A stretch of DNA of 64,000 nt, taken from IMG/VR virus record IMGVR_UViG_3300037258_000282, positions 64,001 through 128,000 of that record; one strand, given 5' to 3'. The notes beneath the pieces are model-generated. The model ran no database searches, was not told where the DNA came from, and saw nothing but the letters and a program-made list of their open reading frames with translations. Of this stretch, positions 1-64,000 are shown one piece after another. The stretch is from a virus. The position numbers were made by a program, and so were the translations under genes. Positions within the stretch are counted from its first letter, which is position 1, and each line of letters begins with the position of its first letter.

Positions 1-1377
1 ACTAAACTGCTTAAAGCCTACGGCCGGAACCTGACCATTTGATATTAAGCTCTCCCATTTAGCGGTCACTAAGCCACCGGCCGTCTGACCATAAACGTGG
101 TCTAGAAAGTCCCTGACGCCATTAAACTTACCTGGGTCCTTACCGATCCTGACGATATCATCGAGCATCGTCGGAAGATTGATGTTGGAGTTGAACTCAC
201 TCTTTATGAATGCTAATCCCGACTCCCTATATTTATCCTGCTCTGATGTATTATCGGCGATATCTACCAACTTTTCTGCAGTAGCGCGAAGATCACTCTT
301 ATCAGACCAAATAGCAAGGTGGTCTATAGAGTCGTATGTCACTCCAGAAGATGACATATTATGCGCTCCATAGTGGGAGTCAAATACTGGAATCGACCCA
401 CACGCTATCATTTCAATTTGAGTATTCTCCATGCGATCACCATAGTTCTCTGGCTGCTTTGGAAGCCTAAAGAAAGACGCGCAAAATAGAGATTCCGCTA
501 TATATCTCATTCCATTGGAATGAGTATACGGGCCAAATACCGGAACTTTGGGTGGATTAAAGTCGTAGTCTCCATCAAACTTTAAGGAATAGACCGTATT
601 ATGGTGTCCCCAGTCTTCTGGAGGAGGGCCGCCTTTATAGGACGCTATGGGGCCGCCGACGATGTCAGCCTTGGCTCCAATAGACTTCTCTATGCCATGA
701 ATCAAGCACTGGAACTTAGGGTCTATCTCGAATAAGTGATCTGCTAGGTCTAGCACTCTTCTAGGATCTTTCATCGTCGACCATCGCCCGACGTACGTCA
801 GCCTCTTAGCCTTATCAGCGAGCTTAACTGAGTCAAAATACTTTTCCTTGAGACCATCTACGTCGGTCCATATCTTAAACCTGCGGACGCGATCTCCCAC
901 TACCTTTGACGGAAGTATCTTTGTGATATTTTGAGCGAACCAGACTTTCTCAGAGAAGACATATATCAAGTCTGACTCATTGAGGATGGGAAGCCACAGT
1001 GGAAAACAGTCGATGTTTGGCTGAATTATCTCGTTCATCACCGAGACGACTATAGCTTGGGACGCCGATAGTGATCGAACAAGATCGTAGTAGAACGAGA
1101 TTGAGGTAGACGCAAGATGCTTAAATGATGGTATCGACTGTAGGATGACGACATCATACTCTGTCAGTCTCTTCGCTACGGTCTTCATTTCTGATGGCTT
1201 GAATCTCACTACCGTACCGGAAAATGGATGTCCTGATGCCCTGGCGAACGAGCGCTCGACCAATTCAAACACGTCGAACTGCATTCCGACTCTGATAGCC
1301 CAATTTTGAAACTCAACGCCGGACCGCTGAACTCCACATCCATCAAACCCCTTTCCAAATACCATAGCAATCTTCAT
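1..1377 (-). CDS. agt: DNA alpha-glucosyltransferase-like (T4 Agt family, GT-B); 3' end runs off window
   Basis: Absent from ORF track (no stop in window). Manual translation from ATG 1377: MKIAMVFGKGFDGCGVQR (T4 Agt MRICIFMARGLEGCGV), YVGRWSTMKDP (WIGRTTTWKG), HGIEKS (EGLERS), RMENTQIEMIACGSIPVF (LEYTHLELGACGTIPVF). At least 459 codons. Confidence 0.85.
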   Translation of the reverse strand, partial: MKIAMVFGKGFDGCGVQRSGVEFQNWAIRVGMQFDVFELVERSFARASGHPFSGTVVRFKPSEMKTVAKRLTEYDVVILQSIPSFKHLASTSISFYYDLVRSLSASQAIVVSVMNEIIQPNIDCFPLWLPILNESDLIYVFSEKVWFAQNITKILPSKVVGDRVRRFKIWTDVDGLKEKYFDSVKLADKAKRLTYVGRWSTMKDPRRVLDLADHLFEIDPKFQCLIHGIEKSIGAKADIVGGPIASYKGGPPPEDWGHHNTVYSLKFDGDYDFNPPKVPVFGPYTHSNGMRYIAESLFCASFFRLPKQPENYGDRMENTQIEMIACGSIPVFDSHYGAHNMSSSGVTYDSIDHLAIWSDKSDLRATAEKLVDIADNTSEQDKYRESGLAFIKSEFNSNINLPTMLDDIVRIGKDPGKFNGVRDFLDHVYGQTAGGLVTAKWESLISNGQVPAVGFKQFS

Positions 1378-1446
1378 CGCTCGCTCTCCATCCATTCCTG
1401 ATAAAGTTCACACGTCATATGAAGCGAAGTCATCATCTATATAACA

Positions 1447-1902
1447 TTAGTCGATGTTATCCTTCGCTCGACACACTCGATCTCTCAACTCCGACGATGA
1501 AAATGGATGCTTTCTCGAGTTAAACTCAATCGGACATAGATCGGCGCCTGTCGTCACGGACCCGAGATACTCCTCTCCAACGATCCTAACGTCCGGCTGT
1601 ATCATGAGTATCATATTCTCGAGATCTCTCTCATCACTGAAAGGAATGATCTCATCTACGTACTTACACCCGGCTACCTGAACGTACCTCTCCATCATAG
1701 ATTGAACCGGCGCATTCTTGGTCTCCGGCCTATCTATGGTCGGATCTACCAAGAGCCCTACTACAAGATAATCGCACTTCTCCTTGGCCTGCTGAAGCAT
1801 CATGACGTGCCCGGCGTGAAACAGATCGAATATCGACGACGTCAGACCTACGATAGGCTTTCTACCAAGAGCGGCCTCAAGTTTTTTCTTATCAAGAAAT
1901 AT
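1447..1902 (-). CDS. Glycerol-3-phosphate cytidylyltransferase-like (TagD/HIGH) nucleotidyltransferase; probable ATA start
   Basis: Track ORF (1803) omits the FDLFHAGH motif; frame stays open to ATA 1902 with AGGAG 6 nt upstream and an in-frame TAG immediately before. Also CDYLVVGL, KYVDEI, RKHPFSSSELR. Confidence 0.85.
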   Translation of the reverse strand: MFLDKKKLEAALGRKPIVGLTSSIFDLFHAGHVMMLQQAKEKCDYLVVGLLVDPTIDRPETKNAPVQSMMERYVQVAGCKYVDEIIPFSDERDLENMILMIQPDVRIVGEEYLGSVTTGADLCPIEFNSRKHPFSSSELRDRVCRAKDNID

Positions 1903-3097
1903 CTAACTCTCCTGTGAGTGAGAATTTATTCGTACATATCTTATGCGCGTAGACCAACCGGCGAATGGCGCAATATACTAGAGTAAGCTCCTCGACATTC
2001 TGACTGGAAGCATCAGAAGCGATAGCTCTCAACTTATACTTTATCATCCTGACTAGGTGTAGTACGGTAAGCATAACCAATAGTGGTGACGTTAAGCCAT
2101 CATTAGCCAATATATTCAGGCAGATATACTTATTATGGACAGGCCTGTAGTCGCTTCCAAGTCTCCACTCCTCATATCCTATGCATGACTGCAGTATCTT
2201 ACTAAAGTCAAGTAGATAAGAAGAGTATAGTCCGGGAGGAGAATTAGGATCTATATAGCACAACTCATCACTTTGTGTGACTATAACATTTCCAAACGTA
2301 AGGTCTCCGTGACACATCGACCTATTATCGTTCATCACTTCATGAGTTTTGAGATCATTGATCCAGTCCCAGATGTATTCCCTCTCTGGAACATCACTGA
2401 ACGCGAAGTGATCGCCGATCCTGGAGACCATCGTTTCCCAGAGAGGAATATCGCTCAAGTAGTTCGATGAGCAGTTCCTAACCGAAGAGATAAGCTCCAA
2501 CATGAGTCTCTCTATCCTAGAGTGATACTCAGTTGTTACGATCTCCTCGTTGAGAGACCTTCCCTCGACGTACTCCATATCTAAGGTATCGCCAAAGAAA
2601 GCATTTACTCTCGGCGACTTATAGAAGAAATTATTTTCTTTACGAAGCCTCGCGGCGGTCTTATACCAATCATACTGATGCCTAAGGTCTGGTCCAAACT
2701 TCAGGACTCTGTCACCAAACCTAGTTATCTTTGCGCCGGAACCACCTGAGAAATTTTCAGTCTTCATAGACACTAATTCGTCGGGTCGAATAGCCTTATC
2801 ATCAACGTAGTAGACTGCCAGTGGCTTTCCAAACTTAAGAGTGGTGTACTTAACGTCGTGTACTGACAACCACGCCTCAAGTATCGGCCTATTGTACTTC
2901 TCGATAGCCTGAATGTCCCCGTCGAACGTATACATGCCCCTAGCCGTATATAGGACTATATTTACTCCGGCGTCGTATAATTCGTTTATCCTCTGAATGA
3001 CGTCAGTCTTGGGTATCGCGTTAGCGTAGTCGCGGTGGTCTACAGTCGTCGATATAGTGTCATCGACATCGACTACTACAGTTACTGGAGCCATCAT
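1892..3097 (-). CDS. HAD phosphatase (capsule-biosynthesis phosphatase-like) fused to APH/choline kinase-like domain
   Basis: N-term VVDVDDT, YTARG, GKP..YYVDDKA (HAD); C-term GGSGA, CHGDLTFGNV, YIDPN (kinase fold). Confidence 0.8.
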   Translation of the reverse strand: MMAPVTVVVDVDDTISTTVDHRDYANAIPKTDVIQRINELYDAGVNIVLYTARGMYTFDGDIQAIEKYNRPILEAWLSVHDVKYTTLKFGKPLAVYYVDDKAIRPDELVSMKTENFSGGSGAKITRFGDRVLKFGPDLRHQYDWYKTAARLRKENNFFYKSPRVNAFFGDTLDMEYVEGRSLNEEIVTTEYHSRIERLMLELISSVRNCSSNYLSDIPLWETMVSRIGDHFAFSDVPEREYIWDWINDLKTHEVMNDNRSMCHGDLTFGNVIVTQSDELCYIDPNSPPGLYSSYLLDFSKILQSCIGYEEWRLGSDYRPVHNKYICLNILANDGLTSPLLVMLTVLHLVRMIKYKLRAIASDASSQNVEELTLVYCAIRRLVYAHKICTNKFSLTGELDIS

Positions 3098-3449
3098 CTA
3101 AAAATTCCCTGCACTTAGACAGTTGGTTTGCTATATACTTTTCATCGTTTATCTGTCTATTGAGACCAGATGGATGTGGAAGCTTGAAGTGTGATATATT
3201 TATGCGGGATAGACAATCGGATGCTAGATTTCCTAAGCATATTATATGACTGTGGCGCGCGACAAGCGAGAGAAGTCTCGTGAAGTCGACGTCGGACAAG
3301 CGAAACTTTCCAGAAACCAGCGAGCAGTTGGTAAAATTAAACTGCTCTACGCCGATAGACGCCATCCAGGCGTGCAGTCTGTATATAGTAGAGTTAACAG
3401 ACCTCGGATTACTTGTTCCTGGATTCTGCCCCACCACTAGTATAGTCAT
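3060..3449 (-). CDS. Small uracil-DNA glycosylase superfamily protein
   Basis: ILVVGQNPG, IICLGNLA and KLPHPSGLNR motifs; likely start ATG 3449. Confidence 0.7.
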   Translation of the reverse strand: MTILVVGQNPGTSNPRSVNSTIYRLHAWMASIGVEQFNFTNCSLVSGKFRLSDVDFTRLLSLVARHSHIICLGNLASDCLSRINISHFKLPHPSGLNRQINDEKYIANQLSKCREFLDDGSSNCSSRCR

Positions 3450-3909
3450 CGATGTGAAACACCATGCAAGATACACCGGACTCACTCAACATCTCGATGG
3501 CAAGCTCTGATGAATCTCTCCACTTGTCTGATATACTGCCTTGATAATTCATAACTACGCGCTTAATACCCACCTGTATGACCGCCTTAGCGCACTCGTG
3601 ACACACCGGAAGCCCATGGACGTAGAGATCGGCTCCGTCGAGAGACTGTCCCGTGAAACACGCGTTGTAGATGCAGTTCTGCTCGGCGTGTATGATATAT
3701 TGGTACTTAACCGCGCGATCATTAAGCCTCTGCTCAGTGTCCTTGAGACCTCTAGGAATACCATTATATCCAGACGATAGAAACTGCTTTCGATCTGGCC
3801 TGACTGCGACGCACCCTACCTTGGTCGACGGGTCCTTGGACATCTTAGACCAATTCTTGGCCTCTGAGAGAAAGTGATTATCCCACCTATTGATTATCAC
3901 TTGACCCAC
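3409..3909 (-). CDS. cd: dCMP deaminase
   Basis: SKDPSTKVGC, GYNGIPRG, HAEQN, PVCHECAK zinc motifs. Confidence 0.93.
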   Translation of the reverse strand: MGQVIINRWDNHFLSEAKNWSKMSKDPSTKVGCVAVRPDRKQFLSSGYNGIPRGLKDTEQRLNDRAVKYQYIIHAEQNCIYNACFTGQSLDGADLYVHGLPVCHECAKAVIQVGIKRVVMNYQGSISDKWRDSSELAIEMLSESGVSCMVFHIDDYTSGGAESRNK

Positions 3910-4643
3910 TCCGACGTAGGATACGCGATCCTATAATCGGTCTTAGGTATAGTGTAATATCCAGTCATATCGTAGTGATGCAGTAGGTAGAAGTCTCTCT
4001 CATAGACGTGAAGTGATCCTACCTGCCAGATCAAGTCACCAAGCGAGTAGTTATTTGACTTAAAATTATAATTTAGATCGGCCAGGAGCTTTCTCCGGAC
4101 GTGGTCCTGCCAGGCTCTGTCGTTTCTATACCCGAACGTGACGTCGTTAGACCTCATATTGACGATGGTGTGAAGCATATTTTCTCTGATGAGATACTGT
4201 ACAGTATTCGTGCAGATAAAGTCTGACATACCGTCCCAGTTGTAGTCCTCCCATATCTCAGGACGAGTATATATGGCGATGGCTCTTCTAGAATCTGGAC
4301 TGTTGATAAGCTCAGTCAGTACGTTGTCATACTGACAAAAATTTTCTCTAGAATAGAGAAGATACCCATAGTTCGAGTTGATCTTTCCATCGGAGCTCGC
4401 GACCTTCTTCCATATCTCAGGTACCTTACCAGGGATATCTGCGACGAATAGAGACTGATTCTCGTACCACTCGATCTCCCTCTCGATATACTCAGCATTT
4501 GGAGCGCCGAAGATCGTGATGTCGGAGGCCGAGAAGGAGTAGCCGATCAACTCAACTACTCTGCCGCCGGACTTATCGACTACGAACTTTTCGTCAACTA
4601 ACTTACGAGAGAGATCTTGACGAACGTTCCATATATTATTCAT
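3897..4643 (-). CDS. 42: dCMP hydroxymethylase (T4 gp42)
   Basis: Closely tracks T4 gp42: FVVDKSG, INSNYG, PDSRRA, DGMSDFICTNTVQYLIR (catalytic Cys), MRSNDVTFGYRND (Asp = cytosine specificity), GSLHVY. Confidence 0.93.
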   Translation of the reverse strand: MNNIWNVRQDLSRKLVDEKFVVDKSGGRVVELIGYSFSASDITIFGAPNAEYIEREIEWYENQSLFVADIPGKVPEIWKKVASSDGKINSNYGYLLYSRENFCQYDNVLTELINSPDSRRAIAIYTRPEIWEDYNWDGMSDFICTNTVQYLIRENMLHTIVNMRSNDVTFGYRNDRAWQDHVRRKLLADLNYNFKSNNYSLGDLIWQVGSLHVYERDFYLLHHYDMTGYYTIPKTDYRIAYPTSEWVK

Positions 4644-5410
4644 ACTGACTCCATCTCTAATATCATCAGCCTACCATTAGAGTCTTCTACAACTGACGTT
4701 AGAGACTCAACCCAATCTCCAGTATTGATATACTCAACTCCATCTATACATTTTATAATAGCATGGTGGATGTGTCCACATATTACACCATCTACGCACA
4801 TCTGTCTAGCGTAGTCAGTAACTAATTTTTCAAACTTTGATATGAAGTTAATAACCGACTTCACTGAGTCCTTACCATATTGAGCTAATGACCAGTATGG
4901 CATTCCGAACAGCCATCTGACGTCATTCATGTACTTATTCAGGACGAATAGAGCCTCATAGAGGAAGTCGCCGAGATGCATCATCCATTTAGCTCTAGTC
5001 ATAAAGACGTCGAACTTATCTCCGTGAAGTATGAGATATCTCTTTCCAAAAGAAGTCTCAAATAACACTTCGTCAACTACAGAGATCGAGCCTAATCCTA
5101 TGTTGAACTCAGTTCTAGAAAACTTACGTAAAAACTCATCGTGATTTCCCGCGACCACATACACCTTAGTACCGAGTGAGGCCTTCTCAAGTATAAGTTG
5201 AACTATTTTAGTCTCGTACTTACTCCACCTCCACTTGGACTTCAGTGCCCACCCATCTATCACGTCGCCGACTAAGAATAGAAAGTCCGACTTCGTCGAC
5301 TTTAAGAAACTCAGCAGAGCCTTACTGTTGGCGTACTTCATCCCCAGATGCGCGTCTGAGATGAATATAGACCTATAGTATGATGGTTTAGTCAGGTCTA
5401 AAATCCTCAT
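4640..5410 (-). CDS. Calcineurin-like metallophosphoesterase, UDP-2,3-diacylglucosamine hydrolase (LpxH)-like
   Basis: FISDAHLG, LVGDVIDGW, GNHDE, HGDKFD, CGHIHH, NTGDWVES. Confidence 0.85.
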   Translation of the reverse strand: MRILDLTKPSYYRSIFISDAHLGMKYANSKALLSFLKSTKSDFLFLVGDVIDGWALKSKWRWSKYETKIVQLILEKASLGTKVYVVAGNHDEFLRKFSRTEFNIGLGSISVVDEVLFETSFGKRYLILHGDKFDVFMTRAKWMMHLGDFLYEALFVLNKYMNDVRWLFGMPYWSLAQYGKDSVKSVINFISKFEKLVTDYARQMCVDGVICGHIHHAIIKCIDGVEYINTGDWVESLTSVVEDSNGRLMILEMESV

Positions 5411-6158
5411 ACTCGCGAGTCACTTCCCTACCACCCGTAACAGCCAGGTAGTTCTTGACGTACGCTAGGGTGGTGTTAAATATACCCTGCTCGCGAAGTC
5501 TACGAGACGATGAGTATATCCACATCGCCGGAATAAGTCTAACACTACCGAAATTAGACAACCTTCTAGCGAGGTCCGTGTCCTCACCGTAGAATGGAAT
5601 GTTAGTAGAATGACCACCGGCCGCCGTCAGATATTTGCGCTTGAGGATGAAGTTGCCACCCTGAAGCGTCGGACCTATAATCATATTGGCAACTATATTC
5701 ATAATGTAGAACCCGGCGGCGCCGGCCTTGACCGGAAGGCTCATATCACTAAAATACAGCGGACCAGACACGACCGCGATATTTGGGTTCTCCACGAGTT
5801 GTACGATATTGTCAAGCCAGTTAGGTGGAACTATATTATCAGCGTCGATATAGGCGTGATACTGATACCTAGCAAAATCAGCTCCACGCTGACGGGCTCT
5901 AGTGACTCCCTTTTGAGACTCGAAAACTACACTTATCGGACACATCGACCTACTATCTTCAGTCGCCACCAGAGCGGCCTCGACATACGTCCGATCTGTA
6001 GAATTATTATCTACGACGATGATCTCAAAGTCACTTATAAGCCCGTCGAGCATCTCGTCCCTTGAGAATCTCTCGCACTCATCGAGAATCGACCTGACAC
6101 ACTTAGCTATACTCTTCTCCTCGTTATACGCGGGAATTATAAAGCTGATGCCACCCAA
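5388..6158 (-). CDS. Family 2 glycosyltransferase
   Basis: IIPAYNEE, VVDNNSTD, IDAD (DxD), GEDTDL, SSRR; TTG start with AGGAG RBS. Confidence 0.9.
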   Translation of the reverse strand: MGGISFIIPAYNEEKSIAKCVRSILDECERFSRDEMLDGLISDFEIIVVDNNSTDRTYVEAALVATEDSRSMCPISVVFESQKGVTRARQRGADFARYQYHAYIDADNIVPPNWLDNIVQLVENPNIAVVSGPLYFSDMSLPVKAGAAGFYIMNIVANMIIGPTLQGGNFILKRKYLTAAGGHSTNIPFYGEDTDLARRLSNFGSVRLIPAMWIYSSSRRLREQGIFNTTLAYVKNYLAVTGGREVTREYEDFRPD

Positions 6159-6188
6159 GTTTAAACTCCTAATGTTTCAATAATAAAC

Positions 6189-6860
6189 CTAGTGCCATTC
6201 CAGGTTGAGATCGTCTAAGAATTCACTCTCGACGCTCAAGTCTATGGACTCGGGCGCGGGATGCGCGGGTTTGAGCGTCGAAGTAGTCGTCGAAGTATGC
6301 GGCTTGGTGAGGAGGTCATTAAATATGTCCCTAGACTCATCTTGCCCATCCATCTTCCCCCTAAGCCATGACACAGCAAATGAGGCATAGTTTATCAAGT
6401 CTTTGTATGTGTCCTCAAGTGACTCATTATTGGGTGTATTTCCAGACTCGATCAGCGACTGAGCCCTGAACATCTTTCCCATCATGATATCATGGATGGT
6501 GTCGATTCCACGGCGGTAGTGATCCGCCTGTCTCACTCGCGAGTTAGGGTTCTGATAGTCATGAGACTTTTTTCTCATGATGTCAATGCACTCATGAAGC
6601 ACGTTCATCGCTTCTGTGTTTGAAGCGTCAGATTTCTCGATCTGTGTGATGATCTCACAGTCCCTACATATGTTTTCTTCATACTGACCTTGAAGATAGA
6701 TCGCCTGATAAATCTCCACGTCAGTCTTACCACCGAGCCATTTCTTTACTTCGGGCTCGATCCAGTCAGCGATCTGACTGGCAGACATATGGAGCATAGA
6801 GTCTAAGTTATAAAAACTGACAGCATGTTGAATAGCCTCATTCAAAGTAGTACTCATCAT
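6189..6860 (-). CDS. Nucleotide-modification-associated domain 1 (DUF1599-like) protein with N-terminal extension
   Basis: RKKSHDYQ...K..RA...NESLEDTYKDLINYASF pattern; cluster context. Confidence 0.65.
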   Translation of the reverse strand: MMSTTLNEAIQHAVSFYNLDSMLHMSASQIADWIEPEVKKWLGGKTDVEIYQAIYLQGQYEENICRDCEIITQIEKSDASNTEAMNVLHECIDIMRKKSHDYQNPNSRVRQADHYRRGIDTIHDIMMGKMFRAQSLIESGNTPNNESLEDTYKDLINYASFAVSWLRGKMDGQDESRDIFNDLLTKPHTSTTTSTLKPAHPAPESIDLSVESEFLDDLNLEWH

Positions 6861-6881
6861 ATCTCTCCAACTCGTATATAC

Positions 6882-7313
6882 TTACGAAAATATGCCCTCG
6901 AGCATTCCATGATTGGACATGTGACTCGGGCCGCACCATCCAAATGGCTTGATGAGATCTGGCAGATTGAGGGGATTTGGTCGAGAGGGCTTTACCCCTG
7001 GAGCCTTTCTCATGTTCGCGTTGTGAACGGCGATCCAGGCCTTCGCGGTATCGACTCCAAACGTATCGAGCGTTCCAAGAGCGACTACGATAATATCTAC
7101 AAGCGCGTCGACAACGTCCTCTGCTGTCGTCGAGGAGTCCAGTTCGGCCATCTCCTCACGAAGGAAGTTCTTTCTGAACTCGAGAAGTTTCTTAAGCTGA
7201 TCTTTATCAAACTCAGCTACTCTCTTGGTGAACTCATAGAAGTCGTGCATCCCACGTATATCACCGATCATGTCGGGGTGAGAGTACGCCATATTATTCC
7301 TATGCAATTCCAT
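6882..7313 (-). CDS. MazG-like NTP pyrophosphohydrolase (candidate dCTPase)
   Basis: FLREEMAEL, VVDALVDIIVVALGT, VHNANMRK, DLIKP.GW; all-alpha NTP-PPase pattern. Confidence 0.8.
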   Translation of the reverse strand: MELHRNNMAYSHPDMIGDIRGMHDFYEFTKRVAEFDKDQLKKLLEFRKNFLREEMAELDSSTTAEDVVDALVDIIVVALGTLDTFGVDTAKAWIAVHNANMRKAPGVKPSRPNPLNLPDLIKPFGWCGPSHMSNHGMLEGIFS

Positions 7314-7989
7314 CTAAACTCGCTCCATTTTCTGAATTCCAATCATCTATCATAGCTTCAATATCTATCCACTTCACCAGCGTGCTATCACTCGAAGTCA
7401 TATTCTTATCCCAAATATACCAGCAGTACTCGAGCATTCCACCAGTGTGATCCCGCGCGTTCGAAGAGGCGGCCATCTCCAGCGAGCAATTTATTCTTTT
7501 GGGAAACACTAGTACAGCAGTCGGAGGATTTACACTGAAGATCGACTTATATCTGCTTTGACTATTCATGAACTGCATTCTACAGAACATCGCGACGAAC
7601 GGAACTTTACTCCTCAACGCTCTCACTAAGAACCGCTCGGCCATCCTATTCTTATAGGGTGGATTGGTGATTATGGCACTTGACCAGTTTGAAAAACTAG
7701 TAAATCTAGTATCTGAAGAGTCGAGAAAGTCTACGCCATCAAGAACTTCTACCAGAGAATTCTCATACTTAAACTTATCAGTAGATAACACGTCGTGACC
7801 TAAGCGCTTAAGCTCAGCGGAGATATGTCCCATTCCCGCGGCGGGTTCCCATATGAATTCTGGAATATAATCCCAGTTCTTAACTAGGGAGTACGTCGCG
7901 AGGGGAGGCGTGGGATAGAAATCATTATCCTGCCTCTCTACTCCCCTCTTGTTTCCAAATCCGACTGTTGTAGCGAAATATGAAGTCAA
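7300..7989 (-). CDS. DNA amino-methyltransferase (probably N6-adenine)
   Basis: DNDFYPTP, WEPAAGMG (SAM binding), ITNPPY (catalytic), YCWYIW. Confidence 0.8.
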   Translation of the reverse strand: MTSYFATTVGFGNKRGVERQDNDFYPTPPLATYSLVKNWDYIPEFIWEPAAGMGHISAELKRLGHDVLSTDKFKYENSLVEVLDGVDFLDSSDTRFTSFSNWSSAIITNPPYKNRMAERFLVRALRSKVPFVAMFCRMQFMNSQSRYKSIFSVNPPTAVLVFPKRINCSLEMAASSNARDHTGGMLEYCWYIWDKNMTSSDSTLVKWIDIEAMIDDWNSENGASLDGIA

Positions 7990-8492
7990 TTTTGAATTAT
8001 CCAGTCTGGAACTTCTCTGTTCTTATATTTCAATAGATGTCTCTTATGGGTGTTATAGTACTTTCTATAAGACCCTACTACGTCTTCGTCGATGACGCAG
8101 TCGTCAGCGACGCATGGCACTATCACCGAGAAGTCGACTTCTCCGACGAATTTTTTAACGTTCAGCGGAGGTGACTGCAATTGATAGAGCATAGACGAGC
8201 ACTTGTGCTCTCTCCCATATCTGAACTTATACTCCACGAGAAGCCCATGAAAATGATCCGCTAGCCACCAGTAGTTATCGACTGACTCTCGACACCACTT
8301 AGCGCACGGATGATTGACGTGCGTCTTCTTATAGAAGACCAACTCGCGTTCGTCGGGCAGAGGATCGCCGTCTGCTACTCTATGCGCCGTGGAGAGAAGC
8401 TGAGCCGTTTCTAGAACCATCTTAACGACGTGCTTATCACACATCATCCTGGCTGCCTCCCAGGGCTCCTCGTGAAGAAAAAATATGTTCAT
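7986..8492 (-). CDS. Pyrimidine-dimer DNA glycosylase-like (DenV family) protein
   Basis: MNIFFL, CDKHVVKMVLETAQLLSTAH, THVNHPCAKW, RYGREH, YRKYY. Confidence 0.75.
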   Translation of the reverse strand: MNIFFLHEEPWEAARMMCDKHVVKMVLETAQLLSTAHRVADGDPLPDERELVFYKKTHVNHPCAKWCRESVDNYWWLADHFHGLLVEYKFRYGREHKCSSMLYQLQSPPLNVKKFVGEVDFSVIVPCVADDCVIDEDVVGSYRKYYNTHKRHLLKYKNREVPDWIIQN

Positions 8493-8498
8493 GTGATG

Positions 8499-8527
8499 AT
8501 ACTACCACCATTTTATCAGATTGTAAA
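8499..8527 (-). promoter_or_regulatory. sigma70-type promoter, probably leaderless transcript
   Basis: TTTACA-17 nt-TAGTAT with extended TG; -10 ends 6 nt before ATG 8492, no SD. Confidence 0.55.
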
Positions 8528-9049
8528 TCACTTTCTTATGTACTTCATCAGGCCGATGCCAGAATAATCAACTTCGTGAGCGTTCTTTATCGCCCTATCC
8601 AGAGTTATCCTATTAACTAGACCCTCGAAGAACACCTTTCCATCGAGGTGCATCAGCTCGTGCTGTATGACTCTAGCCGTAATACCGGTATACTGGGCCG
8701 TGTCGACATGCGAGTTTGGTAAGGCAAACCTGAGTCTAATGTGAAGAGGTCGGCGGATTGGAACTACTAAGTGTGGATAGGTCACACACGCTTCGTTAAA
8801 CTTAAGATCTTCTGCTGAGAAAGTAAGCAGTCGCGGATTGAAGAACACGAAGTTCTCAGGAGAGCCCCTCATGGCGAATATTCTATAGGGTACGCCGACC
8901 TGATTCGACGCGAGGCCGACCGCTCCCGTTTCATACATAAAATGCACGAGCTCAGACGCGAACTCAATGGGATCGAACGGTGGGTTCGCGAAGTCAAACT
9001 CTTTAGTTGGAGTTGACAGTACTGGATCATCGTACCTCACTAGTTCCAT
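8528..9049 (-). CDS. def: Peptide deformylase
   Basis: VGLASNQVG, FFNP, EACVTYP (EGCLS variant), QHELMHLDG. Confidence 0.88.
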   Translation of the reverse strand: MELVRYDDPVLSTPTKEFDFANPPFDPIEFASELVHFMYETGAVGLASNQVGVPYRIFAMRGSPENFVFFNPRLLTFSAEDLKFNEACVTYPHLVVPIRRPLHIRLRFALPNSHVDTAQYTGITARVIQHELMHLDGKVFFEGLVNRITLDRAIKNAHEVDYSGIGLMKYIRK

Positions 9050-9057
9050 GACTCATC

Positions 9058-10761
9058 CTAGCATATCTGTGAGAAGTTCTTCACCTTCTCGAACCTTATG
9101 ATCTGGTTGAACCTATCTACGAGCTGCTCCTTATGAGAGATGACTACTATGTTGCTCTCTGACGAAGCCTGCCTAATTATCTCCATGACTCCATCTATGG
9201 CCGTGGCGTCGAGAGATGAGTCGAATACCTCGTCAAGTATCAGCAAGTTTGTCGACGCGGAGTTTCTCATCTTAGATATCGCCCTCCACGTGAAGAGCAG
9301 AGCTAGGTCTATTCTCTGCTTCTCGCCCTCTGAGAACGAGAAGTACGAGTACTCATCTCTGTGCCTACTTCTGATCTTCTCATCGAAATTCTCGTCTAGC
9401 TCAAACTGAACGGTCATCTCCATGACCGAAAGGTACTTGTTTATCAGCCTGTTGATAATGGGAACGTACTGCTTGACTATCTTAGCCTTTATCCCGCCAT
9501 CCTTAAGTAGGGCCGCCAGCACGTTGAAGACCTGCTGCCTATCATTAAGAGTCTTCTGACGCTGCTCGATCTCTCTAGACTCTTCCATGAGAGCGCTGAG
9601 GTTGGTCGTTAAGTCGACCTCACTTCTCTTTGATATTCTCTTAAAATCTGACTCTAGACTGCTTATGTACTCTAAAAGAGATGATAACTTCATCGATCTT
9701 CGAGCGATCTCTATGTTTATAGAGCTGACCATGGATCTTACCTCGTCCATAGCCTTGATCTTATCTTCTCTTCCCGAGATTTCTAGATCGATCTTAGATA
9801 GACCAGACTCAAGTTCGTCTAGTACTATCTGCTTTTCCCCGATAGACTCATCCCTGAAGTGCTCGTCTATAGGTCTCTTGCACGTAGGACACGTCGTATT
9901 CTTCTTGAAGAAATTAACGTCCCGGTTGATAACTGATCGATTGGCTTCGATCTTGTGCTTAAGTCCTAGCACGAGCTCAAGTTTTGACTTAGCGTCTGTA
10001 TAGTCCGGCTGAAAGAACGGCAACTTTTCACTCTTAAACTTCAGCTCGTCTATCTCTCTGGAGGTAGACTCCATCTCGGCCTGAGTGCGACTGATGAGCT
10101 CGCTTTTCTCGGCTAAGAGCAGCGCTACGTCCACCGCGCTCTCATCCTGCTGCTTGCGAACGTAATCGACCTTGGCCGCAACTATCCTCTTATCGGAGGT
10201 TATCTTTATAGCCTCTTCCTGAAGCTTCTGCACCCTATCCCTAAGCAGTGAGTTCATCTTAGTAAACACCTGCAGGTCGAGGATGTCTTCGACTATCTCT
10301 CTCCTCCTTCCAGCTGGAAGCTGCATGAACGGCTGAAAGGTCGCGGCTCCAAGTACTACCACCTGAGAGAAGGTCTTATGACTCATCTTGAGTATAGACT
10401 TCTCAAATACCGTCTGATAGTCGCGAGCGTCGGCAGACTGATTCAAGAGTGAACCAGACACGTAGAGTTCGAATACGCTCGGGCGCATGCCGCGAACGAC
10501 CTTATAGTTGCTCGCGCTGATAGTGAACTCCAACTCTACTACGAGGTTCTTTCCCGTGATAGAGTTTATAAGCTGAGGCTTGTTTATATTTCTAAACGGC
10601 TTTCCGAATAGAGCGAATGAGATCGCATCCATAAGCGAGCTCTTACCCGAGCCGTTATTACCCAAGATAAGAGTAGACGAGTGAGAGTCTAGCTCTATCT
10701 CAGTAAAGTCATTGCCAGTCGAAAGTAAGTTCTTATATCGCACTCTACTAAAAGATATCAC
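9058..10761 (-). CDS. 46: Recombination endonuclease ATPase subunit gp46 (Rad50-like)
   Basis: GNNGSGKS Walker A, CPTC zinc hook, FSEGEK signature, LILDEVFD, ISHK. Confidence 0.95.
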   Translation of the reverse strand: MISFSRVRYKNLLSTGNDFTEIELDSHSSTLILGNNGSGKSSLMDAISFALFGKPFRNINKPQLINSITGKNLVVELEFTISASNYKVVRGMRPSVFELYVSGSLLNQSADARDYQTVFEKSILKMSHKTFSQVVVLGAATFQPFMQLPAGRRREIVEDILDLQVFTKMNSLLRDRVQKLQEEAIKITSDKRIVAAKVDYVRKQQDESAVDVALLLAEKSELISRTQAEMESTSREIDELKFKSEKLPFFQPDYTDAKSKLELVLGLKHKIEANRSVINRDVNFFKKNTTCPTCKRPIDEHFRDESIGEKQIVLDELESGLSKIDLEISGREDKIKAMDEVRSMVSSINIEIARRSMKLSSLLEYISSLESDFKRISKRSEVDLTTNLSALMEESREIEQRQKTLNDRQQVFNVLAALLKDGGIKAKIVKQYVPIINRLINKYLSVMEMTVQFELDENFDEKIRSRHRDEYSYFSFSEGEKQRIDLALLFTWRAISKMRNSASTNLLILDEVFDSSLDATAIDGVMEIIRQASSESNIVVISHKEQLVDRFNQIIRFEKVKNFSQIC

Positions 10762-10765
10762 CCAC

Positions 10766-11833
10766 TTACTCCATCGACATCGACTCGTTATAGAGTTCTA
10801 CCAACCCAGCCTCTATCTTAGCCACGTCGGCTTCCGAAAACTGCTGTCTGTCGACGTATCTCATGCATATCTGTAGAGTCGACTCGGACTCATGTACTAT
10901 CTCTTCGAAGTCATCGTCGTCTTCACCTCCTAGAGATATAGAGAACGTATCTTCCACTACCTGAAGATCATATACTCCCGCGGCCTCCACGGCGTCGAAA
11001 AACTTATCGAAGGCATACGCGTCTGTCTTACTCTCCACTACTATCTTGACGTAACAGTCCCTAAGGAGTGAGAAGTCTCGATCAAGTTGATCTCCCTGCG
11101 TGTCATTATATCTTAACTTCTTAAACGCCTCGTGTGGATTTCTCACGAATTCCATCTCGCGAGTATCAGTGTCAAACACGTGAAAGCCACGCGAGTCGCC
11201 GTGATCTGCCCAAGTATAGTAGCCGGCTGAGCCTAGGTAGAAGATATGTCCATCTGAAGACTTATGGTGAAAGTGCCCTGAATAAACGGCGTCGAACTTT
11301 TGAAATACGTCTCTACTCATGCCGTCAGTAGACACTGATCCACGATACATCTCAAAGCCCGCGATCTCGAGATGACCAAAGCACACGCGCGCCTCGGTCG
11401 AGGCGATCTCTCTGATGGACCTCTCGCGATTGTCGTCGCATATCCACGGCACCATCAGCATGGGAACTCCCCCGAGACTTATGGTCTGAGCGGTATCATA
11501 TATGCTGACTGGATGATGCCCGAGAAGTTCTATAACTGAGGATACCTCGTTGGTGTTCTTATACGTAACGTCGTGATTACCTAGAGTAATATGCAGGTCT
11601 ATGCCGCGATCGAGTATCGGCTGAGTAAAGTCCTGCCTAAGGGCTCTTGCGGTCGCTATAGAGACGTACTTCCTCCGATCCAGGACGTCTCCAACGTGAA
11701 TTACGGTACGTATCCCGTGCTCGTCTAGGTATGGAAAGAACGTCTCTCGAAAGAAGGCCCCGCTCTTAGCGAGCAGTAGGCTGTTGTCGTTTCTCACTCC
11801 AACGTGAGTGTCGGCTATCACGGCTATCTTCAC
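10766..11833 (-). CDS. 47: Recombination endonuclease nuclease subunit gp47 (Mre11-like)
   Basis: DTHVG, GDVLDRRK, GNHD, GHLE, SGHFH; adjacent to gp46. Confidence 0.95.
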   Translation of the reverse strand: MKIAVIADTHVGVRNDNSLLLAKSGAFFRETFFPYLDEHGIRTVIHVGDVLDRRKYVSIATARALRQDFTQPILDRGIDLHITLGNHDVTYKNTNEVSSVIELLGHHPVSIYDTAQTISLGGVPMLMVPWICDDNRERSIREIASTEARVCFGHLEIAGFEMYRGSVSTDGMSRDVFQKFDAVYSGHFHHKSSDGHIFYLGSAGYYTWADHGDSRGFHVFDTDTREMEFVRNPHEAFKKLRYNDTQGDQLDRDFSLLRDCYVKIVVESKTDAYAFDKFFDAVEAAGVYDLQVVEDTFSISLGGEDDDDFEEIVHESESTLQICMRYVDRQQFSEADVAKIEAGLVELYNESMSME

Positions 11834-11881
11834 TGATCTTTACGTCGCTCGCGTTCTATCCACACTGAGATTACTATATCA

Positions 11882-12403
11882 CTAAGAGGTCGCGGTGTCA
11901 ACCTTAGTCTTCTTCTTGATCTTGCTCTTTTCCATCGTGCTCTCAAACGATCTTATCACCTCTTCATGAGATAAATTTCTAGACACTTCTCCAGAATTTA
12001 CCATGTCATTCAGCAAGGTAGTCTCGAAGTATTTATGCTTGACGTAGTTCTGCTTCTTCTCCTTCGAGATCCTCCTGATATACGCGTTCCAGGCGATCTT
12101 AGTAAAGTATGCGAACGGATTGTTAGTCTTATCTGGGTTAAAGTTATCGACCGCCGCGATGCAGTCTAAGATTCCATCTCCGACGAGATCGTAGGTGTAT
12201 CCCGCGAAGTTTCCCTTCTTAGATAAATTCGCACAGATGAGCATTATCGCCCTACCTATGTAGTCAGGAACGATGGGCCTAGACTTCTCTGTCGCGTCGG
12301 CCTCAGCGATCATCTTCCGGTATTTCACCATCGCGTCGTAGAGATCGCGATTATTGATGTAGTTTCTAGTCTTCTTCTTGACCTGAGTCTTGATCTGCTG
12401 CAA
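11882..12403 (-). CDS. 55: Late-transcription sigma factor gp55
   Basis: NYINN, PDYIG, NFAGYTY, NPFAYFTKIAWNAYIRRISKEKKQ; TTG start. Confidence 0.93.
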   Translation of the reverse strand: MQQIKTQVKKKTRNYINNRDLYDAMVKYRKMIAEADATEKSRPIVPDYIGRAIMLICANLSKKGNFAGYTYDLVGDGILDCIAAVDNFNPDKTNNPFAYFTKIAWNAYIRRISKEKKQNYVKHKYFETTLLNDMVNSGEVSRNLSHEEVIRSFESTMEKSKIKKKTKVDTATS

Positions 12404-12503
12404 TAGTTAACCCTCTCTTAAAAAAAGAAATACTTTATCCCACTTATACGTAGTAGTGTGATGAATTTGTCACAGTTTTTTCCAAAAAGTCAAAGTTTTG
12501 CTA

Positions 12504-12532
12504 TTGACAAATCTGAGGTTTGACGGTATAAT
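12504..12532 (+). promoter_or_regulatory. Perfect-consensus sigma70 promoter, antisense to flanking genes
   Basis: TTGACA(12504)-17 nt-TATAAT(12527) with A/T tracts upstream. Confidence 0.85.
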
Positions 12533-12533
12533 C

Positions 12534-12775
12534 GTCTCTTACTACAGAGAGACAAACGACGAATTACCACTGAGCCGAGGACGCCGAAGGCGGACTCACG
12601 GAGGGCGACTCCGCCCGACGTCGACTGAACCACTCTCACTGAGACCACTGCGACTACCTTACGATCAACGTCAGCCAAGATGTGGGCTCTTCTGTAAAGA
12701 GCCCCTAGCGGGGCCACTGGCGGATCCATTGAACACTGGAGGGCAGGCCCTCCAGGACGCCTTGCGGCGTCATAC
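12534..12775 (+). ncRNA. Putative structured non-coding element (ncRNA or origin primer RNA); functional strand uncertain
   Basis: GC-rich intergenic tract with at least 5 hairpins and five CACTG copies directly downstream of the consensus promoter. Confidence 0.5.
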
Positions 12776-12791
12776 CTGAGATCTTCTAGAA

Positions 12792-14243
12792 TCATATCGA
12801 GATATTATAGGTCTTAAATGGAAATTCTTCTGAAGCGTAGATCTTAAGTCTCTCGATCATGTGAAGGATGGTAAAATTCTTATGAGACTTCCACGATAGA
12901 TCGTCGGCGACGTCGTAGAGCTTCGCGTGACTCTTGGTATCGTGAAGCCTCAGCATCCTACCGATAGACTGAAGATTCTTGATCTTTCCCTTAGAAGGAG
13001 ACGCAAATATCACGTTGTGAAGCTTCTTAATATTAGTACCCGTCGAGAAAGTTCCATCAGACGCTACTATGATCGCGTCGTCTTCTGTCTCGATTATCTT
13101 ACGAATCTCATCTCTATCTAATCCATCTACCTCTCCGGATATATAGTAGACGTTCCTGTCACTACCTACTTCGTCTCGTATCATGTCATACAAGACCTTT
13201 CCATGCTTCTCCACGAAATGAAACATCACGAGAGTATTTCCCTTGAGTGATATAGCTAGATTCCTGATAAAGCAGTTTCTCTCTCTACACCTCACGAGAT
13301 GATCCATCTCCTCTGGATACTTCATCTTGAAGCAGGATTTTCTAACGTCATCTGAGTACTGAAGCACCAAGACCTTTATCTGAAGCTTAGATATCTTATC
13401 GTCATCCATAAGCTTCTTGGAGGTAGTCACTCGATAGGTAGGTCCAAATAGACCGTTTAGAACCATCTCATTACACTTGGTCCCATCAAGCGTTCCAGTA
13501 AAGCCGTACCTATACTTGACTTTAGTGCACTTCTCCATGATCCCAGTTATAGACTTAGCTTTCGCGAGATGAGCCTCATCGCCAACTACGCAAGAGAACT
13601 GATCGAACCACTCCTGCGGCATCTGAAATATACTCTGCCAGGTCGACACTATCACGTCACGATCAGTACTCTTATCGGCTCCAGCCATTATCTTATGACA
13701 GTAGTCCTCAGGAGCCCCATACTCAGTAAAATCTGACTCCATCTGATGCACGAGTTGAGTCGTCGGAACTATTATCAGCTTTCTTCCAGATACGTATCGA
13801 CATATGAGATATATCATCATCGACTTTCCAGATGCGGTTGGAGAGACGTAGAGCTCGCGCCTCTTCCTCACCGCCCTGACGAAAGTAGAGAACTGATAGT
13901 CGCGTAGCTCAAACTTCTCTGGAATCTTCAGCGTCTTGATGAAGTCCGCCGCCTCCTTTCCTGAGAATTGATCTTCAGTAAAGTCGGAAGACTTGTCGAA
14001 CTGATACCCACTCGACTTACAGAACTCTCCTATGGAATCTGCTAGCCCAGCGTATATCACGCACGTCATGGGGTTGAACAGGCGTATGCGCCCGTCCCAG
14101 ATTCCCCTCTTGTACAGGGGGGTGAACTTGTACCCCGGCACCATGAAGGAGAACGCGTCGCGAAGCTCGAATGCTGTAGATGGCTCGCAGTATATCTTCA
14201 AGTAGACCTCGTTGATCTTTACTATAGATACTACTTCTGTCAA
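12792..14243 (-). CDS. uvsW: UvsW SF2 helicase
   Basis: WDGRIRLF, SPTASGKS, GDEAH, GFTGT, QSIGRMLR; likely TTG start 14243. Confidence 0.95.
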   Translation of the reverse strand: MTEVVSIVKINEVYLKIYCEPSTAFELRDAFSFMVPGYKFTPLYKRGIWDGRIRLFNPMTCVIYAGLADSIGEFCKSSGYQFDKSSDFTEDQFSGKEAADFIKTLKIPEKFELRDYQFSTFVRAVRKRRELYVSPTASGKSMMIYLICRYVSGRKLIIVPTTQLVHQMESDFTEYGAPEDYCHKIMAGADKSTDRDVIVSTWQSIFQMPQEWFDQFSCVVGDEAHLAKAKSITGIMEKCTKVKYRYGFTGTLDGTKCNEMVLNGLFGPTYRVTTSKKLMDDDKISKLQIKVLVLQYSDDVRKSCFKMKYPEEMDHLVRCRERNCFIRNLAISLKGNTLVMFHFVEKHGKVLYDMIRDEVGSDRNVYYISGEVDGLDRDEIRKIIETEDDAIIVASDGTFSTGTNIKKLHNVIFASPSKGKIKNLQSIGRMLRLHDTKSHAKLYDVADDLSWKSHKNFTILHMIERLKIYASEEFPFKTYNISI

Positions 14244-14244
14244 C

Positions 14245-14436
14245 TCATTCCTTCCACGTAAACTTATATGGCAACTCGCTGGGTCCAACCGCCGTGTTGT
14301 ACTTCTCGCAGTACTTATTTCTGCATCTCTTATAATATAAGTGAATCATCCTCGAATAGTCTATCTCGTGAGAGATCTTATAACTCGTGTTGCACGTTGG
14401 GCAATTAGACTCCCGCGCGAAATTTTTCATATTCAA
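14245..14436 (-). CDS. Small hypothetical protein, possible zinc ribbon
   Basis: CPTC...CRNKYC; fills the uvsY-uvsW gap. Confidence 0.45.
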   Translation of the reverse strand: MNMKNFARESNCPTCNTSYKISHEIDYSRMIHLYYKRCRNKYCEKYNTAVGPSELPYKFTWKE

Positions 14437-14839
14437 TAAAGTTCCTTATATTCCACCCGCGCTCTCTGAAGGTCTTTATTATCGAGTCGAGAGCCGAGAT
14501 CTTCTCCTGCTGAATTCCGATCTTGAATGAGAGAGCCATGATATCTGGATCAGCGTCCATATACATCGGTAGGTCCGACTTAAGTATCATACCCTTAGGA
14601 GGCAGCTTCCAACCCTTGGATAGCGTCTCCTGAGTGTGGCCCTGAGTGTAGAACTCATGCTTAGCCAGCTTCAACTCAGCGTACTCATACTCTAGAACGC
14701 GGACGCGCATCTTCTCCCCGACGTACATAGAGTAATATTTGTGATGAAGCTTAGCTATTCCCAGAGAGGACTCACCGAGGTTGGTCCTGTCTATCTCGGA
14801 GTCCTTACTCCAATTTTCCATTATGTCGTCTATAGTCAT
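14405..14839 (-). CDS. uvsY: Recombination mediator UvsY
   Basis: WSKDSEID, IAKLHHKY, RGWNIRNFIEYEKFRAG; synteny. Confidence 0.9.
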   Translation of the reverse strand: MTIDDIMENWSKDSEIDRTNLGESSLGIAKLHHKYYSMYVGEKMRVRVLEYEYAELKLAKHEFYTQGHTQETLSKGWKLPPKGMILKSDLPMYMDADPDIMALSFKIGIQQEKISALDSIIKTFRERGWNIRNFIEYEKFRAGV

Positions 14840-14868
14840 GAATCACATCTACTCGACCAAACCTTACT

Positions 14869-14897
14869 ACTCTATCATGAGTTTAGGTATATGTCAA
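14869..14897 (-). promoter_or_regulatory. sigma70-type promoter for uvsY
   Basis: TTGACA-17 nt-TAGAGT on - strand. Confidence 0.55.
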
Positions 14898-14903
14898 CGT
14901 CTC

Positions 14904-15428
14904 TCAGTCGATGAGCGTCTTTATCGAGTAGTATATGTACTGAAACGTCGCGTCTGCCGTACAGAAGTCGATGTCAGAGACGTCGGTCATTAATCTAATC
15001 GACGACAGTCTTACTGGAAACGCGTCGTGAAATATCACCTGGATGTTCGGCTTCTTCTGTCCAGTGAGTATCGTTAGAGATATATCAGACTTAACTCCAA
15101 GCTGCGAGTAGGGTGGCTCTTGCTCCAGCTGCTTATAGTCATGGTACTCTAACTTATGGGCGCCCTTCATCCAATTGTATATCTCGAGCCAATTGTTGAG
15201 GTTCTCATCTACCTTGAACGTGAACTCATACTCATCGTATAGGAGGTGGTCGCCTGGCTTAGGTATCTCTACCAGAGGAGTGGGAACCATGGGAGACTGA
15301 GACGCTATTCCGGGAAGCATCGTCTTCTGAACGAAGTAGTTGACGTTGGGAGCTCTAAGAATATTAAACTTAAATCCCGTGGGATTGAGAAAATTAAACG
15401 TCTGAGGCACTTGCGAGAGAGCGGTCAT
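14904..15428 (-). CDS. 3: Tail completion/sheath stabilizer gp3
   Basis: NFLNPTGFKF, PGDHLLY, FKVDENLNNWLEIYNWM, FHDAFPV; ATG 15428 with AAGGAG. Confidence 0.88.
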   Translation of the reverse strand: MTALSQVPQTFNFLNPTGFKFNILRAPNVNYFVQKTMLPGIASQSPMVPTPLVEIPKPGDHLLYDEYEFTFKVDENLNNWLEIYNWMKGAHKLEYHDYKQLEQEPPYSQLGVKSDISLTILTGQKKPNIQVIFHDAFPVRLSSIRLMTDVSDIDFCTADATFQYIYYSIKTLID

Positions 15429-15453
15429 TAGAACTCCTTTCCAATATTTAGAC

Positions 15454-15477
15454 AAAAAAAGGGACCCGAAGGTCCCT
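15454..15477 (-). terminator. Rho-independent terminator with cUUCGg loop
   Basis: - strand AGGGACC-TTCG-GGTCCCT followed by T-tract. Confidence 0.85.
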
Positions 15478-15502
15478 AGTTACATTAACGATTTTTAGAT
15501 AT

Positions 15503-16897
15503 TTATACGTATACGTACTTTGCGCTCCCGCAGTCCCATATCCTGTCGTAGCCCTCATCCAACATGATCTGCCACTCAGTTAGATCCTCAGAGTAGCTTG
15601 GAAATGCCTTCAGCTTGTGCTTCTGAAACCTAACTCTGGATGACAGGCCGGATGGATACCTCCTGTCAAAATACCAGTAGTTCGGCGGCGTGTCGGCCAC
15701 TCTCGAGAAGCCACATCTCTCATACACTCTCCCAGATCCAAAGCGCAGGTCCGCGTAGGTCATTATTCCGGTTGGTTCGTACTCTTCTATGAACCAACCG
15801 AAGAGTCTCGACGCGCCACCGGCGACCTGAGTGTTGGCGACCGTGGTCATGCGGATGCACTCCCAGTCTATAGTCTTATCAAAGCGAGACTTTCCCATGG
15901 TTAGCGTCTGAAGTAGCTCTCCGTCGCGCTCAAGCCCGAGGTGGACACTTCCCGGACGATGACCATGAGAGTGGTTCTTAGACGCGAACTCTGCGGCTAT
16001 TTTAGAATCTAAATGCAGAACCGCGCACTCTCTGGCGCCGACTCTCCTGGAGCACATACCGAGCTTGACGCGAATCAGTGACTTTGTCAGATCGAGGTCG
16101 TCGGTCTCGAATACGGTAATCAGGTCGTATCCAGCCGCCGCGCATAGATCTCTCTTCGTCTTATGGTAGCTCTTGGCCCTCTCTCCGGTAAACTCAGAGT
16201 GCCAGTATAGGCCGCAGTACTCTATGGCTAACTTCCTGGAGTGGCACACTACGTCGAGCTCATACGGTGGGATCACGGTTCTATCAGAGGACTCCCAGAT
16301 GAGTTCCGGAGACAGAGACTGGCAAAAGTTGAACAAGGCGATCTCCGCGACAGATCGAGATGGATTGATTGTAGTTATGTCATACTCCTTGACTAGTCTC
16401 TTTATAGATGTACCTGAGAGGTCGAAGTGTCTGCCTAGTTGCGTTAGATTCTTATACTCATCATAGGCGGTGATAAACTCCTCTTTGGTGGGGATCATCC
16501 TCTGCCACGCTTTGACCTTTGCAATCTTTATTGACTCTGATAGAGTGTTTCTCGTTATATTATATCCATCGAGCCAATTGTAGATAGTATCTTGGCCTAC
16601 ATGAAACATTTTAGTAAGAGCGTGAATAGAGTTATTTTTACAGAGAGATTCAAGCTCTTCTCTAGATGGAGGATCATTTTCTACCAGATGTCTCTGGGAT
16701 GCTTCAGTCGAAGCCTGCTTGTGGTCTTTTACGGGTATGCCATATGACTGAAGCCAATGTCTTATAGTTACGTGCGTGGTATCATATATCTTCGCCATCG
16801 ATGATAGGGTAGAGCCAAACCTGAAGTACTTATCTATGAGCTCTTCTCTTGATGGTTTAGTGAATCGCTTTCCGACGCCAGTTCCTGTAGAAGTCAT
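15503..16897 (-). CDS. Hef-like free-standing homing endonuclease (HTH repeats + Vsr/PD-(D/E)xK + GNAT-like domain)
   Basis: Three HTH-like repeats, ELDV...KLAIEYCGLYWHSE...K...C...GYDLITVFE, then GGASRLF, TYADLRF, PNYWY, RIWDCG. Confidence 0.75.
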   Translation of the reverse strand: MTSTGTGVGKRFTKPSREELIDKYFRFGSTLSSMAKIYDTTHVTIRHWLQSYGIPVKDHKQASTEASQRHLVENDPPSREELESLCKNNSIHALTKMFHVGQDTIYNWLDGYNITRNTLSESIKIAKVKAWQRMIPTKEEFITAYDEYKNLTQLGRHFDLSGTSIKRLVKEYDITTINPSRSVAEIALFNFCQSLSPELIWESSDRTVIPPYELDVVCHSRKLAIEYCGLYWHSEFTGERAKSYHKTKRDLCAAAGYDLITVFETDDLDLTKSLIRVKLGMCSRRVGARECAVLHLDSKIAAEFASKNHSHGHRPGSVHLGLERDGELLQTLTMGKSRFDKTIDWECIRMTTVANTQVAGGASRLFGWFIEEYEPTGIMTYADLRFGSGRVYERCGFSRVADTPPNYWYFDRRYPSGLSSRVRFQKHKLKAFPSYSEDLTEWQIMLDEGYDRIWDCGSAKYVYV

Positions 16898-16927
16898 CTG
16901 CTATCTCAACTATTTCTAACAGTTGAC

Positions 16928-16956
16928 ATTTTATAACATCTATTAGTTGTTGTCAA
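16928..16956 (-). promoter_or_regulatory. sigma70 promoter for the Hef-like gene
   Basis: TTGACA-17 nt-TAAAAT, immediately after the gp23 terminator. Confidence 0.7.
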
Positions 16957-16990
16957 TAAAAAAGAGGACCCGCGGGTCCTCTTTTTTATT
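16955..16990. terminator. Bidirectional terminator after gp23
   Basis: Perfect 36-bp palindrome AATAAAAAAGAGGACCCG|CGGGTCCTCTTTTTTATT. Confidence 0.85.
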
Positions 16991-17009
16991 ATAATATGTG
17001 ATAAAAATA

Positions 17010-18398
17010 TCACATAAGATTGTTGATAATCAACCTTCTGTAGTACAGGTTGATCGATAGAGTGGAGGCTCCACCAGAACCCTTCACTAGACCCTGAGCA
17101 TATGGATTTGCCACAATACCATATCGGGTTTTAAAACCAATTTTTGGCTGGAATGAGTCCTGATCGACCGCGCGGACCATCTGCAGTGGAACGTATGGGC
17201 AGTAGAAGAGACCCGCGTCGAATGCGCTACTGCCCTTGTAACCGATCGTCGCGTAGTTACCACCCAGAGCGTATGGATCGATGTATACCTTAAACCTGCC
17301 GTTGAGAACTCCGGCGAAGGTGTTGCCAGTGTCGTCAACCTGTAGGTTGTTGGAGTTCAGGGCGGGGGTATAGTCGAGGACGCCGGCCATCTGAAGGGCG
17401 GAAGCCACGTCAGACGAACAGATGACCACGTTACCCTTACCACGCCTAGTGTCCTTCGCGATGTGGTTGGCCTCGCGCTCGAGCTGGAACATCAGACCCT
17501 TGAACTTCTCAACAGACCAGCGGCCGTTTGAGTCGGTGTCGAGGTCGAATACGCCGGGAGTCGTGGTGTTGTCAGCCGCACCCTGAACCGCGTTGATGTT
17601 GATAGTGCGAACCACCTCGCGGTTGATCTCAGCCAGGATCTCAGCAGACAGGATGTTCGAAAGCTCAGTCTCGGCATCCAGACCGTGGATCGCCTTGAGG
17701 TCCTGCGCCAGTTCCATCGAGTACTCGGCCTTGAGCGCCCTGGTGTTGGCGGTCACGGCCACCTTCTCGATGGTGAACGTCATCTGAGGGAAGGCTGAGT
17801 TTGAGTCGGCGCCTAGGGCCTCACCCTGGGCGGTCGTCATTCCCTGTCCGGTGTTATAGGTCGACAGTGACGTCAGAGGAGAGGTGTTGGTCGCGCCTGG
17901 AATCGTTCCAGTGAAGTTCTGTCCGAACGAGTTGTTACCCGATACTACGGACGAGAACGAGGTGTTCACCTCATTGTAGAACGTTTCGTTGGTCTGCGTC
18001 GCGCCGGTGGATAGGTCCGAACCCTGGTTGGTGTAGCGAGAGCGCATTGCGAAGATAAGTCCGGTAGGTCCGGTCATTGGCTGCACGCCGCAGATGTCAT
18101 ATGCGATCAAGTTAGGCATCGCCCTACGAACCAGCGAGATGAGGATAGGATCGAACGTATCGATACCACCGGTTCCAGCAGTAGAAGAGGATGTTCCCAT
18201 GAAGTTCGCGGGAACAAGGGAACTGGTCTCAGTTAGTGACTGATATCCAGTCATCGCGTGAGCCTCTTGAAGAGCCTTCTGAGTGTTCTCAAGCATCACG
18301 GCGGTGACCGAGCGCCTGTGCTGATCCTTGATGGGAGTTAGCTCTTCGATATCGAGCACCGGTCCCCACTTCTTTTGGATCTCTTCTCCTAGAAACAT
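17010..18398 (-). CDS. 23: Major capsid protein gp23
   Basis: LVRRAMPNLIAYDICGVQPMTGPTGLIFAMRSRY, ELAQDLKAIHGLDAE, FQPKIGFKTRYG. Confidence 0.98.
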   Translation of the reverse strand: MFLGEEIQKKWGPVLDIEELTPIKDQHRRSVTAVMLENTQKALQEAHAMTGYQSLTETSSLVPANFMGTSSSTAGTGGIDTFDPILISLVRRAMPNLIAYDICGVQPMTGPTGLIFAMRSRYTNQGSDLSTGATQTNETFYNEVNTSFSSVVSGNNSFGQNFTGTIPGATNTSPLTSLSTYNTGQGMTTAQGEALGADSNSAFPQMTFTIEKVAVTANTRALKAEYSMELAQDLKAIHGLDAETELSNILSAEILAEINREVVRTININAVQGAADNTTTPGVFDLDTDSNGRWSVEKFKGLMFQLEREANHIAKDTRRGKGNVVICSSDVASALQMAGVLDYTPALNSNNLQVDDTGNTFAGVLNGRFKVYIDPYALGGNYATIGYKGSSAFDAGLFYCPYVPLQMVRAVDQDSFQPKIGFKTRYGIVANPYAQGLVKGSGGASTLSINLYYRRLIINNLM

Positions 18399-18439
18399 CC
18401 TAGTTTTCCTTTCTTGTTATTCTTTAATCTACTTCAGGT

Positions 18440-18447
18440 TATTTATA
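18440..18447 (-). promoter_or_regulatory. T4-type late promoter TATAAATA for gp23
   Basis: Exact TATAAATA. Related NATAAATA/CTAAATA motifs on - strand also at 15445, 15500, 19705, 26835, 29256, 34859, 38466, 39934, 42734, 50796. Confidence 0.85.
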
Positions 18448-18452
18448 TACTC

Positions 18453-19679
18453 TCACTTCTTGACGGTACGCCTGATGGCGGTCACGTAGCGAGATACATC
18501 TAGATCGGTCGACTTGACCTCAGTGTCAGATTCCTCCTCAAAGGTTTCCTCGGTCAGGCTCCTCGCGGAGGCCCTCTTCTTCCCGAAGAAATTTTCCTTA
18601 ATGAGAAGCAGCTTCTTTGAGTATGCCTCAGCGTTGCCAGTAAACTCCACTCCCTCCGCGAACGTCTCAAACTTCTCGCGGTCGACCTGAGTCATTCCCT
18701 CGGTGACAGTATCGACGATCTCGACGATCTGTGAGTCTACCGCGACATTCTTCAGCTCGGCGTTCTCGACGATGAGTGAGTCTACCCTACCCTGCAGTTC
18801 GTCTACCTCCTCCTCGAAAGCTCTCAGGAGGTCGACCTTCTCCTCGGGAACGTCGACGTAGTGCTCTACGAAAACCTTCTTCAGGCTCTCGATAAACTCT
18901 TCGGTGATGTCAGAACGCAGCGTAGACTTGATCTCCACCTCGTTCTCACTCATCCAGTTCTCCACCACGTAGTCCATGTAGGCGTCTATCTTGGAGGTGG
19001 TCTCTTCTACGAACTCCGCGACTTCTTCAGCTAGAACGGCCTCGTAGGCCTCCTCAAGCTCCGCTTCAAAGACGGTAGCCCTGGCAGCTACGGCCGCCTC
19101 AAATAGAGTCGTCACCTTATCCTTGAACTCTTCAGTCAGAGTCTCACCATCAAATAGGGCGGCGACGTCCTCCTTGCAGTCCAACTTAGGCATAGGCATC
19201 TTGACCTTTGGACCAGAGCTCGACACTGCCGCCGAAGGCTTGGCGTTGATAGAACTTTTGTTCTTATCTGAGTCGTTGGGAGCTCCGTCTCCCCACTTCC
19301 CGAATTGGGCCATGGTCTTAGTGAACCAATCCGTCATGTCGGACTTACTCATAGAACCCATGAGTCCGAGCATTCCCTGCATCATCGAAACCTTCGATGA
19401 AGTTAGAGCCTTGGGATCTGATATAGCGCGCGCGGCTGGGTGCAGGGAAGACGCAGACATCGTCTCTTCGTCCACCACTTGTTCATCCTCCTCGGGAGCA
19501 GCTTCGTCCTCAGTATCTACTTCAGACGAGTCCTCAACCTCAGCCTCTACTTCAGGCTCATCCTCGACCTCTACTTCGGTCTCTACTTCATCCTGAGCTT
19601 CCGGCTTCCCGGACTCGACGACACTTTTTGAGGCCTCCGCGAGAGTAGCCCTGATGATGTCTTGCATTCTCGTCTTCAT
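18453..19679 (-). CDS. 22: Prohead core scaffold protein gp22
   Basis: Acidic coiled coil, LTEEFKDKVTTLFEAAV, YMDYVVENWM, FVEHYVDVPEEK. Confidence 0.9.
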   Translation of the reverse strand: MKTRMQDIIRATLAEASKSVVESGKPEAQDEVETEVEVEDEPEVEAEVEDSSEVDTEDEAAPEEDEQVVDEETMSASSLHPAARAISDPKALTSSKVSMMQGMLGLMGSMSKSDMTDWFTKTMAQFGKWGDGAPNDSDKNKSSINAKPSAAVSSSGPKVKMPMPKLDCKEDVAALFDGETLTEEFKDKVTTLFEAAVAARATVFEAELEEAYEAVLAEEVAEFVEETTSKIDAYMDYVVENWMSENEVEIKSTLRSDITEEFIESLKKVFVEHYVDVPEEKVDLLRAFEEEVDELQGRVDSLIVENAELKNVAVDSQIVEIVDTVTEGMTQVDREKFETFAEGVEFTGNAEAYSKKLLLIKENFFGKKRASARSLTEETFEEESDTEVKSTDLDVSRYVTAIRRTVKK

Positions 19680-19719
19680 ATCTAGTCTCCCGGTAATTAT
19701 GGATTATTTATCAAAGTAC

Positions 19720-20397
19720 TTAACTTAACGCTAGAGAGCTAATAAAGTTTTCAAATAGAGCTATTTTTCTTTCTTCTATCTCTCTTAATGACATTTTTTT
19801 TATGGTATTTTTTAGAGTGTTAACTCTCTCTTCAATCCATTCATCCTTCTCACTATCATACCAGAACTCTACCCCCTCCATGATACCCTCGACAAACGCC
19901 TTGGGAGCAGATGGGTCGGCTACTATGTCTCCTGGAGTCGCGAGCTTAAAGTCTTTCTGGACTATCATCGCTCCATCTTTACCCGGCACGACCGAACCCA
20001 TGCCGCGGGTAGAAACTCCAAGCTTTCCTCCAGACTTAAGTATTCCCTTGGCTACACTTCCCATTGGAGTCTCACATAGCATGGCCTTACCGTGATAGTT
20101 ACTTCCATCGCGATACAGCTCAGTCATTATATGAGATACGCGGTCGAGGTTGATCTGCGGACCGATCGGATGACCGAGCTCACCGAATGATCTTCCGGTA
20201 TTGACGTTTTCCTTGATGTGTCGCTCTATCTCCTTGCCGACGTTCTGCATGGGGTATATCCTTCCATTGCGATTCTTGATGTCGCACTGGATGAATATTC
20301 CCTTGATGAAGTGGCGAGGTATAGTTCCTGGCTTGCCACTCTTATCCGTCTCGATGAGGTGCTCTACAGACTCGTTGAGCTCGGTTATAAGCTTCAA
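19720..20397 (-). CDS. 21: Prohead protease gp21
   Basis: KLITE, NRNGRIYP, GELGHP, INLDRVSH, GVSTRGMGS, DIVADPSAP; likely TTG start 20397. Confidence 0.95.
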   Translation of the reverse strand: MKLITELNESVEHLIETDKSGKPGTIPRHFIKGIFIQCDIKNRNGRIYPMQNVGKEIERHIKENVNTGRSFGELGHPIGPQINLDRVSHIMTELYRDGSNYHGKAMLCETPMGSVAKGILKSGGKLGVSTRGMGSVVPGKDGAMIVQKDFKLATPGDIVADPSAPKAFVEGIMEGVEFWYDSEKDEWIEERVNTLKNTIKKMSLREIEERKIALFENFISSLALS

Positions 20398-20398
20398 C

Positions 20399-21031
20399 TC
20401 ATACCCCCTTATATCCGACCGCAGAGATCTTGACGTTAGCACCCGTCACTACTGGGGCTATGTATATTCCGTTTCCAGTCGTCACCTGTCGGAGTGGAAC
20501 TGGGAAGTGTATAGGATTCGCTAGATAGTTGGCAGGGGCTGGAACTACCGCCAGCGTAGTTCCAGACGAGCCATCCTGAATCAAGATCTCTGTGTTGGCC
20601 CCAAGCCCGTTCGACACGATGATGGTCGTTATGTAGTTGCGAAGCCCCGCGCCCGGAGACGCGATCAGTTGAACAGAGGAAGTTCCGGTCTGCGCCGACG
20701 TGATGGTGCCTGAAACGAAGTTCTCGGGGTTGGCGTATGGCAGCACTATGGCCTTACCCACGAGATCAGTCACCATCTTAGCGACCGCTCCATTGGATGC
20801 GGCCGACTGCTCCGCGTTGACGGCTATTCCAAAGTTATCTACTGGAACTAGATTAGTGTTCGACACCGCCGCTCCATTGGAGAAGGCGAGTGCCGTATTG
20901 ACTATAACGTTTCCAGAGAAGTCTCCCAGCGAGTTGATTATCCCGCCGGTAGAATTCGCGAACATGACGACGTCGAACCAGTTCGCGGTGGAATTTCCAT
21001 AGGCGTTAGTAGATAGGCTGAACTGAGCCAT
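20399..21031 (-). CDS. Virion/head-associated protein at the gp68 position
   Basis: Position between core genes and gp21; beta-rich, function not recognised. Confidence 0.45.
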   Translation of the reverse strand: MAQFSLSTNAYGNSTANWFDVVMFANSTGGIINSLGDFSGNVIVNTALAFSNGAAVSNTNLVPVDNFGIAVNAEQSAASNGAVAKMVTDLVGKAIVLPYANPENFVSGTITSAQTGTSSVQLIASPGAGLRNYITTIIVSNGLGANTEILIQDGSSGTTLAVVPAPANYLANPIHFPVPLRQVTTGNGIYIAPVVTGANVKISAVGYKGV

Positions 21032-21040
21032 GCCAGATCC

Positions 21041-22876
21041 TTATATATTTGCCGGAGTATCGGCCGAGTGAAACCCGAACCCGCCAGGATATGAATCCAT
21101 GGGAGGAGATGTAGAAGTAGATGGAAGTGTCATAGGAGAGTCAGGACCAGTAGTTTCATCGAGAGGATGATCCTTGAGGACTCCTATCATCTTCTTGAGT
21201 GACGCGTGACCCTTACCCTCAAACCCAGTAGGCTTAAACTCATCGTACTTTCTCGAGAAGTGCGCCCAGGTCTTGTCAGGAGACCTAACCACAACCTTAT
21301 GTTCATATCGGCCATTTCCGGTCATGTGGTGCCTCTTATAGATGTGGTCGGCGCCTAGGACGTCCTTACCTTCCCGAAAATTCTTATGCTCAAGCTTGCC
21401 GCACATGTTCCAACCACACTCAGAGAGGCAGTCGTGGTGCATCTTTACGTCTGATTCTGGAGCGGCCACGTGCTCGACTATGACCTCCTCAGTTGCTGGA
21501 ACTTTGGCTCGTCCGAAGATCTTTCTATCCGCGTGGTGCATTCCCATGACTCGCTTATCGGCGTTTTTCTTGTAGAACGCGCCCTCTCTCTTCCAGTCGT
21601 CTGATGTACCCGATATATGCTTGGCGCGCGGGACTACCGTCTTGTACTTAGCATTTCTATCAGCGTTGTCAGCTCTGGATACGGATAGTTTAGTATCACG
21701 TGAGGCCGCATCTAGATAAGACCTCAGTATGCCCTTGGATACCTCTTGAACACCCTCGGCGTCCTCTGAGTGCATCTTTCCACCTGCAGTTATCTTTCCG
21801 ACCGCCGTTTTAATTCCCGCACTCCTGTTGGCGATCTTTCTCGTCTTATATGGAGTGCTCTTCTCGTCCTGCTTACTCCTAAGTGTGGCTCGATCCATCG
21901 CGCCCTTCGTCACGTAGTTCTTCAAAGTTTCTCTCGAGAGTTCTTGGACGTCCTCCGCGCTCTCGTGATGCGCCATATTACTGAATTTCTTCGCTCCGAA
22001 TTTCTTTCGTCCTATAGAGGCGGCGAGAGCCTCTGGATCCTTGACTCCCTTCTCATGCGAGAGCTTTCCCTTAAGCTTAGCGAAGCCCAGGTGCTCCTCA
22101 CCAACATCTTGACCCTCTTTAACGTGCTTGGTATGCGCGTGAGTTCCCCTAAACGTCGCGGATGGCGCGAGAGACTTAGGATCGACCTTACTGATAATTA
22201 CCGGCGCGATCTTCTCTCCAGTCTGAGCGGCTTTCTTAAAGTCTGAACTCTTGATACCGGATGTCACTCCAGGCGCTATCTTCTTAACCTTAGAATAATC
22301 TATGTTCATTCCCTTGGTCAGATCTACCTTGGCCTCTGATCGAAAAGCGGCGAACTTCTTCACGCGCTGGTCGTGGCCACCATTGAGCTGACGCACTGAC
22401 GCGTCTACTTTAGTCCTCTTGGCATCAGACACGGCGTCGTCTGGCTGCTTAAGTGGAGTAGTTCCAGAGGCCTCACTGATCTTGTGGTGGTTGGTGGCGG
22501 CTGAGTTGAATTTCTTCGCTCCGTACTTCTTACGCCCGATAGCCGCGGCCAGTCCAGCGGGATCAGTGACGCCCTTCTCATGAGAGAGCTTATTCTTCAG
22601 CTTCGTGAAGCCCAGGTGCTCCTCATATTGGTCTTCCTTGGACTTTAACTTATCATTTTTCTTATCGTCGAGAGACTTCTTGACGTTGTCAGCCGCATAG
22701 ACATCTCCGGTGTTACCCGCGCGATCGTCGAACTTGGCGGTCTTGTGCTTCTTGACGAAGGCCTGACCTCCAGTTGACTTAGGATCGTAGTCTACTCCAG
22801 GCTTAGTTCCAGTAGAACCTGGAACTACCTTAGATCCAGCACTTCCCTTTAGGATGTCTTGCAGAGACTTGGCCAT
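21041..22876 (-). CDS. Basic repetitive prohead core/internal protein (putative polyprotein)
   Basis: K/H-rich, duplicated 39-aa module, QELS/QEVS modules; lies in the head operon. Confidence 0.6.
   Translation of the reverse strand: MAKSLQDILKGSAGSKVVPGSTGTKPGVDYDPKSTGGQAFVKKHKTAKFDDRAGNTGDVYAADNVKKSLDDKKNDKLKSKEDQYEEHLGFTKLKNKLSHEKGVTDPAGLAAAIGRKKYGAKKFNSAATNHHKISEASGTTPLKQPDDAVSDAKRTKVDASVRQLNGGHDQRVKKFAAFRSEAKVDLTKGMNIDYSKVKKIAPGVTSGIKSSDFKKAAQTGEKIAPVIISKVDPKSLAPSATFRGTHAHTKHVKEGQDVGEEHLGFAKLKGKLSHEKGVKDPEALAASIGRKKFGAKKFSNMAHHESAEDVQELSRETLKNYVTKGAMDRATLRSKQDEKSTPYKTRKIANRSAGIKTAVGKITAGGKMHSEDAEGVQEVSKGILRSYLDAASRDTKLSVSRADNADRNAKYKTVVPRAKHISGTSDDWKREGAFYKKNADKRVMGMHHADRKIFGRAKVPATEEVIVEHVAAPESDVKMHHDCLSECGWNMCGKLEHKNFREGKDVLGADHIYKRHHMTGNGRYEHKVVVRSPDKTWAHFSRKYDEFKPTGFEGKGHASLKKMIGVLKDHPLDETTGPDSPMTLPSTSTSPPMDSYPGGFGFHSADTPANI
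21983..22624 (-). repeat. Two copies of a ~117-nt coding repeat (22508-22624 and 21983-22099)
   Basis: EEHLGFTKLKNKLSHEKGVTDPAGLAAAIGRKKYGAKKF vs EEHLGFAKLKGKLSHEKGVKDPEALAASIGRKKFGAKKF. Confidence 0.9.
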
Positions 22877-22882
22877 CTGATG

Positions 22883-23065
22883 TCACTCTTCCCTTGAGTT
22901 GTCTGGCGCCTTATGAGCGAACATGTCCTTGGCGACATCGATCTTCAGTTCGTTGACGCCGTCCTCTAGGCGAGGAGTTATCAGCTGAGCGAACGCGTTC
23001 TCGAAGTCTATAGGTCTCTGCTCGACCGCAGCACCGATTAAGTCGTAAACGGTATATTTATTCAT
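22883..23065 (-). CDS. Prohead core protein gp67-like
   Basis: Small helical ORF just downstream of the portal, ending KIDVAKDMF. Confidence 0.6.
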   Translation of the reverse strand: MNKYTVYDLIGAAVEQRPIDFENAFAQLITPRLEDGVNELKIDVAKDMFAHKAPDNSREE

Positions 23066-23078
23066 TATACTTCCTCAC

Positions 23079-26000
23079 TTACTGTCCCTTGATATCTTGC
23101 CCAGCGGTACCTTTCGTCGCGCCGATAGACTTGGCTATCTCTGGATTCTTAGCTAGAATTTGCACCGCCGCCTTATACTTAGACTGATCCTGCATCGAGC
23201 GATTTTCCTTAGATTTCTTCTTCATCATCTCTATCGTCTGCTTGGCCTTTCTAACCTCTTCATACTTCTTGGCCTTATCGTCATCCACCATAGCATCGGA
23301 ATCTGAACCAACGTCCTGGGGCACATCATCTGGATTCTCATCTGGATTCTCATCTGGGTTCATCATATCTTGTGGCTGCCACCTCGGATCACCGGAGTCG
23401 AGCTCGGCCTGTATCTCGGCGTCCATCTTTTCGATGTCCTCATCTGACTGCTGGAGGACGTTCTTACGAACCCACTCATTAGAATAGTACTTACCTACCA
23501 TGTCCTGAAGATTTCTAGCGAGCTCAACTCTAGAAGTCAGTACCTCACCATCTTTTAGTTCAGTGAAGTAGTTATCCTTTGAGTAGTTATACTTTACTCT
23601 CTGCTCTATATCCTGCCAGTCCTCAAGAGACATAACCCCCTTGAGGACTAACTGCTTCTCGAGAAGCTTATTGAATATGATCGAGAAGCGTGAGCGAAGT
23701 CTTATGATGAACCGAGCAAACTTTACCTCGTCGCGCGTTACTTCGGTCGCCCTTCCCACGGAGAAAAGTGCGTCCGAGTTCAGTCGGGAGACAGGTACGT
23801 TGAGAGTCTGTAGAAACTTCTTCTGAAAGTATAAGACGTCGTCCATCTGCCCGAGGTTTTGACCTCCCGGCAGGGTAGTAACCTCAGTTCCACGCCCGCC
23901 CTCTCTTCTCGGAAGCCAGTAATCTTCAAGAGTTGTATTCTTTGAATAAATCCCACAGTCAAGCTGAAAGGTATGATGGCTATCATATGCCTCTTTTTCA
24001 AAGTCAATAGTCAGGCACCCGACGTCCATCTTCTCGTTGAGGAATTCTACAGATACGACCCTGTGGTTGTGCAGTTGCTCGGCGTGATACCCTCTAGAGC
24101 CAAAGTCTCCCTTGATGTTATTTCTATCTAATCCACTGGCGCGGCAGAAAGCGCTGAGATTCTCAATTATCTCAATCTGTCCGTCAGGAGCAGTGATCTT
24201 CCATGACTTACACGCAACAGAAGTTCTATTTTTAGCCGCTACAGATAGTGACTCTCTCCACTGTGTATTATTTGACATATCAACGTATCGCTTTAGCGTA
24301 CTGCGTTGCTTTTTATTATGTACTATTTTCGAAGCAAACTGAGCTGAGTAGCTCTTCCAGTTCTTATGTCCGAGGCGCCCGCACACTTTAAGCAGGTCGC
24401 GATACAGGAACTTCCAGGGCACGATAGCCCTCTTGGGCATGATGGTGTCGGCATTAGCGCTCATCCACGCCGCATGATCGATCTTCTCATTGATTAGTTT
24501 TAGAGCTTCCGCTCCTCTCATCTGGTCTCTGGCGCACTTCTCTACTACACCGTATATCTCGTCGGTGTATAATAGAGTTCGAGCCTCGGCATTCTTTATC
24601 TTCAACTCATCGCTGTTACAGAACACCGAGTGGTACTTCCAGTGATCCCTGTTGTTCATCATGACAAGGTTCTCTGGATTATTGTTGTATCTATTTAAGT
24701 CGAAGTGGTGAACTGTCCTCTTGTTTAGGTGGTTCAAGTCAGCATCATAAGAGAATTCCTCGCGAAGCCCGTTCTCGTCTTTCCACTTAGATACCGCGCG
24801 ATGAGTAAATACCCACTTCTTACTGTCATTTTGATATATCTGCTCGTACTCTCTTCCACCATCTTCTATGGGAGACATCCTCCTATAGCCTGGAATGATC
24901 GACTCACCAATCGCGAGGTGCTGAGCCTCGACGAACCCCTTGTTCCAAACTGGAAACTTGTGATCTGGTGTGCAGACAACGCTCTTGCCATTGTCAAGAG
25001 TGACGCGAACTACGTCGGAGTCTCTCTTAGTGATGCCAGCCCACTCTACTGGTCCTGGCGCGAATTTACCAGTCATGGGATCGCATGAGTATACCCAGTT
25101 CTTCTTACCAGCCTCGTACTCGGCGATTATCTCTTCTAGCGGAAGAGTGCGACCATCCAGCAGTGGTATTCTCGTATCTAACGCGAGACACATGAACTTG
25201 CGATCGTCACGAACCTCACCAGACGCGGCGTCATATATGAGACGATTCTTGTGCTTCACCATGATCTCGCGGACGTACTGCTCCGCCTTGATCTTTGGAA
25301 GATTACCGACGTCGATGTACCATATTCTTCTCTCGGGGGCTCTCGCGATCCTGTATATGACCATGGAGTCTTCGAGCGTCCTAAGCTGGTTCAGAGACTT
25401 AATGCCCTTATGCAGATAGGACAGGACCATGGTCCCACCGTTATCTGTCAGCCCGGATACTACGTGAAGTATGGAATCTACCGCGATCTTTAGGCCGTTA
25501 GTCGCAGGGCCAGATGGCTTATTTCCGTAGTTGAACCCCTTATCGTTGAACACGAAGTACTCGTTAGCAACGCGAGTGATCGTGGCGTCACCGCCTCCGA
25601 TACCTCCAGATGAGCCTCCCTGAACTCGCTTTCGAGCGACCTCGCGAATCTTACGGATCTTTCTCGGATCTATGTATCGAAGTTCCTTGATGCCACCAGA
25701 CGTATCGTTCTCATCTATGATGACGTGATAGTATAGGCGCCCATCGATATACCAGCGCCTGAGAATGTCGTACGCGTATTTGTTAAAATCGAGAAGGTCT
25801 AGGCAGTTGTGAAACTCCTCGATTATGACCTTCTTAATATTATCAGAGATATTGACTTTATCTAGATTTATATCTACGATGGTCTCTTCGTCGATAGACA
25901 TAGCTTCATTGACTATCTCATCGATAGCCGAATCGCACTCCGGCTGGAGCGACATCTCTCGATATTTAGTGACGAGTTCGGCCTCAGTTCGAACAGTTCC

Positions 26001-26138
26001 ATCTAGATCGATGTACGTTCCGAACGAGCCACCGGCCGCGACGATAACAGCTCCGTCCTCATTATCCCTCGGGGCGAATGAGACTAGCTGCTTGTCTAGC
26101 GGTACTTTTCTCTTAAACTCAAATCCGAATAGCATCAT
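23079..26138 (-). CDS. 20: Portal vertex protein gp20 with intein
   Basis: LFGF, RRWYIDGR, YRIARAPERRIWYIDVGNLPK, LEDYWLPRREGGRGTEVTTLPGGQNLG. Confidence 0.96.
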   Translation of the reverse strand: MMLFGFEFKRKVPLDKQLVSFAPRDNEDGAVIVAAGGSFGTYIDLDGTVRTEAELVTKYREMSLQPECDSAIDEIVNEAMSIDEETIVDINLDKVNISDNIKKVIIEEFHNCLDLLDFNKYAYDILRRWYIDGRLYYHVIIDENDTSGGIKELRYIDPRKIRKIREVARKRVQGGSSGGIGGGDATITRVANEYFVFNDKGFNYGNKPSGPATNGLKIAVDSILHVVSGLTDNGGTMVLSYLHKGIKSLNQLRTLEDSMVIYRIARAPERRIWYIDVGNLPKIKAEQYVREIMVKHKNRLIYDAASGEVRDDRKFMCLALDTRIPLLDGRTLPLEEIIAEYEAGKKNWVYSCDPMTGKFAPGPVEWAGITKRDSDVVRVTLDNGKSVVCTPDHKFPVWNKGFVEAQHLAIGESIIPGYRRMSPIEDGGREYEQIYQNDSKKWVFTHRAVSKWKDENGLREEFSYDADLNHLNKRTVHHFDLNRYNNNPENLVMMNNRDHWKYHSVFCNSDELKIKNAEARTLLYTDEIYGVVEKCARDQMRGAEALKLINEKIDHAAWMSANADTIMPKRAIVPWKFLYRDLLKVCGRLGHKNWKSYSAQFASKIVHNKKQRSTLKRYVDMSNNTQWRESLSVAAKNRTSVACKSWKITAPDGQIEIIENLSAFCRASGLDRNNIKGDFGSRGYHAEQLHNHRVVSVEFLNEKMDVGCLTIDFEKEAYDSHHTFQLDCGIYSKNTTLEDYWLPRREGGRGTEVTTLPGGQNLGQMDDVLYFQKKFLQTLNVPVSRLNSDALFSVGRATEVTRDEVKFARFIIRLRSRFSIIFNKLLEKQLVLKGVMSLEDWQDIEQRVKYNYSKDNYFTELKDGEVLTSRVELARNLQDMVGKYYSNEWVRKNVLQQSDEDIEKMDAEIQAELDSGDPRWQPQDMMNPDENPDENPDDVPQDVGSDSDAMVDDDKAKKYEEVRKAKQTIEMMKKKSKENRSMQDQSKYKAAVQILAKNPEIAKSIGATKGTAGQDIKGQ
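23937..25190 (-). mobile_element. Intein (418 aa) with HNH endonuclease in the portal
   Basis: Interrupts DDRKFM|TTLEDYW; begins CLALDT, block B VCTPDHKF, HNH TVHHFDLNRYNNNPENL, ends GIYSKN with +1 Thr. Confidence 0.93.
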
Positions 26139-26164
26139 AACGGAAAGTGACTCCTATGACGCTA

Positions 26165-26803
26165 TTATGACTGCCCACCAGTAGGATCTACAGTGATGGC
26201 CGCGGTCGTATTGGAGATCTCCCACCAGTCATAAGAGAAAGTAACGTCGAATACCTCTATCTGGTTGGTCTGATCCCATCCGAGTCTGATCTCTGCGACG
26301 TTGTTGGGCCATGCACCCATGATGGCGTATGTTACGATCTGCGATCCGGTTTTCGAGAACTGAGTGACGTCCATCTCTACCTTGTATGAAGTTCCAGAGC
26401 TTCCACCCGTGGTAGTCGTTGTATTGGTTCCAATACCTGGAGTTGGCCCACCGGACTCAGATAGAAAGTTAGGATTGCGGACGTTACCGACCATGGCGTT
26501 TATGTAGTTCGACCACGCCTCAAACGTCGAGCGAAGGAGAAAGTCCTCGTCGTTCTGGATAGTTACGGTCCAATCCGGAAAGGTCCTATCTCCAGCCGCC
26601 TTCATGGTCCGCCCAAAGTACGGTACGGGAATATTTCCTATAGTCGCCGGTGGAATCGACCCCGCCTGGCAGGCAAATTGGAACTTCTGAGGAGCTCCAG
26701 GAGCAGAGAACGGAGGAAGATTGAGAGTGCAGCTGAAGAGTGAGGGACGAGCACCGTCGAGAACTAGTCCCTGCTGTCTGAATGTGGCTATGTTGAATGG
26801 CAG
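26165..26803 (-). CDS. 19: Tail tube protein gp19; probable CTG start
   Basis: Frame extends 5' of the track start: (M)PFNIATFRQQGLVLDGARPSLF...PYFGRTMKAAGDRTFPDWTVTIQNDEDF; GGGAG RBS 8 nt before CTG 26803. Confidence 0.92.
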   Translation of the reverse strand: MPFNIATFRQQGLVLDGARPSLFSCTLNLPPFSAPGAPQKFQFACQAGSIPPATIGNIPVPYFGRTMKAAGDRTFPDWTVTIQNDEDFLLRSTFEAWSNYINAMVGNVRNPNFLSESGGPTPGIGTNTTTTTGGSSGTSYKVEMDVTQFSKTGSQIVTYAIMGAWPNNVAEIRLGWDQTNQIEVFDVTFSYDWWEISNTTAAITVDPTGGQS

Positions 26804-26817
26804 TGGAGTTACTCCCG

Positions 26818-27012
26818 TTAGATGACGTATGTACTATTTATTCTCTTCTGATGTGAGGCAGACATCTTGGTCCTAGTCTCATCAGATATCTTGGTACCTA
26901 ATTTTCTCAGTCTCATCTTCTCTCTAGCCTCTGTGGAGTGCCTATTACCGGTATTATCGGTCGGAATGCCAGAGCTCCAGACTCTAATGTATTTTTTTAT
27001 CAAAGGTACCAA
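26818..27012 (-). pseudogene. Homing endonuclease remnant (NUMOD3-like motifs only)
   Basis: RHSTEAREKMR and KISDETRTKMS; no nuclease domain. Confidence 0.6.
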
Positions 27013-27067
27013 AAATATTTAGTAGGTGAAGAAATCCTACTAAGTTGTTGATTTCAAATTGGTTTTA

Positions 27068-29200
27068 TTATCCCGAGAAGTTGCCAACTACCTCTGCGAA
27101 GGCCACTCCGGTCGGAACAGCTACAAAATTAAGTTGTATAAAGTTAATTGAGCGCGATGGCTTGACGTATATGTCGGCCACAAACTGATTTGAGTCAATT
27201 ACCTGAGCCGTGTTGTTGGTGGTATCGCAGACAACTTCGAAGTCAAAGATACCATCGAGAGCCTTGATTCCCGCAAGATATGGAGTCACCATATTGACGA
27301 ACGCCGCGCGGGTAAACGCGTCATTTAGCTGGAATAGGGTATACTTCGCGGCTATAGAGATGGCCTTCTCTATGGTGATGAACAGGCGCCTGACGTTGAT
27401 GCGATCGAAGGCCGACGGCTGCGACAGCATCGTCTTGTCTCCGTAGAGGATCGTTCCCTGAGCCGGGAAAGTCACTACCGGATCTATGCCGTTTGGATAC
27501 AGGAGATTCCTATCCGAGAGGGCCGGATTGAAGCGCATCTTGACGACGTTGTTTATCTGACCGCGGTTGAAGCCGGCCGGTGAGTCCCAAGGATATCCGA
27601 TGGAATCATTCCTCACGCAGAGCCCGGCGATGTCTCCGTTGGTCGGAACCCACCTATAGACGTCATTATACCTATCGTACTGGTACTTATACCCGGAATC
27701 GATCAGGGCATAGGAAGTAGACGAGAGGATGTTCCTCCAGTTTATGAGCGCTACGGCCTCATTATTATAGTTGTTAGTGATGACCGCGTCGTCTGGAGTG
27801 ATAAACACCACGCAGTCTAGGCGAAATTGGGCGATATTCTGGATCAGCCACTCACTTAGGAGGAAGTTGTTGATCTGCATGCCGGATCCATCTAGGGCTA
27901 CCGTAGCTCCACCGATAGGTCTTCCCTGAAGGATCAGAGACACGTCGATGTCTTCGGTCGACTGAAACTTCAGGTAGCCGTTGGTGATGGTCGCCAGCGA
28001 GGCGTTGGACTCGCCGACTCCGTCTTGGCCGGAGTTAAAGGCGATCGTAAGTGGAAAGCTGTCTGACGAGCTGAGGAGCGACGTGGAGATCGCGGAGTTG
28101 GCCGCGTGATCTGGGCGATCGTTTACTCCCCAGGCGTACTGAGAGTTCTGGTTGAGGACGGTCTTCCAGAAGTTCGTCACACCACCTACGGTCAGCGCGT
28201 CGGTCGCGCGAGATAGGTTGGTGTAGGTCTCGAGAATGGTTCCAGGGACTCCCGAGAAATCTCCGTTCTCATCTTGAATGACCACGTGCATTCCATCGAT
28301 GATCGACGCGTTGGACGTCTTCGTCGCCATATACGGCGTCTGCTGAGGTGGAACTCCGATGACGTTCTGAAATTCCCAGAACCTAGTGATGAAGTTGGTG
28401 TTCGCCGCGGCAGATGAGTTGATCGAGAAGTCCGTCGATACGATATACTTCGAGGTCAGTCCGACAGATACGGTCGAGATATTCGAAGTCGCGTTCGTGG
28501 TAAGTACCGGAGCTGATATCGTCGCGATCTGAGAGTACTGCGTTCCGACAGAGGTATTTCCCAGCACTATGTAGTCGCCAACAGAGAAGTTAGAGATCAG
28601 CGTGTTGACCGCCGCAGTTATCTGCGTTCCGTTAGCGCCGACCATCACGAGTGATACGGCGTTAGATCCAGTATTGATCGACGCGGTAGTCACTACAGCG
28701 TTTGAAGATACGGCGTTTGGAAGAAAGACGTTTGAGGTATAGGCATTGACCGAGTCGCACACCGACACGAGAAGTGAATTTCCGAGCCCGCCCGGCCACT
28801 TAGCGATGAACATCGCGTTAGTGTCGAATGATACGACGTTCTCAAATTGAGCCTCGTTAGTGACCACGCAAAGCGCGACGTTAGCGACCGGTCCGGTGTT
28901 GGCGATAGCGTTGAGAGCGGCATTGGCGTCACCAGAGGTCGTGTTGGCCGCGCGAACGACGAAGAGCTGATTACCATAGGACAGGAAGTTAGCCGCGGTA
29001 AACCAAGTCTGGAAGTTGTTCTGGTTAGGAGATCCAAAGGTCGACACTAGAGTCGACTCGGAGTTGATCTGAATGGCCTCTCCAACTGGTCCCCAGCTGA
29101 AGATACCGGCAATCGCTCCCTGAGTAGTGCCTACCGCCGGAACTATGGTAGTTAGGTCAAACTCAGTTACGTTTACGCCGGGAGATAGTTGAGTCGCCAT
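27068..29200 (-). CDS. 18: Tail sheath protein gp18
   Basis: LSPGVNVTEFD, AANFLSYGN, KYQYDRYND, SPAGFNRG, SAFDRINVRRLF, KPSRSINFI. Confidence 0.97.
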   Translation of the reverse strand: MATQLSPGVNVTEFDLTTIVPAVGTTQGAIAGIFSWGPVGEAIQINSESTLVSTFGSPNQNNFQTWFTAANFLSYGNQLFVVRAANTTSGDANAALNAIANTGPVANVALCVVTNEAQFENVVSFDTNAMFIAKWPGGLGNSLLVSVCDSVNAYTSNVFLPNAVSSNAVVTTASINTGSNAVSLVMVGANGTQITAAVNTLISNFSVGDYIVLGNTSVGTQYSQIATISAPVLTTNATSNISTVSVGLTSKYIVSTDFSINSSAAANTNFITRFWEFQNVIGVPPQQTPYMATKTSNASIIDGMHVVIQDENGDFSGVPGTILETYTNLSRATDALTVGGVTNFWKTVLNQNSQYAWGVNDRPDHAANSAISTSLLSSSDSFPLTIAFNSGQDGVGESNASLATITNGYLKFQSTEDIDVSLILQGRPIGGATVALDGSGMQINNFLLSEWLIQNIAQFRLDCVVFITPDDAVITNNYNNEAVALINWRNILSSTSYALIDSGYKYQYDRYNDVYRWVPTNGDIAGLCVRNDSIGYPWDSPAGFNRGQINNVVKMRFNPALSDRNLLYPNGIDPVVTFPAQGTILYGDKTMLSQPSAFDRINVRRLFITIEKAISIAAKYTLFQLNDAFTRAAFVNMVTPYLAGIKALDGIFDFEVVCDTTNNTAQVIDSNQFVADIYVKPSRSINFIQLNFVAVPTGVAFAEVVGNFSG

Positions 29201-29295
29201 GCCTCTTTCCTTTCAGTAGTTTAAACTACAACTGATTATTATTCTAATTTCCGAGTATTTATAATACTGAGGCTTTCACTACAGTTCCGTATTTA

Positions 29296-30957
29296 TCAGA
29301 ATTTCTCCTGCTTATAGTACATCCAGTTGTCACCGTCGTATGGTCTGACGTTTGGATCCGGCTCATCCCTGCCGTCATACACGAATAGAAATTGGGCTAG
29401 ATCCTGCTCGATCTCTTCGTCTGTCTTATCTCTAAGCTTCTGCATGGTATGGATGTTGGCATAGTCCTTGAAGTATCCTTGATCTGACAGCCATGAGAAG
29501 AGCACGAGACCCATGACCAAGTCGTCGTGCTTTCCCGGCTCGGCCTCATATGAATCTTTCTTCTTTGAGAACGTCGAGAGCTCCTCGATAGTGTTAAAAT
29601 CATTTATGATGAGCTGATTCTGCTCCACGAGAAGCTTTAATATCGAGCAACCTATGTTCTTAACTACTTTAGTAGTCCTGATACCCTTATCAATCTGCTT
29701 TCCACCGAAGCCAGAGGTGATCCTCTTTCCAGACCTTCCGGCATTCTCAGTAAAGAGAACGTTGTCATAGTTGAAGTCATAGTGCAGGGAGGTAGAGACC
29801 TGCTCACCGATATCGTTGATCTCTACTAGAACTGCCGAATTGTTGTAGGCGATCGCGACTCTATGCACTATGGCGGCGTAGTCCAATGGAGTGATGTAGT
29901 TGTCTCTATACACCGCGACCTGCTCATATGGCATCTCGGTGACGTCGATAAGTTGAAACGCAGAGTAGTCTAGACCTTTTCCACGTGAGACGTCGCAGAC
30001 CATCATGTAGATCCTATTAGGTCGCGGAGAGACATACACGTGAAGTCCCTCGGAAGCGGTCTCTGGACTCTTCCATATGAGCTCCTTGAGCTTCCATCCC
30101 GCGATAAGCGTTCCAGATGAACCTTGAAATTCGCACTCCATCTCTTGGGCGAATTTCTGAAGATCTCCATTCATTCCATCGAGAGTGTCTTTCTTCCACT
30201 TCTCGTCCCTTCCCGGAACGTCCTTCCAGTGGACTCTCAGAGGCTTGAACTGATTTTTTCTCTCCTTGGCTCCTACCCAAAACTTATGAAAGTGATTGAG
30301 TCCAAATGGCGTGGAGACCAAGATGATCTTTGAGTCGACGCCGGACGAGATAGTCGGATAGACTGAGGTGTAGAACTCATCCCACTTCTCGATGTGAGCC
30401 GCCTCGTCGACGAAGAGAAGTGATATGGAGTATCCTCGGATCGCGTCTTTTGTAGTAGTAGAAGCTATAACGCGAGAGTTGTTGTCTAGCTCAAACGATC
30501 CCTCGTTCCACTTCAGAACTCCATGCTGAAGCCACTTGGGAAGATGCTCGTATGCGAGCTGAATGCGTCCTAGTATCTCGCGAGCGACCTCTCCCTTGTT
30601 GGCTAGCAGCGCGACGGTCTTCTCTGACTGAAACAGAACGTACCACAGTATGAAGCCGCACGTAGTGGTTGACTTGCCACTTTGACGCGCGGAAGTTATA
30701 ATATTGAACCTCTCATTTTTGAAGTTCAACAACATCTGCTTCTGATAGTCATATAGCTTAAAGTGCACGAGTCCCTTATCTAGAGATACGATCTTCATGT
30801 AGGTCTCTACGAAGTAGATGGGATCCTCGGAGCACTTGACGTACTCTTGAATAAGTTCCGGCGTCCACTCTATCTGCTGATTAGCTCTCTTTAAGAGTGG
30901 ATTTCCGTTGTAGGCTTTTACTAGGTCGAAATTTCGATCATCCTGCATACTTACCAT
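29296..30957 (-). CDS. 17: Terminase large subunit gp17
   Basis: YNGNPLLK, ARQSGKS, FVDEAA, STPFG, DVSRGKGLDYS, HDDLVM. Confidence 0.97.
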   Translation of the reverse strand: MVSMQDDRNFDLVKAYNGNPLLKRANQQIEWTPELIQEYVKCSEDPIYFVETYMKIVSLDKGLVHFKLYDYQKQMLLNFKNERFNIITSARQSGKSTTTCGFILWYVLFQSEKTVALLANKGEVAREILGRIQLAYEHLPKWLQHGVLKWNEGSFELDNNSRVIASTTTKDAIRGYSISLLFVDEAAHIEKWDEFYTSVYPTISSGVDSKIILVSTPFGLNHFHKFWVGAKERKNQFKPLRVHWKDVPGRDEKWKKDTLDGMNGDLQKFAQEMECEFQGSSGTLIAGWKLKELIWKSPETASEGLHVYVSPRPNRIYMMVCDVSRGKGLDYSAFQLIDVTEMPYEQVAVYRDNYITPLDYAAIVHRVAIAYNNSAVLVEINDIGEQVSTSLHYDFNYDNVLFTENAGRSGKRITSGFGGKQIDKGIRTTKVVKNIGCSILKLLVEQNQLIINDFNTIEELSTFSKKKDSYEAEPGKHDDLVMGLVLFSWLSDQGYFKDYANIHTMQKLRDKTDEEIEQDLAQFLFVYDGRDEPDPNVRPYDGDNWMYYKQEKF

Positions 30958-31357
30958 CCTCTTGAGGTGACTCTACGACCTTCATCTCTATGATCTTCTG
31001 CTCGTCCTTAACTCCAGCTATCATCTTCGCGAGTTCTGCCGTAGAGAGAAATAGGTTGTTGTTCGTGATGTTTTTAGTCGAAGTGATCGGAGCGTCGGCG
31101 TTGCGAATAGATCTGATCTTTATCTGAAGATCAAGAAGGTCCTTGTTAGCCATCACTATAGTCGAGACTAGCCCGGAGAGAACCTCATATGAGCGCGGAT
31201 GCTGCGACTGCTGGGCTAGATTAGAGAGTTCGTGAAGAGAGGTCTTGGCGGTCTCTATAACTTCTAATAGATTAGCTCTCGCGGTCTCAAAGTCTCTCGA
31301 TGCCGAGTCGTTGTTTACTTCATCAAGCAGGTTAGAGATCTCATCACTTTCGCTCAT
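30938..31357 (-). CDS. 16: Terminase small subunit gp16
   Basis: DFETARANL, QHPRSYEV, NNNLFLSTAEL; synteny. Confidence 0.9.
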   Translation of the reverse strand: MSESDEISNLLDEVNNDSASRDFETARANLLEVIETAKTSLHELSNLAQQSQHPRSYEVLSGLVSTIVMANKDLLDLQIKIRSIRNADAPITSTKNITNNNLFLSTAELAKMIAGVKDEQKIIEMKVVESPQEDGKYAG

Positions 31358-32160
31358 ACGTCAGTTTCCATTATAGTAGAGATGAACCCATAGTCGTCAG
31401 TTATGGAGATCTCTTGATATGGAATCGTTAGAGACGCGTTTGAAGTCGGCTGACCATTAGCGAGAAGACCAGGATAATACTGAAAGCTTGCAGATGGAGT
31501 CAAGTTAGCCGCCGCATCTCCAACTATGATAGATGTGTTAGTGAATTGAATTGGGAAGGCCTGCTTTATCGGCCCGTACATATATCCCTTGACCTGAAGA
31601 CTAAACTCCCAGATTATAGCTCTTCTCTTATTGAAGTCACCGTCGTAATTATCAGATACCGCGACGTCTGATATGACTACTGGAATATTTCTAGAGTCAC
31701 TCATCTCGGGGACCAGATTTATAGATAGGGTCCAATCTGGAGTAAAGTATGGAAGTATCTGCTCGATGATCTTCGTACCGTCCTCAGCGTTCTTCACGTA
31801 GACGTAGCACTTGAAGTTGATGTTATAGGGAACTGGGTTATACTGAACGCTGAGGCGGTTAGCCGCAGAGCCCGGCCGTATGTTTCGATTTATAGTCTCA
31901 AGCTTTCTCGACGCGTCGTACTCTAGTCCCACCAGCTCATACGACATCACGGGAAGTATCACGGCGGCTGGCCTAGAGATGTCGGGATCTTGGTCGACTC
32001 TGGCCATCATCTTATCTTTGGGAGCGTACATAACCGGCACGGTTAGGAGCTCAGTAGTCGAGCCACCGACTGTCCTGACTATCTTGATGTCGTTGAGAAG
32101 AACTCCTACTAGAACTACATACTTTCTGATGAGTCCGAAATAATACGACTGGCCAAAAAT
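31354..32160 (-). CDS. 15: Tail sheath stabilizer gp15; probable ATT start
   Basis: Conserved N-term (M)FGQSYYFGLIRKYVVLVGVLLNDI lies upstream of the track start; GGAGG 5 nt before ATT 32160; PVPYN, KIIEQILPYFTP. Confidence 0.9.
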   Translation of the reverse strand: MFGQSYYFGLIRKYVVLVGVLLNDIKIVRTVGGSTTELLTVPVMYAPKDKMMARVDQDPDISRPAAVILPVMSYELVGLEYDASRKLETINRNIRPGSAANRLSVQYNPVPYNINFKCYVYVKNAEDGTKIIEQILPYFTPDWTLSINLVPEMSDSRNIPVVISDVAVSDNYDGDFNKRRAIIWEFSLQVKGYMYGPIKQAFPIQFTNTSIIVGDAAANLTPSASFQYYPGLLANGQPTSNASLTIPYQEISITDDYGFISTIMETDV

Positions 32161-32195
32161 ACAAACCTCCTATGACTGAATGAAAGAGAGTGTGG

Positions 32196-32978
32196 TTAAA
32201 AAATTCCGCCTGATGGTTGGACTGAGTCTGGAACTTCTCCCTCCTCAACGTCGTCCTCAGAGAACGGATTCTCAACCGTCCAGTTGATTACCTCATCTCC
32301 CTCAGTATCGATCTCGCGAGAGTCATCGAACGCCATCCTCTTGTCGGGCCCAGAACTGGCCTGCTGGATGATGTTGTCGTCCGTATCCGTGAGGTAGTTG
32401 CCCAGAGTGTCGAGAATGGCCCAGTCATAGATGTTGTTGTCGAACATCGCCTGTATCTTATCGATCTGAGGCACCCCAGTGTTGAATATCTCAGACGAGT
32501 ACTCGAACAGTTGGCACGTCATCTGCCAGGTATATAGCTTACCGAGCTGATAGAAGGTCTCAAACTTCTGAACGAAGGTTATCTGAAAGCACTTATCGTT
32601 CAATGGAAAGTATATGAGGTCTCCCTCGTTTGGTCTTACCTGTCCAGTGACTGACGATACTATCTGCTTGAAGACTTTTCGAGGAACAGACAGCGTAACC
32701 TGATCTCGGATCTCTAGCCCGGCGAACTTAGACATAAACGAGCCATCGCCCTCGAATTGATCGGCTGACTCTATGTATAGGCAGAGAGGAATGGCCTGAC
32801 TATATGTGGACTGATCGTCGGCCCCGAGAAGTCTATCCTTGTTTACTATTCCGCGTGGGAGGTACATCATGTCCTCACCATATATTCCGGTCGCCTCAAT
32901 AATCAAGCTCTCGAGCAGGTCCTGCTCCTTAGAGGCCTTGTAGTTATTAAAAAAAAGTGAACTCCCGCTTATCGGCAT
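32196..32978 (-). CDS. 14: Neck protein gp14
   Basis: EQDLLESL, YLPR, RPNEGDLIYFP, FYQLGK, FEYSSE, ENPF. Confidence 0.92.
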   Translation of the reverse strand: MPISGSSLFFNNYKASKEQDLLESLIIEATGIYGEDMMYLPRGIVNKDRLLGADDQSTYSQAIPLCLYIESADQFEGDGSFMSKFAGLEIRDQVTLSVPRKVFKQIVSSVTGQVRPNEGDLIYFPLNDKCFQITFVQKFETFYQLGKLYTWQMTCQLFEYSSEIFNTGVPQIDKIQAMFDNNIYDWAILDTLGNYLTDTDDNIIQQASSGPDKRMAFDDSREIDTEGDEVINWTVENPFSEDDVEEGEVPDSVQPSGGIF

Positions 32979-33016
32979 CGAGATCTCTTAAACCTTGCTC
33001 TTAATTAACATAAAAA

Positions 33017-33754
33017 TTAGTTAATCATATCTACAACCGGAAGCGAGTAGTTCATGATGAGATCATGCTCGAGCTTCTCTCGCTCCTCTGTGGCCTCATT
33101 GTAGATCTTCTGCCCGTTGAACATCACGCCTCCAGGTAGCTTCATGCCGGTGAACTTAGACAGGTTAGAGCCCCAGTTCTGCTTTATGAGGCAAGTCGCG
33201 TATCTCGTGAGCCAGCGATCTCCCCACATCTTGGGATACTCATCTGGATCTATCACTTTATACGCCCTGAATATCAAGAAGTCGCCGACGTTGACGATAT
33301 TCCAGTCCATGTCTATGTAGACGCGATTCTGGTGCCTGTTATATCTAAGTGGCTGCAGTCCGACTAGAATCTGCTCCAAGAACTGTATTCCCTGGAGAGC
33401 CACATAGTATGGAGTCATAGATACCGACGTCAGGGTATAGAGGTCGTTTAGGGCGATCTGATACCTGATATTGAACAAGTTGTTCGTGTTCAGGGCCTCT
33501 CCGATGGGAAATATGTCGACGACTCCAACGAAGTTATCTGGGAGCGTTACGTACCTATTGGTGATGTCCTGCTGCTGAACCTTATAGGCGTAGTTCTCTG
33601 CCGTAACTCCGTCGAAGTGATAGTCCGCGAACATCTGGAGGGCCTCGTCGATCCTGTCCTCGACCTGATCGTCGTCGACGTTGATCTCAACGACAGGATG
33701 ACCGAGCTTCCTCAGGCAAAAAGTCTTAAATTGTTGCCTATTGACAGGTATCAT
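33017..33754 (-). CDS. 13: Neck protein gp13
   Basis: CLRKLGHPVVEINV, DYHFDG, WGSNLSKF, LPGGV. Confidence 0.93.
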   Translation of the reverse strand: MIPVNRQQFKTFCLRKLGHPVVEINVDDDQVEDRIDEALQMFADYHFDGVTAENYAYKVQQQDITNRYVTLPDNFVGVVDIFPIGEALNTNNLFNIRYQIALNDLYTLTSVSMTPYYVALQGIQFLEQILVGLQPLRYNRHQNRVYIDMDWNIVNVGDFLIFRAYKVIDPDEYPKMWGDRWLTRYATCLIKQNWGSNLSKFTGMKLPGGVMFNGQKIYNEATEEREKLEHDLIMNYSLPVVDMIN

Positions 33755-33759
33755 TTATA

Positions 33760-34302
33760 CTATTCCCCGAACAGTGGTGTTAGGGCTTTGTCTGCTCTGG
33801 TGGTGAACGTCTCGCGATCGGCTATACCGTTAGTACCGCCGTTGATCCTCCTCGTGATAGTCTCGAGATCGTCTGCGTCGGCGTACTTCGAGAGGTCTCT
33901 AGACTTCCAGTACTCGCAGGCCGTTCGAACGGCGATCTCTGGAGTCGCGGCCAGGTCTGGGTTGGACACTAAGTCCACTCCTAGAGTGTGTGTCATCGCC
34001 ATGTAGTTCAATCTTCCGGTAAGTTGGAAGATTCCACGACCCTTGAAGCGCGGCCCATCTCCAGCCTCGACGTTTCCGAGATCCTTCCTTCCCTCATACT
34101 CTCTGCCAGACGCGTACTCTACTAAAGTCCTAAATCCAGCGGTCTCTTCGGCAGACTGCCCGAGAAAGTGGTCCAGCCTGAGTAGAGTGTCGATTCCATA
34201 CTCAGGTAGGTATCTGTTGAGGTGTGGGGTAAGATCTACGATGAGCTCTCGTGAGGCCTGCGGGGCGATCTCAAGTAGTATCTCAGAAGTAAGTTGTATC
34301 AT
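33760..34302 (-). CDS. GH19 (chitinase-like) endolysin
   Basis: HFLGQSAEET, YEGRKDLGN, FKGRGIFQLTGRLNY, ITRRINGGTNG. Confidence 0.9.
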   Translation of the reverse strand: MIQLTSEILLEIAPQASRELIVDLTPHLNRYLPEYGIDTLLRLDHFLGQSAEETAGFRTLVEYASGREYEGRKDLGNVEAGDGPRFKGRGIFQLTGRLNYMAMTHTLGVDLVSNPDLAATPEIAVRTACEYWKSRDLSKYADADDLETITRRINGGTNGIADRETFTTRADKALTPLFGE

Positions 34303-34314
34303 ACATAAGCTCCA

Positions 34315-34833
34315 TTATGCCCAATAGATGCTGGACCCATTGCTGTGAAGGGTAGTTCCATTCGCTCCGAAGCTTCCGTTGGCCACGATCCCACCTGAGA
34401 TTAGGATGCTTCCATTAGTATAGACCTCGAAAGTCGTGTTCGAGCTGGTATTTTGAACTTGAATCGCTACGTTTGCTCCAGAGACCACCAGCAGCGTTCC
34501 CTGCTCCGACATTCTTCCCACGAGACCGGAAGCGTTGGCCCAGTGCACGATGTCTCCATTATTTGAAGTTATCGTAAGGCCCTGTCCATTGAGAGAGATG
34601 ATCTCGCACGCCAGCCCAAAATTAGTTTGAAAATATCCGGCCTGCCCTGAGTTACTGAACCCCTCCACTCCAGTTCCAGATACCGAGACGCCGATAGCTC
34701 CAGCACTGGTATTCGAGTACCCAGACGTACCGATGCCGTCAGTAGACACGCCGACGATCGCGGCGTTCGCCTGCGACTGCGCCTCTAGCGCGTTGTTGAA
34801 TAGGTTCTTCACTTGAAAAGTTAGGGTAGTCAT
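34315..34833 (-). CDS. Tail fibre-related structural protein
   Basis: G/S/N-rich beta repeats; GSFGANGTTLHSNGSSIYW motif shared with other fibre ORFs here. Confidence 0.5.
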   Translation of the reverse strand: MTTLTFQVKNLFNNALEAQSQANAAIVGVSTDGIGTSGYSNTSAGAIGVSVSGTGVEGFSNSGQAGYFQTNFGLACEIISLNGQGLTITSNNGDIVHWANASGLVGRMSEQGTLLVVSGANVAIQVQNTSSNTTFEVYTNGSILISGGIVANGSFGANGTTLHSNGSSIYWA

Positions 34834-34861
34834 TAGACCTCTTTCGCGTACTTTTAGATAT

Positions 34862-36814
34862 TTATAGGTTGCTGGCGATCACTTTGCCAGTTCCAGTACC
34901 AAGATCGTTCACAGTATTGGCCCTCAGCCCATAACCCCTGTTTCCAACGATGACGTAGTTGTTGGACCCTCCAGAGGTTACGGTGATGCCAAATGAGTTG
35001 TTCCCGGTTACGGTAGGATACGCCGCTCCTAAGACGTTGTTGATAATAGAGAAGTTGTTTATGGCCGCCGCCACGTTGATGCACGGGTACGTATTGGCCG
35101 ATCGAGTGCCATTTTGAACTATGATGTTGTCCGATATCAGATAGTCGATTCCACCCTGAAGATTTATAGCTGACATGGAGTTGTTCTGAATCAGGTTGCC
35201 GACGATGCGGTTTGGTCCTATGACTGCAGTAGACTTCATGATTATTCCACTAGAAAAGATGGCTCCCTGTATGGTACAATCAGAGATCATGACGTCAGTG
35301 CACGTGGCAAAAGACAGCGGTGTAGAGATAGGATTTGAGAACGTAGACTTGTTGATGTATATACCAGAGGCCGCGGCCGCGTTGGTGGTGGCCGTATCTA
35401 CCACGCTTATTGAAGATAATAGATTATTTACTATGGTAGAATCTATTATGGTATTGTACGTATAGTTGTCGATTAGGATTCCAATGGCTGACGTCGACAT
35501 GATAGGTCGATACGACATGGTATTGGAAGTCTGCGTGTTGGTCTGCCAGCCTAATGCAGTCGGTGCGGTGGGAAGTCCAACTCCTGAAGTTCCAGCGACC
35601 GTGACCTGAAAGTACCAGCTAGATGAGCTAAACACGTCTCCCAAACTGTATGCCGTAGAGTTCGCGTATGCGGCCTTATAGTTGAGCGTAGTTGGAGTAT
35701 TTGCCGCATATGAATATGGATTGTCTATGAGACAGTTTCGTATCTTACTATTATACACTCCTACCGTCGAGTTTCCCTGAAGCTCGATGCCGTAAAATCC
35801 AGTAGCATTTAATACCGTTATATTATCCACGATAGTGTTGTTACACATTCTGAGAAATACCCCAGAAAAACCTCCATTAATATATAGATCTCTAAGCACG
35901 CAGTTATTCGCGCCGAATAGTTGGATCTCATAGCCGGAGGTCTTGAATACGCTTGGAACGAAGGCCATTTCAGTTAGCATGCACTGCGATCCATCTATCT
36001 GAAACGTTACTCCCGTAGTGGCCGCCGTCTGAATTACTGTCGTATTAAGTCCAGAACCAAGCAGACATATGTTGTTAGAAGTTATGGCGGACGGGTTGTT
36101 TATTGGATATACTCCCGGAGGAAAGAATATGATCGCTCCGTTAGTGAGTGAGTTTACGGCCGTCACTATATTGTTGAAGTTAGTCGTGTTGATGGCGGCA
36201 TTGTTCTGCGGGGTGACGTTATAGTCAGTGATGACGTTTATCCACGGAATGATATCGACACCATTGATCGAGTACGTCGTAGCGTTTATCGACGTATTTA
36301 CCGTCGAGTTTCCTATCGAAGAAGATGCTGGAGTTAGATTAAAAGTAGACGTAGAGTTCGCTACTGTTATAGCGACAGACGTTAAGACCACATTTGCGGT
36401 CGTATTGCTGATAGAGATTGAGTTTATTCCGATGACTGCTTTAGTCGTCGAATTGCTGATGCTGAGAGTCATCGGAGTCGTGGTTACTGTAGACGTAGAG
36501 TTAGCTATACTCTCTGACGACGAGTTTCTAGAAGAGTTAGCGATCGTATTTCCGATGAATAGGACAGAAGTGTTGACGGTGACGTTGGCTCCAACTGTCA
36601 TACCGCCGTTCACGTTGAGATTGACTAAGTTTGATCCGATCTCAAAGTACGCCGATCCATTGGACGAAAACATCTTGAAGTCTATTAGGTTGAGCGCTAG
36701 TTCGCCGGTAGATATATACGAAGAGTTTGCGTTATACGACCCGGCGGTAGTATTGGGAGTTTTTCCCGTAGTTGAGGTACGCTTTATATAAAGCGGCAGT
36801 GGATCTGTTGCCAA
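34862..36814 (-). CDS. Tailspike with pectate-lyase-like beta-helix
   Basis: Fibre N-term IKRTS..GELALN, then WINVITDY, IFFPPGVY and parallel beta-helix repeats. Confidence 0.75.
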   Translation of the reverse strand: MATDPLPLYIKRTSTTGKTPNTTAGSYNANSSYISTGELALNLIDFKMFSSNGSAYFEIGSNLVNLNVNGGMTVGANVTVNTSVLFIGNTIANSSRNSSSESIANSTSTVTTTPMTLSISNSTTKAVIGINSISISNTTANVVLTSVAITVANSTSTFNLTPASSSIGNSTVNTSINATTYSINGVDIIPWINVITDYNVTPQNNAAINTTNFNNIVTAVNSLTNGAIIFFPPGVYPINNPSAITSNNICLLGSGLNTTVIQTAATTGVTFQIDGSQCMLTEMAFVPSVFKTSGYEIQLFGANNCVLRDLYINGGFSGVFLRMCNNTIVDNITVLNATGFYGIELQGNSTVGVYNSKIRNCLIDNPYSYAANTPTTLNYKAAYANSTAYSLGDVFSSSSWYFQVTVAGTSGVGLPTAPTALGWQTNTQTSNTMSYRPIMSTSAIGILIDNYTYNTIIDSTIVNNLLSSISVVDTATTNAAAASGIYINKSTFSNPISTPLSFATCTDVMISDCTIQGAIFSSGIIMKSTAVIGPNRIVGNLIQNNSMSAINLQGGIDYLISDNIIVQNGTRSANTYPCINVAAAINNFSIINNVLGAAYPTVTGNNSFGITVTSGGSNNYVIVGNRGYGLRANTVNDLGTGTGKVIASNL

Positions 36815-36857
36815 TGTTGGCTCCTATTCATGCGAGTATATACTCGCGTTTCTACTA

Positions 36858-37070
36858 TCAGAACGAAGAGTCGTCCTTCTTCGTCTTCTTCTTGACGTCT
36901 TCTAACCGCTTCTCTAGAGCGATCTTCTCATCACTTAAGACTCTAACGGCATTCTCAGCTATAGTCAGACGAGTCGTAAACATGAGTTCGTTTCTCATCA
37001 GTTCGGCGATCTTATCATTCATCACCTGTATATAGGTGTTGATGAACACCTCGTTCATCGGCTGGTCCAT
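36858..37070 (-). CDS. Small coiled-coil protein (possible fibre chaperone)
   Basis: Heptad pattern; lies between fibre genes. Confidence 0.5.
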   Translation of the reverse strand: MDQPMNEVFINTYIQVMNDKIAELMRNELMFTTRLTIAENAVRVLSDEKIALEKRLEDVKKKTKKDDSSF

Positions 37071-37093
37071 TTCAAACTTCCTTTCATTGAATA

Positions 37094-38437
37094 TTAGAAG
37101 CTACCACCGTCTAGCGTTCCATAGGCCGGCAGGTTGTTGGTGATCTGTAGAACATACCCATTAGATCCAACTCCAAGTCTAGATAGGGCCGATGGGGCCG
37201 CAGTAGCGGCATAGAGGATGTCTCCTGCGGCATACGATCCTCCGGCCACACCAGTACCTCCGTAGGTCGCCAGAAGGGCAGTCGTCAGAGTGAGTGAGTT
37301 GGCCACGATCGTTGACGAGACGGTCGAGTTCGCCGTGATGTTGACTACGGTAGAGTTGACGACTAAGCCACCGATAGTCAGGGCGGCGAGAGTCAGAGCT
37401 CCAGTCGTCAGAGTGTTTGCCGTGATGCTGACTGGAAGCGTCGAGTTCGCCGTTACGGTAACTCCTGTGGAGTTAACTACGAATGCTCCGCCAGCTCCAT
37501 ATGGAACTAGGTAAGACTGGAGAAAGCCAACCGCGGCATTAGCTGACGCGATGTCGAATGTCGAGTGAGTATTTGGGCTCGTGTTTGACACTCCGAGCCA
37601 GAAGAATGGGGCCACGTTGGTGGACTTAGACGCTATCCTACCGAAGATGTTGTAGTATGGCGTCGATGGGCCGGATGAGTTCGCGGGAGACCACCATCCA
37701 GTATCTATGGTATCCGACGTGAGAGCCGAGAGGTTAGAGCCAAGCTCTATGAAGTTGGCGTTGACTATAAGCTCGGTCGTATTGACGAGCTCTACAGTTC
37801 CGGCGACCGTTAGGTTTCCAGATAGGGTCATATTCACGCCCTGGATGGTCGCTCCCGATACCGCCAGGTTCGATGAGATGACGGTATTAGTGCCAGCTAG
37901 GGTATTATTTCCAGTTAGAGTCTGACTCGCTACAGTCGTGACTACGTTCGACGCCGGAACCGATCCGATGTAGTTGGCGGAGTTAGCCACGATGTTAGGC
38001 TGAGAGGCAGTCTGGAGCGTTCCATAGATGTTTGTAGTCGAGATCGACGCCGCGTTTAGTGTAGTCGTACCACCGGTGTTGGCCAGTATAAGTTGAACTA
38101 GAACGTTCGCGGTAGAGTTACCAACCAGCATTCCCATCGGGTTGGTGTTTCCCGTGATGACGTGGTAGGTCGTGTTGCTTGTCTGAGTAGTAGACGAGTC
38201 ATTGACCGTCAGGATCGCTATTCCAGATATTCCAAATGTCGAGTTGACTACGAGTGCCTGGTTAGCGGTCGCGGTTCCCGGAGTCCTCTGTCCGGCGATG
38301 GGAACTATGGTCGCTCCATCGGTAGAACCTATATAGAGAACCTCTACAACGTTAGAATAAGCTAGCTCTCCAGGATTGAGCGACGCTGGAATAGAGTTTC
38401 CCGCCGAGCGCTTGATCTGAATTAAGTTGTTAGCCAT
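37094..38437 (-). CDS. Tail fibre protein
   Basis: IQIKRS..PASL.PGELAYS N-term, LSGNLTVAGT, C-terminal LDGGSF. Confidence 0.7.
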   Translation of the reverse strand: MANNLIQIKRSAGNSIPASLNPGELAYSNVVEVLYIGSTDGATIVPIAGQRTPGTATANQALVVNSTFGISGIAILTVNDSSTTQTSNTTYHVITGNTNPMGMLVGNSTANVLVQLILANTGGTTTLNAASISTTNIYGTLQTASQPNIVANSANYIGSVPASNVVTTVASQTLTGNNTLAGTNTVISSNLAVSGATIQGVNMTLSGNLTVAGTVELVNTTELIVNANFIELGSNLSALTSDTIDTGWWSPANSSGPSTPYYNIFGRIASKSTNVAPFFWLGVSNTSPNTHSTFDIASANAAVGFLQSYLVPYGAGGAFVVNSTGVTVTANSTLPVSITANTLTTGALTLAALTIGGLVVNSTVVNITANSTVSSTIVANSLTLTTALLATYGGTGVAGGSYAAGDILYAATAAPSALSRLGVGSNGYVLQITNNLPAYGTLDGGSF

Positions 38438-38530
38438 TAGATGTCCTCTGTCGTGGTGTCGATGTTATTTATTAGTTACAAGTTTTTTTTCATCAACTGT
38501 TCATTATAAGCGTCGCAGAGTCATTTATGC

Positions 38531-38716
38531 TTAAAAAAATCCACCATCAACTGAGAATAGCGTATTGATGAATCCATCCGAGCCGCCTTGAACTATGACC
38601 GAGGGATAGCTTTTCACCGTGATGGTCTGAGTGTTAGCTTTCTGAACGCGAACTTGCTGAGCGGGCGGCTGCCTCACCACTATCTTTACGTCTCCAGTGA
38701 GCCCTCCGCCGCTCAT
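38531..38716 (-). CDS. Small structural protein
   Basis: Ends VDGGFF like the neighbouring fibre; operon spacing. Confidence 0.45.
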   Translation of the reverse strand: MSGGGLTGDVKIVVRQPPAQQVRVQKANTQTITVKSYPSVIVQGGSDGFINTLFSVDGGFF

Positions 38717-38719
38717 AGC

Positions 38720-39112
38720 TTAATCCGATATTTGACTAGTATTATTTGAGTATATCTGCGAGAATGTATAGGTGTTTGGGTATGAAGCTCCAGTAACGGC
38801 TGGAGTGACCTCCACGTAGCCGTCGACGACTCTAGTCACCTGATTTGCCGTAGCTATCTGTACGTCGTATACGTACTTTCCAGGAAATATAGAGTTAGTC
38901 ACCGCGGCATTCATAGTGAGAACTATGCCTCCGGAGATGTTGTTTATAGTGGCTTGAAATGGAATAATATTAGTCGACGTGTACCATCTCTGCATGACGG
39001 CATTGACCGTATATCCCATGAGATTGATTATATCGCCGATGTTGTCAGTGACGATAATGTCAGTCGAGAAGCTAGCTCCCTGATCTATCACTAGGTCGTA
39101 TCTTATCGCCAT
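38720..39112 (-). CDS. Virion structural protein (Ig-like/BppU-like)
   Basis: LVIDQGASF, GKYVYDV, TRVVDG.VEVTPAVT. Confidence 0.65.
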   Translation of the reverse strand: MAIRYDLVIDQGASFSTDIIVTDNIGDIINLMGYTVNAVMQRWYTSTNIIPFQATINNISGGIVLTMNAAVTNSIFPGKYVYDVQIATANQVTRVVDGYVEVTPAVTGASYPNTYTFSQIYSNNTSQISD

Positions 39113-39717
39113 TACGCGCCGGTCCTCACGAAGTTGACTACGACGGAGTTAGATACCGGCGTAAACTGCAGCTGCAGGGTCGTCGCGTTAGCGGTAGCTG
39201 AGAACTCGCCCATATAGCTGTTCGTATACATCTGAGCCCATTCGGACATATACGCATTTTGCCCATCGTTTGTCGTGAGGACCTTAGAGGCGTAATAGTT
39301 GTTGGCGAGCTCGTCCTTTATCGCGACCATATATTCAGCCGCGTGAAGTCCGGAGAGTGAGTAGCTGTCGACAGTTTGAGTCGTAGTGCCCGATAGAGTC
39401 ACTGAAGAGGTGTATAGAACCGTAGATACTACTTGAACCCAAGATCCATTGGCGTTCAAAAAATACTGACCGTTGGACACCTGTGAGGTCGACGGCACGG
39501 AGACAGTGACGTTAGAAGTTGAGTTAGCGACTTCTAGAGTGCCGTTGGTATAGAGTCCACCGGCCGAAAAGGTTCCAACTAGCGCCGCATTGCCTGGAGT
39601 CGCCGCGGTGTTGGCGGTCATGACTATAGTAGACATGGCGTTGGCTATGGCGTCTGTCTGCGTCAGCCAGAACTCAAACGTGTTGGTCAGTGCGGTATTT
39701 GCTATCGATATTGTCAT
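39112..39717 (-). CDS. Virion structural protein
   Basis: TNTFEFW N-term; C-term AAEYMV..SKVLTTNDG..SEWA domain seen in T4-like fibre proteins. Confidence 0.55.
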   Translation of the reverse strand: MTISIANTALTNTFEFWLTQTDAIANAMSTIVMTANTAATPGNAALVGTFSAGGLYTNGTLEVANSTSNVTVSVPSTSQVSNGQYFLNANGSWVQVVSTVLYTSSVTLSGTTTQTVDSYSLSGLHAAEYMVAIKDELANNYYASKVLTTNDGQNAYMSEWAQMYTNSYMGEFSATANATTLQLQFTPVSNSVVVNFVRTGA

Positions 39718-39929
39718 GCGCCTAACTTTTCCAGTATTAACTTTAGTGTCGTCTTGATCTCCGCGACATCTCCCTCTAGAACCCTTAGTTTATCTACGGC
39801 TCTATTCACCTTATTGGTGTGGGCTTTCTTCATCTTATACTCACGAAGTTTCTCTAAGTCTACACTTAAGATTGCTCCAGTGTGGATGTCCATGGACAGT
39901 CCCGGTCGATCAGTAGGCACTAACTTCAT
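39714..39929 (-). CDS. Small conserved T4-like protein
   Basis: PGLSMDIHTGAIL and C-terminal coiled coil EIKTTLKLIL; usual position after VrlC-like gene. Confidence 0.6.
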   Translation of the reverse strand: MKLVPTDRPGLSMDIHTGAILSVDLEKLREYKMKKAHTNKVNRAVDKLRVLEGDVAEIKTTLKLILEKLGA

Positions 39930-39946
39930 GAGATATTTATCGGGTA

Positions 39947-42697
39947 TTATAGTTGAAGTGCGAGAGCTCTAACGTCTTTAAGTATCGGCACCTGAGCCGA
40001 AGAGTCAGCCTGAAGAACTACCTTGATCTTAAACTGTATGTAACTTTGATACAGGCTTCCCGTACTTCCCAGATATGTCAAGCCGTCGTCAGTCTGAACG
40101 TAGGCAGAGGCTCCAGCATTCGACGTCTGCCACGGAGTTCCTACCGTCAGTAACTCATCGTCTGTGACAGACACTACTGCCTGCTCATCTCCGTCGATCT
40201 GAATGATGGTTCCCGGCTGAAAGTTCAAAGTGAAGTCAGTGCTAGAGCCGACGATCTGGTTGTTGGTCGTCGAGGTAGTTACCGTTCCGTTGACTAAAGT
40301 ATTGGATCCAGTTGAGAGCCAAGCTGTAGTCGGCGGCAGCACCAGATAGTAGGTACTGTTGGTGTAGTTTCCATTGAACGGCTCATTTAGAGTCAGAACT
40401 GAGTTGCTCGATATAGAAGTGATCTGCCGAGCGGACTCAGTGAACGTCGAGTTTCCCAGCATGTTGATGAACCAACCAACTGCCAGTTCGTTCTCAAATC
40501 TCGTTCCATTTCCAGAGACGTTGACTGAGTTGTTCGGCGAGGTTATCGTTCCAGTAGTAGCTATCGAAGAGTAGTTATGCGCAGTTGAGAAAGTATAGTC
40601 ATTGAACGACGATGGATTAGCCGGATTAGAGTAGAAATCTGGAGTCTGATTTATCAGCGGGGTCCAAGTCTTAGCAGAGATTGGATCTGGATCATATGAA
40701 TTCTTAAACTTCACGTATACCAGGACGTCAGTTCCAGGAGGCCTATACGCAGTCAGCAGTATCTGAATGTCCTGTGAGTCTTGCCCCGTCGCGAGAGTCA
40801 CTGGAACGGATACGTACTTAGACTTCTCATTTCCAGTGCTGAAGAACTCATTATAGTCAAAGCCAAGCGGGTCGACTAGATTTTCAATAACGAGCTGCTT
40901 GTTCTTTACCATGTCTATCACGGGAGATAAGAACTGACTGTCTGTAGTCATCCTAGCGTGAATAGTCATAGACTTCGCACCGGCCATAAACTGCTTCTCG
41001 TTAGAATATCCCGCGACTATCCTCTCCTTATCGTAGAGATTGGTCTCATATCCAACGCTTATCGGCTGAAAGCCCGTGTCGAGCTCGTAGGTATTACTCG
41101 TGCCGGAATATTCAAACGTGACGCTAGTTCCCGCTGGAGCTATCGTCGCGAAGTTTCCAACGATCGAGTCTACTACTGGATTGAGAAGACCAGATACCTG
41201 CGCCGTCGCCACTAGAGTAGACGTGTTGGGTGAGGAGGCTAGAGATGAATTCGCGAACCTATGAAATTGAATAAAGGAAGTGCCAAAGAAAGTTCCAGAG
41301 CTCGATCCCATGTGAAGCTCTTCGTTGTTTGGGTCGATATAGAATACTACTGCGTTAGCCGCAGAGTCTATCGTGCTGACGGTAGAGTTTCCCGCGGCAA
41401 ATACTATATCTCCGGGAAGAACTTGAGACGCCGTGTTGGGATAGCTGACGTTGTATATCGACAGGTAGTCTGTGTTGGCGTTGTTGAAGTACGCGTCGCC
41501 TCCAGTAGACGTGAAGTTCGAGACAAACAGCTTGAACTTCACGTACTCAGTCTGAAGTGCGGTCCACGCCGTCGCGGTCGCCCCATAGAAGGCCGTACCT
41601 CCGACTCCAGGCTGAGAGAACATCTGAAGCCCGGTGGATACGTCGACGTCGCCTATGTTGGCGGTCCACACCTGATAATCTGGATCGTCTGAATCTGGAG
41701 CGATGACGAGAGCGTATTGCTGCCCGTTCTGCATGAATACTGGGGACTCGAAGAAGAAGCTCGTGCCAACAGTTCCAGTATTAGAAACGCTGACGTTGGC
41801 CATAGGCATGTGAACTTGAGAGAATGGAAGTATCGAATTCGTGTCTGGATATCCGTTAGTCACGTCGCAGAGGTAGACGCTAACGCCGTTATTGGCCGTA
41901 AGTGATGTCTGGTTAAAGTATAGTACTACGTACGTTCCAAATACTCCATCTTCCTGATTCGGCGTGACGATGGTAAACACCTGAGCCAGTGGATCTGCTC
42001 CAGATCCAGGTCCGCATCCTCCCCCGTGCGGCCATCCAGTATAGGACGGCGTATAGGACACTACCTTAGTTGGGCTCGGTGGAGCTACGGTGACGGTTGA
42101 ATTCGACGTCGTCACTATCGACGTGACGGTATTAACTACTGGAATAGACGATAGTAGTGGGTTGACCGTGGTTAGAGTTACCGTCTGCTTCGTTACAGAC
42201 AGATTCGACGCAGTATACTGAGCGGATGCCATGGAAGTTATGGCCGCCGCACCTAGTACGAGATTGCTGACGTCAGCGGCCTCGAGAGTGCACACTCCCG
42301 TCTTAAAAGTTGCGTCTGGAATATTGAACTGACCGGTCAGAGTGCCATTAGCGTCAGTCGTTAGAGTAGTTCCCCACGTTCCTCCGACTTGAACTTGAGT
42401 ATAATCAGAGGTGTCTGTGACGTTTACCGCATACGTGCCGTCTGGATTACGTATTCCGGGAGCGCAGTATTGATCTACGTTGATGTTGTTGAAGAACACG
42501 TGCATCTGAGCGGACGGACGAAGACCGACCGCGACAAACGAGATGATGGTTGCCCGAATGTATGGCTGCAGCGATACGTCCGTGACGTAGTTTCCTACGG
42601 TCACGGTATTGCTCTGTGGACTTACTGAAAGCTGATAGCCGCTCTGAGTAGACGTAGTCGTCGTAGTAGACGTTGTGGTCGAAGTGGTTGTTGCCAA
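39947..42697 (-). CDS. VrlC/DUF4815-like structural protein, C-terminal part
   Basis: QPYIRA, GLRPS, DPLAQVF, FESPVF, LSPVID, SKYVS, FKIKVVL..VPILKDVRALAL. Confidence 0.75.
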   Translation of the reverse strand: MATTTSTTTSTTTTTSTQSGYQLSVSPQSNTVTVGNYVTDVSLQPYIRATIISFVAVGLRPSAQMHVFFNNINVDQYCAPGIRNPDGTYAVNVTDTSDYTQVQVGGTWGTTLTTDANGTLTGQFNIPDATFKTGVCTLEAADVSNLVLGAAAITSMASAQYTASNLSVTKQTVTLTTVNPLLSSIPVVNTVTSIVTTSNSTVTVAPPSPTKVVSYTPSYTGWPHGGGCGPGSGADPLAQVFTIVTPNQEDGVFGTYVVLYFNQTSLTANNGVSVYLCDVTNGYPDTNSILPFSQVHMPMANVSVSNTGTVGTSFFFESPVFMQNGQQYALVIAPDSDDPDYQVWTANIGDVDVSTGLQMFSQPGVGGTAFYGATATAWTALQTEYVKFKLFVSNFTSTGGDAYFNNANTDYLSIYNVSYPNTASQVLPGDIVFAAGNSTVSTIDSAANAVVFYIDPNNEELHMGSSSGTFFGTSFIQFHRFANSSLASSPNTSTLVATAQVSGLLNPVVDSIVGNFATIAPAGTSVTFEYSGTSNTYELDTGFQPISVGYETNLYDKERIVAGYSNEKQFMAGAKSMTIHARMTTDSQFLSPVIDMVKNKQLVIENLVDPLGFDYNEFFSTGNEKSKYVSVPVTLATGQDSQDIQILLTAYRPPGTDVLVYVKFKNSYDPDPISAKTWTPLINQTPDFYSNPANPSSFNDYTFSTAHNYSSIATTGTITSPNNSVNVSGNGTRFENELAVGWFINMLGNSTFTESARQITSISSNSVLTLNEPFNGNYTNSTYYLVLPPTTAWLSTGSNTLVNGTVTTSTTNNQIVGSSTDFTLNFQPGTIIQIDGDEQAVVSVTDDELLTVGTPWQTSNAGASAYVQTDDGLTYLGSTGSLYQSYIQFKIKVVLQADSSAQVPILKDVRALALQL

Positions 42698-42746
42698 GGC
42701 GCTAAGCGTCTCCCGATATGCCGCTGTTAAGCGTATTTATGTTGGA

Positions 42747-45700
42747 TCAGCCGACGAATAACCCGTTGTTATAGGTCACCGGCGTTCCGTTATTGATGAA
42801 TGGACTAGTCCACGTTGAAGACGGCGTCGACGTCGCAGCCGTAGAAGTGGTAGAAGTATTGGTGGTGACTATGGTATTTGATACTGTAGACGTCGCGGTC
42901 CTCCAGTCACCCCAGATGCTCGCGTATGGACTGTTGGCGAACTGGTTCCAGGCCGAGGTGTTATTGATCGTTATCGAGGCTGAGCCCGTCGTGTTAGTGT
43001 CTATCTCGTTGTTGTACGATGGAAGGAGAGTCATCACTCCATTCCACGCGTAGGCCACGAGGGCCGCGGACCTGTACTTAGTCGCGAAGCTCTGATTCAG
43101 GAACTCTTGATGCGTGTATGGAAGTATCGTCACTCTACCGCGTCGAACGGTATTCACGGCCTCAGCATAGTTAAAGTTAACCGCAACGTTAGTCCTCACG
43201 ATCTTTGGCCGAGCCACTGAATTAACTGAATCGATGGCGACAGAGAACTCATGGTCAGACACGTCGCAGTAGCTGAAGTCGTTTAGTGGATCGGCGAATA
43301 TTCCATTCTTAAATCTGTCATTTCCACTCGCGTCTAGAACAGTAACGCTCATCGCAGACTGCTGAAGCATGTTCAGAGACACGCAGTATTCCAGGTTAGT
43401 TATCCTAGAGTCTAGCGTACCGATATCTTTCATCGTGTACCTTCTATTGGTCACGAGAGAAGTAGACATATACTTTGAAACGTCTCTAGATATACTTTTA
43501 GAGCTCTTGTTCTCAATGGTGAGCGCATCGACTTGATCTGAAGTCAGAGACGGGTATGGGGGCACGGCGATGACGGCGAGGGCCATGGCGTTGTCTGGAA
43601 ACAGCGGAGGCTGCGGCGATACTGACGACACTCCCTCTTTGATCTTTAGGATATTATCTGGAGTGATGTACACCAGATCATTCCTCGGAAGATACGCGGT
43701 GAAGTCAGACTGCATGTTCCATCCCCAGGCTGGGTTGTTGATCCCAGTTCCAGGTATATTGAACGATACGTTGGCAAGCGGATTTGTAGTCGCGTAAGTT
43801 ATGGCGGTCGCGACAGCCGCGGCGTTAGTAGTGTCGACGTACCCGGTGTCGTTGGCGGTAGATACTGCTGGAGTCCTAAAGTCAACGTAATCTCTGAGAG
43901 GTCTCTGAACTCCCTGAGAGTCTACATAGACCGGTATCTCGGTCGTGGTTATGGCCGTAGCGTTAGCGGTATTCGCGTCGTCGATCGGATAGGACTCGAC
44001 GGTAAAGAAGCCTACTCCAGGCGAGTTGTTGATAGAAAAGTAGTCGAGTTGCACTAGCAGGTATGGATTATCACTCTGCGAATACGAAGAGGTTGGATAC
44101 AGGTATCCAGGACCATAGTTAGTGTCTGTTCCACCTGAGTCGAATACGAACTGAGAGGTTATGAGTGAGCCACTCGTGCCGTACGACCCGTTGGCCGAGC
44201 CATACACGGCAGTGATGGCGTGTACGTCGGGGAATCCCAGGCAGAATGGCCCGGCCGGATTCGCGGAGCTTGCCGTGTTTATCGCGACGAAGCGATTCTT
44301 GTTTATGATCTTAGCGGCTGGATGAACGCCAGTTCTTAGAACGTCGAAGTCGACCACGCACGTCAGCGCGCTCACCGGAGCGTCTCCGTTGCCATAGCTG
44401 AACGCCACGCTAAACGACGTAGAGTTCGTGATCTCAACTAGACCCGTAACGTCTCTGTTAAACGATGAGATCGGAAGTATCGCTCCAGCTGGCCAGTACT
44501 TATAGTACGTCTGACCCGATGCGTTCGCCGAGAAGGCGGCATCTACGTAGAGTTGAGAGGAGTTCTTGACGCTGGTGATGGTACGAACGGTAGAACCAAC
44601 GAGTATCTGACTTCCCTTGATGAAGTTTTGATCGAATGTCGTACTGCTTCCAGTCACGAGAGTGTTTGCAGAACTTACCGTAATCGTTCCAGATAGCGCT
44701 GAAGAAAGATTGTTAGAGGTATTTACCAGTGTGAAGTTCTTGGCTTCTGGGTCAGTGAGAACCCCGATTCCATATGGAAGTACGTCTACTCCTCCTGAAG
44801 CAGAGGTAGTTATGGTATAAGTTCCTATTCCAGCGGTGATAGTCAGCGGAACGGAAGCCCTATATACGTACTCGGTATTTACGTTGTTAGACTGATCGCG
44901 AAGATTTTCTAGACCAGATACGCCAAAGGTGTACAGCTGCTCTGAAATAGTTGGGTTTATGATCCCGTTGAAGACCATGTCTCCAACTCCCATCACGCTT
45001 CCGTTATAGTAGACTATGGACTGGATATCAGTCGTGGATGCTCCAGAATTCATCGCGATATTGTATAGATGCAGGGCGTACTGACACCCCGCATTTCCAG
45101 GAGTTCCATCATTATACGAGAAGCACCTTACGGTAGCGGTTCCTATCTGATTTCCTACGGGAGATAGAGAGGTAAACGCCCTATTAGTTACGGCAAACTG
45201 AGCGGTGTCGTAGAGTCTGACGGTCTGTGCGGAAGTAAAAGCGAAGTTACCCGCCACCTGATCCAGGACGGCATAGCCACCATAGTTGAAGCTGATCTGC
45301 TGAGAGTTGAAAGTATTGGTGTCTACTCCCCTTCGCATCTGAACGTACGCGGTCTTGATGACCTCTACTGGGTATCCCTGGGCGTATCCCTTGCCGGTTC
45401 CTATCCTAGCCAGCGCGTTGTCAGGAGCGAGGTTCGCGGAGACAGAATTTGAAGAGGTGATGGTATCGATCGCAAATGGATTTACGACGAAGTTTCCGGC
45501 CTCATCATATACTCTAGAAGCTATGGCGCTTCCGATAGTTGAGTATAGTTGAGATTGGCTGTTAGTAGCAGATACCAGCGAGCCATATGAGTAGGTCGCG
45601 ATTGGATTGAATCCAACGGTATTGGCCGCAGTATTTGGATCTAGCGTCAGGAGTCCGCATGAGATCTTAAGTCTATCAGCTCCGGGCGCGTTGACGTTGG

Positions 45701-46421
45701 TATATCCAAGCGCGTTGTCCAGGAGAGATGGATCCTGCGCGTAGGTCACGATAGTTTCTGTCGCTACGAACCCAACGACCGAATTTCCAGCATCAGTCCC
45801 ATAGGCATTGACTATTCCAAAGGTCGGCTCTAGGATCTTAACGAACGTGCCGTTGATGAACACCACGCCGTCGGCCACTGAGATTCCATGCGCGTTTCCA
45901 TTCGTTATCGTAGAGGCGTTTGAAGTGTAGGTGTTGACTACGAATAGGTTTGAGCCATTAGCAACGCTCGAAAATACGAGCTGCTCGTTGTTTCCAAACG
46001 TCTGAGACGCGTCGTTGCCGGTATTGAGGTAGTTCAGATATACGATCTGAGTATTTGGATAATTTGACTGGAGGCCGGGGGTCGCGAACACTACTCGGGC
46101 TTGAAGGTTAGACGTTAGGCTCGTCACTAGCGCGTTGACAGAAGATACTACGTCGTAACTAGCCCCATTAGAGGCCGCGTCTGACAACCTGACGTAGGGA
46201 AGGTTGGCCACGTCGTAGATCGCGCCACCGGTAACGATATCTCCATTCTGAAACGCCCAGTCTGCGAATGACTCTACTTGATTCTGAAGTATCGTCTGAA
46301 GTTGAGTCAGCTCACGCGCCTGAACTGCCTGCGACGGCTTGAATAGAACCCGATAATATAGGTTATTGGCGTCGAAGTCGTCGTACCAGGGGGCTACGTT
46401 GAGATTAGTGGAGATCGGCAA
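42747..46421 (-). CDS. VrlC/DUF4815-like structural protein, N-terminal part
   Basis: TNLNVAPWYDDFD, YYRVLFKP, QARELTQLQTILQNQ, APGADRLKI, NRRYTMKDIG, DRFKNGIFAD. Confidence 0.85.
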   Translation of the reverse strand: MPISTNLNVAPWYDDFDANNLYYRVLFKPSQAVQARELTQLQTILQNQVESFADWAFQNGDIVTGGAIYDVANLPYVRLSDAASNGASYDVVSSVNALVTSLTSNLQARVVFATPGLQSNYPNTQIVYLNYLNTGNDASQTFGNNEQLVFSSVANGSNLFVVNTYTSNASTITNGNAHGISVADGVVFINGTFVKILEPTFGIVNAYGTDAGNSVVGFVATETIVTYAQDPSLLDNALGYTNVNAPGADRLKISCGLLTLDPNTAANTVGFNPIATYSYGSLVSATNSQSQLYSTIGSAIASRVYDEAGNFVVNPFAIDTITSSNSVSANLAPDNALARIGTGKGYAQGYPVEVIKTAYVQMRRGVDTNTFNSQQISFNYGGYAVLDQVAGNFAFTSAQTVRLYDTAQFAVTNRAFTSLSPVGNQIGTATVRCFSYNDGTPGNAGCQYALHLYNIAMNSGASTTDIQSIVYYNGSVMGVGDMVFNGIINPTISEQLYTFGVSGLENLRDQSNNVNTEYVYRASVPLTITAGIGTYTITTSASGGVDVLPYGIGVLTDPEAKNFTLVNTSNNLSSALSGTITVSSANTLVTGSSTTFDQNFIKGSQILVGSTVRTITSVKNSSQLYVDAAFSANASGQTYYKYWPAGAILPISSFNRDVTGLVEITNSTSFSVAFSYGNGDAPVSALTCVVDFDVLRTGVHPAAKIINKNRFVAINTASSANPAGPFCLGFPDVHAITAVYGSANGSYGTSGSLITSQFVFDSGGTDTNYGPGYLYPTSSYSQSDNPYLLVQLDYFSINNSPGVGFFTVESYPIDDANTANATAITTTEIPVYVDSQGVQRPLRDYVDFRTPAVSTANDTGYVDTTNAAAVATAITYATTNPLANVSFNIPGTGINNPAWGWNMQSDFTAYLPRNDLVYITPDNILKIKEGVSSVSPQPPLFPDNAMALAVIAVPPYPSLTSDQVDALTIENKSSKSISRDVSKYMSTSLVTNRRYTMKDIGTLDSRITNLEYCVSLNMLQQSAMSVTVLDASGNDRFKNGIFADPLNDFSYCDVSDHEFSVAIDSVNSVARPKIVRTNVAVNFNYAEAVNTVRRGRVTILPYTHQEFLNQSFATKYRSAALVAYAWNGVMTLLPSYNNEIDTNTTGSASITINNTSAWNQFANSPYASIWGDWRTATSTVSNTIVTTNTSTTSTAATSTPSSTWTSPFINNGTPVTYNNGLFVG

Positions 46422-46432
46422 GTGCTGCTTCC

Positions 46433-47965
46433 TTACAGGCTAATCACGACGCGATAAAGTTCGCTCTCGGTATTAGACCTATTGATGTTGTTGATATTAG
46501 TAATATAGAGTGGTCTCACGTCTTTAGCATAGATCTGTCCTACAGTATTTATTACTAGAATCGAGTTCGCGTAGTTAGAGTTCGCGACGATAACCTCGTT
46601 ATTCTGAAAGTTCTTATCTCCAGTGAGATATATCGTGTTTCCGACGATGTTAGCGATAGTTCCGAGGGCGCCAGAGTTAACTCCCTGCACTTCAGAGCTG
46701 ATGACGAACGCGTTAGTAGCGATAGTTCCACTCAAGACTTGGCTAAAGGTCGAATTGGTATATAGATTAGAGCTCTTAGATCCGTCTGGATTAGCGGCAT
46801 AAGGATTCTTAATGATTCCTATCTTGTTGTAGAGTATTCCATCTACCGGAATAGTGTTGCTCTCCGTGTTGGCGAACGCGAACGTTATCCCGATTCCCTG
46901 GAGGCTTAGCTCGGTGGATGGATCGGCACCGTGACCGCCTGGAGGTGGAACTATCGGATAGATATTTGCTCCGGATCCTACGGTCGGTGAGGCGATGAAG
47001 GCGTTAGCCCACGAGACGTTAGATCCTGGATCTACGACTACTACGCTTATGATCGTCTGAGCCGAGGTATTCACGACTGAGTAGGCCAGAACGTTAGTAC
47101 TTCCATCAGAGTCGACATACACTTGTGGGGCGATATGCGCGGTAGTGGTGCCACCTACTACAGTTCCAGTCTCTAAGTTTTGATTGAGAGTGAGAAAGTT
47201 TCCATTGACTGGATCATACGTGTGACTAACCACGATCCTAAGTTGATCGGTAAACGACGGAGTGTGGATATATATACCGCAGTTATTGAAGAACCCGCTC
47301 GTGCCAGACGCGTTTGTCGAGAGCTGAAGCACGACGTTGTTTCCATCTACTCCAACCACCGTCCCATCATACGTGGTAGTATACCCGCCTCCGCCGTTAG
47401 TTACGGGTATCACGTCGACGCCACAATACGTAGACGCCGTAGTCTGTATAGCTGAGTTGGAGACGATCGGAGCGTAGACTCCGATGCTGAAAGTCTGAAA
47501 GATATAGTTCGGAATGGAGGTAATATATCTCCACTTATACCCATCTCCAGTCTGAAAAGTCGTCGTCTGAATCGTGGACGGCTCGACCGTCGACGGGACG
47601 CCATTAGCGTTGTCGATGCACTTGAACACTGAGTATGGAGCGCCGACTCTAGGCAGCGTGAAGACGTAGAAGTCATTATCCACTAAGGTCTGAGTGTTGT
47701 CGTACCTAGAGTAGATAGTGTTGGCAACCCATAGGTTGCTGTATACCATAGGAGATATATCGGCGCCGACCAAGAGTTTTCCAAACTCCATCTGCCAGTC
47801 GTTAGTAAACTGCTCGGCGTAGTCGGTAGTCGTTACCGGCCGCGCGTTTCCAGATATAGCCACAGGGCTGGCACCGAAGCCATAGTAGAAAGAGTTATTG
47901 GAGTTTATCGCGGAGGTAAACTCATCTATCATCGCCTTCTTATAGGCCGCTAGGGTCAGTCCCAT
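46433..47965 (-). CDS. 8: Baseplate wedge gp8-like
   Basis: VFKCIDN, GDGYKWRYI, PPPGGHGADP, IGIIKNP. Confidence 0.8.
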   Translation of the reverse strand: MGLTLAAYKKAMIDEFTSAINSNNSFYYGFGASPVAISGNARPVTTTDYAEQFTNDWQMEFGKLLVGADISPMVYSNLWVANTIYSRYDNTQTLVDNDFYVFTLPRVGAPYSVFKCIDNANGVPSTVEPSTIQTTTFQTGDGYKWRYITSIPNYIFQTFSIGVYAPIVSNSAIQTTASTYCGVDVIPVTNGGGGYTTTYDGTVVGVDGNNVVLQLSTNASGTSGFFNNCGIYIHTPSFTDQLRIVVSHTYDPVNGNFLTLNQNLETGTVVGGTTTAHIAPQVYVDSDGSTNVLAYSVVNTSAQTIISVVVVDPGSNVSWANAFIASPTVGSGANIYPIVPPPGGHGADPSTELSLQGIGITFAFANTESNTIPVDGILYNKIGIIKNPYAANPDGSKSSNLYTNSTFSQVLSGTIATNAFVISSEVQGVNSGALGTIANIVGNTIYLTGDKNFQNNEVIVANSNYANSILVINTVGQIYAKDVRPLYITNINNINRSNTESELYRVVISL

Positions 47966-48276
47966 ATATGCTCTCTCTTTATCTGCTTTTTCAACGCGAT
48001 GACCTCGTCGTGCAGCTCCTGCAAGGCTTTAACGATAAGTGGTATGAGCTTATCGTTGTTTATCATCCACGGCTTGAGTACTGGATCTATGCCGCCAACT
48101 CTAACCGCGCGTGGGAACGCGTCGTTCATCTCCTGAGCTATGAAGCTCGTTAGATCGACGCTTGGATCGCGCTTGAAGTTAAAGTCTACGACTCGTATCT
48201 TTAGGAGATTTTCAAGACCAAACTCAGTGTCTCTAATATTTTCCTTAAGTCTTATATCCGATTGAGTGTTTGTCAT
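47956..48276 (-). CDS. Stand-alone peptidase S74 (intramolecular chaperone) domain
   Basis: SDIRLKENI, FIAQEM...FP.AV, LIPLIVKALQEL. Confidence 0.85.
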   Translation of the reverse strand: MTNTQSDIRLKENIRDTEFGLENLLKIRVVDFNFKRDPSVDLTSFIAQEMNDAFPRAVRVGGIDPVLKPWMINNDKLIPLIVKALQELHDEVIALKKQIKREHIWD

Positions 48277-48290
48277 CTAGGTACTCTCCA

Positions 48291-49091
48291 TCAGTAGGAA
48301 TTGTTAGCTAGTACTCTAGCTTTGACGGTGCAGGCCGCTATGTTGTCTGTAAGCACGTACACGTGAACATTCGCGTTTACCAGCGTAACGTTAGTATCTT
48401 GGACTTGCTGTGGGTAGTATGAGTTGATATGTCCCCAGATCCTATTATCGTTCGTATTACTCACCGCGGCCACGACTGTCATGACGAGCTCCTGGCATGA
48501 CGTAAAGTCCCACGTCGCTCCAGAAGTCCCGGAAGCCGCCATAGAGCTTCCCGTGTGGTAGAATATATAGTTACCATCGCTCTGAGCCGTAACCCAGTAC
48601 GCTAGGGTGTTTCCATCCGACTGAACTCCTAGAGAGGCGCTGTTTCCGGCATACTTGAAGATGAAGCCATCGACATCTATCCTTCCAGTGTTGGCTAGAA
48701 CGAACACTTGGTCAGATTTGTAGAAGCTATTGCCAGCGTTGTTGCCGAATGGATTATTGGCAGATCCGGAAAAGGTCACAGCCACGAAACCATCTGAGAG
48801 GTCGGTGGGAGAGCCCCAGTATACGGTATTTCCGGAGCTCGTGAGAACCTGCAGCCCAGTCCCATTAGAGCCATTGGCGGTTATAGTGTTGACCACTAGA
48901 GTAGTGACCTGAATGGTCGTCGTGTTTATCGATGAGTTGATGGAAGAATTTCCCACCGTTACGGACTGAGATACTACGGCGTTAGTATACAATTCTGTAA
49001 AGTTCGAGTTGATCTTCTGGCCTCCCGTGCGAAGCGGGTCGCCAGTTCCATCATTATTAGCCGCACCTAAACCTATGAGTTGTTGTGACAT
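48291..49091 (-). CDS. Baseplate/fibre protein with gp9/gp10-type N-terminus
   Basis: IGLGAANNDGTGDPLRTGGQKINSNFTELY. Confidence 0.7.
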   Translation of the reverse strand: MSQQLIGLGAANNDGTGDPLRTGGQKINSNFTELYTNAVVSQSVTVGNSSINSSINTTTIQVTTLVVNTITANGSNGTGLQVLTSSGNTVYWGSPTDLSDGFVAVTFSGSANNPFGNNAGNSFYKSDQVFVLANTGRIDVDGFIFKYAGNSASLGVQSDGNTLAYWVTAQSDGNYIFYHTGSSMAASGTSGATWDFTSCQELVMTVVAAVSNTNDNRIWGHINSYYPQQVQDTNVTLVNANVHVYVLTDNIAACTVKARVLANNSY

Positions 49092-49103
49092 AAAAGTTCC
49101 CGC

Positions 49104-50090
49104 TTAAGCTACTGCTAGAAGTATACCGCCGTTTATCAACTGCGTGAAGTAAGTGATGATTATCATTCCATTAGCGCCGTCCCCTCCATACCCAGCCGTA
49201 CTGGAAGCCGCCCCGCCGCAACCTCCTCCTCCTCCGAATAGACCTCCCCCTCCTCCGTTGGCTCCATAGGTCGCGGCTCCACCGCCTCCCCCTCCTCCTC
49301 CCCCACCGCCAGGTCCGAATACGAAACCATTTGAAGTTAGAGAATATCCGACTCCACCGCCACCTTCACCACCGTACCCAGCGGTAGTTCCCTCTCCGCC
49401 GCCGCCCCCTCCGCCAGACCCATTCGCTCCGGGACTACCGCTTCCTCCTCCCGCCGCGCCGCCTGTTCCTCCGGCAGTTCCATCGTATGCCGTACCACCA
49501 TTGCCACCAGTACCAGTGACCGTAGAGTTAGCTCCAGCCGTCCCACCATCGGCCGCGCCCCCAGCTCCAGCCCCACCGCCTCCGGTTGAGATCGCCCCGC
49601 CGTTCGCCCCGGGACCATGCTGTCCCCCCGCCCCTCCGCCGCCCGCGCCAGCATAGTACGTTAGATACTCATTTGGACCTCCCCACCCTCCACCCTGAGC
49701 TCCGGTAGATGGTACGCATAGAGAGACGTTCCCTCCGATTTGATCTCCGCTTCCTCCTGGAGCAAACAGAAGTGGCCCACCTGAATTTCCAATACCTATC
49801 CCAAAGGACGTATCTGTCCCAGTGACTCCAGAATAGATTCCGCTCGTATTTGAGCCCGCGCCCCCAAGTCCAACGCTATAGGATATCGTCTGATAGTGCG
49901 TAAGAGTGGGATTCTTAAGAATAGAATAGGCCCCACCTCCGCCTCCCACTCCTCCAGTAGTATCGGCTAAACCGCTTCCGCCTCCACCGCCGCCGCCGAT
50001 TCCCTCGACCGTAATATTGGCGCCGAGATTTACATCTGGAGTCACGACCCAAGTGTTTCCAGACGTGAGGATTATAACTTTCTGTGCCAT
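49104..50090 (-). CDS. Glycine-rich tail fibre tip/adhesin-like protein
   Basis: TSGNTW, GIGGGGGGG, many Gly tracts, GANGMIIITY. Confidence 0.65.
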   Translation of the reverse strand: MAQKVIILTSGNTWVVTPDVNLGANITVEGIGGGGGGGSGLADTTGGVGGGGGAYSILKNPTLTHYQTISYSVGLGGAGSNTSGIYSGVTGTDTSFGIGIGNSGGPLLFAPGGSGDQIGGNVSLCVPSTGAQGGGWGGPNEYLTYYAGAGGGGAGGQHGPGANGGAISTGGGGAGAGGAADGGTAGANSTVTGTGGNGGTAYDGTAGGTGGAAGGGSGSPGANGSGGGGGGGEGTTAGYGGEGGGGVGYSLTSNGFVFGPGGGGGGGGGGGAATYGANGGGGGLFGGGGGCGGAASSTAGYGGDGANGMIIITYFTQLINGGILLAVA

Positions 50091-50767
50091 CAGGAGTATG
50101 CCTGTCCGGCGACAGTACCATATATAGTACTACCACCATTAAAGCTCATCAAAACGATGAGATCTTTGCCGCTTCCTCCTGTAGTTATCGTCGGAGCTGA
50201 ACCTCCCGGCCAAACCGTTCCGGGGGGCCACCCCGTTATGTCAAATGATCCAGTATTTTCTATCTCGAGAGTCAGTCTCGCCACTTGGTTAGAGGTGGGC
50301 CAGCTCGAGACGTTTATTACGGCATCCCCGGTCAGAGATATTCTCTGAAACTCTCCGTTAGCCCTATTGATCGTGACGCTTCCATTTACAGATATCTGAC
50401 CTCCGCATGGGAGGTCAACTTTATTAGAGTTTATAAAGAAGCCAGACGAATCATATACTAAGGCCTGAGAGACTATAGGGTTAGCTATATTGAACACCTG
50501 CGGAGACCAGAATACGCCCGAGCCGTTGCTGGTCATAGACGCATTATTAGTTCCAACTGAACCATTCGCGACTATCGACGAGACTACGATCGCAGTACTG
50601 TTTACGAATGAATTTACCGTGGAGTTGCCGACCGTAACAGACACCGAGATCACGGCGTTCGTATAGAGCTCCGTGAAGTTGGCGTTGATCTTCATCCCGC
50701 CGGTCCTCAGCGGATCGCCGGTTCCATCGTTATTAGCCGATCCAATACCGATTAGCTGCTGAGACAT
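50090..50767 (-). CDS. Baseplate/fibre protein with gp9/gp10-type N-terminus
   Basis: IGIGSANNDGTGDPLRTGGMKINANFTELY; C-term WPPGTVWPGGSAPTIT..D. Confidence 0.7.
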   Translation of the reverse strand: MSQQLIGIGSANNDGTGDPLRTGGMKINANFTELYTNAVISVSVTVGNSTVNSFVNSTAIVVSSIVANGSVGTNNASMTSNGSGVFWSPQVFNIANPIVSQALVYDSSGFFINSNKVDLPCGGQISVNGSVTINRANGEFQRISLTGDAVINVSSWPTSNQVARLTLEIENTGSFDITGWPPGTVWPGGSAPTITTGGSGKDLIVLMSFNGGSTIYGTVAGQAYS

Positions 50768-50801
50768 TCAGGTGTTAAATCCCTACTTTTTTTGATATTT
50801 A

Positions 50802-52991
50802 TCAGGTAGCGTCGAACGTTACGTAGGTCTCGTCGAGTAGGAATACGGTAGAATCCCACCTAACATCACCCGTGGGTATCGAATTTCCCGCCACAGTTGG
50901 ATCCGCAAGGACACTCATCGGAGAGCTCTCTACTATATTCAAGCAGAACTCACCGAACATCTCTGATCCCGCAGGATGAAACGTGTTGTATAGTATATCC
51001 CTATACTGCTGGAGCTGGATAGCGGCCTGAAGCTGGTATGAAAATACTTGATAAAAGTAGCTATCCTGAATGTACTTATCGGAGTTTAGAAACCCCTGAG
51101 TGGTATCCCAGTATCCAGGCGCGACTCCAACGCCGGACTTAACTACGCTTCCCATGACGCCAGAGAAAGTATCGACTTGAATGAGAGATGACACTAAGTT
51201 GGCACCGGAGCCAGTCTTAGACATAACGAAAGTCTGAGGAGAAGCCGGATATCCAGAACCACGATAAGTCATCGCGGTGTTTACTACGGAGCCATTTCCA
51301 TCGGTTATTACGTATCCGACCGCCCTATCGGTATTATTGTCAGAGAAAGAGAGAACGTCTCCATTAGAGTACTTGCTTCCTCCCAAGATGATCTCTGGAT
51401 CGGCTATACTATTGTAGAGATACGCGGTGATAGACTCACCAGTCTGATAACCTCTACCAGAATCATGGGCCTTGACGGTAAGCACTATCGTGTTGGACGA
51501 TCTCAGATCGGTGTTTACCATGGCTCTAGAGTTAGCATATCCAAACTGAGCGAAGGCTAGATCTGGACACACCTCATATATGGCGCTCGTGGTAGAGTTA
51601 CTCTTCGGATAGTCCCAGAGGGTTATAGAAGTGTCGTTTGTCACCGCATATATCACGTGCTTCTCGAGGACGATACTCGCAGAATTAGGAGCTATCGCCA
51701 CTAAGTCGTCGTCGCTAAACGCGGACGTGAAGTACGTACCGACGCCGGTTATTATCTTCGAGTTGCTTACCCAGCTTACATTACCCTGAAGTGGAGCTGA
51801 GTCTATTACAGTTCTAACTGAAACATAGGGATTGTCTACGTAGTTGTTTCCCGCTATCTCATATGCTAGAGAGTTTATACTTCCAAATGTCTCGGCCGCG
51901 AAAGAGAGAGCAGAATCTATCGGAGAACTTATGTTAGCCGCCGCGTTTCCCACGAATCCAAACGTCGGGGAGTTCAACACGACGTTAGCGTAAGGCGCTA
52001 TGATATCTGAATTGAACGTGATGGAAGTCGTATTAGTCATCGTTCCGATCTGAAACGACGCTCCATGACCGGTATTGTCAGACGACTGATTGTATATGTA
52101 TATGCCCGCGTTGGCCTGTTGATCGAATCCTCCAGAGACCAAGTCAAAGAATACGGACCCGAATAGGCTCTCAGTGGCGGTGATCCTCAGAAGTCCGCCG
52201 ATACCATGAGATATGATGCTGCTATTAGCGTCGGTATGCTGGACTTGCAGGACTTGCCCCACTGAAAAGTCGATACCACCCTGAGTGATCTCGAGGCTGT
52301 CTAGTGATCCCACTATGGTTGGGGCCGAAGTTACGAGCATATCGTCTCTTCCAGCGTAGTCAGAGAGCAACAGCAGCTTCTCTCCTACTTCAAAAGACTT
52401 ATTGGGTGGAGACATATTCGATATATTGAATACCGTCAGAAGAGTCTGATTTATAGGCTCCTTCGTAGCGCTCTCTACTACAGCGGTTACTCCAGACGAC
52501 AGTCCTATGACTGCCTGTCCAAGATATGAGTCCAGTATTATATCGTCTACTGAATTTCCTATCAACTCCAGATACATGGGTTGCTTCCAAGTTCCATCTG
52601 ATGGAAGCAGCATGTCGTACGACGGGATGTATACCTCTACGTCCTCGTTGTATATGAGCTTAAATAAAAGTTTAAAGCAGGTTATAGATCCCTTCGCCCG
52701 ATAGACGTCGAGGATATGCTTCAGCAGATACCTCTTGTTTATTATGACGTTGAATGGGATTCCATAGAGGTACTCAGACTGAAAGTGAGATAGAAACTCG
52801 TCTAAAGTATTATCGATGTCGCGATAGTTTAATAGGTTTCGGGCCGCGCCGAGGGGATTACCAGTCTGCGACATCCACTCATAGTAGGCCTGCATGAACA
52901 GGATAAAGTTGGGTCCGTAACTTTGAAAGAAAGCCGGAAACTGTGACTTTACGAATGGAGTTACGTCTTGTTGTATCCCAAAGTCCATCAA
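50802..52991 (-). CDS. 7: Baseplate wedge gp7-like
   Basis: QFPAF, FMQAYYEW, YRAKGS, IQDSYFYQVFSY, HPAG. Confidence 0.75.
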   Translation of the reverse strand: MMDFGIQQDVTPFVKSQFPAFFQSYGPNFILFMQAYYEWMSQTGNPLGAARNLLNYRDIDNTLDEFLSHFQSEYLYGIPFNVIINKRYLLKHILDVYRAKGSITCFKLLFKLIYNEDVEVYIPSYDMLLPSDGTWKQPMYLELIGNSVDDIILDSYLGQAVIGLSSGVTAVVESATKEPINQTLLTVFNISNMSPPNKSFEVGEKLLLLSDYAGRDDMLVTSAPTIVGSLDSLEITQGGIDFSVGQVLQVQHTDANSSIISHGIGGLLRITATESLFGSVFFDLVSGGFDQQANAGIYIYNQSSDNTGHGASFQIGTMTNTTSITFNSDIIAPYANVVLNSPTFGFVGNAAANISSPIDSALSFAAETFGSINSLAYEIAGNNYVDNPYVSVRTVIDSAPLQGNVSWVSNSKIITGVGTYFTSAFSDDDLVAIAPNSASIVLEKHVIYAVTNDTSITLWDYPKSNSTTSAIYEVCPDLAFAQFGYANSRAMVNTDLRSSNTIVLTVKAHDSGRGYQTGESITAYLYNSIADPEIILGGSKYSNGDVLSFSDNNTDRAVGYVITDGNGSVVNTAMTYRGSGYPASPQTFVMSKTGSGANLVSSLIQVDTFSGVMGSVVKSGVGVAPGYWDTTQGFLNSDKYIQDSYFYQVFSYQLQAAIQLQQYRDILYNTFHPAGSEMFGEFCLNIVESSPMSVLADPTVAGNSIPTGDVRWDSTVFLLDETYVTFDAT

Positions 52992-54835
52992 CTCGTCCCG
53001 GTGTTAATCGAGATGATCACGTCGTTTGGATCTATAGTGAGGATCTGATCTTGCTCTATCACTATATCGTCGTTCTGAAGTTGGGCATACAGGCTTATAT
53101 AGCTACCGACGTACTGCGACACCTGTATGATATTGAGTGAGATAACTCCATTTGAGTAGTTGACGGTGCCCACTGAGTCGTTGATGTTGGTGACGATTCC
53201 AGAGTTCTTTGAGTATATTATGAGATTTCCATAGTTGTCGTCTCTAATTATTGAGTTTGGAAACGTGTTTCCCTGTGGATTCACGTACGTGAACGCCGTA
53301 GAGAATACTACCGGCTGCGCTGAGCCGAGTGGCAGCTTTGAGATCTCATACTGATGACTTGGAGTCTGTATGGCATTATTGAAGTCTATCGTAGTCTGAA
53401 AGTCGATGTTGATCTGTGGCGAGAGCCTCTTTATCATCAGAGCCGTCGTGTCATTACTGATGATAGATGGATCAGTGTCGTCTATGGCCGCGATAAACTT
53501 AGAATATCGAAAGTCGCCGTTGAATTTTTGCAGGTTGTTCGCTGAGTATTCAGTTATAGTGTCTAGTACGAGAGTCTGCAGGTCGGCGGAAGTCAGACTA
53601 GTCGACATAGGTGAGAAGGTGACGTTGGAGGTGACTCCAATGAAGAAATAGTTGGGATCTGTCACTATCACTCTTATGGGAACGCAGTCTAGACTTATCA
53701 GATAGTTGATAACGTTAGATTTAATATAGTCTGGAGCGACCGACGATGAGCCGGTCGGCTTAAGGCACGCCGCGACGAATCCGTACTTCTTGGGATTAAG
53801 CTGCTCTCCGCCATAAGTGTTTACGTCTGAGATCTCTCCTGAGAATTGAGCCATAATCAGTGACTTGAAGTCATCGGAAGCTACTGCTCGCTCCTGCGTA
53901 GCGTAGAACCTCGGGGCATTGAACTTTATCGAGTTGAGACTCTCTTGGCTGGTCCCACCAGACGAGTTGACAATCACGACGATAGGACCAGAAATAGAGG
54001 CGGTCCCACCGTTGAAGGCCCCTAAATTCTGAATCGTCACGAAACTTGATATACCGTCTGCCGTGTTTCCAGAAGCTACCCTGTAGCTTGCCGTAACTAG
54101 AGATCCATTGAATGGAACATAGCCCAGTAGGCCGTCTCCAAACACTACCTCATATTGTCCGTCTTGAGCTCCCTGCACGAAGTAGACCTCGGAGTTGGCG
54201 TTGAGCCCGTATAAGTTGAGCGCTCGCGCGTACTCGACTCCGGTATTTGAGGTATTCGAGGAGTTTTCAAATACCGTAACCGTCAGTGAAGATACGTCTA
54301 TACCTGGGTTCGAGAGTAAGAATATCTGCTGCTCGCTAGTCGCGTCTATGACGAATGAGTCAGTGATATACTGACCCTCGAAGATCTGCAGGTTTGATAC
54401 CTGATACGTAGAGTTAGATGAGACGAATGACTGATCTGCAGATGTCGAAAACGTGTAGTTTCCATTGGCGTTCGTGCCCGAGAATAGCGTTCCAGCCGGA
54501 ATGACGAATGGATTAGATATTCCATTGGTGACTACGGTAAATGATATGTTAGCTTCAGACGAAGCCGCTGACGTAGGTAGGTAATTAAGCTCCTTGGCTC
54601 TCGACACGGCTGAGTTCAACTTCTGAGCTGAGTCGAGAAACATCTCAGATAGAACCATGTTAAGATAGAACGAGTTTAGATACGTGTTGTATGACAACGC
54701 GTCCAGTAGGACGTTCAGAGCTGCTGAGTTAAAGTTATAGTCCTGCAGCGTGTCCTGAGAAGTCAGGTACTGCTCTAGTTGAGTCTTCAGAGTGTTGAAG
54801 TCAAGCGACGAGAGTATTAGTGCGCTGTTGGCCAT
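52988..54835 (-). CDS. 6: Baseplate wedge gp6
   Basis: LDFNTLK, LSYNTY, EMFLDSA, FGDG, ATQERAV..DF. Confidence 0.92.
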   Translation of the reverse strand: MANSALILSSLDFNTLKTQLEQYLTSQDTLQDYNFNSAALNVLLDALSYNTYLNSFYLNMVLSEMFLDSAQKLNSAVSRAKELNYLPTSAASSEANISFTVVTNGISNPFVIPAGTLFSGTNANGNYTFSTSADQSFVSSNSTYQVSNLQIFEGQYITDSFVIDATSEQQIFLLSNPGIDVSSLTVTVFENSSNTSNTGVEYARALNLYGLNANSEVYFVQGAQDGQYEVVFGDGLLGYVPFNGSLVTASYRVASGNTADGISSFVTIQNLGAFNGGTASISGPIVVIVNSSGGTSQESLNSIKFNAPRFYATQERAVASDDFKSLIMAQFSGEISDVNTYGGEQLNPKKYGFVAACLKPTGSSSVAPDYIKSNVINYLISLDCVPIRVIVTDPNYFFIGVTSNVTFSPMSTSLTSADLQTLVLDTITEYSANNLQKFNGDFRYSKFIAAIDDTDPSIISNDTTALMIKRLSPQINIDFQTTIDFNNAIQTPSHQYEISKLPLGSAQPVVFSTAFTYVNPQGNTFPNSIIRDDNYGNLIIYSKNSGIVTNINDSVGTVNYSNGVISLNIIQVSQYVGSYISLYAQLQNDDIVIEQDQILTIDPNDVIISINTGTS

Positions 54836-54838
54836 AGA

Positions 54839-55264
54839 CTACCTTGTTCTGGAAATAAAAAGTTTTAGACTTCCTGGTTCAGGGATATTTATTAGTGAGA
54901 AAGTTATGTTGACGTTGAACCCATCGTTATCGGGATCTGCTATGACTGAAATATTGAGAAGTTGAGCTCTCGGCTCATACAGAGACATCGAGAGCGCGAT
55001 CTTACGTATGATATCCTGCTGAACGAACGGCGTGTAGTTCTCGAAGAGCATTCCGGTTATTCCAGATCCAAAGAATGGATCAAATAGTCTCTCTCCGGGG
55101 TTAGTCAGAAGCATGTTCTTGAGAGCCTGTCTAATAGAGTCCTGGTTCTTTAGTACGACCAGAGAGTTAGACATCGGGTGCTGAAGAAAGTTGTCGTCAA
55201 AGTCAGAGTATACGTTCAGCTTTCTAGACTGCGCGGTTATCAGATCTGCTCGAGTTACGGCCAT
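54839..55264 (-). CDS. 25: Baseplate wedge gp25
   Basis: YSDFD, TNPGERLFDPFFGS, YEPRA. Confidence 0.9.
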   Translation of the reverse strand: MAVTRADLITAQSRKLNVYSDFDDNFLQHPMSNSLVVLKNQDSIRQALKNMLLTNPGERLFDPFFGSGITGMLFENYTPFVQQDIIRKIALSMSLYEPRAQLLNISVIADPDNDGFNVNITFSLINIPEPGSLKLFISRTR

Positions 55265-55275
55265 ATTTTTCCTCC

Positions 55276-56148
55276 CTATGGCGTGACGAAGAATGGAGTC
55301 ACTTGACTGGTAGCGGTAGGCTCAAGCACGACAGATCCATCTGAATTCGTCGACTCCAGCATCAAGTTCTGAACGTTGACGTCTCCATTTGGTGCATATA
55401 TATTGACGTTGCTCTGCGCGGCATACACGTTGATGTCACCGACATGGGTTACTATAGTTATCCCTCCAGTATCTATCACTATCTTATTACTTCCAACTAT
55501 TAGCTCTATCGCCGTGGCAGAAGTCAGAGATATAGTCCCATTAGCGTTATACGACACGGAACCATTCGCCGTATGCCCCTCATTTCCACCGACCTTGACT
55601 GAATATTCTTGAGTGGCGTCGTGATGTATAGTTCCCACTGCGGTAACTGAGAAGTCCTGGTCGACCGAGTGGTGCTCTCCACCCTGCACCACGGTAAAGG
55701 ATTGATCTCCCTGCATGGCGTGATGACCATCGCCGTTGGCTGACAGCGTCATGTGGTTTTCAGCCGTCGCGCAGATGGCTGGACCATTTATCGCCGTATA
55801 GTCTGATCCGGCGGCTATCTCAGTATGCCTTCCAGTTCCTATGTTGACTCTATGACTGCCTCCTATCGCGGCGTCGACGTGCCCGGCTATAGATGAAGTA
55901 TGTGACGCGGAGGCAGACTTGACTCCACCATGCACCATCTCATTCATATTTCCATCTTTATCGAGCATCCTAGTCGTATAGCTTCCGTCCTCAGTCACTC
56001 TCGCTACTATAGAACCGACGTTGCTCGGATCGATCGAAGAGCTGTCTTGATCTCCCAGTGGGTGAGTGGAGTTCCATATAAGGTACTCATCTGGAAGTGG
56101 AAAGTGGGGATCAGTTCTAGTGTTTTGTACAGTAGGAAGTGCCATCAC
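55276..56148 (-). CDS. Tail needle/gp5 C-terminal-like beta-helix protein
   Basis: ~8-residue V/I-x-G repeats (VGGNEGHTANG); no lysozyme domain; precedes gp25. Confidence 0.6.
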   Translation of the reverse strand: MMALPTVQNTRTDPHFPLPDEYLIWNSTHPLGDQDSSSIDPSNVGSIVARVTEDGSYTTRMLDKDGNMNEMVHGGVKSASASHTSSIAGHVDAAIGGSHRVNIGTGRHTEIAAGSDYTAINGPAICATAENHMTLSANGDGHHAMQGDQSFTVVQGGEHHSVDQDFSVTAVGTIHHDATQEYSVKVGGNEGHTANGSVSYNANGTISLTSATAIELIVGSNKIVIDTGGITIVTHVGDINVYAAQSNVNIYAPNGDVNVQNLMLESTNSDGSVVLEPTATSQVTPFFVTP

Positions 56149-57479
56149 TTAGTCCTAGTAGATTGAATGCTGACTCCAGATATGATAGACGTTAGAGACG
56201 CGCCGACCGGCATCGAAGACACCGCAGAGGCGAGACTTCCAGCTACACTTTGGGCCTGCTCACTCATGGTTGAGCCAAACATATTAGCGATGTTAAATGC
56301 CATTCGTCCGAGAGACATGACCTTAGTGGCGTTCTGAAGCATGGTCTGCATCGTACTCTGATTAAGTACAGTTCTGGGAACGTGCTCTGGAAGTACTGTA
56401 CTTATCGCTGGAGCGATGTTCGGAATGAGAGTTCCAACGCTTCCAAGAATTCCAGACAGCGTGGTTCCTAGGATCTTTTGAAGTCCCTGATCGGTGGCAG
56501 ACGCTTGAGCCGATAATATTATGGCGGATAGCTGCGCGAGACCAAGCTGTCGTATCTCGAAGAGTATCGAGCTCACTAAGTTATTGGCGATCTCCACGTT
56601 CTCACTTCCCGTGAGAGCTGGAATAGTGGCCAGTTGATCTGCCACGGTAGAGTCAAGTATAGAAATAACGGTCTGAACTGTCGCTGAGCCGGTATTTAAA
56701 GTTTGAGTAGTCGATTGGCCTACTGGAAGTGACGCGATCGTCTGGGCCAGAGACGACACTTGGAGGCCCAAGAGTGGCCCTCCGATAGTCGCCGCAGTAT
56801 TAGCTATCGCCGCGACACTGTTCGAGCTTACGGCCGCAGAGATCGCGGAAGATAGGGCAGAGGCGGCCGAGACAGACGCCGAAGATAATGCCCCGGTCCC
56901 AGTTCCTGAGAGCATTCCACCTATAGCCTCGTTTAGTAGGTACTGAGATGGAGCTGAGAGAGTTGGAGATATCGCGTTGAGTTGATTGAGAACGCTCGAC
57001 ATACCGATAGTTCCCGATAGAGACTGAAGTGCTCCCGTAAGACCACCTGATACCATCTGAGCTATCCCGCCCGTAGACGAGACTGAGCTCATCGTTCTGA
57101 GAAGTATCATCGCGTCGAGGGCCTTTCGCACGACGCCGACGACGTTCGATGGATCTACAGACTTTATGGCCTGAAGAACGTACTGTTCAGAACTTGCGGA
57201 TGCAGAAGTCGGGTTATTTGCCGACATATTCGATGGATACTGCTGAGATATGACCATCTGAGCGCGCTTCTGGGCGTTGTCAGAAGTATCCGAAGGAACT
57301 GTTCCCTGGTTTCCGATGTTGGCGTTTAAGCCGACACTTCCAGGATCATAGGATTTCTTCAGTAGAGATCCCTTGACCGTCGTCGTTATAACTCCAACTA
57401 TGGCAGAGTTGAAAGTATTGCCGTAGGTCAGTGGTTCCGACCTCTTAGTTACGTCGAACTGTCCGTCTTGCTCAAGCAA
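56145..57479 (-). CDS. Ser/Ala/Gly-rich helical hypothetical protein in the hub cluster
   Basis: Long ORF, very low charge; TTG start. Confidence 0.55.
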   Translation of the reverse strand: MLEQDGQFDVTKRSEPLTYGNTFNSAIVGVITTTVKGSLLKKSYDPGSVGLNANIGNQGTVPSDTSDNAQKRAQMVISQQYPSNMSANNPTSASASSEQYVLQAIKSVDPSNVVGVVRKALDAMILLRTMSSVSSTGGIAQMVSGGLTGALQSLSGTIGMSSVLNQLNAISPTLSAPSQYLLNEAIGGMLSGTGTGALSSASVSAASALSSAISAAVSSNSVAAIANTAATIGGPLLGLQVSSLAQTIASLPVGQSTTQTLNTGSATVQTVISILDSTVADQLATIPALTGSENVEIANNLVSSILFEIRQLGLAQLSAIILSAQASATDQGLQKILGTTLSGILGSVGTLIPNIAPAISTVLPEHVPRTVLNQSTMQTMLQNATKVMSLGRMAFNIANMFGSTMSEQAQSVAGSLASAVSSMPVGASLTSIISGVSIQSTRTK

Positions 57480-57521
57480 GTTTTATATTCCTTATAGAGA
57501 TTAATCGTACATATCAAACGT

Positions 57522-57836
57522 TCAAGTGGAACTTCTTCCAGCACGATGAAAGGACCCTAGAATGAATGGGATTTGCTTCGTCTCTGGATCTAAAAAACAG
57601 CCGAACACGTGGGTTCCAGGAAGATACTTATTAGTGACTCCAACTCCATTCAGTGACGGAACGTTGTTGTGCACTGAGTGGCACCAGATGAGATCCTCAT
57701 CTGGTATAGGATTAGGTCCGGCATTCTGGTGTCCGTGTATCATTACTTTTACCTTATGGGCGTTGTCCGGGTCCTGAATGTCTAGAACCTCGCCGACGAA
57801 GAACGGCGTGAAGCCGCTACCAGATTGAGCGGTCAT
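57522..57836 (-). CDS. gp5 N-terminal OB-fold protein (stand-alone)
   Basis: FFVGEVLDIQDP..KVKVMIHGH, DEDLIW, GTHVFGCFLD..QIPFILGS; ATGA overlap with upstream stop. Confidence 0.8.
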   Translation of the reverse strand: MTAQSGSGFTPFFVGEVLDIQDPDNAHKVKVMIHGHQNAGPNPIPDEDLIWCHSVHNNVPSLNGVGVTNKYLPGTHVFGCFLDPETKQIPFILGSFHRAGRSST

Positions 57837-59026
57837 CCCTGCTGATACCCTCCCTTGATGCACTCGAGGTTGCAGAGATATCTGGGCTGAACGTCGGGTC
57901 TTCGAATATCATGAGTGAGCTTAGATATCAGCCATCTTCCATACATCTGCTGTTCCCTTCCAGGATTTACGACCGCTATTACTTGAGGAATGTCGCAGAA
58001 GACAGTCTTTCCAGCCATCAGTACCGGATCTCCAATGCAACTCATCCTCATAAGCTGCTCCATCATCTGGGCCTTGTTTGTCATCTTATTTGGAATAGTG
58101 TCAGGCATGAAGCTCTTCGGAACATTCTGATTAGTGATATTGGGATTGACGTACCTGAAGATCGGCCGATTGGCGCCGGAGAACAGCGACGTAAAGCTCG
58201 ATAGAGTCGTTATCACCGTAGACGCAAGTTCAGTCACACCAGCTGGCGTAAAGTCTTGCTGCTTGAATTCGTGAGTATGAGTGTTGAACGTGAGAACCCG
58301 CTGTGCTATAGTTCCAGCCGACACACGGTTCATCGCGTCCATACTCTGAAGTACCTCCCAGGAGAGTATGTTGTCGTCGAGATTCGAGAAGAAGTCATGC
58401 CCGACCGTGTTTATCTGTGTGAATGTCTTAACGTCACCGGATCTAGTCATTCCCTCTATGGTCTGAAAGTTATATCCTCCGGCGTTCTGGAAGAACATAT
58501 AGTTTGATGAGCTCTGGTTCTGCTGAGAGACGGCCTCCTTTCTGAGCATCTCTATAGCTTCAAATACTGTTTGATTGGTGATGTTCATGTTTCGATTGCC
58601 TATGGTCTGCTCTACCGCTATGCCTGAACCTATCTTTTCAAAGATACTCTGAACCATAGACGATATCTGAGTGTTGAATGCCTGCTGAACCGTCGTGGCA
58701 GCTCCAGTCAGCACTTCCGTACCTACGCACACTAACTTATAGGTCTTGGCGTGAAGGGCTCCATGAGACTCTATCTCTCGAACTGAGTTGAGCGTGAGAT
58801 CGTAGTTAGCAGTCGCGCCATTTGGCTTAGAGAAGTTTAAGTTTACGCTCTCTCCACCAGACAGGTTGTATCCAGATATGGAGTCCGTAGAGTCTACTAC
58901 CTCTATCTCGGCCATGACTCCCGGAGTGAAGATGGTCTCCATGATCTGAGCAGAGAGAAAGTTTATTCTGGAGATGTCCCACCCTCCTACAGTGAGGGCG
59001 TTTATCTGTGCGTCACCAACGCTCAT
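57833..59026 (-). CDS. Baseplate hub protein (gp27-like)
   Basis: IMETIF, YMFFQNAGGYNFQTIE, GDPVLMAG, GRWLISKLTH. Confidence 0.7.
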   Translation of the reverse strand: MSVGDAQINALTVGGWDISRINFLSAQIMETIFTPGVMAEIEVVDSTDSISGYNLSGGESVNLNFSKPNGATANYDLTLNSVREIESHGALHAKTYKLVCVGTEVLTGAATTVQQAFNTQISSMVQSIFEKIGSGIAVEQTIGNRNMNITNQTVFEAIEMLRKEAVSQQNQSSSNYMFFQNAGGYNFQTIEGMTRSGDVKTFTQINTVGHDFFSNLDDNILSWEVLQSMDAMNRVSAGTIAQRVLTFNTHTHEFKQQDFTPAGVTELASTVITTLSSFTSLFSGANRPIFRYVNPNITNQNVPKSFMPDTIPNKMTNKAQMMEQLMRMSCIGDPVLMAGKTVFCDIPQVIAVVNPGREQQMYGRWLISKLTHDIRRPDVQPRYLCNLECIKGGYQQG

Positions 59027-59919
59027 TACACCACCGGAGTGTTAGACTGAAGTAGACCCTTCACCATAGTCACGAAGTTACTCAGGTACTGCGGTTGAAG
59101 TACGTTTATGATCTTGTTACCCTCGTTCTTAGCGTTTTCCCAATCATAATAAGTAAGTGGAGCCCAGTATGCCTGCGTATCCTCAGGTATGTTGTTGGAT
59201 ACTATAGCGAAGCTGGTAGTAGTGACGCTAACTCCACTCTGAAGGCCGGTAACAGTCGATCCATTCGCTACGGAAAAGCCATTAGAAGATCCATATGGAA
59301 ATTGTATGTGCTGAAGTATTAGAAAAGTTGGATCTGACTGCAGCACCTGGGCGTTTAAGTTTCCGGAAACCTGCGATATGTTCACTACCTCGTCAAAGAT
59401 GAACTTAGCGGTATCTCCATTCACTCCTACGTTTATCACAAAATTGGTAGTCGTAGTCCAGTCAGTGTTGGCTCTCGAATAGCTACTTGGATTAGCCGAG
59501 GTAGTGTAGTTAGGCTGCCAGTAACTCTGCTGATTCGCCGTCAGCGCCTCGTATCCAGCTGGAGTTATCGTACTCTGATCCAACCAGTTGTTTATAAAGT
59601 ACTTTATTCTCTGCTGCGCGATTGGAACAGAGCCATACTTGTCAATAATGAACGAGTTGAACTGGTCGGTGGATAGATACCAATCAAAATATGGATCAAT
59701 TATACCATTGCAGAGATATAAGACCCAAGACGCGTACGGATCTCCATATGCCGCATACGCGATGTTGTCTGGTCTGATTCCCTCGTTGAGCGTCAGCGGG
59801 TAGTAGAGGAAGGGGTTGCTGGTAGTCGTATTAGACACCACTACTCTCTCAGTTATATCTACCGCGACGCTATTAGAATATACGGTGTTGGAAAAGTTGG
59901 TAAAGTACGTAAGGGCCAC
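59026..59919 (-). CDS. 53: Baseplate wedge gp53
   Basis: YFTNF, RPDNIAY..YGDP..WVL...N.IIDP, YYDWE..KNE..K.I. Confidence 0.85.
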   Translation of the reverse strand: MALTYFTNFSNTVYSNSVAVDITERVVVSNTTTSNPFLYYPLTLNEGIRPDNIAYAAYGDPYASWVLYLCNGIIDPYFDWYLSTDQFNSFIIDKYGSVPIAQQRIKYFINNWLDQSTITPAGYEALTANQQSYWQPNYTTSANPSSYSRANTDWTTTTNFVINVGVNGDTAKFIFDEVVNISQVSGNLNAQVLQSDPTFLILQHIQFPYGSSNGFSVANGSTVTGLQSGVSVTTTSFAIVSNNIPEDTQAYWAPLTYYDWENAKNEGNKIINVLQPQYLSNFVTMVKGLLQSNTPVV

Positions 59920-60849
59920 TCACTGTCCCCCTGCGAACGTAGTTGGAGAGGATCCGATGTTCAAAAATGAGTTGAGTATGCTCTTAACTCCAGAAGTTAT
60001 CGTATTCTGAAGCTGCTCTATAGTGATATTGTTTACGGTAGTTCCAGTAAAGTCTGAATTAAGCCAGAATTCTACTTCCATCAGTGATATCCTGATCTCG
60101 GCCATAGTCGGCCCCTTCGTCGATCCAAAGAATGACGGCTGTCCCGCGGGAGTCCAATTGACTGAGAATGATTCTATTACGGCTGGCTTGAATATATACG
60201 TAAAGTTATTAGGATCATTGTTGGACACGACTATTAGCACGAGGCTTGGATAGGTCAGGAGCAGTCCTCCTGTAGCCGTTCCAGGAAGCTGGTTGGCCTT
60301 GAAAGTGTTCGCTATCGAGTTAAGAATCTGAGTCTCTCCAGGACTTACTGGAGTTAGCTGCCATGCAAACGAGTGCTTCTTAAATGATGGGGCCTCAAAC
60401 ATCACAGTCATAAATGGGTTTAGAGTCGCACCGAGAGCCTGAAGTGGATACTTTCCCAGGTTGGCAACGTCTGCCCCACCGAACTTATTAGCTAGCTTAC
60501 CAACGACAGATCCTCCTAGTGCCGCCGCAGCTCCGCCTATGGGATTACTGCTCCCAACTTGATTCATAGACATACCTATGGCTAGACCCATCTCAGTGGC
60601 GTTGAACCTCACGTCCTGTTGATCTACCATATTATTAGGAAGTGGAAGTCTTATAGTACCTAAGTCAGTGAGATTGACGTTGTTGTTGAACGTTACGGGA
60701 GTGTACTGATAGAATGAAAATGACATCCAGTATGGAAACGCGGACGAGCTTCCCAGATCGGATGGGAAGTTAAGCCCTCCGGTCGGGGATAAGTTAGCGT
60801 TGTTATTGAATACTGCGGTCAGATTAACTGCCGAAGCTGGAGTCGCCAT
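59920..60849 (-). CDS. 48: Baseplate tail tube cap gp48
   Basis: IRLPLP, NPFMTVMFEAPSFKKHSF.W, VNWTP; likely start ATG 60849. Confidence 0.8.
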   Translation of the reverse strand: MATPASAVNLTAVFNNNANLSPTGGLNFPSDLGSSSAFPYWMSFSFYQYTPVTFNNNVNLTDLGTIRLPLPNNMVDQQDVRFNATEMGLAIGMSMNQVGSSNPIGGAAAALGGSVVGKLANKFGGADVANLGKYPLQALGATLNPFMTVMFEAPSFKKHSFAWQLTPVSPGETQILNSIANTFKANQLPGTATGGLLLTYPSLVLIVVSNNDPNNFTYIFKPAVIESFSVNWTPAGQPSFFGSTKGPTMAEIRISLMEVEFWLNSDFTGTTVNNITIEQLQNTITSGVKSILNSFLNIGSSPTTFAGGQ

Positions 60850-60867
60850 TGGTATCCTTGAGTTTCC

Positions 60868-60889
60868 TATAAATACCATATTATTTATC
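60868..60889. promoter_or_regulatory. Opposite-strand late promoter pair at the strand switch
   Basis: TATAAATA on + (60868) toward gp4 and GATAAATA on - (60882-60889) toward gp48. Confidence 0.75.
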
Positions 60890-60907
60890 AAGAATCTGGA
60901 AGAGTAG

Positions 60908-61348
60908 ATGCAGGGGCGTTTTAAGTTAAAGCACCCAGAAAAATATAAGGGAAATGCTTCCAACGTAGTGTATCGAAGCAGTTGGGAGCTGAAAATTATG
61001 ATTCATCTCGATCATGATACCACTGTATCGAAGTGGAGCTCTGAGGAAAATGTAATAGCATACAGGTCTCCAGTAGACGGTCGACTTCACAGGTACTTTG
61101 TGGACTTTATGGTTGAAAGAGTAGACTCTTCTGGAAATAGAACTACTACTCTGATAGAGGTCAAACCTGAGAAAGAGACCGTACCTCCTAAAGTTACTAA
61201 GAACAAAAAATCAAGACACTTCATAACTGAGTCTATGACGTATGCCAAAAACTTAGCGAAGTGGGAGGCGGCTAAGAAGTACTGTGAGAGTCGTGGGTGG
61301 AAGTTCGTGATACTAACTGAGCGACATCTGTTCGGAAAGAAGAGCTAG
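60908..61348 (+). CDS. 4: Head completion nuclease gp4
   Basis: PEKYKG, YRSSWE, WSSEE, HRYFVDF, IEVKP, N.AKWEAA, LTERHL. Confidence 0.93.
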   Translation: MQGRFKLKHPEKYKGNASNVVYRSSWELKIMIHLDHDTTVSKWSSEENVIAYRSPVDGRLHRYFVDFMVERVDSSGNRTTTLIEVKPEKETVPPKVTKNKKSRHFITESMTYAKNLAKWEAAKKYCESRGWKFVILTERHLFGKKS

Positions 61349-61947
61349 TGGCAGATAATTTTCTTACGACTCTAAAGAAGAGAGCCAGGGGATTAGTACG
61401 AGTAGGCACCAAGAAGGCCTCTGACTGGTTCAGAGAGGCCGTAAAGGCGCTGTCTAAACCATCTGCCAGGCAGCTGATCGACCAGGCTGGTCCCTTTAAG
61501 AGATTCGAGACTCTATCTAAGAACTCGATAGGAAAGATGTATCTCTTTCAATATGATCCCAAACTTAAAGAAGTGTTACCATACTACGACATATATCCCC
61601 TGATATTTCCGATACAATACTACTCTGATGGCTTCCTAGGAATAAACTTACACTACCTTCCGATAACTCTTCGCATGAAGCTCATGAGAGAGCTCTACAC
61701 TATCGCTAACAACAAGAAGTTCGATAAGACTACAAAACTGCAGATCTCATACTCACTGCTGAATGGAGCGGCTAGGTTCTCCTACTTTAGACCGTGCGTC
61801 AAGAGATATCTGTTCAGCCACATCAGGTCGCCGTTCTTGTATATATCACCGGATGAGTGGGATATAGTACTATCTCTGCCGATCCAGAAGTTCAAGAAGG
61901 CCACGGCCGAGAAGGTATGGGAAGACTCGAGGAGGGCCGTTCAGTAA
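61348..61947 (+). CDS. 2: DNA end protector gp2
   Basis: GKMYLFQYDPK, LPYYD..PL, GINLHYL, PCVKRYL, VWEDSR. Confidence 0.93.
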   Translation: MADNFLTTLKKRARGLVRVGTKKASDWFREAVKALSKPSARQLIDQAGPFKRFETLSKNSIGKMYLFQYDPKLKEVLPYYDIYPLIFPIQYYSDGFLGINLHYLPITLRMKLMRELYTIANNKKFDKTTKLQISYSLLNGAARFSYFRPCVKRYLFSHIRSPFLYISPDEWDIVLSLPIQKFKKATAEKVWEDSRRAVQ

Positions 61948-62624
61948 TGCCGTTCAACGTAAGCACCTTCAAGCAGAACATATCTACATATGGCATCATT
62001 CAAGATAACAAGTATGACTTCAGCGTCAATTTTGGCTTCTCGGGTCCAGTTAGCACCGGATCCGCAGGCCTGCCATCGGCCGCGATCTCCTCGTCAAAGA
62101 TTCAGACGTCGGTTGGTCCGGTAACTATGTCCACTCTCGCGGCAGACCTATCAAATAGGTCCATTCTCACCAGTCTTCCATCGTTCATTCTCAGACCAAC
62201 GAACGTCAATAGATACGGTCTAGGACTGCTTGAGAGCATGCCGTTCACGGGAATGTACTCTGATCTTCCCGTTACATTTCTCGCTGACTCAAAGGGCGGC
62301 ATCTACAACTTCTTCTATAACTGGATGAGCTTTATATTCACCGGAAATGGACAGGCCGCTCCAGATGGAGTGTCGAATCAGATCACCCGCGGCAACTCAT
62401 ATTATACTATGGAGTACAAGTCGAACTATGCCGCGACCATAACTATTAAGGTCTACGACAACGCGGGAAACGTGTCTATGACTCACAACTTCTACAACGC
62501 CTTTCCGATATCTCTCAATGAAACTTCAGTTAGCTGGGAATCTACCAACAAGCTCATGAAATTATCTGTTACATTTTCCTATAAAGAATGGAAGATGACT
62601 AATTCAACACTAACATCACAGTGA
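61947..62624 (+). CDS. 54: Baseplate tail tube initiator gp54-like
   Basis: MPFNVSTFK, FYNWM, YKSNY, NAFPISL, VTFSYKEW; start ATG 61947. Confidence 0.8.
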   Translation: MPFNVSTFKQNISTYGIIQDNKYDFSVNFGFSGPVSTGSAGLPSAAISSSKIQTSVGPVTMSTLAADLSNRSILTSLPSFILRPTNVNRYGLGLLESMPFTGMYSDLPVTFLADSKGGIYNFFYNWMSFIFTGNGQAAPDGVSNQITRGNSYYTMEYKSNYAATITIKVYDNAGNVSMTHNFYNAFPISLNETSVSWESTNKLMKLSVTFSYKEWKMTNSTLTSQ

Positions 62625-62631
62625 GGAACTA

Positions 62632-63357
62632 TTGCTACCCAAGATAAACTTTCCTACTATCCTACTGACTATTCCATCGCGGGGAAATAAGGAAAAAAAG
62701 TTCTCGTTCAGACCTATGCTAGTCAGAGAAGAGAAGATCCTACTCATGGCCAAGGAGTCCGAGAGCGATACTGATATTCTTACTGCAGTGAGGCAGGTAG
62801 TTAATAACTGCGCTCTGGATCCTAATTTCGACGTCGATGATCTCGCTCTATTCGAGTTAGACTGGCTGTTCATTAGACTCAGAGCGTTCTCATCTAGTGA
62901 CACTATAGAAGTCTCTTATCGAGATAATCAAGAAAATAAAGTCTATGACTTTAAGATTAAGCTCGACGAAGTTCAGATAAAGTTCCCCGATGGCGCGCAA
63001 GCCGACGTGATAGAGCTCACGAAGACCGCGGGAATTACTCTAAGATATCCATCTGCAAAGTTATATTCAGACTCTAAGTTTCTGAACTCTCTAGATGGTG
63101 AGAAGTCCTTCTTTGACCTCGCGGCGCGATGCATCAAGAGCGTATACGATGGCGACTCAGTCATGTCTGCCTCAGATTTTTCACATGAAGAACTTATGGA
63201 GTTTATAGAGTCTATAGATATAAAGAGCTATAACAAGATACGAGAGTACCTCACTTTGGTACCTTCACTATACCATAGGCTCTCTTATGTTGACTCTAGT
63301 GGACAAGAAAAAGAGATCATCTTGTCTTCGTTATCAGATTTTTTTACGCTGCGCTGA
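62632..63357 (+). CDS. 26: Baseplate hub assembly protein gp26
   Basis: LPKI, FRPMLVREEKILLMA, LFIRLRA.S, LRYP, LSDFF. Confidence 0.9.
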   Translation: MLPKINFPTILLTIPSRGNKEKKFSFRPMLVREEKILLMAKESESDTDILTAVRQVVNNCALDPNFDVDDLALFELDWLFIRLRAFSSSDTIEVSYRDNQENKVYDFKIKLDEVQIKFPDGAQADVIELTKTAGITLRYPSAKLYSDSKFLNSLDGEKSFFDLAARCIKSVYDGDSVMSASDFSHEELMEFIESIDIKSYNKIREYLTLVPSLYHRLSYVDSSGQEKEIILSSLSDFFTLR

Positions 63358-63527
63358 GCTCGGCGTCACTAGAGAGCTATTATAAGACTTTATTCTCTCT
63401 GATGCAGCACCACAAGTGGGGTTCAATCGGAGAGATCGAGAGTATGATATTATTTGAAAGGGATCTTCTAGTAGATATGCTGATACAGTTTATCAAAGAA
63501 AAAGAAAGAGAGTTAGGGGAGCAATAG
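63339..63527 (+). CDS. 51: gp51-like hub assembly catalyst, in the -1 frame of gp26; start uncertain
   Basis: Not in track. Manual: SLESYYKTLFSLMQHHKWGSIGEIESMILFERDLLVDMLIQFIKEKERELGEQ*. Confidence 0.8.
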   Translation, partial: FFYAALSSASLESYYKTLFSLMQHHKWGSIGEIESMILFERDLLVDMLIQFIKEKERELGEQ

Positions 63528-64000
63528 TTGGCGTCACGACGTCCAAAAAGTATACTAAGTTCTATATTTCCAGAACTCACCGAAACCTCTAAGGAGGTGG
63601 CGCGCGAGGGGTTTGGCCATACTGTAGCTTCAGCGATCTTTCCATCTATCAGGTTCCATCGCTCACCCACACGCGCCACAGCGGCTCGCGAAAAGCCAAA
63701 AAAAGTCGTAGATAGAACCAGACAGACCGACGATGAGTTCAAGACGAATATCACGCTAGTAAAGCTAGCCCTAGACTCTATCTCTGCCTCTCAGAGAGAG
63801 GGAGCATTTATACTCAAGCAGGAGTTGAATCTAACAAAGAGGACTAACGCGCTCCTGGAATCTATACTAGCGAAGGGTGGTATTTCATCTAGTGGTTCTG
63901 GTTCTGGTGGAGGAGGCGGTCTACTTAGCGATCTAGGCACAGTAGCGGCTGGTATAGCCGGAGGTCTTGGGACAGTTAAAGGCGGACTAAAGTACGTCTC
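63528..64000 (+). CDS. Probable tape-measure/gp29-like protein, 5' part (runs off window)
   Basis: TTG with GGGGAG RBS, open to the end, GGGGGLLSDLG..; follows gp26/gp51. Confidence 0.5.
   Translation, partial: MASRRPKSILSSIFPELTETSKEVAREGFGHTVASAIFPSIRFHRSPTRATAAREKPKKVVDRTRQTDDEFKTNITLVKLALDSISASQREGAFILKQELNLTKRTNALLESILAKGGISSSGSGSGGGGGLLSDLGTVAAGIAGGLGTVKGGLKYV

Follow-up and report, generated by a model that had tools for sequence, protein, structure and literature searches.

We describe a tightly packed gene cluster from an uncultured T4-like phage, for which a metagenome is the only source, that is best explained as a DNA-hypermodification island. The cluster lies at, and runs past, the start of our window, the whole stretch of 64,000 nucleotides that was analysed (positions 64,001 to 128,000 of IMG/VR record IMGVR_UViG_3300037258_000282). 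We establish here which genes it holds, that their catalytic motifs are intact and that the synteny is conserved. Taken as a whole, the cluster probably directs the synthesis of 5-hydroxymethylcytosine (5hmC) by gp42, the production of a phage-made NDP-sugar, most probably a heptose, and the transfer of this sugar by an AGT-like enzyme. We hold with considerable confidence the broader claim that hmC, a phage-made NDP-sugar and DNA glycosylation are combined in this phage.

Gene content of the island

The preliminary description had reported a packed cluster of eight genes on one strand. All eight lie about where it had placed them and, like their neighbours, on the minus strand; adjacent genes overlap by 4-77 nt or stand 21-51 nt apart. 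Its gene list was sound for every gene it named but did not mention an LpxH-like metallophosphoesterase (4640-5410) and a small UDG-like ORF (3060-3485). The island sits among replication genes, with gp45 on one side and gp46/47 on the other. Its upstream edge is a putative DNA methyltransferase (7300-7989) that matches phrog_799 (2e-45) and no Pfam or NCBIfam model, with homologues in loci L022 and L033 (35-46% identity). Past the window start, the cluster goes on with a C5-cytosine-methyltransferase-like gene, DUF3310 and a GT-A-like glycosyltransferase. The C5-methyltransferase homologue looks catalytically intact, which is hard to square with fully hmC-substituted DNA.

The dCMP hydroxymethylase gp42 (5-hydroxymethyl-dCMP synthase) is encoded at 3897-4643 and matches the T4 enzyme, PDB 1b49, at E 1e-86 with approximately 57% identity. 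It retains the catalytic Cys (DFICTNT), the Asp of RND, which corresponds to E. coli N177, and the Asp of MRSND, which corresponds to D169; the cytosine-selecting position is Asp in all four aligned TS homologs. D169N is the mark of 5hoC synthases (PMC13326640), and in our sequence comparison the window enzyme does not have it. Judged by the residues that part 5hmC makers from the RB69 5-hydroxycytosine makers, all of which it keeps, this TS homolog is a true gp42. The cluster also encodes a dCMP deaminase (3409-3909; PF00383, 1.8e-19; phrog_174, 2e-39) and a MazG-like NTP pyrophosphohydrolase (6882-7313; PF01503, 2.3e-7; phrog_671, 1.5e-16). The latter is a candidate dCTPase; phages of Rhizobium and Agrobacterium carry homologues, as does Pelagibacter phage Kolga, where the gene adjoins that for TS. 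An Nmad1/DUF1599 protein (6189-6860; PF07659, 1.4e-7; phrog_1485) has homologues of 47-56% identity that likewise lie upstream of gp42, directly so, in L030, L031 and L033. Searching the approximately 91% complete genome, we found no homologue of T4 gp56 (dCTPase/dUTPase; tblastn, best E 1.1), none of the T4 gp1 dNMP kinase (best E 2.3) and no match to the thymidylate kinase family, so full replacement of cytosine can be put forward only as a possibility.

Two adjacent genes form the putative donor module. The first (1892-3097) encodes a 401-residue fusion of an N-terminal HAD phosphatase of the AfhF/1xpj subfamily (TIGR01689, 8e-24) with a C-terminal APH-fold kinase (PF01636). Across 18 homologues, the HAD Asp pair D10/D12, K91, D99 and D100 are invariant, as are the kinase residues G119-S120-G121, K133, H263-G264-D265, N270 and D283, while G118 is nearly so. 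In Foldseek searches with an AlphaFold model of the fusion (pLDDT 81), the kinase part matched APH(2''), ethanolamine kinase and maltokinase, and the top structural match of the HAD part was 1xpj, at 37% identity. The AfhF gene of phage HY126 and its counterpart in related E. coli T4-like phages are 30-32% identical to the HAD part. By these comparisons the HAD domain belongs with AfhF, an arabinose-1,5-bisphosphate phosphatase, and falls outside the GmhB subfamily, which counts against a heptose.

The second gene encodes a 151-residue HIGH-type (cytidylyltransferase-fold) nucleotidyltransferase, CTase1 (1447-1902), with a PF01467 match and an HxGH motif. An ORF called by ATG/GTG/TTG rules (1447-1803) was rejected as it is without this motif, which (as FHAGH) is encoded 5' of the first ATG. 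The start is instead an ATA codon at 1902 that aligns with Met1 of the orthologues and has an AGGAG Shine-Dalgarno sequence 6 nt ahead of it. CTase1 also retains the C-terminal motif R-x-H-x-x-S. It falls under all curated cut-offs, including those of its NCBIfam matches rfaE_dom_II (1.7e-20) and TagD (1.5e-12). In the PDB, its best match is human ethanolamine-phosphate cytidylyltransferase (ECT, 1.5e-21), followed by TagD (1.2e-11) and CCT, and single-sequence comparison places ECT and TagD nearer than HldC. Its predicted product is an NDP-sugar made from a sugar-1-phosphate. As far as sequence can tell, the catalytic motifs of the kinase, phosphatase and nucleotidyltransferase are all intact.

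The CTase1 gene is followed after 51 nt by that of an AGT-like GT-B DNA glycosyltransferase, which occupies positions 1-1395 of the window. The whole gene (498 aa; G000:C1:63899-65395 in genome coordinates) ends 101 nt beyond the window start. The protein scores 40.4 bits against Pfam AGT (PF11440; cut-off 25) and matches phrog_2888 at 2.7e-76. Residues 3-394 of T4 alpha-GT (1y6f) align end to end with its residues 6-407 (E 7e-17), and both Glu residues of the E-x-x-x-x-E stretch are retained in this alignment. Identity is 37% to Bacillus phage G gp306 and 43-48% to the AGT genes of related cassettes. By homology, the enzyme is of the alpha-GT type and not beta-GT-like; its donor specificity is a prediction.

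The remaining genes are less closely tied to this core. The small UDG-superfamily-like ORF (129-141 aa, GQNPG motif) matches Pfam UDG below cut-off (8.4e-5) and has no sequence match in the PDB, but we regard it as a real gene because it is conserved in place in L030, L031 and L033 (42-43% identity). The GT2 glycosyltransferase (GT-A fold; 5388-6158; PF00535, 1.8e-26) had been counted among the core members of the pathway. However, neither it nor the LpxH-like phosphoesterase (PF00149, 3e-14; LpxH models, 2e-12, under cut-off) has a homologue in any of 80 related loci, and the same overlapping GT2-then-phosphoesterase pair is present in another phage contig, L107, apart from hmC genes. The phosphoesterase is 47-52% identical to LpxH-annotated proteins, many of them from Rhizobiales or other Alphaproteobacteria. 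On this distribution, the two genes are a lineage-specific insertion. We infer the pathway roles of the MazG-like, Nmad1, GT2, phosphoesterase and C5-methyltransferase-like proteins.

Synteny and an experimentally tested counterpart

The conserved cassette consists of the HAD-APH, CTase and AGT-like GT-B genes and the C5-methyltransferase-like (C5MT-like) gene just outside the window. Among contiguous HAD-APH fusions in IMG/VR, a nucleotidyltransferase lies directly downstream in 28 of 28, and seven of these loci continue with an AGT-like gene and then a C5MT-like gene. The closest relatives have this order beside a cytosine-type TS homolog, and the string TS, HAD-APH, CTase, AGT, C5MT is seen both in unrelated DnaE-polymerase phages and in T4-like relatives. 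The donor pair also adjoins a TET-associated glycosyltransferase (TAGT) in L024 and a TS homolog in Agathobaculum phage AB434P2. Such recurrence of one gene order, both among relatives and across unrelated phage lineages, puts the arrangement beyond chance. The preliminary description had singled out co-occurrence of the HAD-kinase and CTase with the Agt-like gene as a point to check in relatives; they do occur together there, along with a cytosine-type TS homolog.

The pathway had also been called novel, which it is not at its core, as the donor module and its DNA GT-B have already been described. Pyle, Lund, O'Toole and Saleh describe such a trio in their 'Contig 53', a biosynthetic gene cluster of subclass III: its HAD-APH enzyme, cytidylyltransferase and GT-B DNA glycosyltransferase are all required to form mono- and di-heptosyl-5hmC in E. 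coli, and the accompanying metagenome survey associated GT-B contigs with ThyS, dCMP deaminase, gp45 and APH (bioRxiv 10.1101/2023.12.21.572611). Our cluster resembles contig 53 in architecture, the basis of the comparison rather than sequence identity: both have a bifunctional HAD/APH enzyme, an adjacent cytidylyltransferase-fold enzyme and an adjacent GT-B DNA glycosyltransferase. A heptosyl-5hmC product, known from that trio and not from the present phage, can thus be carried over only by analogy. The two systems differ in how 5hmC would arise, which in contig 53 happens after replication via a methyltransferase and a 5mYOX/TET dioxygenase, and in our phage would happen before replication via a gp42 orthologue. 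A Tet_JBP search of the genome gave no match, but its positive control matched nowhere either. Further, the contig 53 glycosyltransferase resembles T4 beta-GT, whereas ours is an alpha-GT homologue, and our cluster has in addition two GT-A enzymes, MazG, Nmad1, the phosphoesterase and a distant GmhA island. Together, the intact motifs, the synteny and the tested trio support the earlier proposal of a phage that activates a donor for itself and places a non-glucose sugar on hmC.

Candidate sugars and alternative readings

The GmhA island (G000:C1:19793-25997) lies approximately 39 kb from the cassette. Besides a transaldolase and a GHMP kinase, it encodes a GmhA-like isomerase, another rfaE_dom_II-like nucleotidyltransferase (CTase2), SDR, GFO and a methyltransferase-GT1 fusion. 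The GmhA-like SIS_2 protein (G000:C1:24965-25546) matches PF13580 above cut-off and PDB phosphoheptose isomerases at 2e-8, but its TIGR00441 match (1.6e-14) is far under the equivalog cut-off. Both nucleotidyltransferase paralogues have rfaE_dom_II as their top NCBIfam model, at 73 and 66 bits against a cut-off of 181.5 bits. The presence of this island in the genome favours heptose. Nevertheless, it comes with a kinase, a nucleotidyltransferase and a GT1 of its own and is syntenic with the self-contained heptose module of another phage, so that its target may be a different one. We consider it an even call that the sugar on hmC is a heptose.

A rather unlikely alternative leaves the architecture and logic unchanged and makes the donor an NDP-pentose, arabinose-like or xylose-like, or another non-heptose sugar. 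Its models are the Afh pathway (PMC13326640), by which HY126 and RB69, phages of E. coli, and the Acinetobacter phage DLP3 make arabinosyl-5-hydroxycytosine, and, for xylose, Shewanella phage Thanatos; a host sugar-5-phosphate would be phosphorylated at C1 by the kinase and lose its 5-phosphate to the HAD domain. Like our cluster, the Afh phages encode their own NDP-sugar synthesis by kinase, HAD phosphatase and nucleotidyltransferase and then glycosylate the modified cytosine. The shared HAD subfamily and identity to the HY126 AfhF gene also fit a pentose, as do 1xpj as the reported structural match for RB69 gp51 and DLP3 gp81, the APH-fold kinases of the Afh pathway, and the lack of GmhA in the available sequence of module-bearing relatives, one of them a phage of a Gram-positive host. 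Other features speak against a pentose. The Afh base is 5hoC from a D169N TS homolog, the signature that accompanies arabinosyl-5hoC systems, whereas the window gp42 keeps the Asp. The Afh phages join their kinase to a MurU-like nucleotidyltransferase (AfhE) and have the HAD enzyme as a protein of its own; in our cluster it is the HAD domain that the kinase is joined to, and the HIGH-type nucleotidyltransferase is separate. The genome has a GmhA-type isomerase and no match to a KdsD-type SIS isomerase (arabinose-5-phosphate isomerase; PF01380), in a search whose control matched 14 of 14 genomes. Finally, the sole tested trio of such architecture yielded heptose although its host also contains arabinose-5-phosphate.

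It is distinctly unlikely, but conceivable, that the two sugar islands cooperate to decorate 5hmC with a hetero-oligosaccharide drawn from more than one phage-made donor. The candidate donors would be a heptose from HAD-APH and CTase1 and, from the GmhA island, a heptose that is oxidised or O-methylated. Chain extension would fall to the GT-A enzymes, and the C5-methyltransferase-like enzyme would act on hmC-DNA instead of carrying out ordinary cytosine methylation.

We give little credence to a Kennedy-type pair, in which the kinase and nucleotidyltransferase would make a CDP-alcohol (CDP-ethanolamine, CDP-choline, CDP-glycerol or CDP-ribitol) whose phospho-alcohol would be joined either directly to hmC or to a sugar that hmC carries. 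The PDB matches of CTase1 to ECT, TagD and CCT and the ethanolamine kinase among the top Foldseek matches of the kinase domain point this way. Yet the cluster is without a CDP-alcohol phosphotransferase, LicD-type or TagF-type enzyme, the gene following the donor pair is a GT-B glycosyltransferase, the fused phosphatase would have no place, and the tested trio yielded a sugar. This reading is the polyol-phosphate addition that had been suggested earlier, and it is not supported, no phospho-alcohol transferase being present. Equally little credence goes to the reading that these are auxiliary metabolic genes that glycosylate something other than DNA, such as the host envelope or virion proteins, and only happen to adjoin hmC genes in the hyperplastic gp45-gp46 region: the mobility of the GT2-phosphoesterase pair, the bacterial LpxH affinity of the phosphoesterase and a self-contained counterpart of the GmhA island, GT1 included, would suit it. 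Against it, several unrelated phage lineages show HAD-APH/CTase in close linkage with AGT or TAGT, both families of DNA glycosyltransferases, and with cytosine-type TS homologs, and the tested trio modified DNA.

Proposed pathway and its relation to known systems

In the pathway that we favour, the MazG-like candidate dCTPase and dCMP deaminase would remodel the dC pool before replication, and gp42 would convert dCMP to 5-hydroxymethyl-dCMP, so that 5hmC enters the DNA. For donor synthesis, a sugar phosphate would be phosphorylated at its anomeric carbon by the APH-fold kinase domain and lose its distal phosphate to the fused HAD domain, and the HIGH-type enzyme would make the NDP-sugar from the resulting sugar-1-phosphate. 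This would most probably be an NDP-heptose, fed by GmhA of the host or of the phage; we infer the sugar, the nucleotide and the order of substrates. After replication, the AGT-like GT-B would move the sugar onto the 5hmC hydroxyl, one or more GT-A enzymes may lengthen the glycan, and the DNA would be guarded against restriction and CRISPR nucleases.

This scheme shares with T4 the gp42 orthologue (57%), dCMP deaminase, an alpha-GT homologue and the gp45-gp46/47 position. T4, however, uses gp42, gp56, gp1, cd, alpha-GT and beta-GT and draws on host UDP-glucose without donor-synthesis genes, whereas our phage has donor genes, no detectable gp56 or gp1, a MazG-like protein as candidate in place of the dCTPase, extra GT-A enzymes and a C5-methyltransferase-like protein. 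Bacterial NDP-heptose pathways (GmhA; HldE or HddA; GmhB; HldE domain II, HldC or HddC) follow the same logic of isomerase, anomeric kinase, phosphatase and nucleotidyltransferase, and the phage genome has a GmhA-like isomerase, a GHMP (HddA-like) kinase and two rfaE_dom_II-like nucleotidyltransferases. All scores are nevertheless far under the curated equivalog cut-offs, and the cassette differs in its APH-fold kinase, where bacteria use PfkB or GHMP kinases, and in a phosphatase outside the GmhB subfamily. The proposed acceptor is DNA, as opposed to the LPS, capsule or S-layer of bacteria. Most likely, the cluster extends a known anti-restriction strategy by combining gp42-made 5hmC with a sugar that the phage activates itself.

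The phage and its modification cluster

The record, 152,589 bp long with an estimated completeness of 91%, belongs to a T4-like myovirus; the window covers its bases 64001-128000. Homologues of gp46/47, gp55, UvsW, UvsY, gp19, gp23, gp22, gp20, gp18, gp17 and gp6 keep T4 order on the minus strand, and gp45, gp44, gp62, RegA and a split DNA polymerase are encoded upstream of the window. In its major capsid protein the phage shares 68% identity with Stenotrophomonas phage DLP6 and 63% with Sinorhizobium phiM12-type phages. Since megablast against 50,697 phage records returned no nucleotide match to the region, the phage has no close cultured relative among them. A permuted (two-piece) tmRNA with the tag ANDNFACEARLAA, confirmed by ARAGORN (G000:C1:135312-135627 in full-record coordinates; L029:2312-2627; minus strand), hints at an alphaproteobacterial host, which we take as a lead and not as proof.

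Every gene named in the preliminary description is real and lies on the minus strand. In the order of transcription, and in window coordinates, the cluster begins with a phrog_799 methyltransferase-like gene (7300-7989) and genes for a MazG-like protein (6882-7313) and an Nmad1/DUF1599 protein (6189-6860). A GT2 glycosyltransferase (5388-6158) and an LpxH-like metallophosphoesterase (4640-5410) come before the dCMP hydroxymethylase gp42 (3897-4643) and dCMP deaminase (3409-3909), which are followed by a small ORF resembling uracil-DNA glycosylases (UDG; 3060-3485), a fusion of a HAD phosphatase with an APH-fold kinase (HAD-APH; 1892-3097) and a HIGH-type nucleotidyltransferase (1447-1902). The gene for an AGT-like GT-B glycosyltransferase, a homologue of the T4 alpha-glucosyltransferase, occupies 1-1395 and runs on 101 nt past the window, where the cluster continues with a C5-cytosine-methyltransferase-like gene (C5MT), a DUF3310 gene and a 374-aa protein.

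The gp42 homologue matches T4 dCMP hydroxymethylase with an E value of 1e-86 and about 57% identity, and it retains the catalytic Cys, the cytosine-selecting Asp (equivalent to N177 of E. coli) and an Asp equivalent to E. coli D169. The RB69-type modification once called arabosyl-hmC is really arabinosyl-5-hydroxycytosine, and Asn at the D169 position marks the 5hoC synthases that make its base (PMC13326640, 2026). By sequence comparison the gp42 described here lacks this signature and is therefore expected to produce 5hmC; the same criterion, together with the 57% identity to T4 gp42, disposes of an RB69-type 5-hydroxycytosine reading. gp42 is the only ThyA-family gene of the genome, and a weak ThyX-like match occurs elsewhere. 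A search of the genome (~91% complete) found no homologue of T4 gp56, T4 gp1 or thymidylate kinase, so the MazG-like enzyme, together with unknown or host kinases, would have to provide for dCTP exclusion and phosphorylation of hm-dCMP.

The small UDG-like ORF contains a MUG/SMUG-like GQNPG motif, and its match to the UDG Pfam family falls below threshold. It is found at the same position in three related phages with 42-43% identity, and a sequence search of the PDB gave no match. Such an enzyme could act on deaminated 5hmC (5hmU).

Several further genes were noted along the genome. The gp20 portal homologue (window 23079-26138, minus strand) is 1019 aa long, and its two portal-matching stretches are interrupted at about residues 428-535 by an HNH endonuclease-like insert, probably an intein or a homing-endonuclease insertion. 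Two paralogous phrog_3339/HNH-type homing-endonuclease genes, both on the minus strand, lie between the tail tube and major capsid genes (window 15503-16897) and between gp45 and the modification cluster (L004:10010-11293, in a stretch outside the window). Two minus-strand genes in the interval from the modification cluster to gp46 (window 7986-8492 and 8528-9049) encode a DenV-like pyrimidine-dimer DNA glycosylase and a peptide deformylase.

The proposed donor enzymes and their synteny

Both halves of the HAD-APH fusion keep their signature residues. Across 18 aligned homologues, the Asp pair D10/D12, K91, D99 and D100 of the HAD domain are invariant, as are G119-S120-G121, K133, H263-G264-D265, N270 and D283 of the kinase domain, with G118 nearly so. 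In an AlphaFold model (pLDDT 81), the kinase part matches APH(2''), ethanolamine kinase and maltokinase, and the HAD part matches the Vibrio cholerae protein 1xpj with 37% identity. Profile searches put the neighboring nucleotidyltransferase closest to rfaE_dom_II and single-sequence searches closest to human ECT and TagD, all below curated cut-offs. Standard start rules mis-call this gene, because its HxGH motif is encoded upstream of the first ATG. The apparent start is an ATA codon (window 1900-1902, minus strand) preceded by a strong AGGAG, and it aligns with Met1 (ATG) of the orthologues; the ATA reflects either the use of a rare start codon or a change introduced in sequencing or assembly.

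We examined the conservation of this arrangement in 80 loci obtained by an IMG/VR profile scan. In every one of the 28 loci where HAD-APH is contiguous, a nucleotidyltransferase gene lies 21-682 nt downstream of the fusion, and in seven of these an AGT-like gene and then C5MT come next. The three closest relatives (L030, L031 and L033) retain most or all of the cluster order, which reads phrog_799 methyltransferase-like (L033 only), MazG, Nmad1, gp42, deaminase, UDG-like, HAD-APH, nucleotidyltransferase, AGT, C5MT, DUF3310 and GT-A, and in one ENA contig this order runs on into gp44, gp62 and regA. A thymidylate synthase (TS) homolog also adjoins the block from HAD-APH to C5MT in large phages whose polymerase is of the DnaE type; in L021, the only such locus with DNA available, that homolog carries the cytosine-selecting Asp. 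Thus, the HAD-kinase and nucleotidyltransferase do accompany the AGT-like gene in relatives, the co-occurrence on which the preliminary description had staked its proposal, and a TS homolog goes with them.

Elsewhere the same two donor genes keep other company. They are joined to a TET-associated glycosyltransferase in one related phage locus (L024), to weak GT47-like or GT10-like proteins in two others (L022 and L023), and to an unnamed protein adjoining a TS homolog in Agathobaculum phage AB434P2. Because its transferase differs from locus to locus, the donor pair is a mobile unit serving different DNA glycosyltransferases.

Candidates for the donor sugar

The closest precedent (Pyle et al., bioRxiv 10.1101/2023.12.21.572611) is contig 53, a metagenomic cluster in which a bifunctional HAD-like/APH-like enzyme is encoded together with a cytidylyltransferase and a DNA glycosyltransferase of the GT-B fold. 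E. coli provided with 5hmC formed the mono-heptosyl (449 amu) and di-heptosyl (641 amu) derivatives only when all three enzymes were present, and a survey in the same study associated GT-B contigs with ThyS, dCMP deaminase, gp45 and APH. The likeness we draw on is one of architecture. Our locus differs in using the gp42 route where contig 53 uses a methyltransferase and TET, and our transferase is of the alpha-GT type and is accompanied by accessory genes. Because the contig 53 trio is already published, the core of the locus is a system of a kind already described. The mechanism first put forward, in which the phage makes its own donor and adds a non-glucose or further decorated sugar or polyol-phosphate to hmC, was largely right, its polyol-phosphate option apart, but its novelty was overstated.

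The contig 53 experiment and a second sugar-nucleotide island in the genome (G000:C1:19793-25997; L009:5790-11997; minus strand) both favor heptose, to which we give about an even chance of being the donor sugar. Its products are a second nucleotidyltransferase of the rfaE_dom_II-like kind, which shares 41% identity with that of the cluster, a GmhA-like isomerase, a transaldolase (2.8e-70), an SDR, a GFO/MocA oxidoreductase, a TylF-like methyltransferase fused to a GT1 domain and a GHMP kinase. A syntenic, simpler heptose module in the 171-kb uncultured phage LR796247.1 has its own GmhB-like HAD and GT1, so the island may form a heptose module of its own that acts on a different target. No GmhA was matched in the relatives' records, which at 5-42% completeness are too fragmentary for this to be informative.

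In the cassette-bearing DnaE-polymerase phage L021, an epimerase, a second cytidylyltransferase-fold gene and a PfkB kinase stand in a row (L021:66-2156). This HldD/HldE-like set is a further tie of these phages to heptose metabolism.

Some other sugar is a credible though less probable donor. A pentose is possible, as the HAD domain is of the AfhF type: 1xpj is the published structural match of RB69 gp51 and DLP3 gp81, which are AfhF-type arabinose-1,5-bisphosphate phosphatases, and the HAD part is 30-32% identical (tblastn) to the HY126 AfhF gene and its counterpart in related E. coli T4-like phages. A non-sugar donor is very improbable.

Accessory genes and implications

The GT2 had been counted as a member of the pathway, but it is probably not part of the core, as the 80 related loci contain no homologue of it or of the phosphoesterase. 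Nmad1 and gp42 are immediate neighbors, in that order, in the closest relatives; here, the overlapping GT2-then-phosphoesterase unit (window 4640-6158, minus strand) sits between them. The same overlapping pair occurs away from hmC genes in an unrelated phage-like scaffold (L107:1495-2980). The phosphoesterase is 47-52% identical to LpxH-annotated proteins, many from Rhizobiales and other Alphaproteobacteria, and is seemingly of alphaproteobacterial origin. We conclude that the two genes are a lineage-specific insertion with a putative part in DNA modification. A single terminator-like hairpin and a single promoter-like site lie on either side of where the insertion starts; they are only suggestive as real signals, and the scan that found them gave 23 sites against a shuffled expectation of 15.7 +/- 3.6, not clearly higher.

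C5MT (G000:C1:62707-63906; L004:12704-13906; minus strand) lies 95-1294 nt ahead of the window and overlaps the AGT-like gene at the latter's stop, a position conserved in T4-like and DnaE-polymerase phages. It retains motifs IV (PC), VI (ENxP), VIII (QxRxR), IX and X, with an unusual motif I (IPLIGG). Homologues occur in cyanophage S-TIM5, near a TS gene and without sugar genes, and in Pseudoalteromonas phage XG4 and Bacillus phage G. Its presence is hard to reconcile with DNA expected to be without unmodified cytosine.

The 374-aa protein (phrog_1574; G000:C1:61286-62407; L004:11283-12407; minus strand) has no Pfam match and is encoded downstream of C5MT in relatives as well, with 40-58% identity. 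The ESM Atlas places it among the GT-A glycosyltransferases of viruses, and it is the predicted third glycosyltransferase of the cluster; the same grouping led us to discard a TET dioxygenase as its identity. A Tet_JBP search of the genome and five related records found no match, but its control likewise matched nowhere, so this negative is not evidence that TET is absent.

Sugar coats on phage DNA determine which restriction, CRISPR and glycosylase defenses can act, and they also impede sequencing and engineering. Our analysis indicates that a heptose-type donor kit, until now tested only with methyltransferase/TET clusters, also accompanies the classical gp42 route in T4-like phages, and that it swaps among at least three families of DNA glycosyltransferase. 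The locus offers a compact enzyme set for reconstitution (gp42, HAD-APH, the nucleotidyltransferase and the AGT-like glycosyltransferase) and draws attention to C5MT as a conserved partner in hmC DNA.

Follow-up and report, generated by a model that had tools for sequence, protein, structure and literature searches.

Three conserved genes of an uncultured T4-like phage very probably start at the near-cognate codons ATA, CTG and ATT

How is translation initiated on a conserved phage gene whose reading frame offers no canonical start codon ahead of its conserved N-terminus? The question is raised by three minus-strand genes in a 64,000-nucleotide stretch of viral DNA (positions 64,001 to 128,000 of IMG/VR record IMGVR_UViG_3300037258_000282; hereafter the window), encoding a cytidylyltransferase, the tail tube protein gp19 and the tail sheath stabiliser gp15. 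A sequence-only reading of the window had proposed that the conserved N-termini of these proteins are reachable only from ATA 1902, CTG 26803 and ATT 32160, each behind a well-spaced Shine-Dalgarno (SD) sequence, and the geometry of the frames and the alignment of orthologues agree with this proposal. In all three genes, the interval between the upstream in-frame stop and the conserved residues contains no ATG, GTG or TTG. Across all 202 long open reading frames (ORFs) of the genome (152,589 bp), a scan turned up no site other than these three at which a near-cognate codon and an SD accompany a long protein-like extension.

The cytidylyltransferase gene (1447..1902, minus strand, 151 amino acids; Pfam PF01467, E=1.6e-13) has its putative start at ATA 1902-1900. 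Upstream on the minus strand lies an AGGAG SD (1913-1909, duplex energy -7.4 kcal/mol), followed by a spacer of 6 nt that holds an in-frame TAG (1905-1903). The first canonical start, ATG 1803, is found 33 codons 3' of the ATA, with 33 codons from the upstream stop to this first canonical codon, and the HxGH nucleotide-binding motif (FDLFHAGH) is located 5' of it. The ATA aligns with the start of the nine closest orthologues, which is ATG in eight loci and GTG in one; the N-terminus IFLDKKKL corresponds to MFLDRKKL and VFLNRSEL in orthologues. The ATA overlaps the final 11 nt of an upstream gene of 401 amino acids, which ends at TGA 1894-1892.

The gp19 gene (26165..26803, minus strand, 212 amino acids) would start at CTG 26803-26801, preceded by a GGGAG SD (26816-26812, -6.9 kcal/mol) and a spacer of 8 nt. 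An in-frame TAG is present upstream at 26836-26834, and the first canonical start, ATG 26605, lies 66 codons 3' of the CTG and 76 codons from the upstream stop. The product given by the gene caller and the database has 146 amino acids and is without the first 66 residues. Profile PF06841 matches gp19 with E=3.5e-5 and 24.1 bits, under its curated cut-off of 28.2 bits; the same profile is precomputed for the truncated database product and for most gp19 homologues. The tail tube identity is supported by tblastn, in which annotated tail tube proteins from cultured T4-like phages match at 33-39% identity. The CTG aligns with the ATG of three orthologues (L022, L023 and L024, beginning M[TPA]FNI), and ATG occupies this position in 80 of 80 further related loci from environmental phages. 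The CTG itself recurs in none of the 84 relatives aligned and in none of about 645 homologues.

A late-promoter motif of the T4 type, AATAAATA (26835..26842, minus strand), is positioned 31 nt upstream of the CTG, and NATAAATA occurs upstream of gp19 at a similar distance in L022-L025; the layout of promoter, SD and start is kept as in gp19 orthologues despite the CTG. Across the genome, ATAAATA is present in 46 copies; 18 lie no more than 60 nt upstream of a predicted start, in most cases that of a structural gene. Between the sheath and tube genes lies a 64-amino-acid ORF with a NUMOD3 motif (26818..27012, minus strand; PF07460, E=6.7e-5), a decayed homing-endonuclease remnant whose TAA stop is 14 nt before the gp19 CTG.

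The gp15 gene (31354..32160, minus strand, 268 amino acids; PF16724, E=1.3e-64), whose residues 6-207 are matched by the profile in what counts as a full-length family match, has its putative start at ATT 32160-32158. Its leader reads T-AGGAGG on the minus strand, with a TAG at 32172-32170, the SD AGGAGG at 32171-32166 (-11.4 kcal/mol) and the 5-nt spacer TTTGT directly before the ATT. The first canonical start, GTG 32040, lies 40 codons 3' of the ATT and 43 codons from the upstream stop, and the residues IFGQSYYF align with MFGQTFYF of orthologues. Among 69 distinct relatives, the gp15 start is ATG in 51, TTG in eight, ATT in five and GTG in two, and uncertain in three. ATT is also found in contigs L019, L112, L116 and L136, four independent assemblies where it is likewise forced, with no canonical alternative in any of them and with an unusually strong SD each time. 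On the gp15 tree, the ATT starts require five changes, and strong branch support makes a minimum of three of these unavoidable; for TTG, at least six separate changes are counted. The median SD energy is -10.2 kcal/mol for the ATT versions versus -5.3 kcal/mol for the ATG versions (n=5 and 51, Mann-Whitney p=0.001, a value that ignores kinship). Judged from these alignments, the gp15 start codon is evolutionarily labile, and a weak start on this low-copy tail protein is repeatedly tolerated or favoured in the phage group.

At all three genes, forced geometry, alignment with the orthologue start and an SD spacing of 5-8 nt were found together. For the ATG genes of the genome, the median SD duplex energy is -5.6 kcal/mol. 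Local folding of the three initiation regions ranges from -5.4 to -7.8 kcal/mol versus a median of -9.0 kcal/mol, so that their structure is not unusual. The upstream in-frame TAG claimed for each gene is present, at 1905-1903, 26836-26834 and 32172-32170, and these TAGs look incidental, since two of them sit inside functional motifs, namely TAGGAGG at gp15 and the late-promoter-like AATAAATAG. When the start codons of related phages were aligned, as had been suggested, all three codons matched the first codons of the orthologues exactly. On the strength of this alignment, ATA 1902, CTG 26803 and ATT 32160 are very probably genuine translation starts.

The weak starts extend beyond these genes. 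Ten likely TTG starts had been listed, and by codon identity and SD all ten are TTG codons and real starts, with SD energies of -5.7 to -12.7 kcal/mol: 6158, 12403, 14243 (14241..14243), 20397, 36814, 42697, 46421 and 57479 on the minus strand, and 62632 and 63528 on the plus strand. For eight of the ten, no other canonical codon intervenes between an in-frame stop and the TTG, while TTG 14243 and TTG 20397 have one canonical codon with a weaker SD upstream in frame. Exact alignment with residue 1 of the orthologue was observed for 14243, 20397, 46421 and 62632, and alignment to the orthologue start within two codons for 36814. Start usage in this genome is about 61% ATG, 25% TTG and 14% GTG, compared with 91%, 6% and 3% in four relatives. 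Restricted to genes with unambiguous starts, TTG accounts for 16 of 64 here versus 17 of 301 in the four relatives (p=1.5e-5); genes with an aligned orthologue M1 comprise 27 ATG, 9 TTG, 2 GTG, 1 CTG and 1 ATT. The weak starts are spread over both the replication-gene and the structural-gene regions. A literature search on phages with unusually many TTG starts returned nothing useful. Two further candidates were set aside: CTG 54718, considered as a fourth near-cognate start, has an ATG 39 codons upstream and a conserved N-terminus, and the ORF at 63300-63527, also without a canonical start, was not counted, a -1 frameshift being favoured there because three relatives have kept the run GATTTTTTTAC where the genes meet.

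As causes, relaxed initiation fidelity during infection, for example by IF3 antagonism, or translational tuning had been put forward. Tuning fits gp15, with its labile start and stronger SDs. The move towards TTG and GTG, seen in this genome and not in the four relatives, is consistent with weak starts being tolerated throughout the system. The IF3 mechanism found no support. No homologue of IF3 (IF3_N, IF3_C), IF1, S21 or formyltransferase was found in the phage genome, estimated to be 91% complete, at E limits of 1 or 0.1 with positive controls. The genome likewise encodes no initiator-like tRNA, as all three tRNAs with a CAT anticodon are without the 1:72 mismatch or the three G-C pairs of initiators, and no initiator tRNA with an anticodon matched to the near-cognate codons. 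Antagonism of IF3 by a phage factor is pure speculation, and a host that is itself permissive would account for the data just as well. As context only, a predicted phage-encoded peptide deformylase (8528..9049, minus strand; PF01327, 97.6 bits, E=5.2e-29) shows that fMet N-termini are processed in the phage-host system.

We consider it likely that the three codons are true starts, near-cognate but used for initiation with fMet in the ordinary way, and that the phage-host system tolerates weak starts. With the host 30S subunit positioned by the SD, fMet-tRNA would be accepted on AUA, CUG or AUU despite one mismatched base; output would lie below that of AUG, and the strong SDs may partly make up for it. 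Reinitiation after termination on the upstream ORF may aid the cytidylyltransferase, with its 11-nt overlap, and perhaps gp19. The simplest cause of a tolerant translation environment would be a property of the host. Exceptions of this kind are already known and escape standard gene callers; no new mechanism is involved. In Escherichia coli, AUA, AUC, AUU and CUG initiate at 1-2% of the level of AUG (doi 10.1101/063800). A CTG working at such a level would seem too weak for gp19, of which each virion requires over 100 copies. It is conceivable, if rather unlikely, that the phage evolved under, or imposes, a flattened hierarchy of start codons, with efficient initiation at UUG and even at CUG, AUU and AUA, owing to an unrecognised phage factor that acts on IF3 or the 30S subunit or to a host lineage unusually lax in start selection; if so, even a high-copy late protein could use CUG.

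The true sequence could be ATG at one or more of the sites, through an assembly error or a rare defective allele at low coverage, most plausibly for the gp19 CTG, which is unique among all relatives in a phage known from a single contig. No second copy of the phage was recovered by scanning metagenome contigs, either for exact sequence patterns (with the start as NNN) or for its proteins, by looking up exact products or by a megablast comparison with GenBank phages, and 5.8 billion protein clusters likewise contained no second copy of its gp19, the next-best being 52% identical. Against an error stand three different types of substitution (G>A, A>C and G>T) and the presence of the gp15 ATT in four other assemblies. 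About 0.4% of the genome consists of start codons; for three errors to strike them at random, hundreds would be expected elsewhere, yet the frames are intact; with 92% of the genome coding and long frames open, random errors or general decay are unlikely to have struck three start codons. The shift from ATG to TTG across the genome cannot come from error. We therefore regard this explanation as unlikely.

It also appears improbable that a phage factor of an unrecognised family relaxes start discrimination, by modifying IF3 or the 30S subunit, and makes weak starts efficient only during infection. In favour of such a factor, this phage alone in its group shows the start-codon shift, genes of both the replication and the structural region are affected, and phage T7 offers a precedent in Gp0.7, which phosphorylates initiation factors. 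However, the searches described above yielded no candidate gene, and a difference in host is simpler: the relatives have a G+C content of 33-43% versus 50% here, and with values so far apart they probably infect different hosts.

Recoding by TAG read-through, frameshift or hop, or splicing of an intron, would turn the near-cognate codons into internal sense codons and is very improbable. The in-frame TAG upstream of each gene and the homing-endonuclease remnant just upstream of gp19 speak for it, but the orthologues begin exactly at the ATA, CTG and ATT positions, so that nothing is missing, and the frames 5' of the TAGs soon reach more stops or non-coding sequence, with no plausible start and no homology. 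Reassignment of TAG to sense was rejected, as read-through gives neither a start nor homology and there is no suppressor tRNA (none of 25 tRNAs has a CUA anticodon); TAG terminates 31 of the 202 ORFs. A group I intron around the NUMOD3 remnant was rejected as well, given that the orthologues start at the aligned codon and that Rfam revealed no intron core: at gathering thresholds no family, hence no group I intron model, matched anywhere in the window, and a permissive search of 26500-27300 gave no family at E<=0.1, the single match up to E=1 being a human lncRNA model (E=0.14). Finally, it is scarcely credible that the proteins begin at the next canonical codon, truncated as in the automatic call that produced the 146-residue gp19, because this would cost the cytidylyltransferase its HxGH motif, gp19 66 residues and gp15 40 residues, including invariant alignment columns, in segments that stay open and are 45-55% identical to orthologues.

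Near-cognate initiation as we favour it here has several known counterparts. AUU is the proven start of E. coli infC, which encodes IF3, and of pcnB (doi 10.1101/063800); there, and very probably here, AUU is the sole start of a conserved gene, lies behind an SD and is decoded by fMet-tRNA. In infC and pcnB, the weak start sets a low level of expression, as it may here. Unlike the AUU of infC, which is part of a proven IF3 autoregulatory loop, the present starts belong to phage structural and enzyme genes and include CTG and ATA. The Phage Annotation Guide lists TTG, CTG, ATT and ATC as alternative initiation codons of tailed phages (PMC8785237), which is the same phenomenon, and automatic callers miss or truncate such genes; the present genome goes beyond those cases in having three of them, one encoding a high-copy tail tube protein, together with about 25% TTG starts. 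The GTC start of Streptomyces sigR is repressed by IF3, a regulatory role demonstrated experimentally (PMC5472188). It too is a non-canonical start on a conserved gene, with control exerted through start-codon discrimination, but the codon and the organism differ, and the present starts are predicted. Genes 19 and 15 of phage T4 encode homologues of the present proteins and stand in an identical gene order (neck 14, 15, ... sheath 18, tube 19), and the present late-promoter motif also belongs to the TATAAATA type. The starts here, however, are CTG and ATT instead of ATG, and gp19 and gp15 share no more than 39% identity with their counterparts in cultured T4-like phages.

Standard gene callers truncate the cytidylyltransferase, gp19 and gp15, and annotation, structure prediction and family profiles drawn from environmental T4-like phages will inherit this error. 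The gp15 series provides a clean natural record of start-codon evolution with compensating SD strength; gp19 retains ATG in every other relative examined. If its host is found, a phage with a quarter of its genes on TTG would offer a natural test of differences in stringency between bacteria, and also of whether infection alters start-codon stringency.

The record is a single virus sequence of 152,589 bp with an estimated completeness of 91%; the window covers its bases 64001-128000. The phage is a T4-like myovirus that is distant from those in culture and itself uncultured; its top cultured relatives, Stenotrophomonas phage DLP_6, Pelagibacter phage Mosig, Caulobacter phage Cr30, and Sinorhizobium phage phiM12, share at most 39% protein identity. 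Pfam identifies a T4 tail and neck module in the window, consisting of the gp14 neck protein (32196-32978), gp15 (31354-32160, minus strand), a small-terminase-like gene (30938-31357), the sheath gene (27068-29200), and the tube gene gp19 (26165-26803, minus strand), and gives the cytidylyltransferase an Agt-like DNA glucosyltransferase as neighbor. This enzyme has a paralogue with an ordinary ATG start (MVIKGTRDDYDYECGFTCGAFDLLHPGH) outside the window, at about 25500-25995 of the genome (minus strand).

Re-reading of the sequence bore out the description of three minus-strand genes with near-cognate starts given by the sequence-only reading. The cytidylyltransferase carries a Shine-Dalgarno (SD) sequence, AGGAG (1913-1909), 6 nt ahead of ATA (1902-1900); its first canonical start (ATG, GTG, or TTG) is ATG 1803, and initiation there would lose the FDLFHAGH nucleotide-binding motif. 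For gp19, GGGAG (26816-26812) precedes CTG (26803-26801) by 8 nt, and a start at the first canonical codon, ATG 26605, would leave the protein 66 residues short of its full 212. The SD of gp15, AGGAGG (32171-32166), is spaced 5 nt from ATT (32160-32158), with 40 residues lost from GTG 32040, the first canonical start. From a rough genome-wide gene set (202 ORFs, 92% of the sequence), we listed all ORFs with a long unoccupied in-frame extension 5' of the first canonical codon; apart from these three genes, none joins a protein-like extension to a near-cognate codon with a good SD. In the three genes, the initiation regions fold slightly more weakly than the median for the genome. A 75-codon open frame at 63300-63527 (plus strand), which has a conserved SLESYY region and no canonical start before it, was not taken as another such start, as three relatives (environmental contigs L269, L270, and L272) keep the run GATTTTTTTAC at its junction, where the upstream gene ends. 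A putative programmed -1 frameshift is favored here, and the frame was therefore left out of the near-cognate count.

When start codons were aligned with those of related phages, ATA, CTG, and ATT each matched the first codon of the orthologues. The cytidylyltransferase reads IFLDKKKL from ATA, and of 80 relatives, the nine nearest (61-65% identical) start MFLDRKKL, MLLDKQSL, MYINKKEI, or VFLNRSEL at the aligned codon. The final 11 nt of the preceding 401-aa gene overlap this start, which could allow reinitiation once ribosomes terminate there. In gp15, the ATT lines up with codon 1 of twenty related loci retrieved by protein pattern (IFGQSYYF versus MFGQTFYF), which mostly use ATG, with GTG in one and ATT in one (L019). 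An alignment-based scan of 80 further loci gave ATG in 53, TTG in 13, GTG in 2, and ATT in 3 (L112, L116, and L136) at the aligned codon, the remainder having mostly ATG one codon upstream and three no clear start there. All four other ATT loci have an in-frame stop 3-19 codons upstream and their next canonical codon 10-20 codons downstream. Mapped onto a gp15 tree with 69 distinct proteins, ATT requires five changes, of which well-supported branches force no fewer than three; TTG requires seven, with no fewer than six forced. The SD is much stronger at ATT versions than at ATG versions (median -10.2 versus -5.3 kcal/mol; p = 0.001 without phylogenetic correction).

The tube gene presents a different picture. 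Four gp19 orthologues, from contigs that also carry gp15, begin M[TPA]FNI or MFNI, the window counterpart being LPFNI, and all of 80 scanned loci have their ATG either in the aligned position or 1-3 codons before it, after AAGGAG-type SDs. Among 5.8 billion protein clusters, the window product is present only as a 146-aa truncated call from one contig, and the second-best match has 52% identity. The other 119 matches listed span 91% or more of the query and thus have essentially complete N-termini. Because every relative scanned has ATG and the listed matches are N-terminally complete, the CTG is unique among the relatives compared and matches listed. Its context is nevertheless conserved: a T4 late-promoter-type motif, NATAAATA, lies about 25-35 nt upstream of gp19 in orthologues, and its counterpart AATAAATA (26842-26835) lies 31 nt upstream of the CTG. 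Genome-wide, ATAAATA occurs in 46 copies, 18 of them no more than 60 nt ahead of a predicted start, in most cases that of a structural gene. The unusually long 264-nt sheath-tube gap is partly filled by a 64-aa ORF (26818-27012, minus strand) with a NUMOD3 motif (Pfam E=6.7e-5), which looks like a decayed free-standing homing endonuclease. As its stop lies 14 nt before the CTG, its insertion history might be related to the altered start. Rfam at gathering thresholds matched no RNA family in the whole window, and a more permissive search of the sheath-tube interval returned one chance-level match and no intron. Separately, gp19 residues 110-138 or so (window about 26480-26400, minus strand) contain a Thr/Gly/Ser-rich insertion of ~22 residues (PNFLSESGGPTPGIGTNTTTTTGGSSGTS) missing in four orthologues.

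The ten TTG starts also proposed all proved to be TTG codons (eight minus strand, two plus strand). In eight cases no canonical codon intervenes between the preceding stop and the TTG; TTG 14243 and 20397 each have a single canonical codon upstream, with a clearly poorer SD. Across 40 genes in which residue 1 of an orthologue from two complete relatives aligns with a start-type codon, this genome uses ATG 27 times, TTG 9, GTG 2, and CTG and ATT once each. In genes of 100 aa or longer, restricted to those where the next canonical codon follows at a distance of 20 codons or more, we counted 39 ATG, 16 TTG, and 9 GTG, versus 275, 17, and 9 in four related genomes pooled (125-162 kb, 33-43% G+C). 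With TTG at 16/64 here against 17/301 there (Fisher test p = 1.5e-5), the departure from ATG belongs to this phage rather than to its group. Well-annotated bacteria average ATG 81.8%, GTG 13.8%, and TTG 4.35% (doi 10.1101/063800). The excess arises despite the rarity of TTG as an internal codon (5.8 per 1000). Codon usage is odd for 50% G+C, ATA (26 per 1000) equaling ATC in frequency and ATT (8.6 per 1000) being rare like TTG.

Relaxed initiation, for example through IF3 antagonism, had been suggested, with IF3, S21, or initiator tRNA genes as candidates; none was found in the genome. Profile searches gave no match to IF3_N, IF3_C, S21, IF1, or formyltransferase, and the 25 tRNAs include no CUA-anticodon suppressor and, in three CAT-anticodon tRNAs, no initiator hallmarks. 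A peptide deformylase (8528-9049, minus strand; PF01327, 97.6 bits) fits normal fMet initiation and is silent on fidelity. Some calls outside the window are unusual: tRNA-Leu(TAG) and tRNA-Leu(TAA) (ARAGORN; genome 16126-16202 and 31842-31918) measure just 77 nt, without the long variable arm typical of bacterial leucine tRNAs; tRNA-Ile(GAT) (genome 8210-8283), apart from the main tRNA cluster, has a G1-U72 wobble and C33 and U37 in the anticodon loop and may be aberrant or false; and one doubtful permuted tmRNA call (ARAGORN; genome 135312-135627, minus strand; tag ANDNFACEARLAA) may be spurious.

As these searches turned up no phage initiation factor, special tRNA, or intron, plain SD-directed initiation by fMet-tRNA at near-cognate codons is best supported, and would operate in a phage-host system generally tolerant of weak starts. 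In E. coli, near-cognate initiation works at 1-2% of the AUG level, and infC and pcnB are proven to start at AUU (doi 10.1101/063800). Either the host or an unrecognised phage factor could be the source of the tolerance for weak starts; the strongly different G+C of the relatives implies that hosts probably differ, which makes the host the simpler explanation. Sequence error is opposed by three different substitutions at three sites, by start codons making up only ~0.4% of an otherwise intact genome, by the identical ATT in four other assemblies, and by the dozens of genes in the TTG shift. The least comfortable element is a CTG start for a protein that is required in many copies; no second copy of the phage was found in any collection searched and the base calls represent one assembly, and we regard an error or rare allele at this codon as improbable.

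Phages are already known to use non-canonical starts, with TTG, CTG, ATT, and ATC listed in the Phage Annotation Guide (PMC8785237), and the near-cognate starts of this phage are a well-documented new case. IF3-linked regulation through an odd start codon is known from Streptomyces sigR (PMC5472188) and, likewise, from E. coli infC. Worth recording are the recurrent, SD-compensated ATT and TTG at gp15 versus the invariant ATG at gp19 in relatives, and a single phage with an outlying start-codon spectrum.

Follow-up and report, generated by a model that had tools for sequence, protein, structure and literature searches.

A conserved antisense promoter and a structured non-coding element between uvsW and gp55 of a T4-like virus

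Sponge RNAs such as CsrB and RsmZ expose copies of a GGA motif between their stems, and the ~550-nt RNA II of ColE1 forms its hybrid through a G-rich segment. In T4-like phages that lack MotA and AsiA, namely cyanophages, pelagiphages and their freshwater kin, the timing of late transcription and of UvsW action is, to our knowledge, poorly understood. Priming by a transcript is established for ColE1, and in T4 itself oriE depends on an early promoter, oriF and oriG depend on a promoter-primed R-loop, and UvsW is the helicase that removes the origin R-loops (PMC3016281). Non-coding antisense RNA has been detected experimentally in cyanophage S-PM2, where CfrI, of ~225 nt, is antisense to protein genes at a locus comprising psbA and a homing-endonuclease gene (PMC2984593).

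Here, we describe the gap that separates uvsW from gp55 in an uncultured T4-like phage, represented by an IMG/VR virus record of 152.6 kb (49.7% G+C). The gap is located in the window, by which we mean the whole 64,000-nt stretch of DNA that was analysed. As at T4 ori(uvsY)/oriF and ori(34)/oriG, a promoter lies near uvsY and uvsW whose transcript need not encode anything, but here it has the plain sigma70 consensus, the downstream DNA is G+C-rich and hairpin-forming, and there is no skew signal. Like CfrI, the predicted product is a non-coding antisense RNA of ~225-250 nt, and the two phages are T4-like members of one broad group. However, CfrI comes from another locus than uvsW/gp55 and was detected whereas the window RNA is predicted, and blastn against 50,697 phage records gives no sequence relation between CfrI and the element. 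A strong promoter facing a weaker one (at 14897) with no terminator between them is also the arrangement of convergent-promoter and cis-antisense interference systems, although both transcripts are predicted here and those systems are not known to include an inserted structured leader. Several copies of a short motif in a structured RNA recall CsrB and RsmZ, but the motif is CCACUG instead of GGA, three of the five copies are clearly unpaired, and there is neither an Rfam match nor a known partner protein. Like ColE1 RNA II, the predicted transcript is promoter-driven, multi-hairpin and non-coding; it differs from RNA II in that it would not be G-rich, and the locus gave no origin signal.

An antisense promoter upstream of gp55

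The window carries a series of - strand genes identified by Pfam, comprising gp46, gp47, gp55 (11882-12403), uvsW (12792-14288) and uvsY (14405-14839). The uvsW helicase gene, with matches to UvsW_N, ResIII, DEAD and Helicase_C, ends in a stop codon at 12792-12794. The late sigma factor gene gp55 (Sigma70_r2) is read from a TTG at 12403 that is preceded by GAGAGGG at a distance of 7 nt, and alignments with its homologues begin at residue 2-14. The public gene call for gp55 (149 aa) starts later than that and, like the public call for UvsW (450 aa), is shorter than homology suggests (173 and ~498 aa, respectively). The two genes are separated by 388 nt (12404-12791). This was originally taken for the largest non-coding gap in the window, which does not hold, as a crude map of open reading frames of at least 80 aa leaves other ORF-free stretches of 280-510 nt, and the gap itself contains a 101-codon open frame on the - strand that is not coding-like. 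Next to gp55 lies an A+T-rich spacer (12404-12503; 31-36% G+C) with an inverted copy of the -35 box, ATTTGTCA, at 12465-12472. No well-spaced sigma70 promoter for gp55 itself was found in this spacer, the best match being GTGACA-19-TATAAG.

Behind the spacer, on the + strand, is a sigma70-type promoter that matches the consensus at 12 of 12 positions (TTGACA-17-TATAAT, 12504-12532; -35 at 12504-12509, -10 at 12527-12532), with a predicted transcription start at ~12539-12541. The perfect promoter of the original prediction is thus real, opposed to the gene flow and with no + strand gene behind it. Across the whole genome and both strands there are only two such 12/12 sites, against ~0.05 expected; the second (G000:C1:20505-20533, - strand) is outside the window and inside a 332-aa coding region. 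Just after the -10, an inverted repeat GTCTCT-N8-AGAGAC (12534-12553) straddles the predicted start and is the positional analogue of the palindromes, such as CACTAGTG, that follow the -10 in relatives.

The promoter is conserved. Related loci were oriented with gp55 on the + strand, and the gap upstream of gp55 was scanned for a promoter in antisense direction. At least 10 of the 12 consensus positions are matched in 21 of 25 loci, and all 12 in six, compared with 0 of 19 control intergenic gaps from the same loci that reach 10/12 in antisense orientation. The cultured phages P-SSM2 (TTGACA-17-TACAAT) and HTVC008M (TTGACA-17-TATAAT) have the promoter antisense at gp55, and Melnitz is a further cultured relative that carries it. 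Among freshwater metagenome loci from JGI (80 fetched, 49 with a measurable gap), nearly all carry TT[GT]AC[TA]-16/17-TATAAT, in which TATAAT is nearly invariant though the spacers vary; their -35 lies ~10 nt from the gp55 start codon and the entire gap spans 50-67 nt. The promoter is present in most of ~100 related loci, marine and freshwater (L008-L040, L169-L254), and is directed into uvsW or a cargo gene.

Relatives also share a short palindrome, CAY(N2-4)RTG, in the first 12 nt after the -10 (39 of 48 distinct sequences, L175-L252, against 12.9 expected). It is frequently CACTAGTG, with CATTAATG and CAGTACTG as other examples; it overlaps the predicted start, its third base covaries with its partner, and it could serve as an operator or form a small hairpin. 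The antisense promoter belongs to a conserved and apparently undescribed architecture. A literature search found no paper uniting uvsW, antisense transcription and cyanophages; it did not cover the main Syn9 transcriptome study, so a prior description is possible. A consensus host promoter that sits at one spot in ~100 diverged genomes, back-to-back with the late sigma gene, and is aimed at uvsW is a testable candidate for a timer, and its conserved position suggests a role in timing.

A structured non-coding insertion in the uvsW-gp55 slot

In most relatives the uvsW stop is 14-28 nt away from the -10; in this phage the distance is 259 nt. Comparison with the related loci marks the ~250-nt body as inserted sequence. 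It forms an island of 54-63% G+C behind the promoter with flanks of 32-47%, and 12540-12790 is the G+C-richest stretch of the neighbourhood.

The slot between uvsW and gp55 is generally plastic. In L002-L034, L039, L040 and L172 it holds a conserved protein of 130-280 aa (annotated as 'methylamine utilization protein' in P-SSM2), in one case a 2OG-Fe(II) oxygenase, or nothing, and the cargo gene is coupled to uvsW in the manner that the 101-codon open frame of the window, with its ATGA overlap, would be if it were translated. We considered the body as a remnant of such a cargo gene, but neither the slot protein nor the 2OG-Fe(II) oxygenase gives a tblastn signal in the gap or in the whole genome. 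Extra non-coding sequence is found in the slots of L035 (84 nt), L169 (102 nt) and L253, in which a 387-nt gap contains CACTAGTG palindromes.

The body is non-coding. Its 101-codon open frame, P0001 (12490-12795, - strand), overlaps the uvsW stop by ATGA and was judged not to be a gene. Scored by the phage's own codon usage it reaches -0.12, compared with 0.31 +/- 0.16 for real genes, and all six frames are in the non-coding range (-0.17 to 0.0). Frames are open on both strands of the body, as expected in G+C-rich DNA. The P0001 protein has no Pfam match, and a search of 5.8 billion proteins left it a singleton. Known RNA families were not found either: with Rfam 15 at E-values up to 10 the best hit to the element is the S15 leader (13 bits, E = 6), nothing in the whole window reaches a gathering score, and ARAGORN reports no tRNA or tmRNA in the element.

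The element is also an orphan specific to this lineage. Blastn of the element against the 50,697 phage records and against a sample of plasmids returned nothing, exact and degenerate patterns of the element had no match in IMG/VR or JGI metagenomes, and blastn plus nhmmer against ~120 related loci gave no homologue. BLAST against five genomes matched by tmRNA tag, among them an Ensifer genome with a similar tag, and against a sample of 401 genomes from the order to which that Ensifer genome belongs, yielded no more than matches of 17-42 nt at chance level. The phage as a whole stands apart, with the nearest gp55 61% identical and the nearest C-terminal half of UvsW 64%. Within its own genome the element is single-copy, it has no terminal inverted or direct repeats, and possible RNA targets elsewhere in the genome are limited to 12-nt complementary matches at chance level.

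The body folds better than chance, with z-scores against shuffles of -3.4 on the + strand and -2.8 on the - strand. All five hairpins of the original prediction are found where it had placed them. In + strand RNA, H1 is GAG-GA-CGCC-GAA-GGCG-GA-CUC (12577-12597, with the CGCC-GAA-GGCG core at 12582-92) and contains a tandem G.A internal loop, and H2 is ACG-GA-GGGCG-ACUC-CGCCC-GA-CGU (12598-12621, with the core GGGCG-ACTC-CGCCC in DNA at 12603-16) and has an H1-like design. Their stabilities are -10.8 kcal/mol on + against -7.2 on - for H1 and -14.1 against -11.2 for H2; an alternative pairing of 12589-97 with 12607-15 is incompatible with both. A weakly structured C-rich core follows (12622-12683; C 34%, G 18%), which carries ACCACUC, UCACUG and ACCACUG and has unpaired probabilities of 0.54-0.74 per 10-nt bin in the + RNA. 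Beyond the core are H4 (GGGCUCUU-CUGUA-AAGAGCCC, 12684-12704; as DNA GGGCTCTT/AAGAGCCC), H5 (GCCCC-UAGC-GGGGC, 12701-12714), which competes with H4, H6 (CUGGAGGG-CAGG-CCCUCCAG, 12736-55; as DNA CTGGAGGGC/GCCCTCCAG) and H7 (GACGCC-UUGC-GGCGUC, 12756-71; as DNA GACGCC-TTGC-GGCGTC). H6 and H7 (12735-12771) sit in a three-way junction that extends to ~12788, and 12718-12790 folds at -32.1 kcal/mol. There is no U-tract after H6/H7, and no intrinsic terminator (a G+C-rich stem plus U-tract) on either strand of 12404-12791.

The CACTG repeats at 12568, 12637, 12646, 12715 and 12734 were likewise confirmed. All are on the + strand, four of the five are in CCACT context, and the reverse complement CAGTG is absent from the element. 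Copies 1-3 are mostly unpaired in the + RNA ensemble, whereas their complements are paired on the - strand. With five copies per 250 nt (all within 170 nt), no other part of the genome is as dense in CACTG: the runner-up has three, and the genome rate is 0.65 per kb. Allowing for any 5-mer, the enrichment has P ~0.03 by dinucleotide shuffles and is genuine yet moderate. The 69/9/69 spacing of the copies raised the possibility of an internal tandem duplication, which was rejected given that the 78-nt units align no better than shuffles.

A comparable, independent element is present in the closest UvsW relative, L173 (metagenome contig Ga0395741_0000563). It is 274 nt long (L173:3965-4238, - strand of the locus), occupies the equivalent slot downstream of the antisense promoter, is non-coding and strongly folded (z = -4.4 and -5.2), and is likewise rich in one short motif. 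It differs from the window element in having 30-38% G+C and CTAG(A) rather than CACTG as its motif, with 8 copies of CTAG against 1.6 expected (an enrichment also given as ninefold); it also holds CCACTAG and TCACTG. L173 and L035 have the first ~80 nt beyond the promoter in common (z 3.8, P 0.007). The 5' part of the window element shows a weak likeness to L173 (AGAGARACAAAC) and to L169 (CCGAAGGC...CGRAGGG) that is not significant (P 0.12-0.14). In a MAFFT alignment of the window, L173, L169 and L035 even the promoters fail to align, and the pairwise similarity of the window is non-significant. This phage and L173 indicate that the promoter spot can also house sizeable structured elements, which are putative RNAs.

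Transcription against uvsW and competing readings

The + strand is favoured as the functional strand by the promoter, the stability of H1-H3, the A>T skew, and the orientation and accessibility of the motif. H1, H2 and H3 are 3-4 kcal/mol stabler on + than on -, owing to tandem G.A and G.U pairs, and the A>T skew of the body on + resembles that of sense strands of this phage. The promoter is opposite uvsW and faces its 3' end, and no terminator-like site occurs on the + strand before ~14798. Upstream of uvsY, on the - strand, is a second sigma70-like promoter, TTGACA-17-TAGAGT with TG (14869-14897), which faces the + promoter over 2.4 kb with no canonical terminator between them on either strand. 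Some observations point away from the + strand alone: the - strand would be transcribed too if uvsW transcripts read on, and the overall fold is equally good. Furthermore, the inverted repeat at 12534-12553 would not be whole in the + RNA, and there is no U-tract terminator at the end of that RNA, although the tmRNA gene of the phage uses one.

Our preferred reading, to which we assign a probability of about 45%, is that the element gives rise to an early structured antisense RNA or forms the leader of such an RNA, with transcription converging on the uvsY-uvsW-gp55 unit. Of the original prediction, an antisense RNA against uvsW stays plausible: the promoter aimed at uvsW stands and its counterpart in ~100 loci lends indirect support, whereas the transcript itself is a prediction. 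Host sigma70 would read the + promoter early, as it would the counterparts in the rest of the family, from most of which transcription would directly enter the 3' end of uvsW or that of a cargo gene. Here, the promoter could yield either a free-standing RNA of ~235-250 nt or a longer transcript, antisense to uvsW, of which the body would be the 5' leader. The hairpins towards the ends (H1/H2 and H4-H7) might protect this RNA, and the open C-rich core with its CCACU(G) repeats, which is like a Rho loading region, may serve as an entry point for Rho or another partner, whereas the 3' hairpins could mark a site of RNA trimming. Transcription and RNA together would oppose transcripts from the uvsY promoter and thereby influence the timing of uvsW expression and of read-through into gp55.

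A wider form of the antisense-RNA reading, which we regard as speculative and unlikely to hold in full, is that the early backward promoter with its palindrome is an undescribed control point shared by cyanophage, pelagiphage and freshwater T4-likes. This phage, L173 and perhaps L253 would then have expanded it into 250-300-nt motif-array RNAs that titrate or bind a factor of a switch, either from early to late expression or from origin-dependent to recombination-dependent replication. The family-wide promoter is a more testable lead than the window's own element, the function of which is inferred.

The element might instead act on the sense (-) strand, as a long structured 3' UTR of uvsW mRNA or as a barrier between uvsW and gp55. 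Its hairpins would then block 3' exonucleases or make read-through into gp55 slower, and the + promoter would be no more than a conserved neighbour. The element is co-directional with the operon, its overall minimum free energy is lower on the - strand (-101 against -92 kcal/mol on +; z = -2.8), H4-H7 are strand-neutral, and L169 and L035 have small hairpins directly after the stop of the upstream gene. Read-through would also matter in this phage, given that no sigma70 promoter was found for gp55. We nevertheless consider a sense-strand role unlikely, because a U-tract terminator is absent on the - strand too, H1-H3 are weaker there, the complement of the motif is mostly paired and lacks any strand logic on -, and 14-28 nt suffice at this place in most relatives.

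Rather less probable is a selfish or neutral insertion, that is, foreign G+C-rich DNA that entered a plastic slot and has no function of its own. Such an origin would fit the differing cargo of relatives, a G+C content 10-15 points above that of the flanks and the orphan status of the element in all searches. However, MITE, IS-derived and REP-like elements have features that were not seen here: the element is present in one copy, has no terminal inverted or direct repeats, and is absent from the 401 sampled genomes of the Ensifer genome's order and from the sampled plasmids. Structure and motif density above chance, and the analogous structured element in L173, further argue against DNA without a function.

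It is doubtful that the repeats act at the DNA level, as an array of protein sites. In that case the CACTG copies would be half-sites akin to the CACTAGTG-type palindrome and would bind a regulator of the antisense promoter, either to keep it in place or to titrate it. The CAY(N2-4)RTG palindrome in 39 of 48 relatives (12.9 expected), the CACTAGTG palindromes of L253, the CCACTAG, TCACTG and eight CTAG of L173, and the densest CACTG cluster of the genome are consistent with such an array. Conversely, CACTG is not palindromic and every copy points in one direction, the link to CACTAGTG is an after-the-fact resemblance, no candidate binding protein was identified, and the corrected P is only 0.03.

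A replication origin, as originally proposed, is very unlikely. In such an origin, either a persistent R-loop would arise from the promoter transcript or primase would be drawn in by the hairpins and CTG, with UvsW removing the structure afterwards as at T4 oriF and oriG. A gene-less promoter adjoining uvsW and uvsY would suit such an origin, and so would the A+T-rich DNA behind the same promoter in relatives, to which an origin reading may apply. In this phage, the T4-type R-loop origin is weakened by the G+C-rich downstream DNA and by the lack of a GC-skew inflection. The 250 nt behind the promoter have 54-63% G+C and no A+T-rich unwinding element, the RNA would be slightly C-rich rather than G-rich (GC skew -0.06), and cumulative GC skew turns at 88-90 kb of the genome and not at the element (76.5 kb). 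Set against oriF and oriG, the promoter is there (12/12, of early type rather than a MotA middle promoter) and the unwinding element is not. G4-type single-strand initiation sites combine hairpins on SSB-coated DNA with a primase start triplet, and DnaG of the E. coli type recognises CTG. Hairpins and CTG triplets are present in the element; they would be candidate priming signals if the primase of this phage also started at CTG.

That P0001 is a gene for a small protein of 101 aa on the - strand is hardly credible, because the ATGA overlap with the uvsW stop, which the cargo genes of relatives also have, is outweighed by non-coding codon usage in all six frames, the singleton status and missing Pfam match of the protein, its lack of similarity to cargo proteins of relatives, and an opposite strand that is open as well.

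Host signal and a small frame near uvsY

An alpha-type two-piece tmRNA gene (RF01849, 82.5 bits) is located at G000:C1:135355-135642 on the - strand, 7.4 kb past the end of the window, and has the tag ANDNFACEARLAA and a canonical terminator. This tmRNA points to an alphaproteobacterial host. A closer host assignment from the tmRNA was attempted and abandoned, as the tag family ANDN[FY]AEARLAA occurs across Hyphomicrobiales and other Alphaproteobacteria and there is no close tmRNA match.

A Cys-rich frame of 63 codons (CPTC...C...C; window 14245-14436, - strand) runs in a different frame across the interval between uvsY and uvsW, bridging the stop of the former and the start of the latter. The N-terminus of UvsW from a relative is weakly similar to the end of this frame (E 1.2), which could be a small gene or reflect either a frameshift or an alternative uvsW start.

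Follow-up and report, generated by a model that had tools for sequence, protein, structure and literature searches.

Our analysis indicates that the gp26-family gene of an uncultured T4-like phage with a 153-kb genome very probably gives rise to two products through recoding at a run of T residues close to its 3' end, and that this recoding is probably a -1 frameshift of the ribosome; both conclusions are drawn from sequence comparison. The window, meaning the whole stretch of 64,000 nucleotides that was analyzed, corresponds to bases 64001-128000 of a 152,589-bp IMG/VR virus record (IMGVR_UViG_3300037258_000282), which is estimated to be 91% complete. The features of the locus, all on the plus strand, are the following:

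60908-61348, +: gp4-like head completion gene
61348-61947, +: gp2-like DNA end protector
61947-62624, +: tail-tube-like gene (gp48/gp54/gp19 class), directly 5' of the gp26 gene
62632-63357, +: gp26-family gene, 0-frame short product of 241 aa, TTG start (PF12322, phrog_150)
63339-63345, +: slippery heptamer T_TTT_TTT, the proposed -1 frameshift site, with X_XXY_YYZ phase in the gp26 frame
63345-63527, +: gp51-like C-terminal extension in the -1 frame, 60 codons plus TAG (phrog_634)
63346-63366, +: local stem-loop directly 3' of the heptamer, containing the hairpin of the earlier note, MFE -9.1 kcal/mol
63355-63357, +: 0-frame stop TGA, three codons 3' of the heptamer
63528-64000, +: 5' part of the next gene (907 aa in full), which extends beyond the window and continues as L087:1029-3752

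In the mechanism that we propose, most ribosomes would terminate at the TGA at 63355-57 and release the 241-aa short form, while a minority would slip by -1 with tRNA-Phe in both the P and the A sites on U_UUU_UUU (63339-45). The slipped ribosomes would then read the -1 frame to the TAG at 63525-27 and produce a long form of 298 aa (238 + 60), which would carry a gp51-like, predicted helical domain of about 60 residues and whose fusion would have the junction peptide ..LSDFFYAALSSASLESYYK. The gp26-family gene would thus be a tail (tape-measure/hub) assembly chaperone gene with a short and a long form. We infer the ribosomal rather than transcriptional nature of the slip, as well as its efficiency and the chaperone function.

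A base-by-base check of the junction gave the end of the gp26 ORF as GAT (63337) TTT TTT ACG CTG CGC TGA (63355-57), with T_TTT_TTT at 63339-45, exactly as it had been read in the earlier note. The -1 frame has a TAG at 63297-99, is open from 63300 to 63524 and closes with the TAG at 63525-27; its first ATG, GTG or TTG after the upstream TAG is the ATG at 63402, which bears out the further claim that the gp51-like sequence lies in this frame with none of these codons before that position. Regarding family assignment, the gp26 product of the window matches PF12322 (3.7e-46, its residues 15-238 covering positions 10-218 of the 219 in the profile) and phrog_150 (1.2e-51), whereas for the -1 ORF the match is phrog_634 (8e-21), the gp51 family named 'baseplate hub assembly catalyst'. 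The product of the tube-like gene located upstream matches phrog_45, 'tail tube' (7.7e-29), and also PF23849 and PF06841. This gene was listed with a GTG start at 61857, which produces an overlap of 91 nt with gp2; the ATG at 61947, with an overlap of a single base with the gp2 stop, is the likely start and agrees better with the family match, which begins at residue 29.

To examine the conservation of this arrangement, we used a comparative set of 85 loci made up of the window, four cultured phages and 80 IMG/VR contigs. The 80 IMG/VR loci were retrieved by means of a gp26 alignment whose search patterns came from the N-terminal and middle parts of gp26, far from the junction, in order to avoid circularity. 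A search of IMG/VR for the locus with a single protein retrieved nothing, whereas the alignment query succeeded; a DNA-level search of the phage collection gave no match. With the gp51-like peptide as query, tblastn identified 331 phage records, which include cyanomyoviruses, the Pelagibacter phage Mosig and Methylophilales phages. The window falls into a distinct, uncultured clade, and its gp26 is 30-51% identical to anything that we retrieved.

The gp51 frame is -1 relative to gp26 in all 85 loci, so the frame relation never varies among these relatives, a variation that the earlier note had named as an argument against its proposal. In the same 85 loci, T_TTT_TTY is found in phase at the C-terminal FF of gp26, and the -1 frame is open from the heptamer onward; the slippery heptamer that had been expected at the terminal FF codons, with gp51 in the -1 frame, is therefore conserved. 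In 14 loci of the set the heptamer is directly preceded by a -1-frame stop, which means that in these cases the ORF begins exactly at the slip site, and the 0-frame stop is located 0-3 codons 3' of the heptamer in 82 of the 85. For example, in S-CAM4, S-BM3, Mosig and S-PM2, gp26 ends in ..FF followed by 1-8 codons, the heptamer is T_TTT_TTC, and gp51 lies in the -1 frame. The same signal and frame are present in KVP40, where gp26 ends ..EDFFV and the gene order is gp4, tube, gp26, short gp51 and a large protein.

Among the 81-84 distinct relatives, the TTTTTT has zero entropy (0 bits) and the seventh position is T or C, compared with 1-1.9 bits in the flanks. It is important to note that although the sequences of the set are kin, and counts such as 85/85 overstate their independence, the flanking synonymous sites are saturated at those 1-1.9 bits. 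Upstream of the heptamer, each 15-nt block has its most variable codon phase at the third position of the 0 frame, while each block from the heptamer to +150 has it at the third position of the -1 frame; the switch takes place exactly at the heptamer. The residues directly after the heptamer are conserved as FF-x-x-x-L-S-H-x-x-L-x-N-Y-Y, even where no start codon precedes them. This pattern of substitutions is that of two reading frames under purifying selection. Counting both strands, the window contains 21 copies of TTTTTTY, compared with an expectation of 9.6 derived from dinucleotide shuffling (none of 100 shuffles gave as many as 21); hence, T/A homopolymers are generally enriched in this genome. 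The mere presence of the heptamer is not beyond chance, but chance falls far short of explaining that all 85 loci have it, invariant, at the same position and in the same phase.

Codon usage at the T-run points in the same direction. The first Phe codon of the junction FF is TTT in 84 of 84 loci, whereas elsewhere in the same gp26 genes Phe is encoded by TTT in 70% of cases, and the other FF dipeptides of these genes have TTC as their first codon in 57 of 81 instances. The codon that precedes the FF of the heptamer is GAT, AGT, AAT, TCT or GCT, which encode four amino acids (D, S, N and A) and always end in T; the Ser at this position is drawn from two codon families, both T-ending. Given the TTT in 84/84 against 70%, the T-ending preceding codon, and the loss of the run in phages with two separate genes (described below), the codon evidence indicates that the heptamer is conserved beyond the requirement of the encoded amino acids.

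Special attention was given to elements that might stimulate the slip. The hairpin that the earlier note had seen downstream of the heptamer does exist, as part of the stem at 63346-63366 (-9.1 kcal/mol), but as a conserved stimulator it was rejected, since it is not common to the relatives and the RNAalifold consensus was empty for +7 to +47, +67 and +97, whether all loci, the T7 clade or the T6C clade were used; the stem-loop of the window is probably not a dedicated stimulator. RNAalifold also gave no consensus structure for the upstream span from -40 to 0 of all loci, and the mean MFE z-score of the comparative loci was -1.06. In the T_TTT_TTC (cyanophage-type) clade, 32 of 35 Glu codons at position -5 are GAG, compared with 29% elsewhere in the same genes, and the GAGG that results, an SD-like sequence, lies some 10 nt 5' of the heptamer. 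The signal was observed in L039-L084 and L001-L004, approximately 10-15 nt upstream of the heptamer. This SD-like GAGG probably stimulates the slip in the cyanophage clade, as judged from the codon bias; upstream of the heptamer of the window's T_TTT_TTT clade, it is absent. The only conserved stimulator candidate seen in the window clade is the nearby 0-frame stop, which in the window lies three codons on. Many phage G/GT sites have no known stimulators.

A different way to account for the locus is that no fusion is made and that a small gp51 is translated freely, either from the ATG at 63402 (41 aa) or from the CTG at 63354, through independent or coupled initiation. GenBank does annotate short gp51 genes, of 44-57 aa, in records such as S-PM2, KVP40 and Mosig; an ATG, GTG or TTG is found at most 30 nt after the heptamer in 40 of 84 relatives (not in the window), and some of the relatives present stop/start overlaps, such as the TAATG of KVP40. 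However, the start is conserved in neither position nor kind. Upstream of the heptamer, no locus of the comparative set has an ATG, GTG or TTG in the -1 frame, and the first downstream start is found anywhere from +9 to +102. For 30 of the 84 loci it lies at +45 or beyond, and three (L015, L016 and L036) have none before +93 to +102; these three keep the conserved sequence all the same. The first start of the window, ATG 63402, would drop 21 conserved residues, and the constraint on the -1 frame starts at the heptamer rather than at any start codon. The column at +15, which corresponds to the CTG at 63354, contains CTG in 28 loci, ATG in 22, CTC in 12, CTA in 9 and CTT in 8, as is characteristic of a Leu/Met residue and not of a start. 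The two alternative starts that the earlier note had put forward, CTG 63354 and ATG 63402, were thus rejected as conserved starts, neither position being kept as such across the loci. Free initiation would explain neither the invariant TTTTTT, nor the T-ending codon before it, nor the loss of the T-run in two-gene phages, and in T4 gp51 the extension works as the C-terminus of a gp26-like domain. We consider it quite improbable that this reading accounts for the locus, although a free short gp51 may be made in those relatives that have a nearby start codon (about half of them, the window not included).

Recoding at the T-run could also take place during transcription: RNA polymerase would add one U on the T7 run in some of the mRNAs, and the resulting fusion of 298 aa would be identical to the one expected from a ribosomal -1 frameshift. 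The signal is indeed made up of a single repeated base, as T7 in the window and as T8-9 in a few relatives (for example L025, L043, L072 and L079), and in the window clade both a conserved RNA structure and an SD-like stimulator were looked for and not found. Nevertheless, 45 of 84 relatives have T6 followed by C, which is short for slippage by bacterial RNA polymerase, a process that usually needs runs of 8-9 or more. In addition, T7 runs are common elsewhere in the window, the T-run is always in the exact X_XXY_YYZ phase, and the GAGG that synonymous codon choice enforces 10 nt upstream in the T6C clade acts on ribosomes and not on the polymerase. We rate the ribosomal mechanism as the more likely one and polymerase slippage as unlikely, since the phase is fixed, T6C forms exist and an SD-like element accompanies them. 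Genomic sequencing or assembly errors must be considered as well, given that homopolymer runs are error-prone and the window comes from a metagenome-derived virus record; the true gene would then be a single in-frame ORF, or else a decaying pseudogene. This explanation is barely credible, since the same out-of-frame arrangement is present in 85 of 85 loci, including the finished genomes of the cultured phages S-PM2, S-CAM4, S-BM3, Mosig and KVP40, and both frames are under purifying selection; conservation effectively refutes error or decay.

Having weighed these explanations, we retain the ribosomal frameshift within a single gene as the preferred reading, and the organization of T4 is informative in this respect. 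Genes 26 and 51 of T4 lie on opposite strands, minus and plus respectively. The two genes are thus separate, as the earlier note had stated, and their divergent transcription makes a frameshift fusion impossible there. T4 gp51 (249 aa) has a PF12322 domain at residues 1-201 (3.9e-52) followed by a C-terminal extension, and its residues 147-246 match phrog_634 at 1.2e-23. When -1 fusions were assembled conceptually for the window and eleven relatives, they could be aligned with T4 gp51 from one end to the other, the extension of the window being colinear with residues ~200-249. T4 gp26 (208 aa) ends ..EFFELL where the short form of the window ends ..DFFTLR. A direct BLASTP of T4 gp51 against the -1 ORF of the window was not significant, and the link consists of the shared profile and the colinear alignment. 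Since T4 gp51 is a gp26-family domain plus an extension, T4 gp26 would correspond to the short form and gp51 to the long form, encoded by paralogous genes. By comparison, one PF12322 gene was found in the 152.6-kb genome of the window and one in KVP40.

The six two-gene Straboviridae that we inspected (T4, RB49, 44RR, RB16, Octan and Pm5461) do not conserve the FF, the residues at this place being FF, FL, FV, LL or AL, and the T-run at the end of gp26 is absent in all six; in T4 itself the FF codons are TTC TTT, and there is no slippery site. In RB16, 51 and 26 are in tandem on one strand, as opposed to the divergent genes of T4. Because the FF decays in every two-gene phage examined, it may be the recoding signal, and not the function of the protein, that maintains the invariant C-terminal FF in the gp26 of one-gene phages. 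There may also be two types of signal, U_UUU_UUC with GAGG in the cyanophages and KVP40, and, in the uncultured clade, U_UUU_UUU lacking an SD but followed by a stop after three codons. Finally, T4-like phages may have started from the one-gene frameshift state, from which duplication would have produced the two-gene state of T4. Taken jointly, these three proposals, possibly unpublished, are put forward tentatively, and we would not be surprised to see them fail as a set.

Previous reports have come close to this arrangement from several sides. Sullivan et al. 2010 described cyanophage and vibriophage gp51 proteins without about 200 N-terminal residues and left the cause unexplained, and Atkins et al. 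2016 (PMC5009743) considered the G-T frameshift conserved in long-tailed phages 'except T4'. According to works that cite Vladimirov, Gautam & Davidson 2022 (Virology 566:9-15, PMID 34826709), namely PMC10885494 and PMC12846349, T4 gp26/gp51 are called tail assembly chaperones there; according to PMC10885494, some T4-like phages use a short gene and a long fusion gene with no frameshifting, and the same study is also cited for poly-T frameshift signals in T4-like chaperone genes. As far as these citations go, the core finding of a chaperone frameshift in T4-like phages appears to have been published in 2022, so the idea presented as new in the earlier note appears to have been anticipated. The decay of FF in two-gene phages, the two signal contexts and the synonymous-site statistics may go beyond that study. 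In the inspected records of S-PM2, S-CAM4, S-BM3, Mosig and KVP40, no joined (ribosomal slippage) CDS is annotated; the short gp51 is unannotated in S-CAM4 and S-BM3, and in the others it is started at a different internal Met (44-57 aa).

A role of these proteins in tail assembly is suggested by structural modeling and by gene order. The AF2 model of the window gp26 has a pLDDT of 92.6, and in VIA-align comparisons of its residues 1-97 the structures at ranks 1-3 were 3fgx (Z 8.5), 2ob9 (Z 6.8) and 3klu (Z 6.7), which are middling scores; 2ob9 is the tail assembly chaperone (TAC) of HK97 and 3klu is YqbN of B. subtilis. The lactococcal p2 ORF12 (3d8l) gave a Z of 3.1, and Foldseek against the PDB with the gp26 model found nothing significant (2ob9 at a probability of 0.25). 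These comparisons are suggestive of a tail-assembly-chaperone-like fold in the predicted N-domain. The gp51-like extension was modeled by AF2 as four helices, with a pLDDT of 72.9. Leiman et al. 2010 list gp26 and gp51 as hub assembly chaperones in their table, and state in the text that gp51 is required and not in the final particle, and that recent genetics indicates that gp26 may be a hub component. In the GenBank record of Acinetobacter phage Octan, gp26 and gp51 are both named 'tape measure protein assembly chaperone'.

At the locus, the order is tube-like gene, gp26, gp51 and a large downstream gene. The earlier note had located the junction before the tape-measure gene; a large gene (907 aa) does follow, but it is only a candidate for that role, and a profile search of the genome for the T4 gp29 family gave no match. 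In the 907-aa protein, the N-terminal region is rich in Gly and an internal domain (residues 456-593) is GH19/endolysin-like; there are also weak matches to tail-lysin and hub/hub-lysozyme families; 'tape measure' was matched only at E 0.025 (PHROG, Pfam). Its position and size make it a plausible tape measure; it is also a tail-lysin candidate, and it may combine the two, with the lysin forming part of a tape measure. Further along the genome and beyond the window, a 101-aa ORF (L087:5241-5546, genome C1:131741-132046) matches GTA_holin_3TM PF11351 at 3e-05 as well as a PHROG holin; it is located 3' of an unassigned 496-aa ORF and 5' of the opposite-strand gp32 and gp59 genes.

These results have consequences for the annotation of T4-like phages. 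The 'short gp51' of cyanomyoviruses, KVP40-like vibriophages and Pelagibacter/Methylophilales myophages is most likely the C-terminal part of a gp26-gp51 product, and the same correction covers many uncultured T4-like phages. T4, which appears to encode both forms separately, would then no longer stand as the exception ('except T4') to a tail-chaperone frameshift that is general elsewhere. The existence of one gene plus recoding in some phages and of two paralogous genes in others provides a natural experiment on why a fixed short-to-long ratio matters. The value of the present study lies in the confirmation on a new uncultured clade and in the detail that it adds.

Comparison with known systems places the window among several related arrangements. 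The -1 frameshift of E. coli dnaX, a textbook case also with regard to the spacing compared here, takes place on A_AAA_AAG with an upstream SD-like stimulator. The cyanophage clade resembles it in having an SD-like GAGG about 10 nt 5' that is kept by synonymous codon choice, while the window clade differs from it in lacking both the SD-like element and a conserved downstream hairpin. The short 'gp51' of the cyanomyoviruses, Mosig and KVP40 presents an identical arrangement and slip site, which there is T_TTT_TTC, whereas the window has T_TTT_TTT, a 0-frame tail of three codons (TLR) and no upstream GAGG. T4 gp26/gp51 belong to the same families (PF12322, phrog_150 and phrog_634) and share the end of the short form and a colinear long form; the difference is that T4 has two paralogous, divergent genes with no slippery site, and the window has one gene and an overlapping -1 ORF. 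In lambda, gpG and gpGT are reportedly produced by a -1 frameshift that is conserved among tail assembly chaperone genes (Levin 1993; Xu, Hendrix & Duda 2004). As in lambda, the gene of the window follows a tube-like gene and precedes a very large one, and its N-domain has a predicted TAC-like fold, but there is no sequence homology with gpG, the window protein is larger (241 aa, two domains), and the heptamer is U_UUU_UUU instead of G_GGA_AAG. The equivalence to G/GT that the earlier note had suggested thus gains support from the gp26-family domain plus extension of T4 gp51, from the predicted TAC-like fold and from the gene order, and the short and long products of the window probably correspond to lambda gpG/gpGT and to T4 gp26/gp51.
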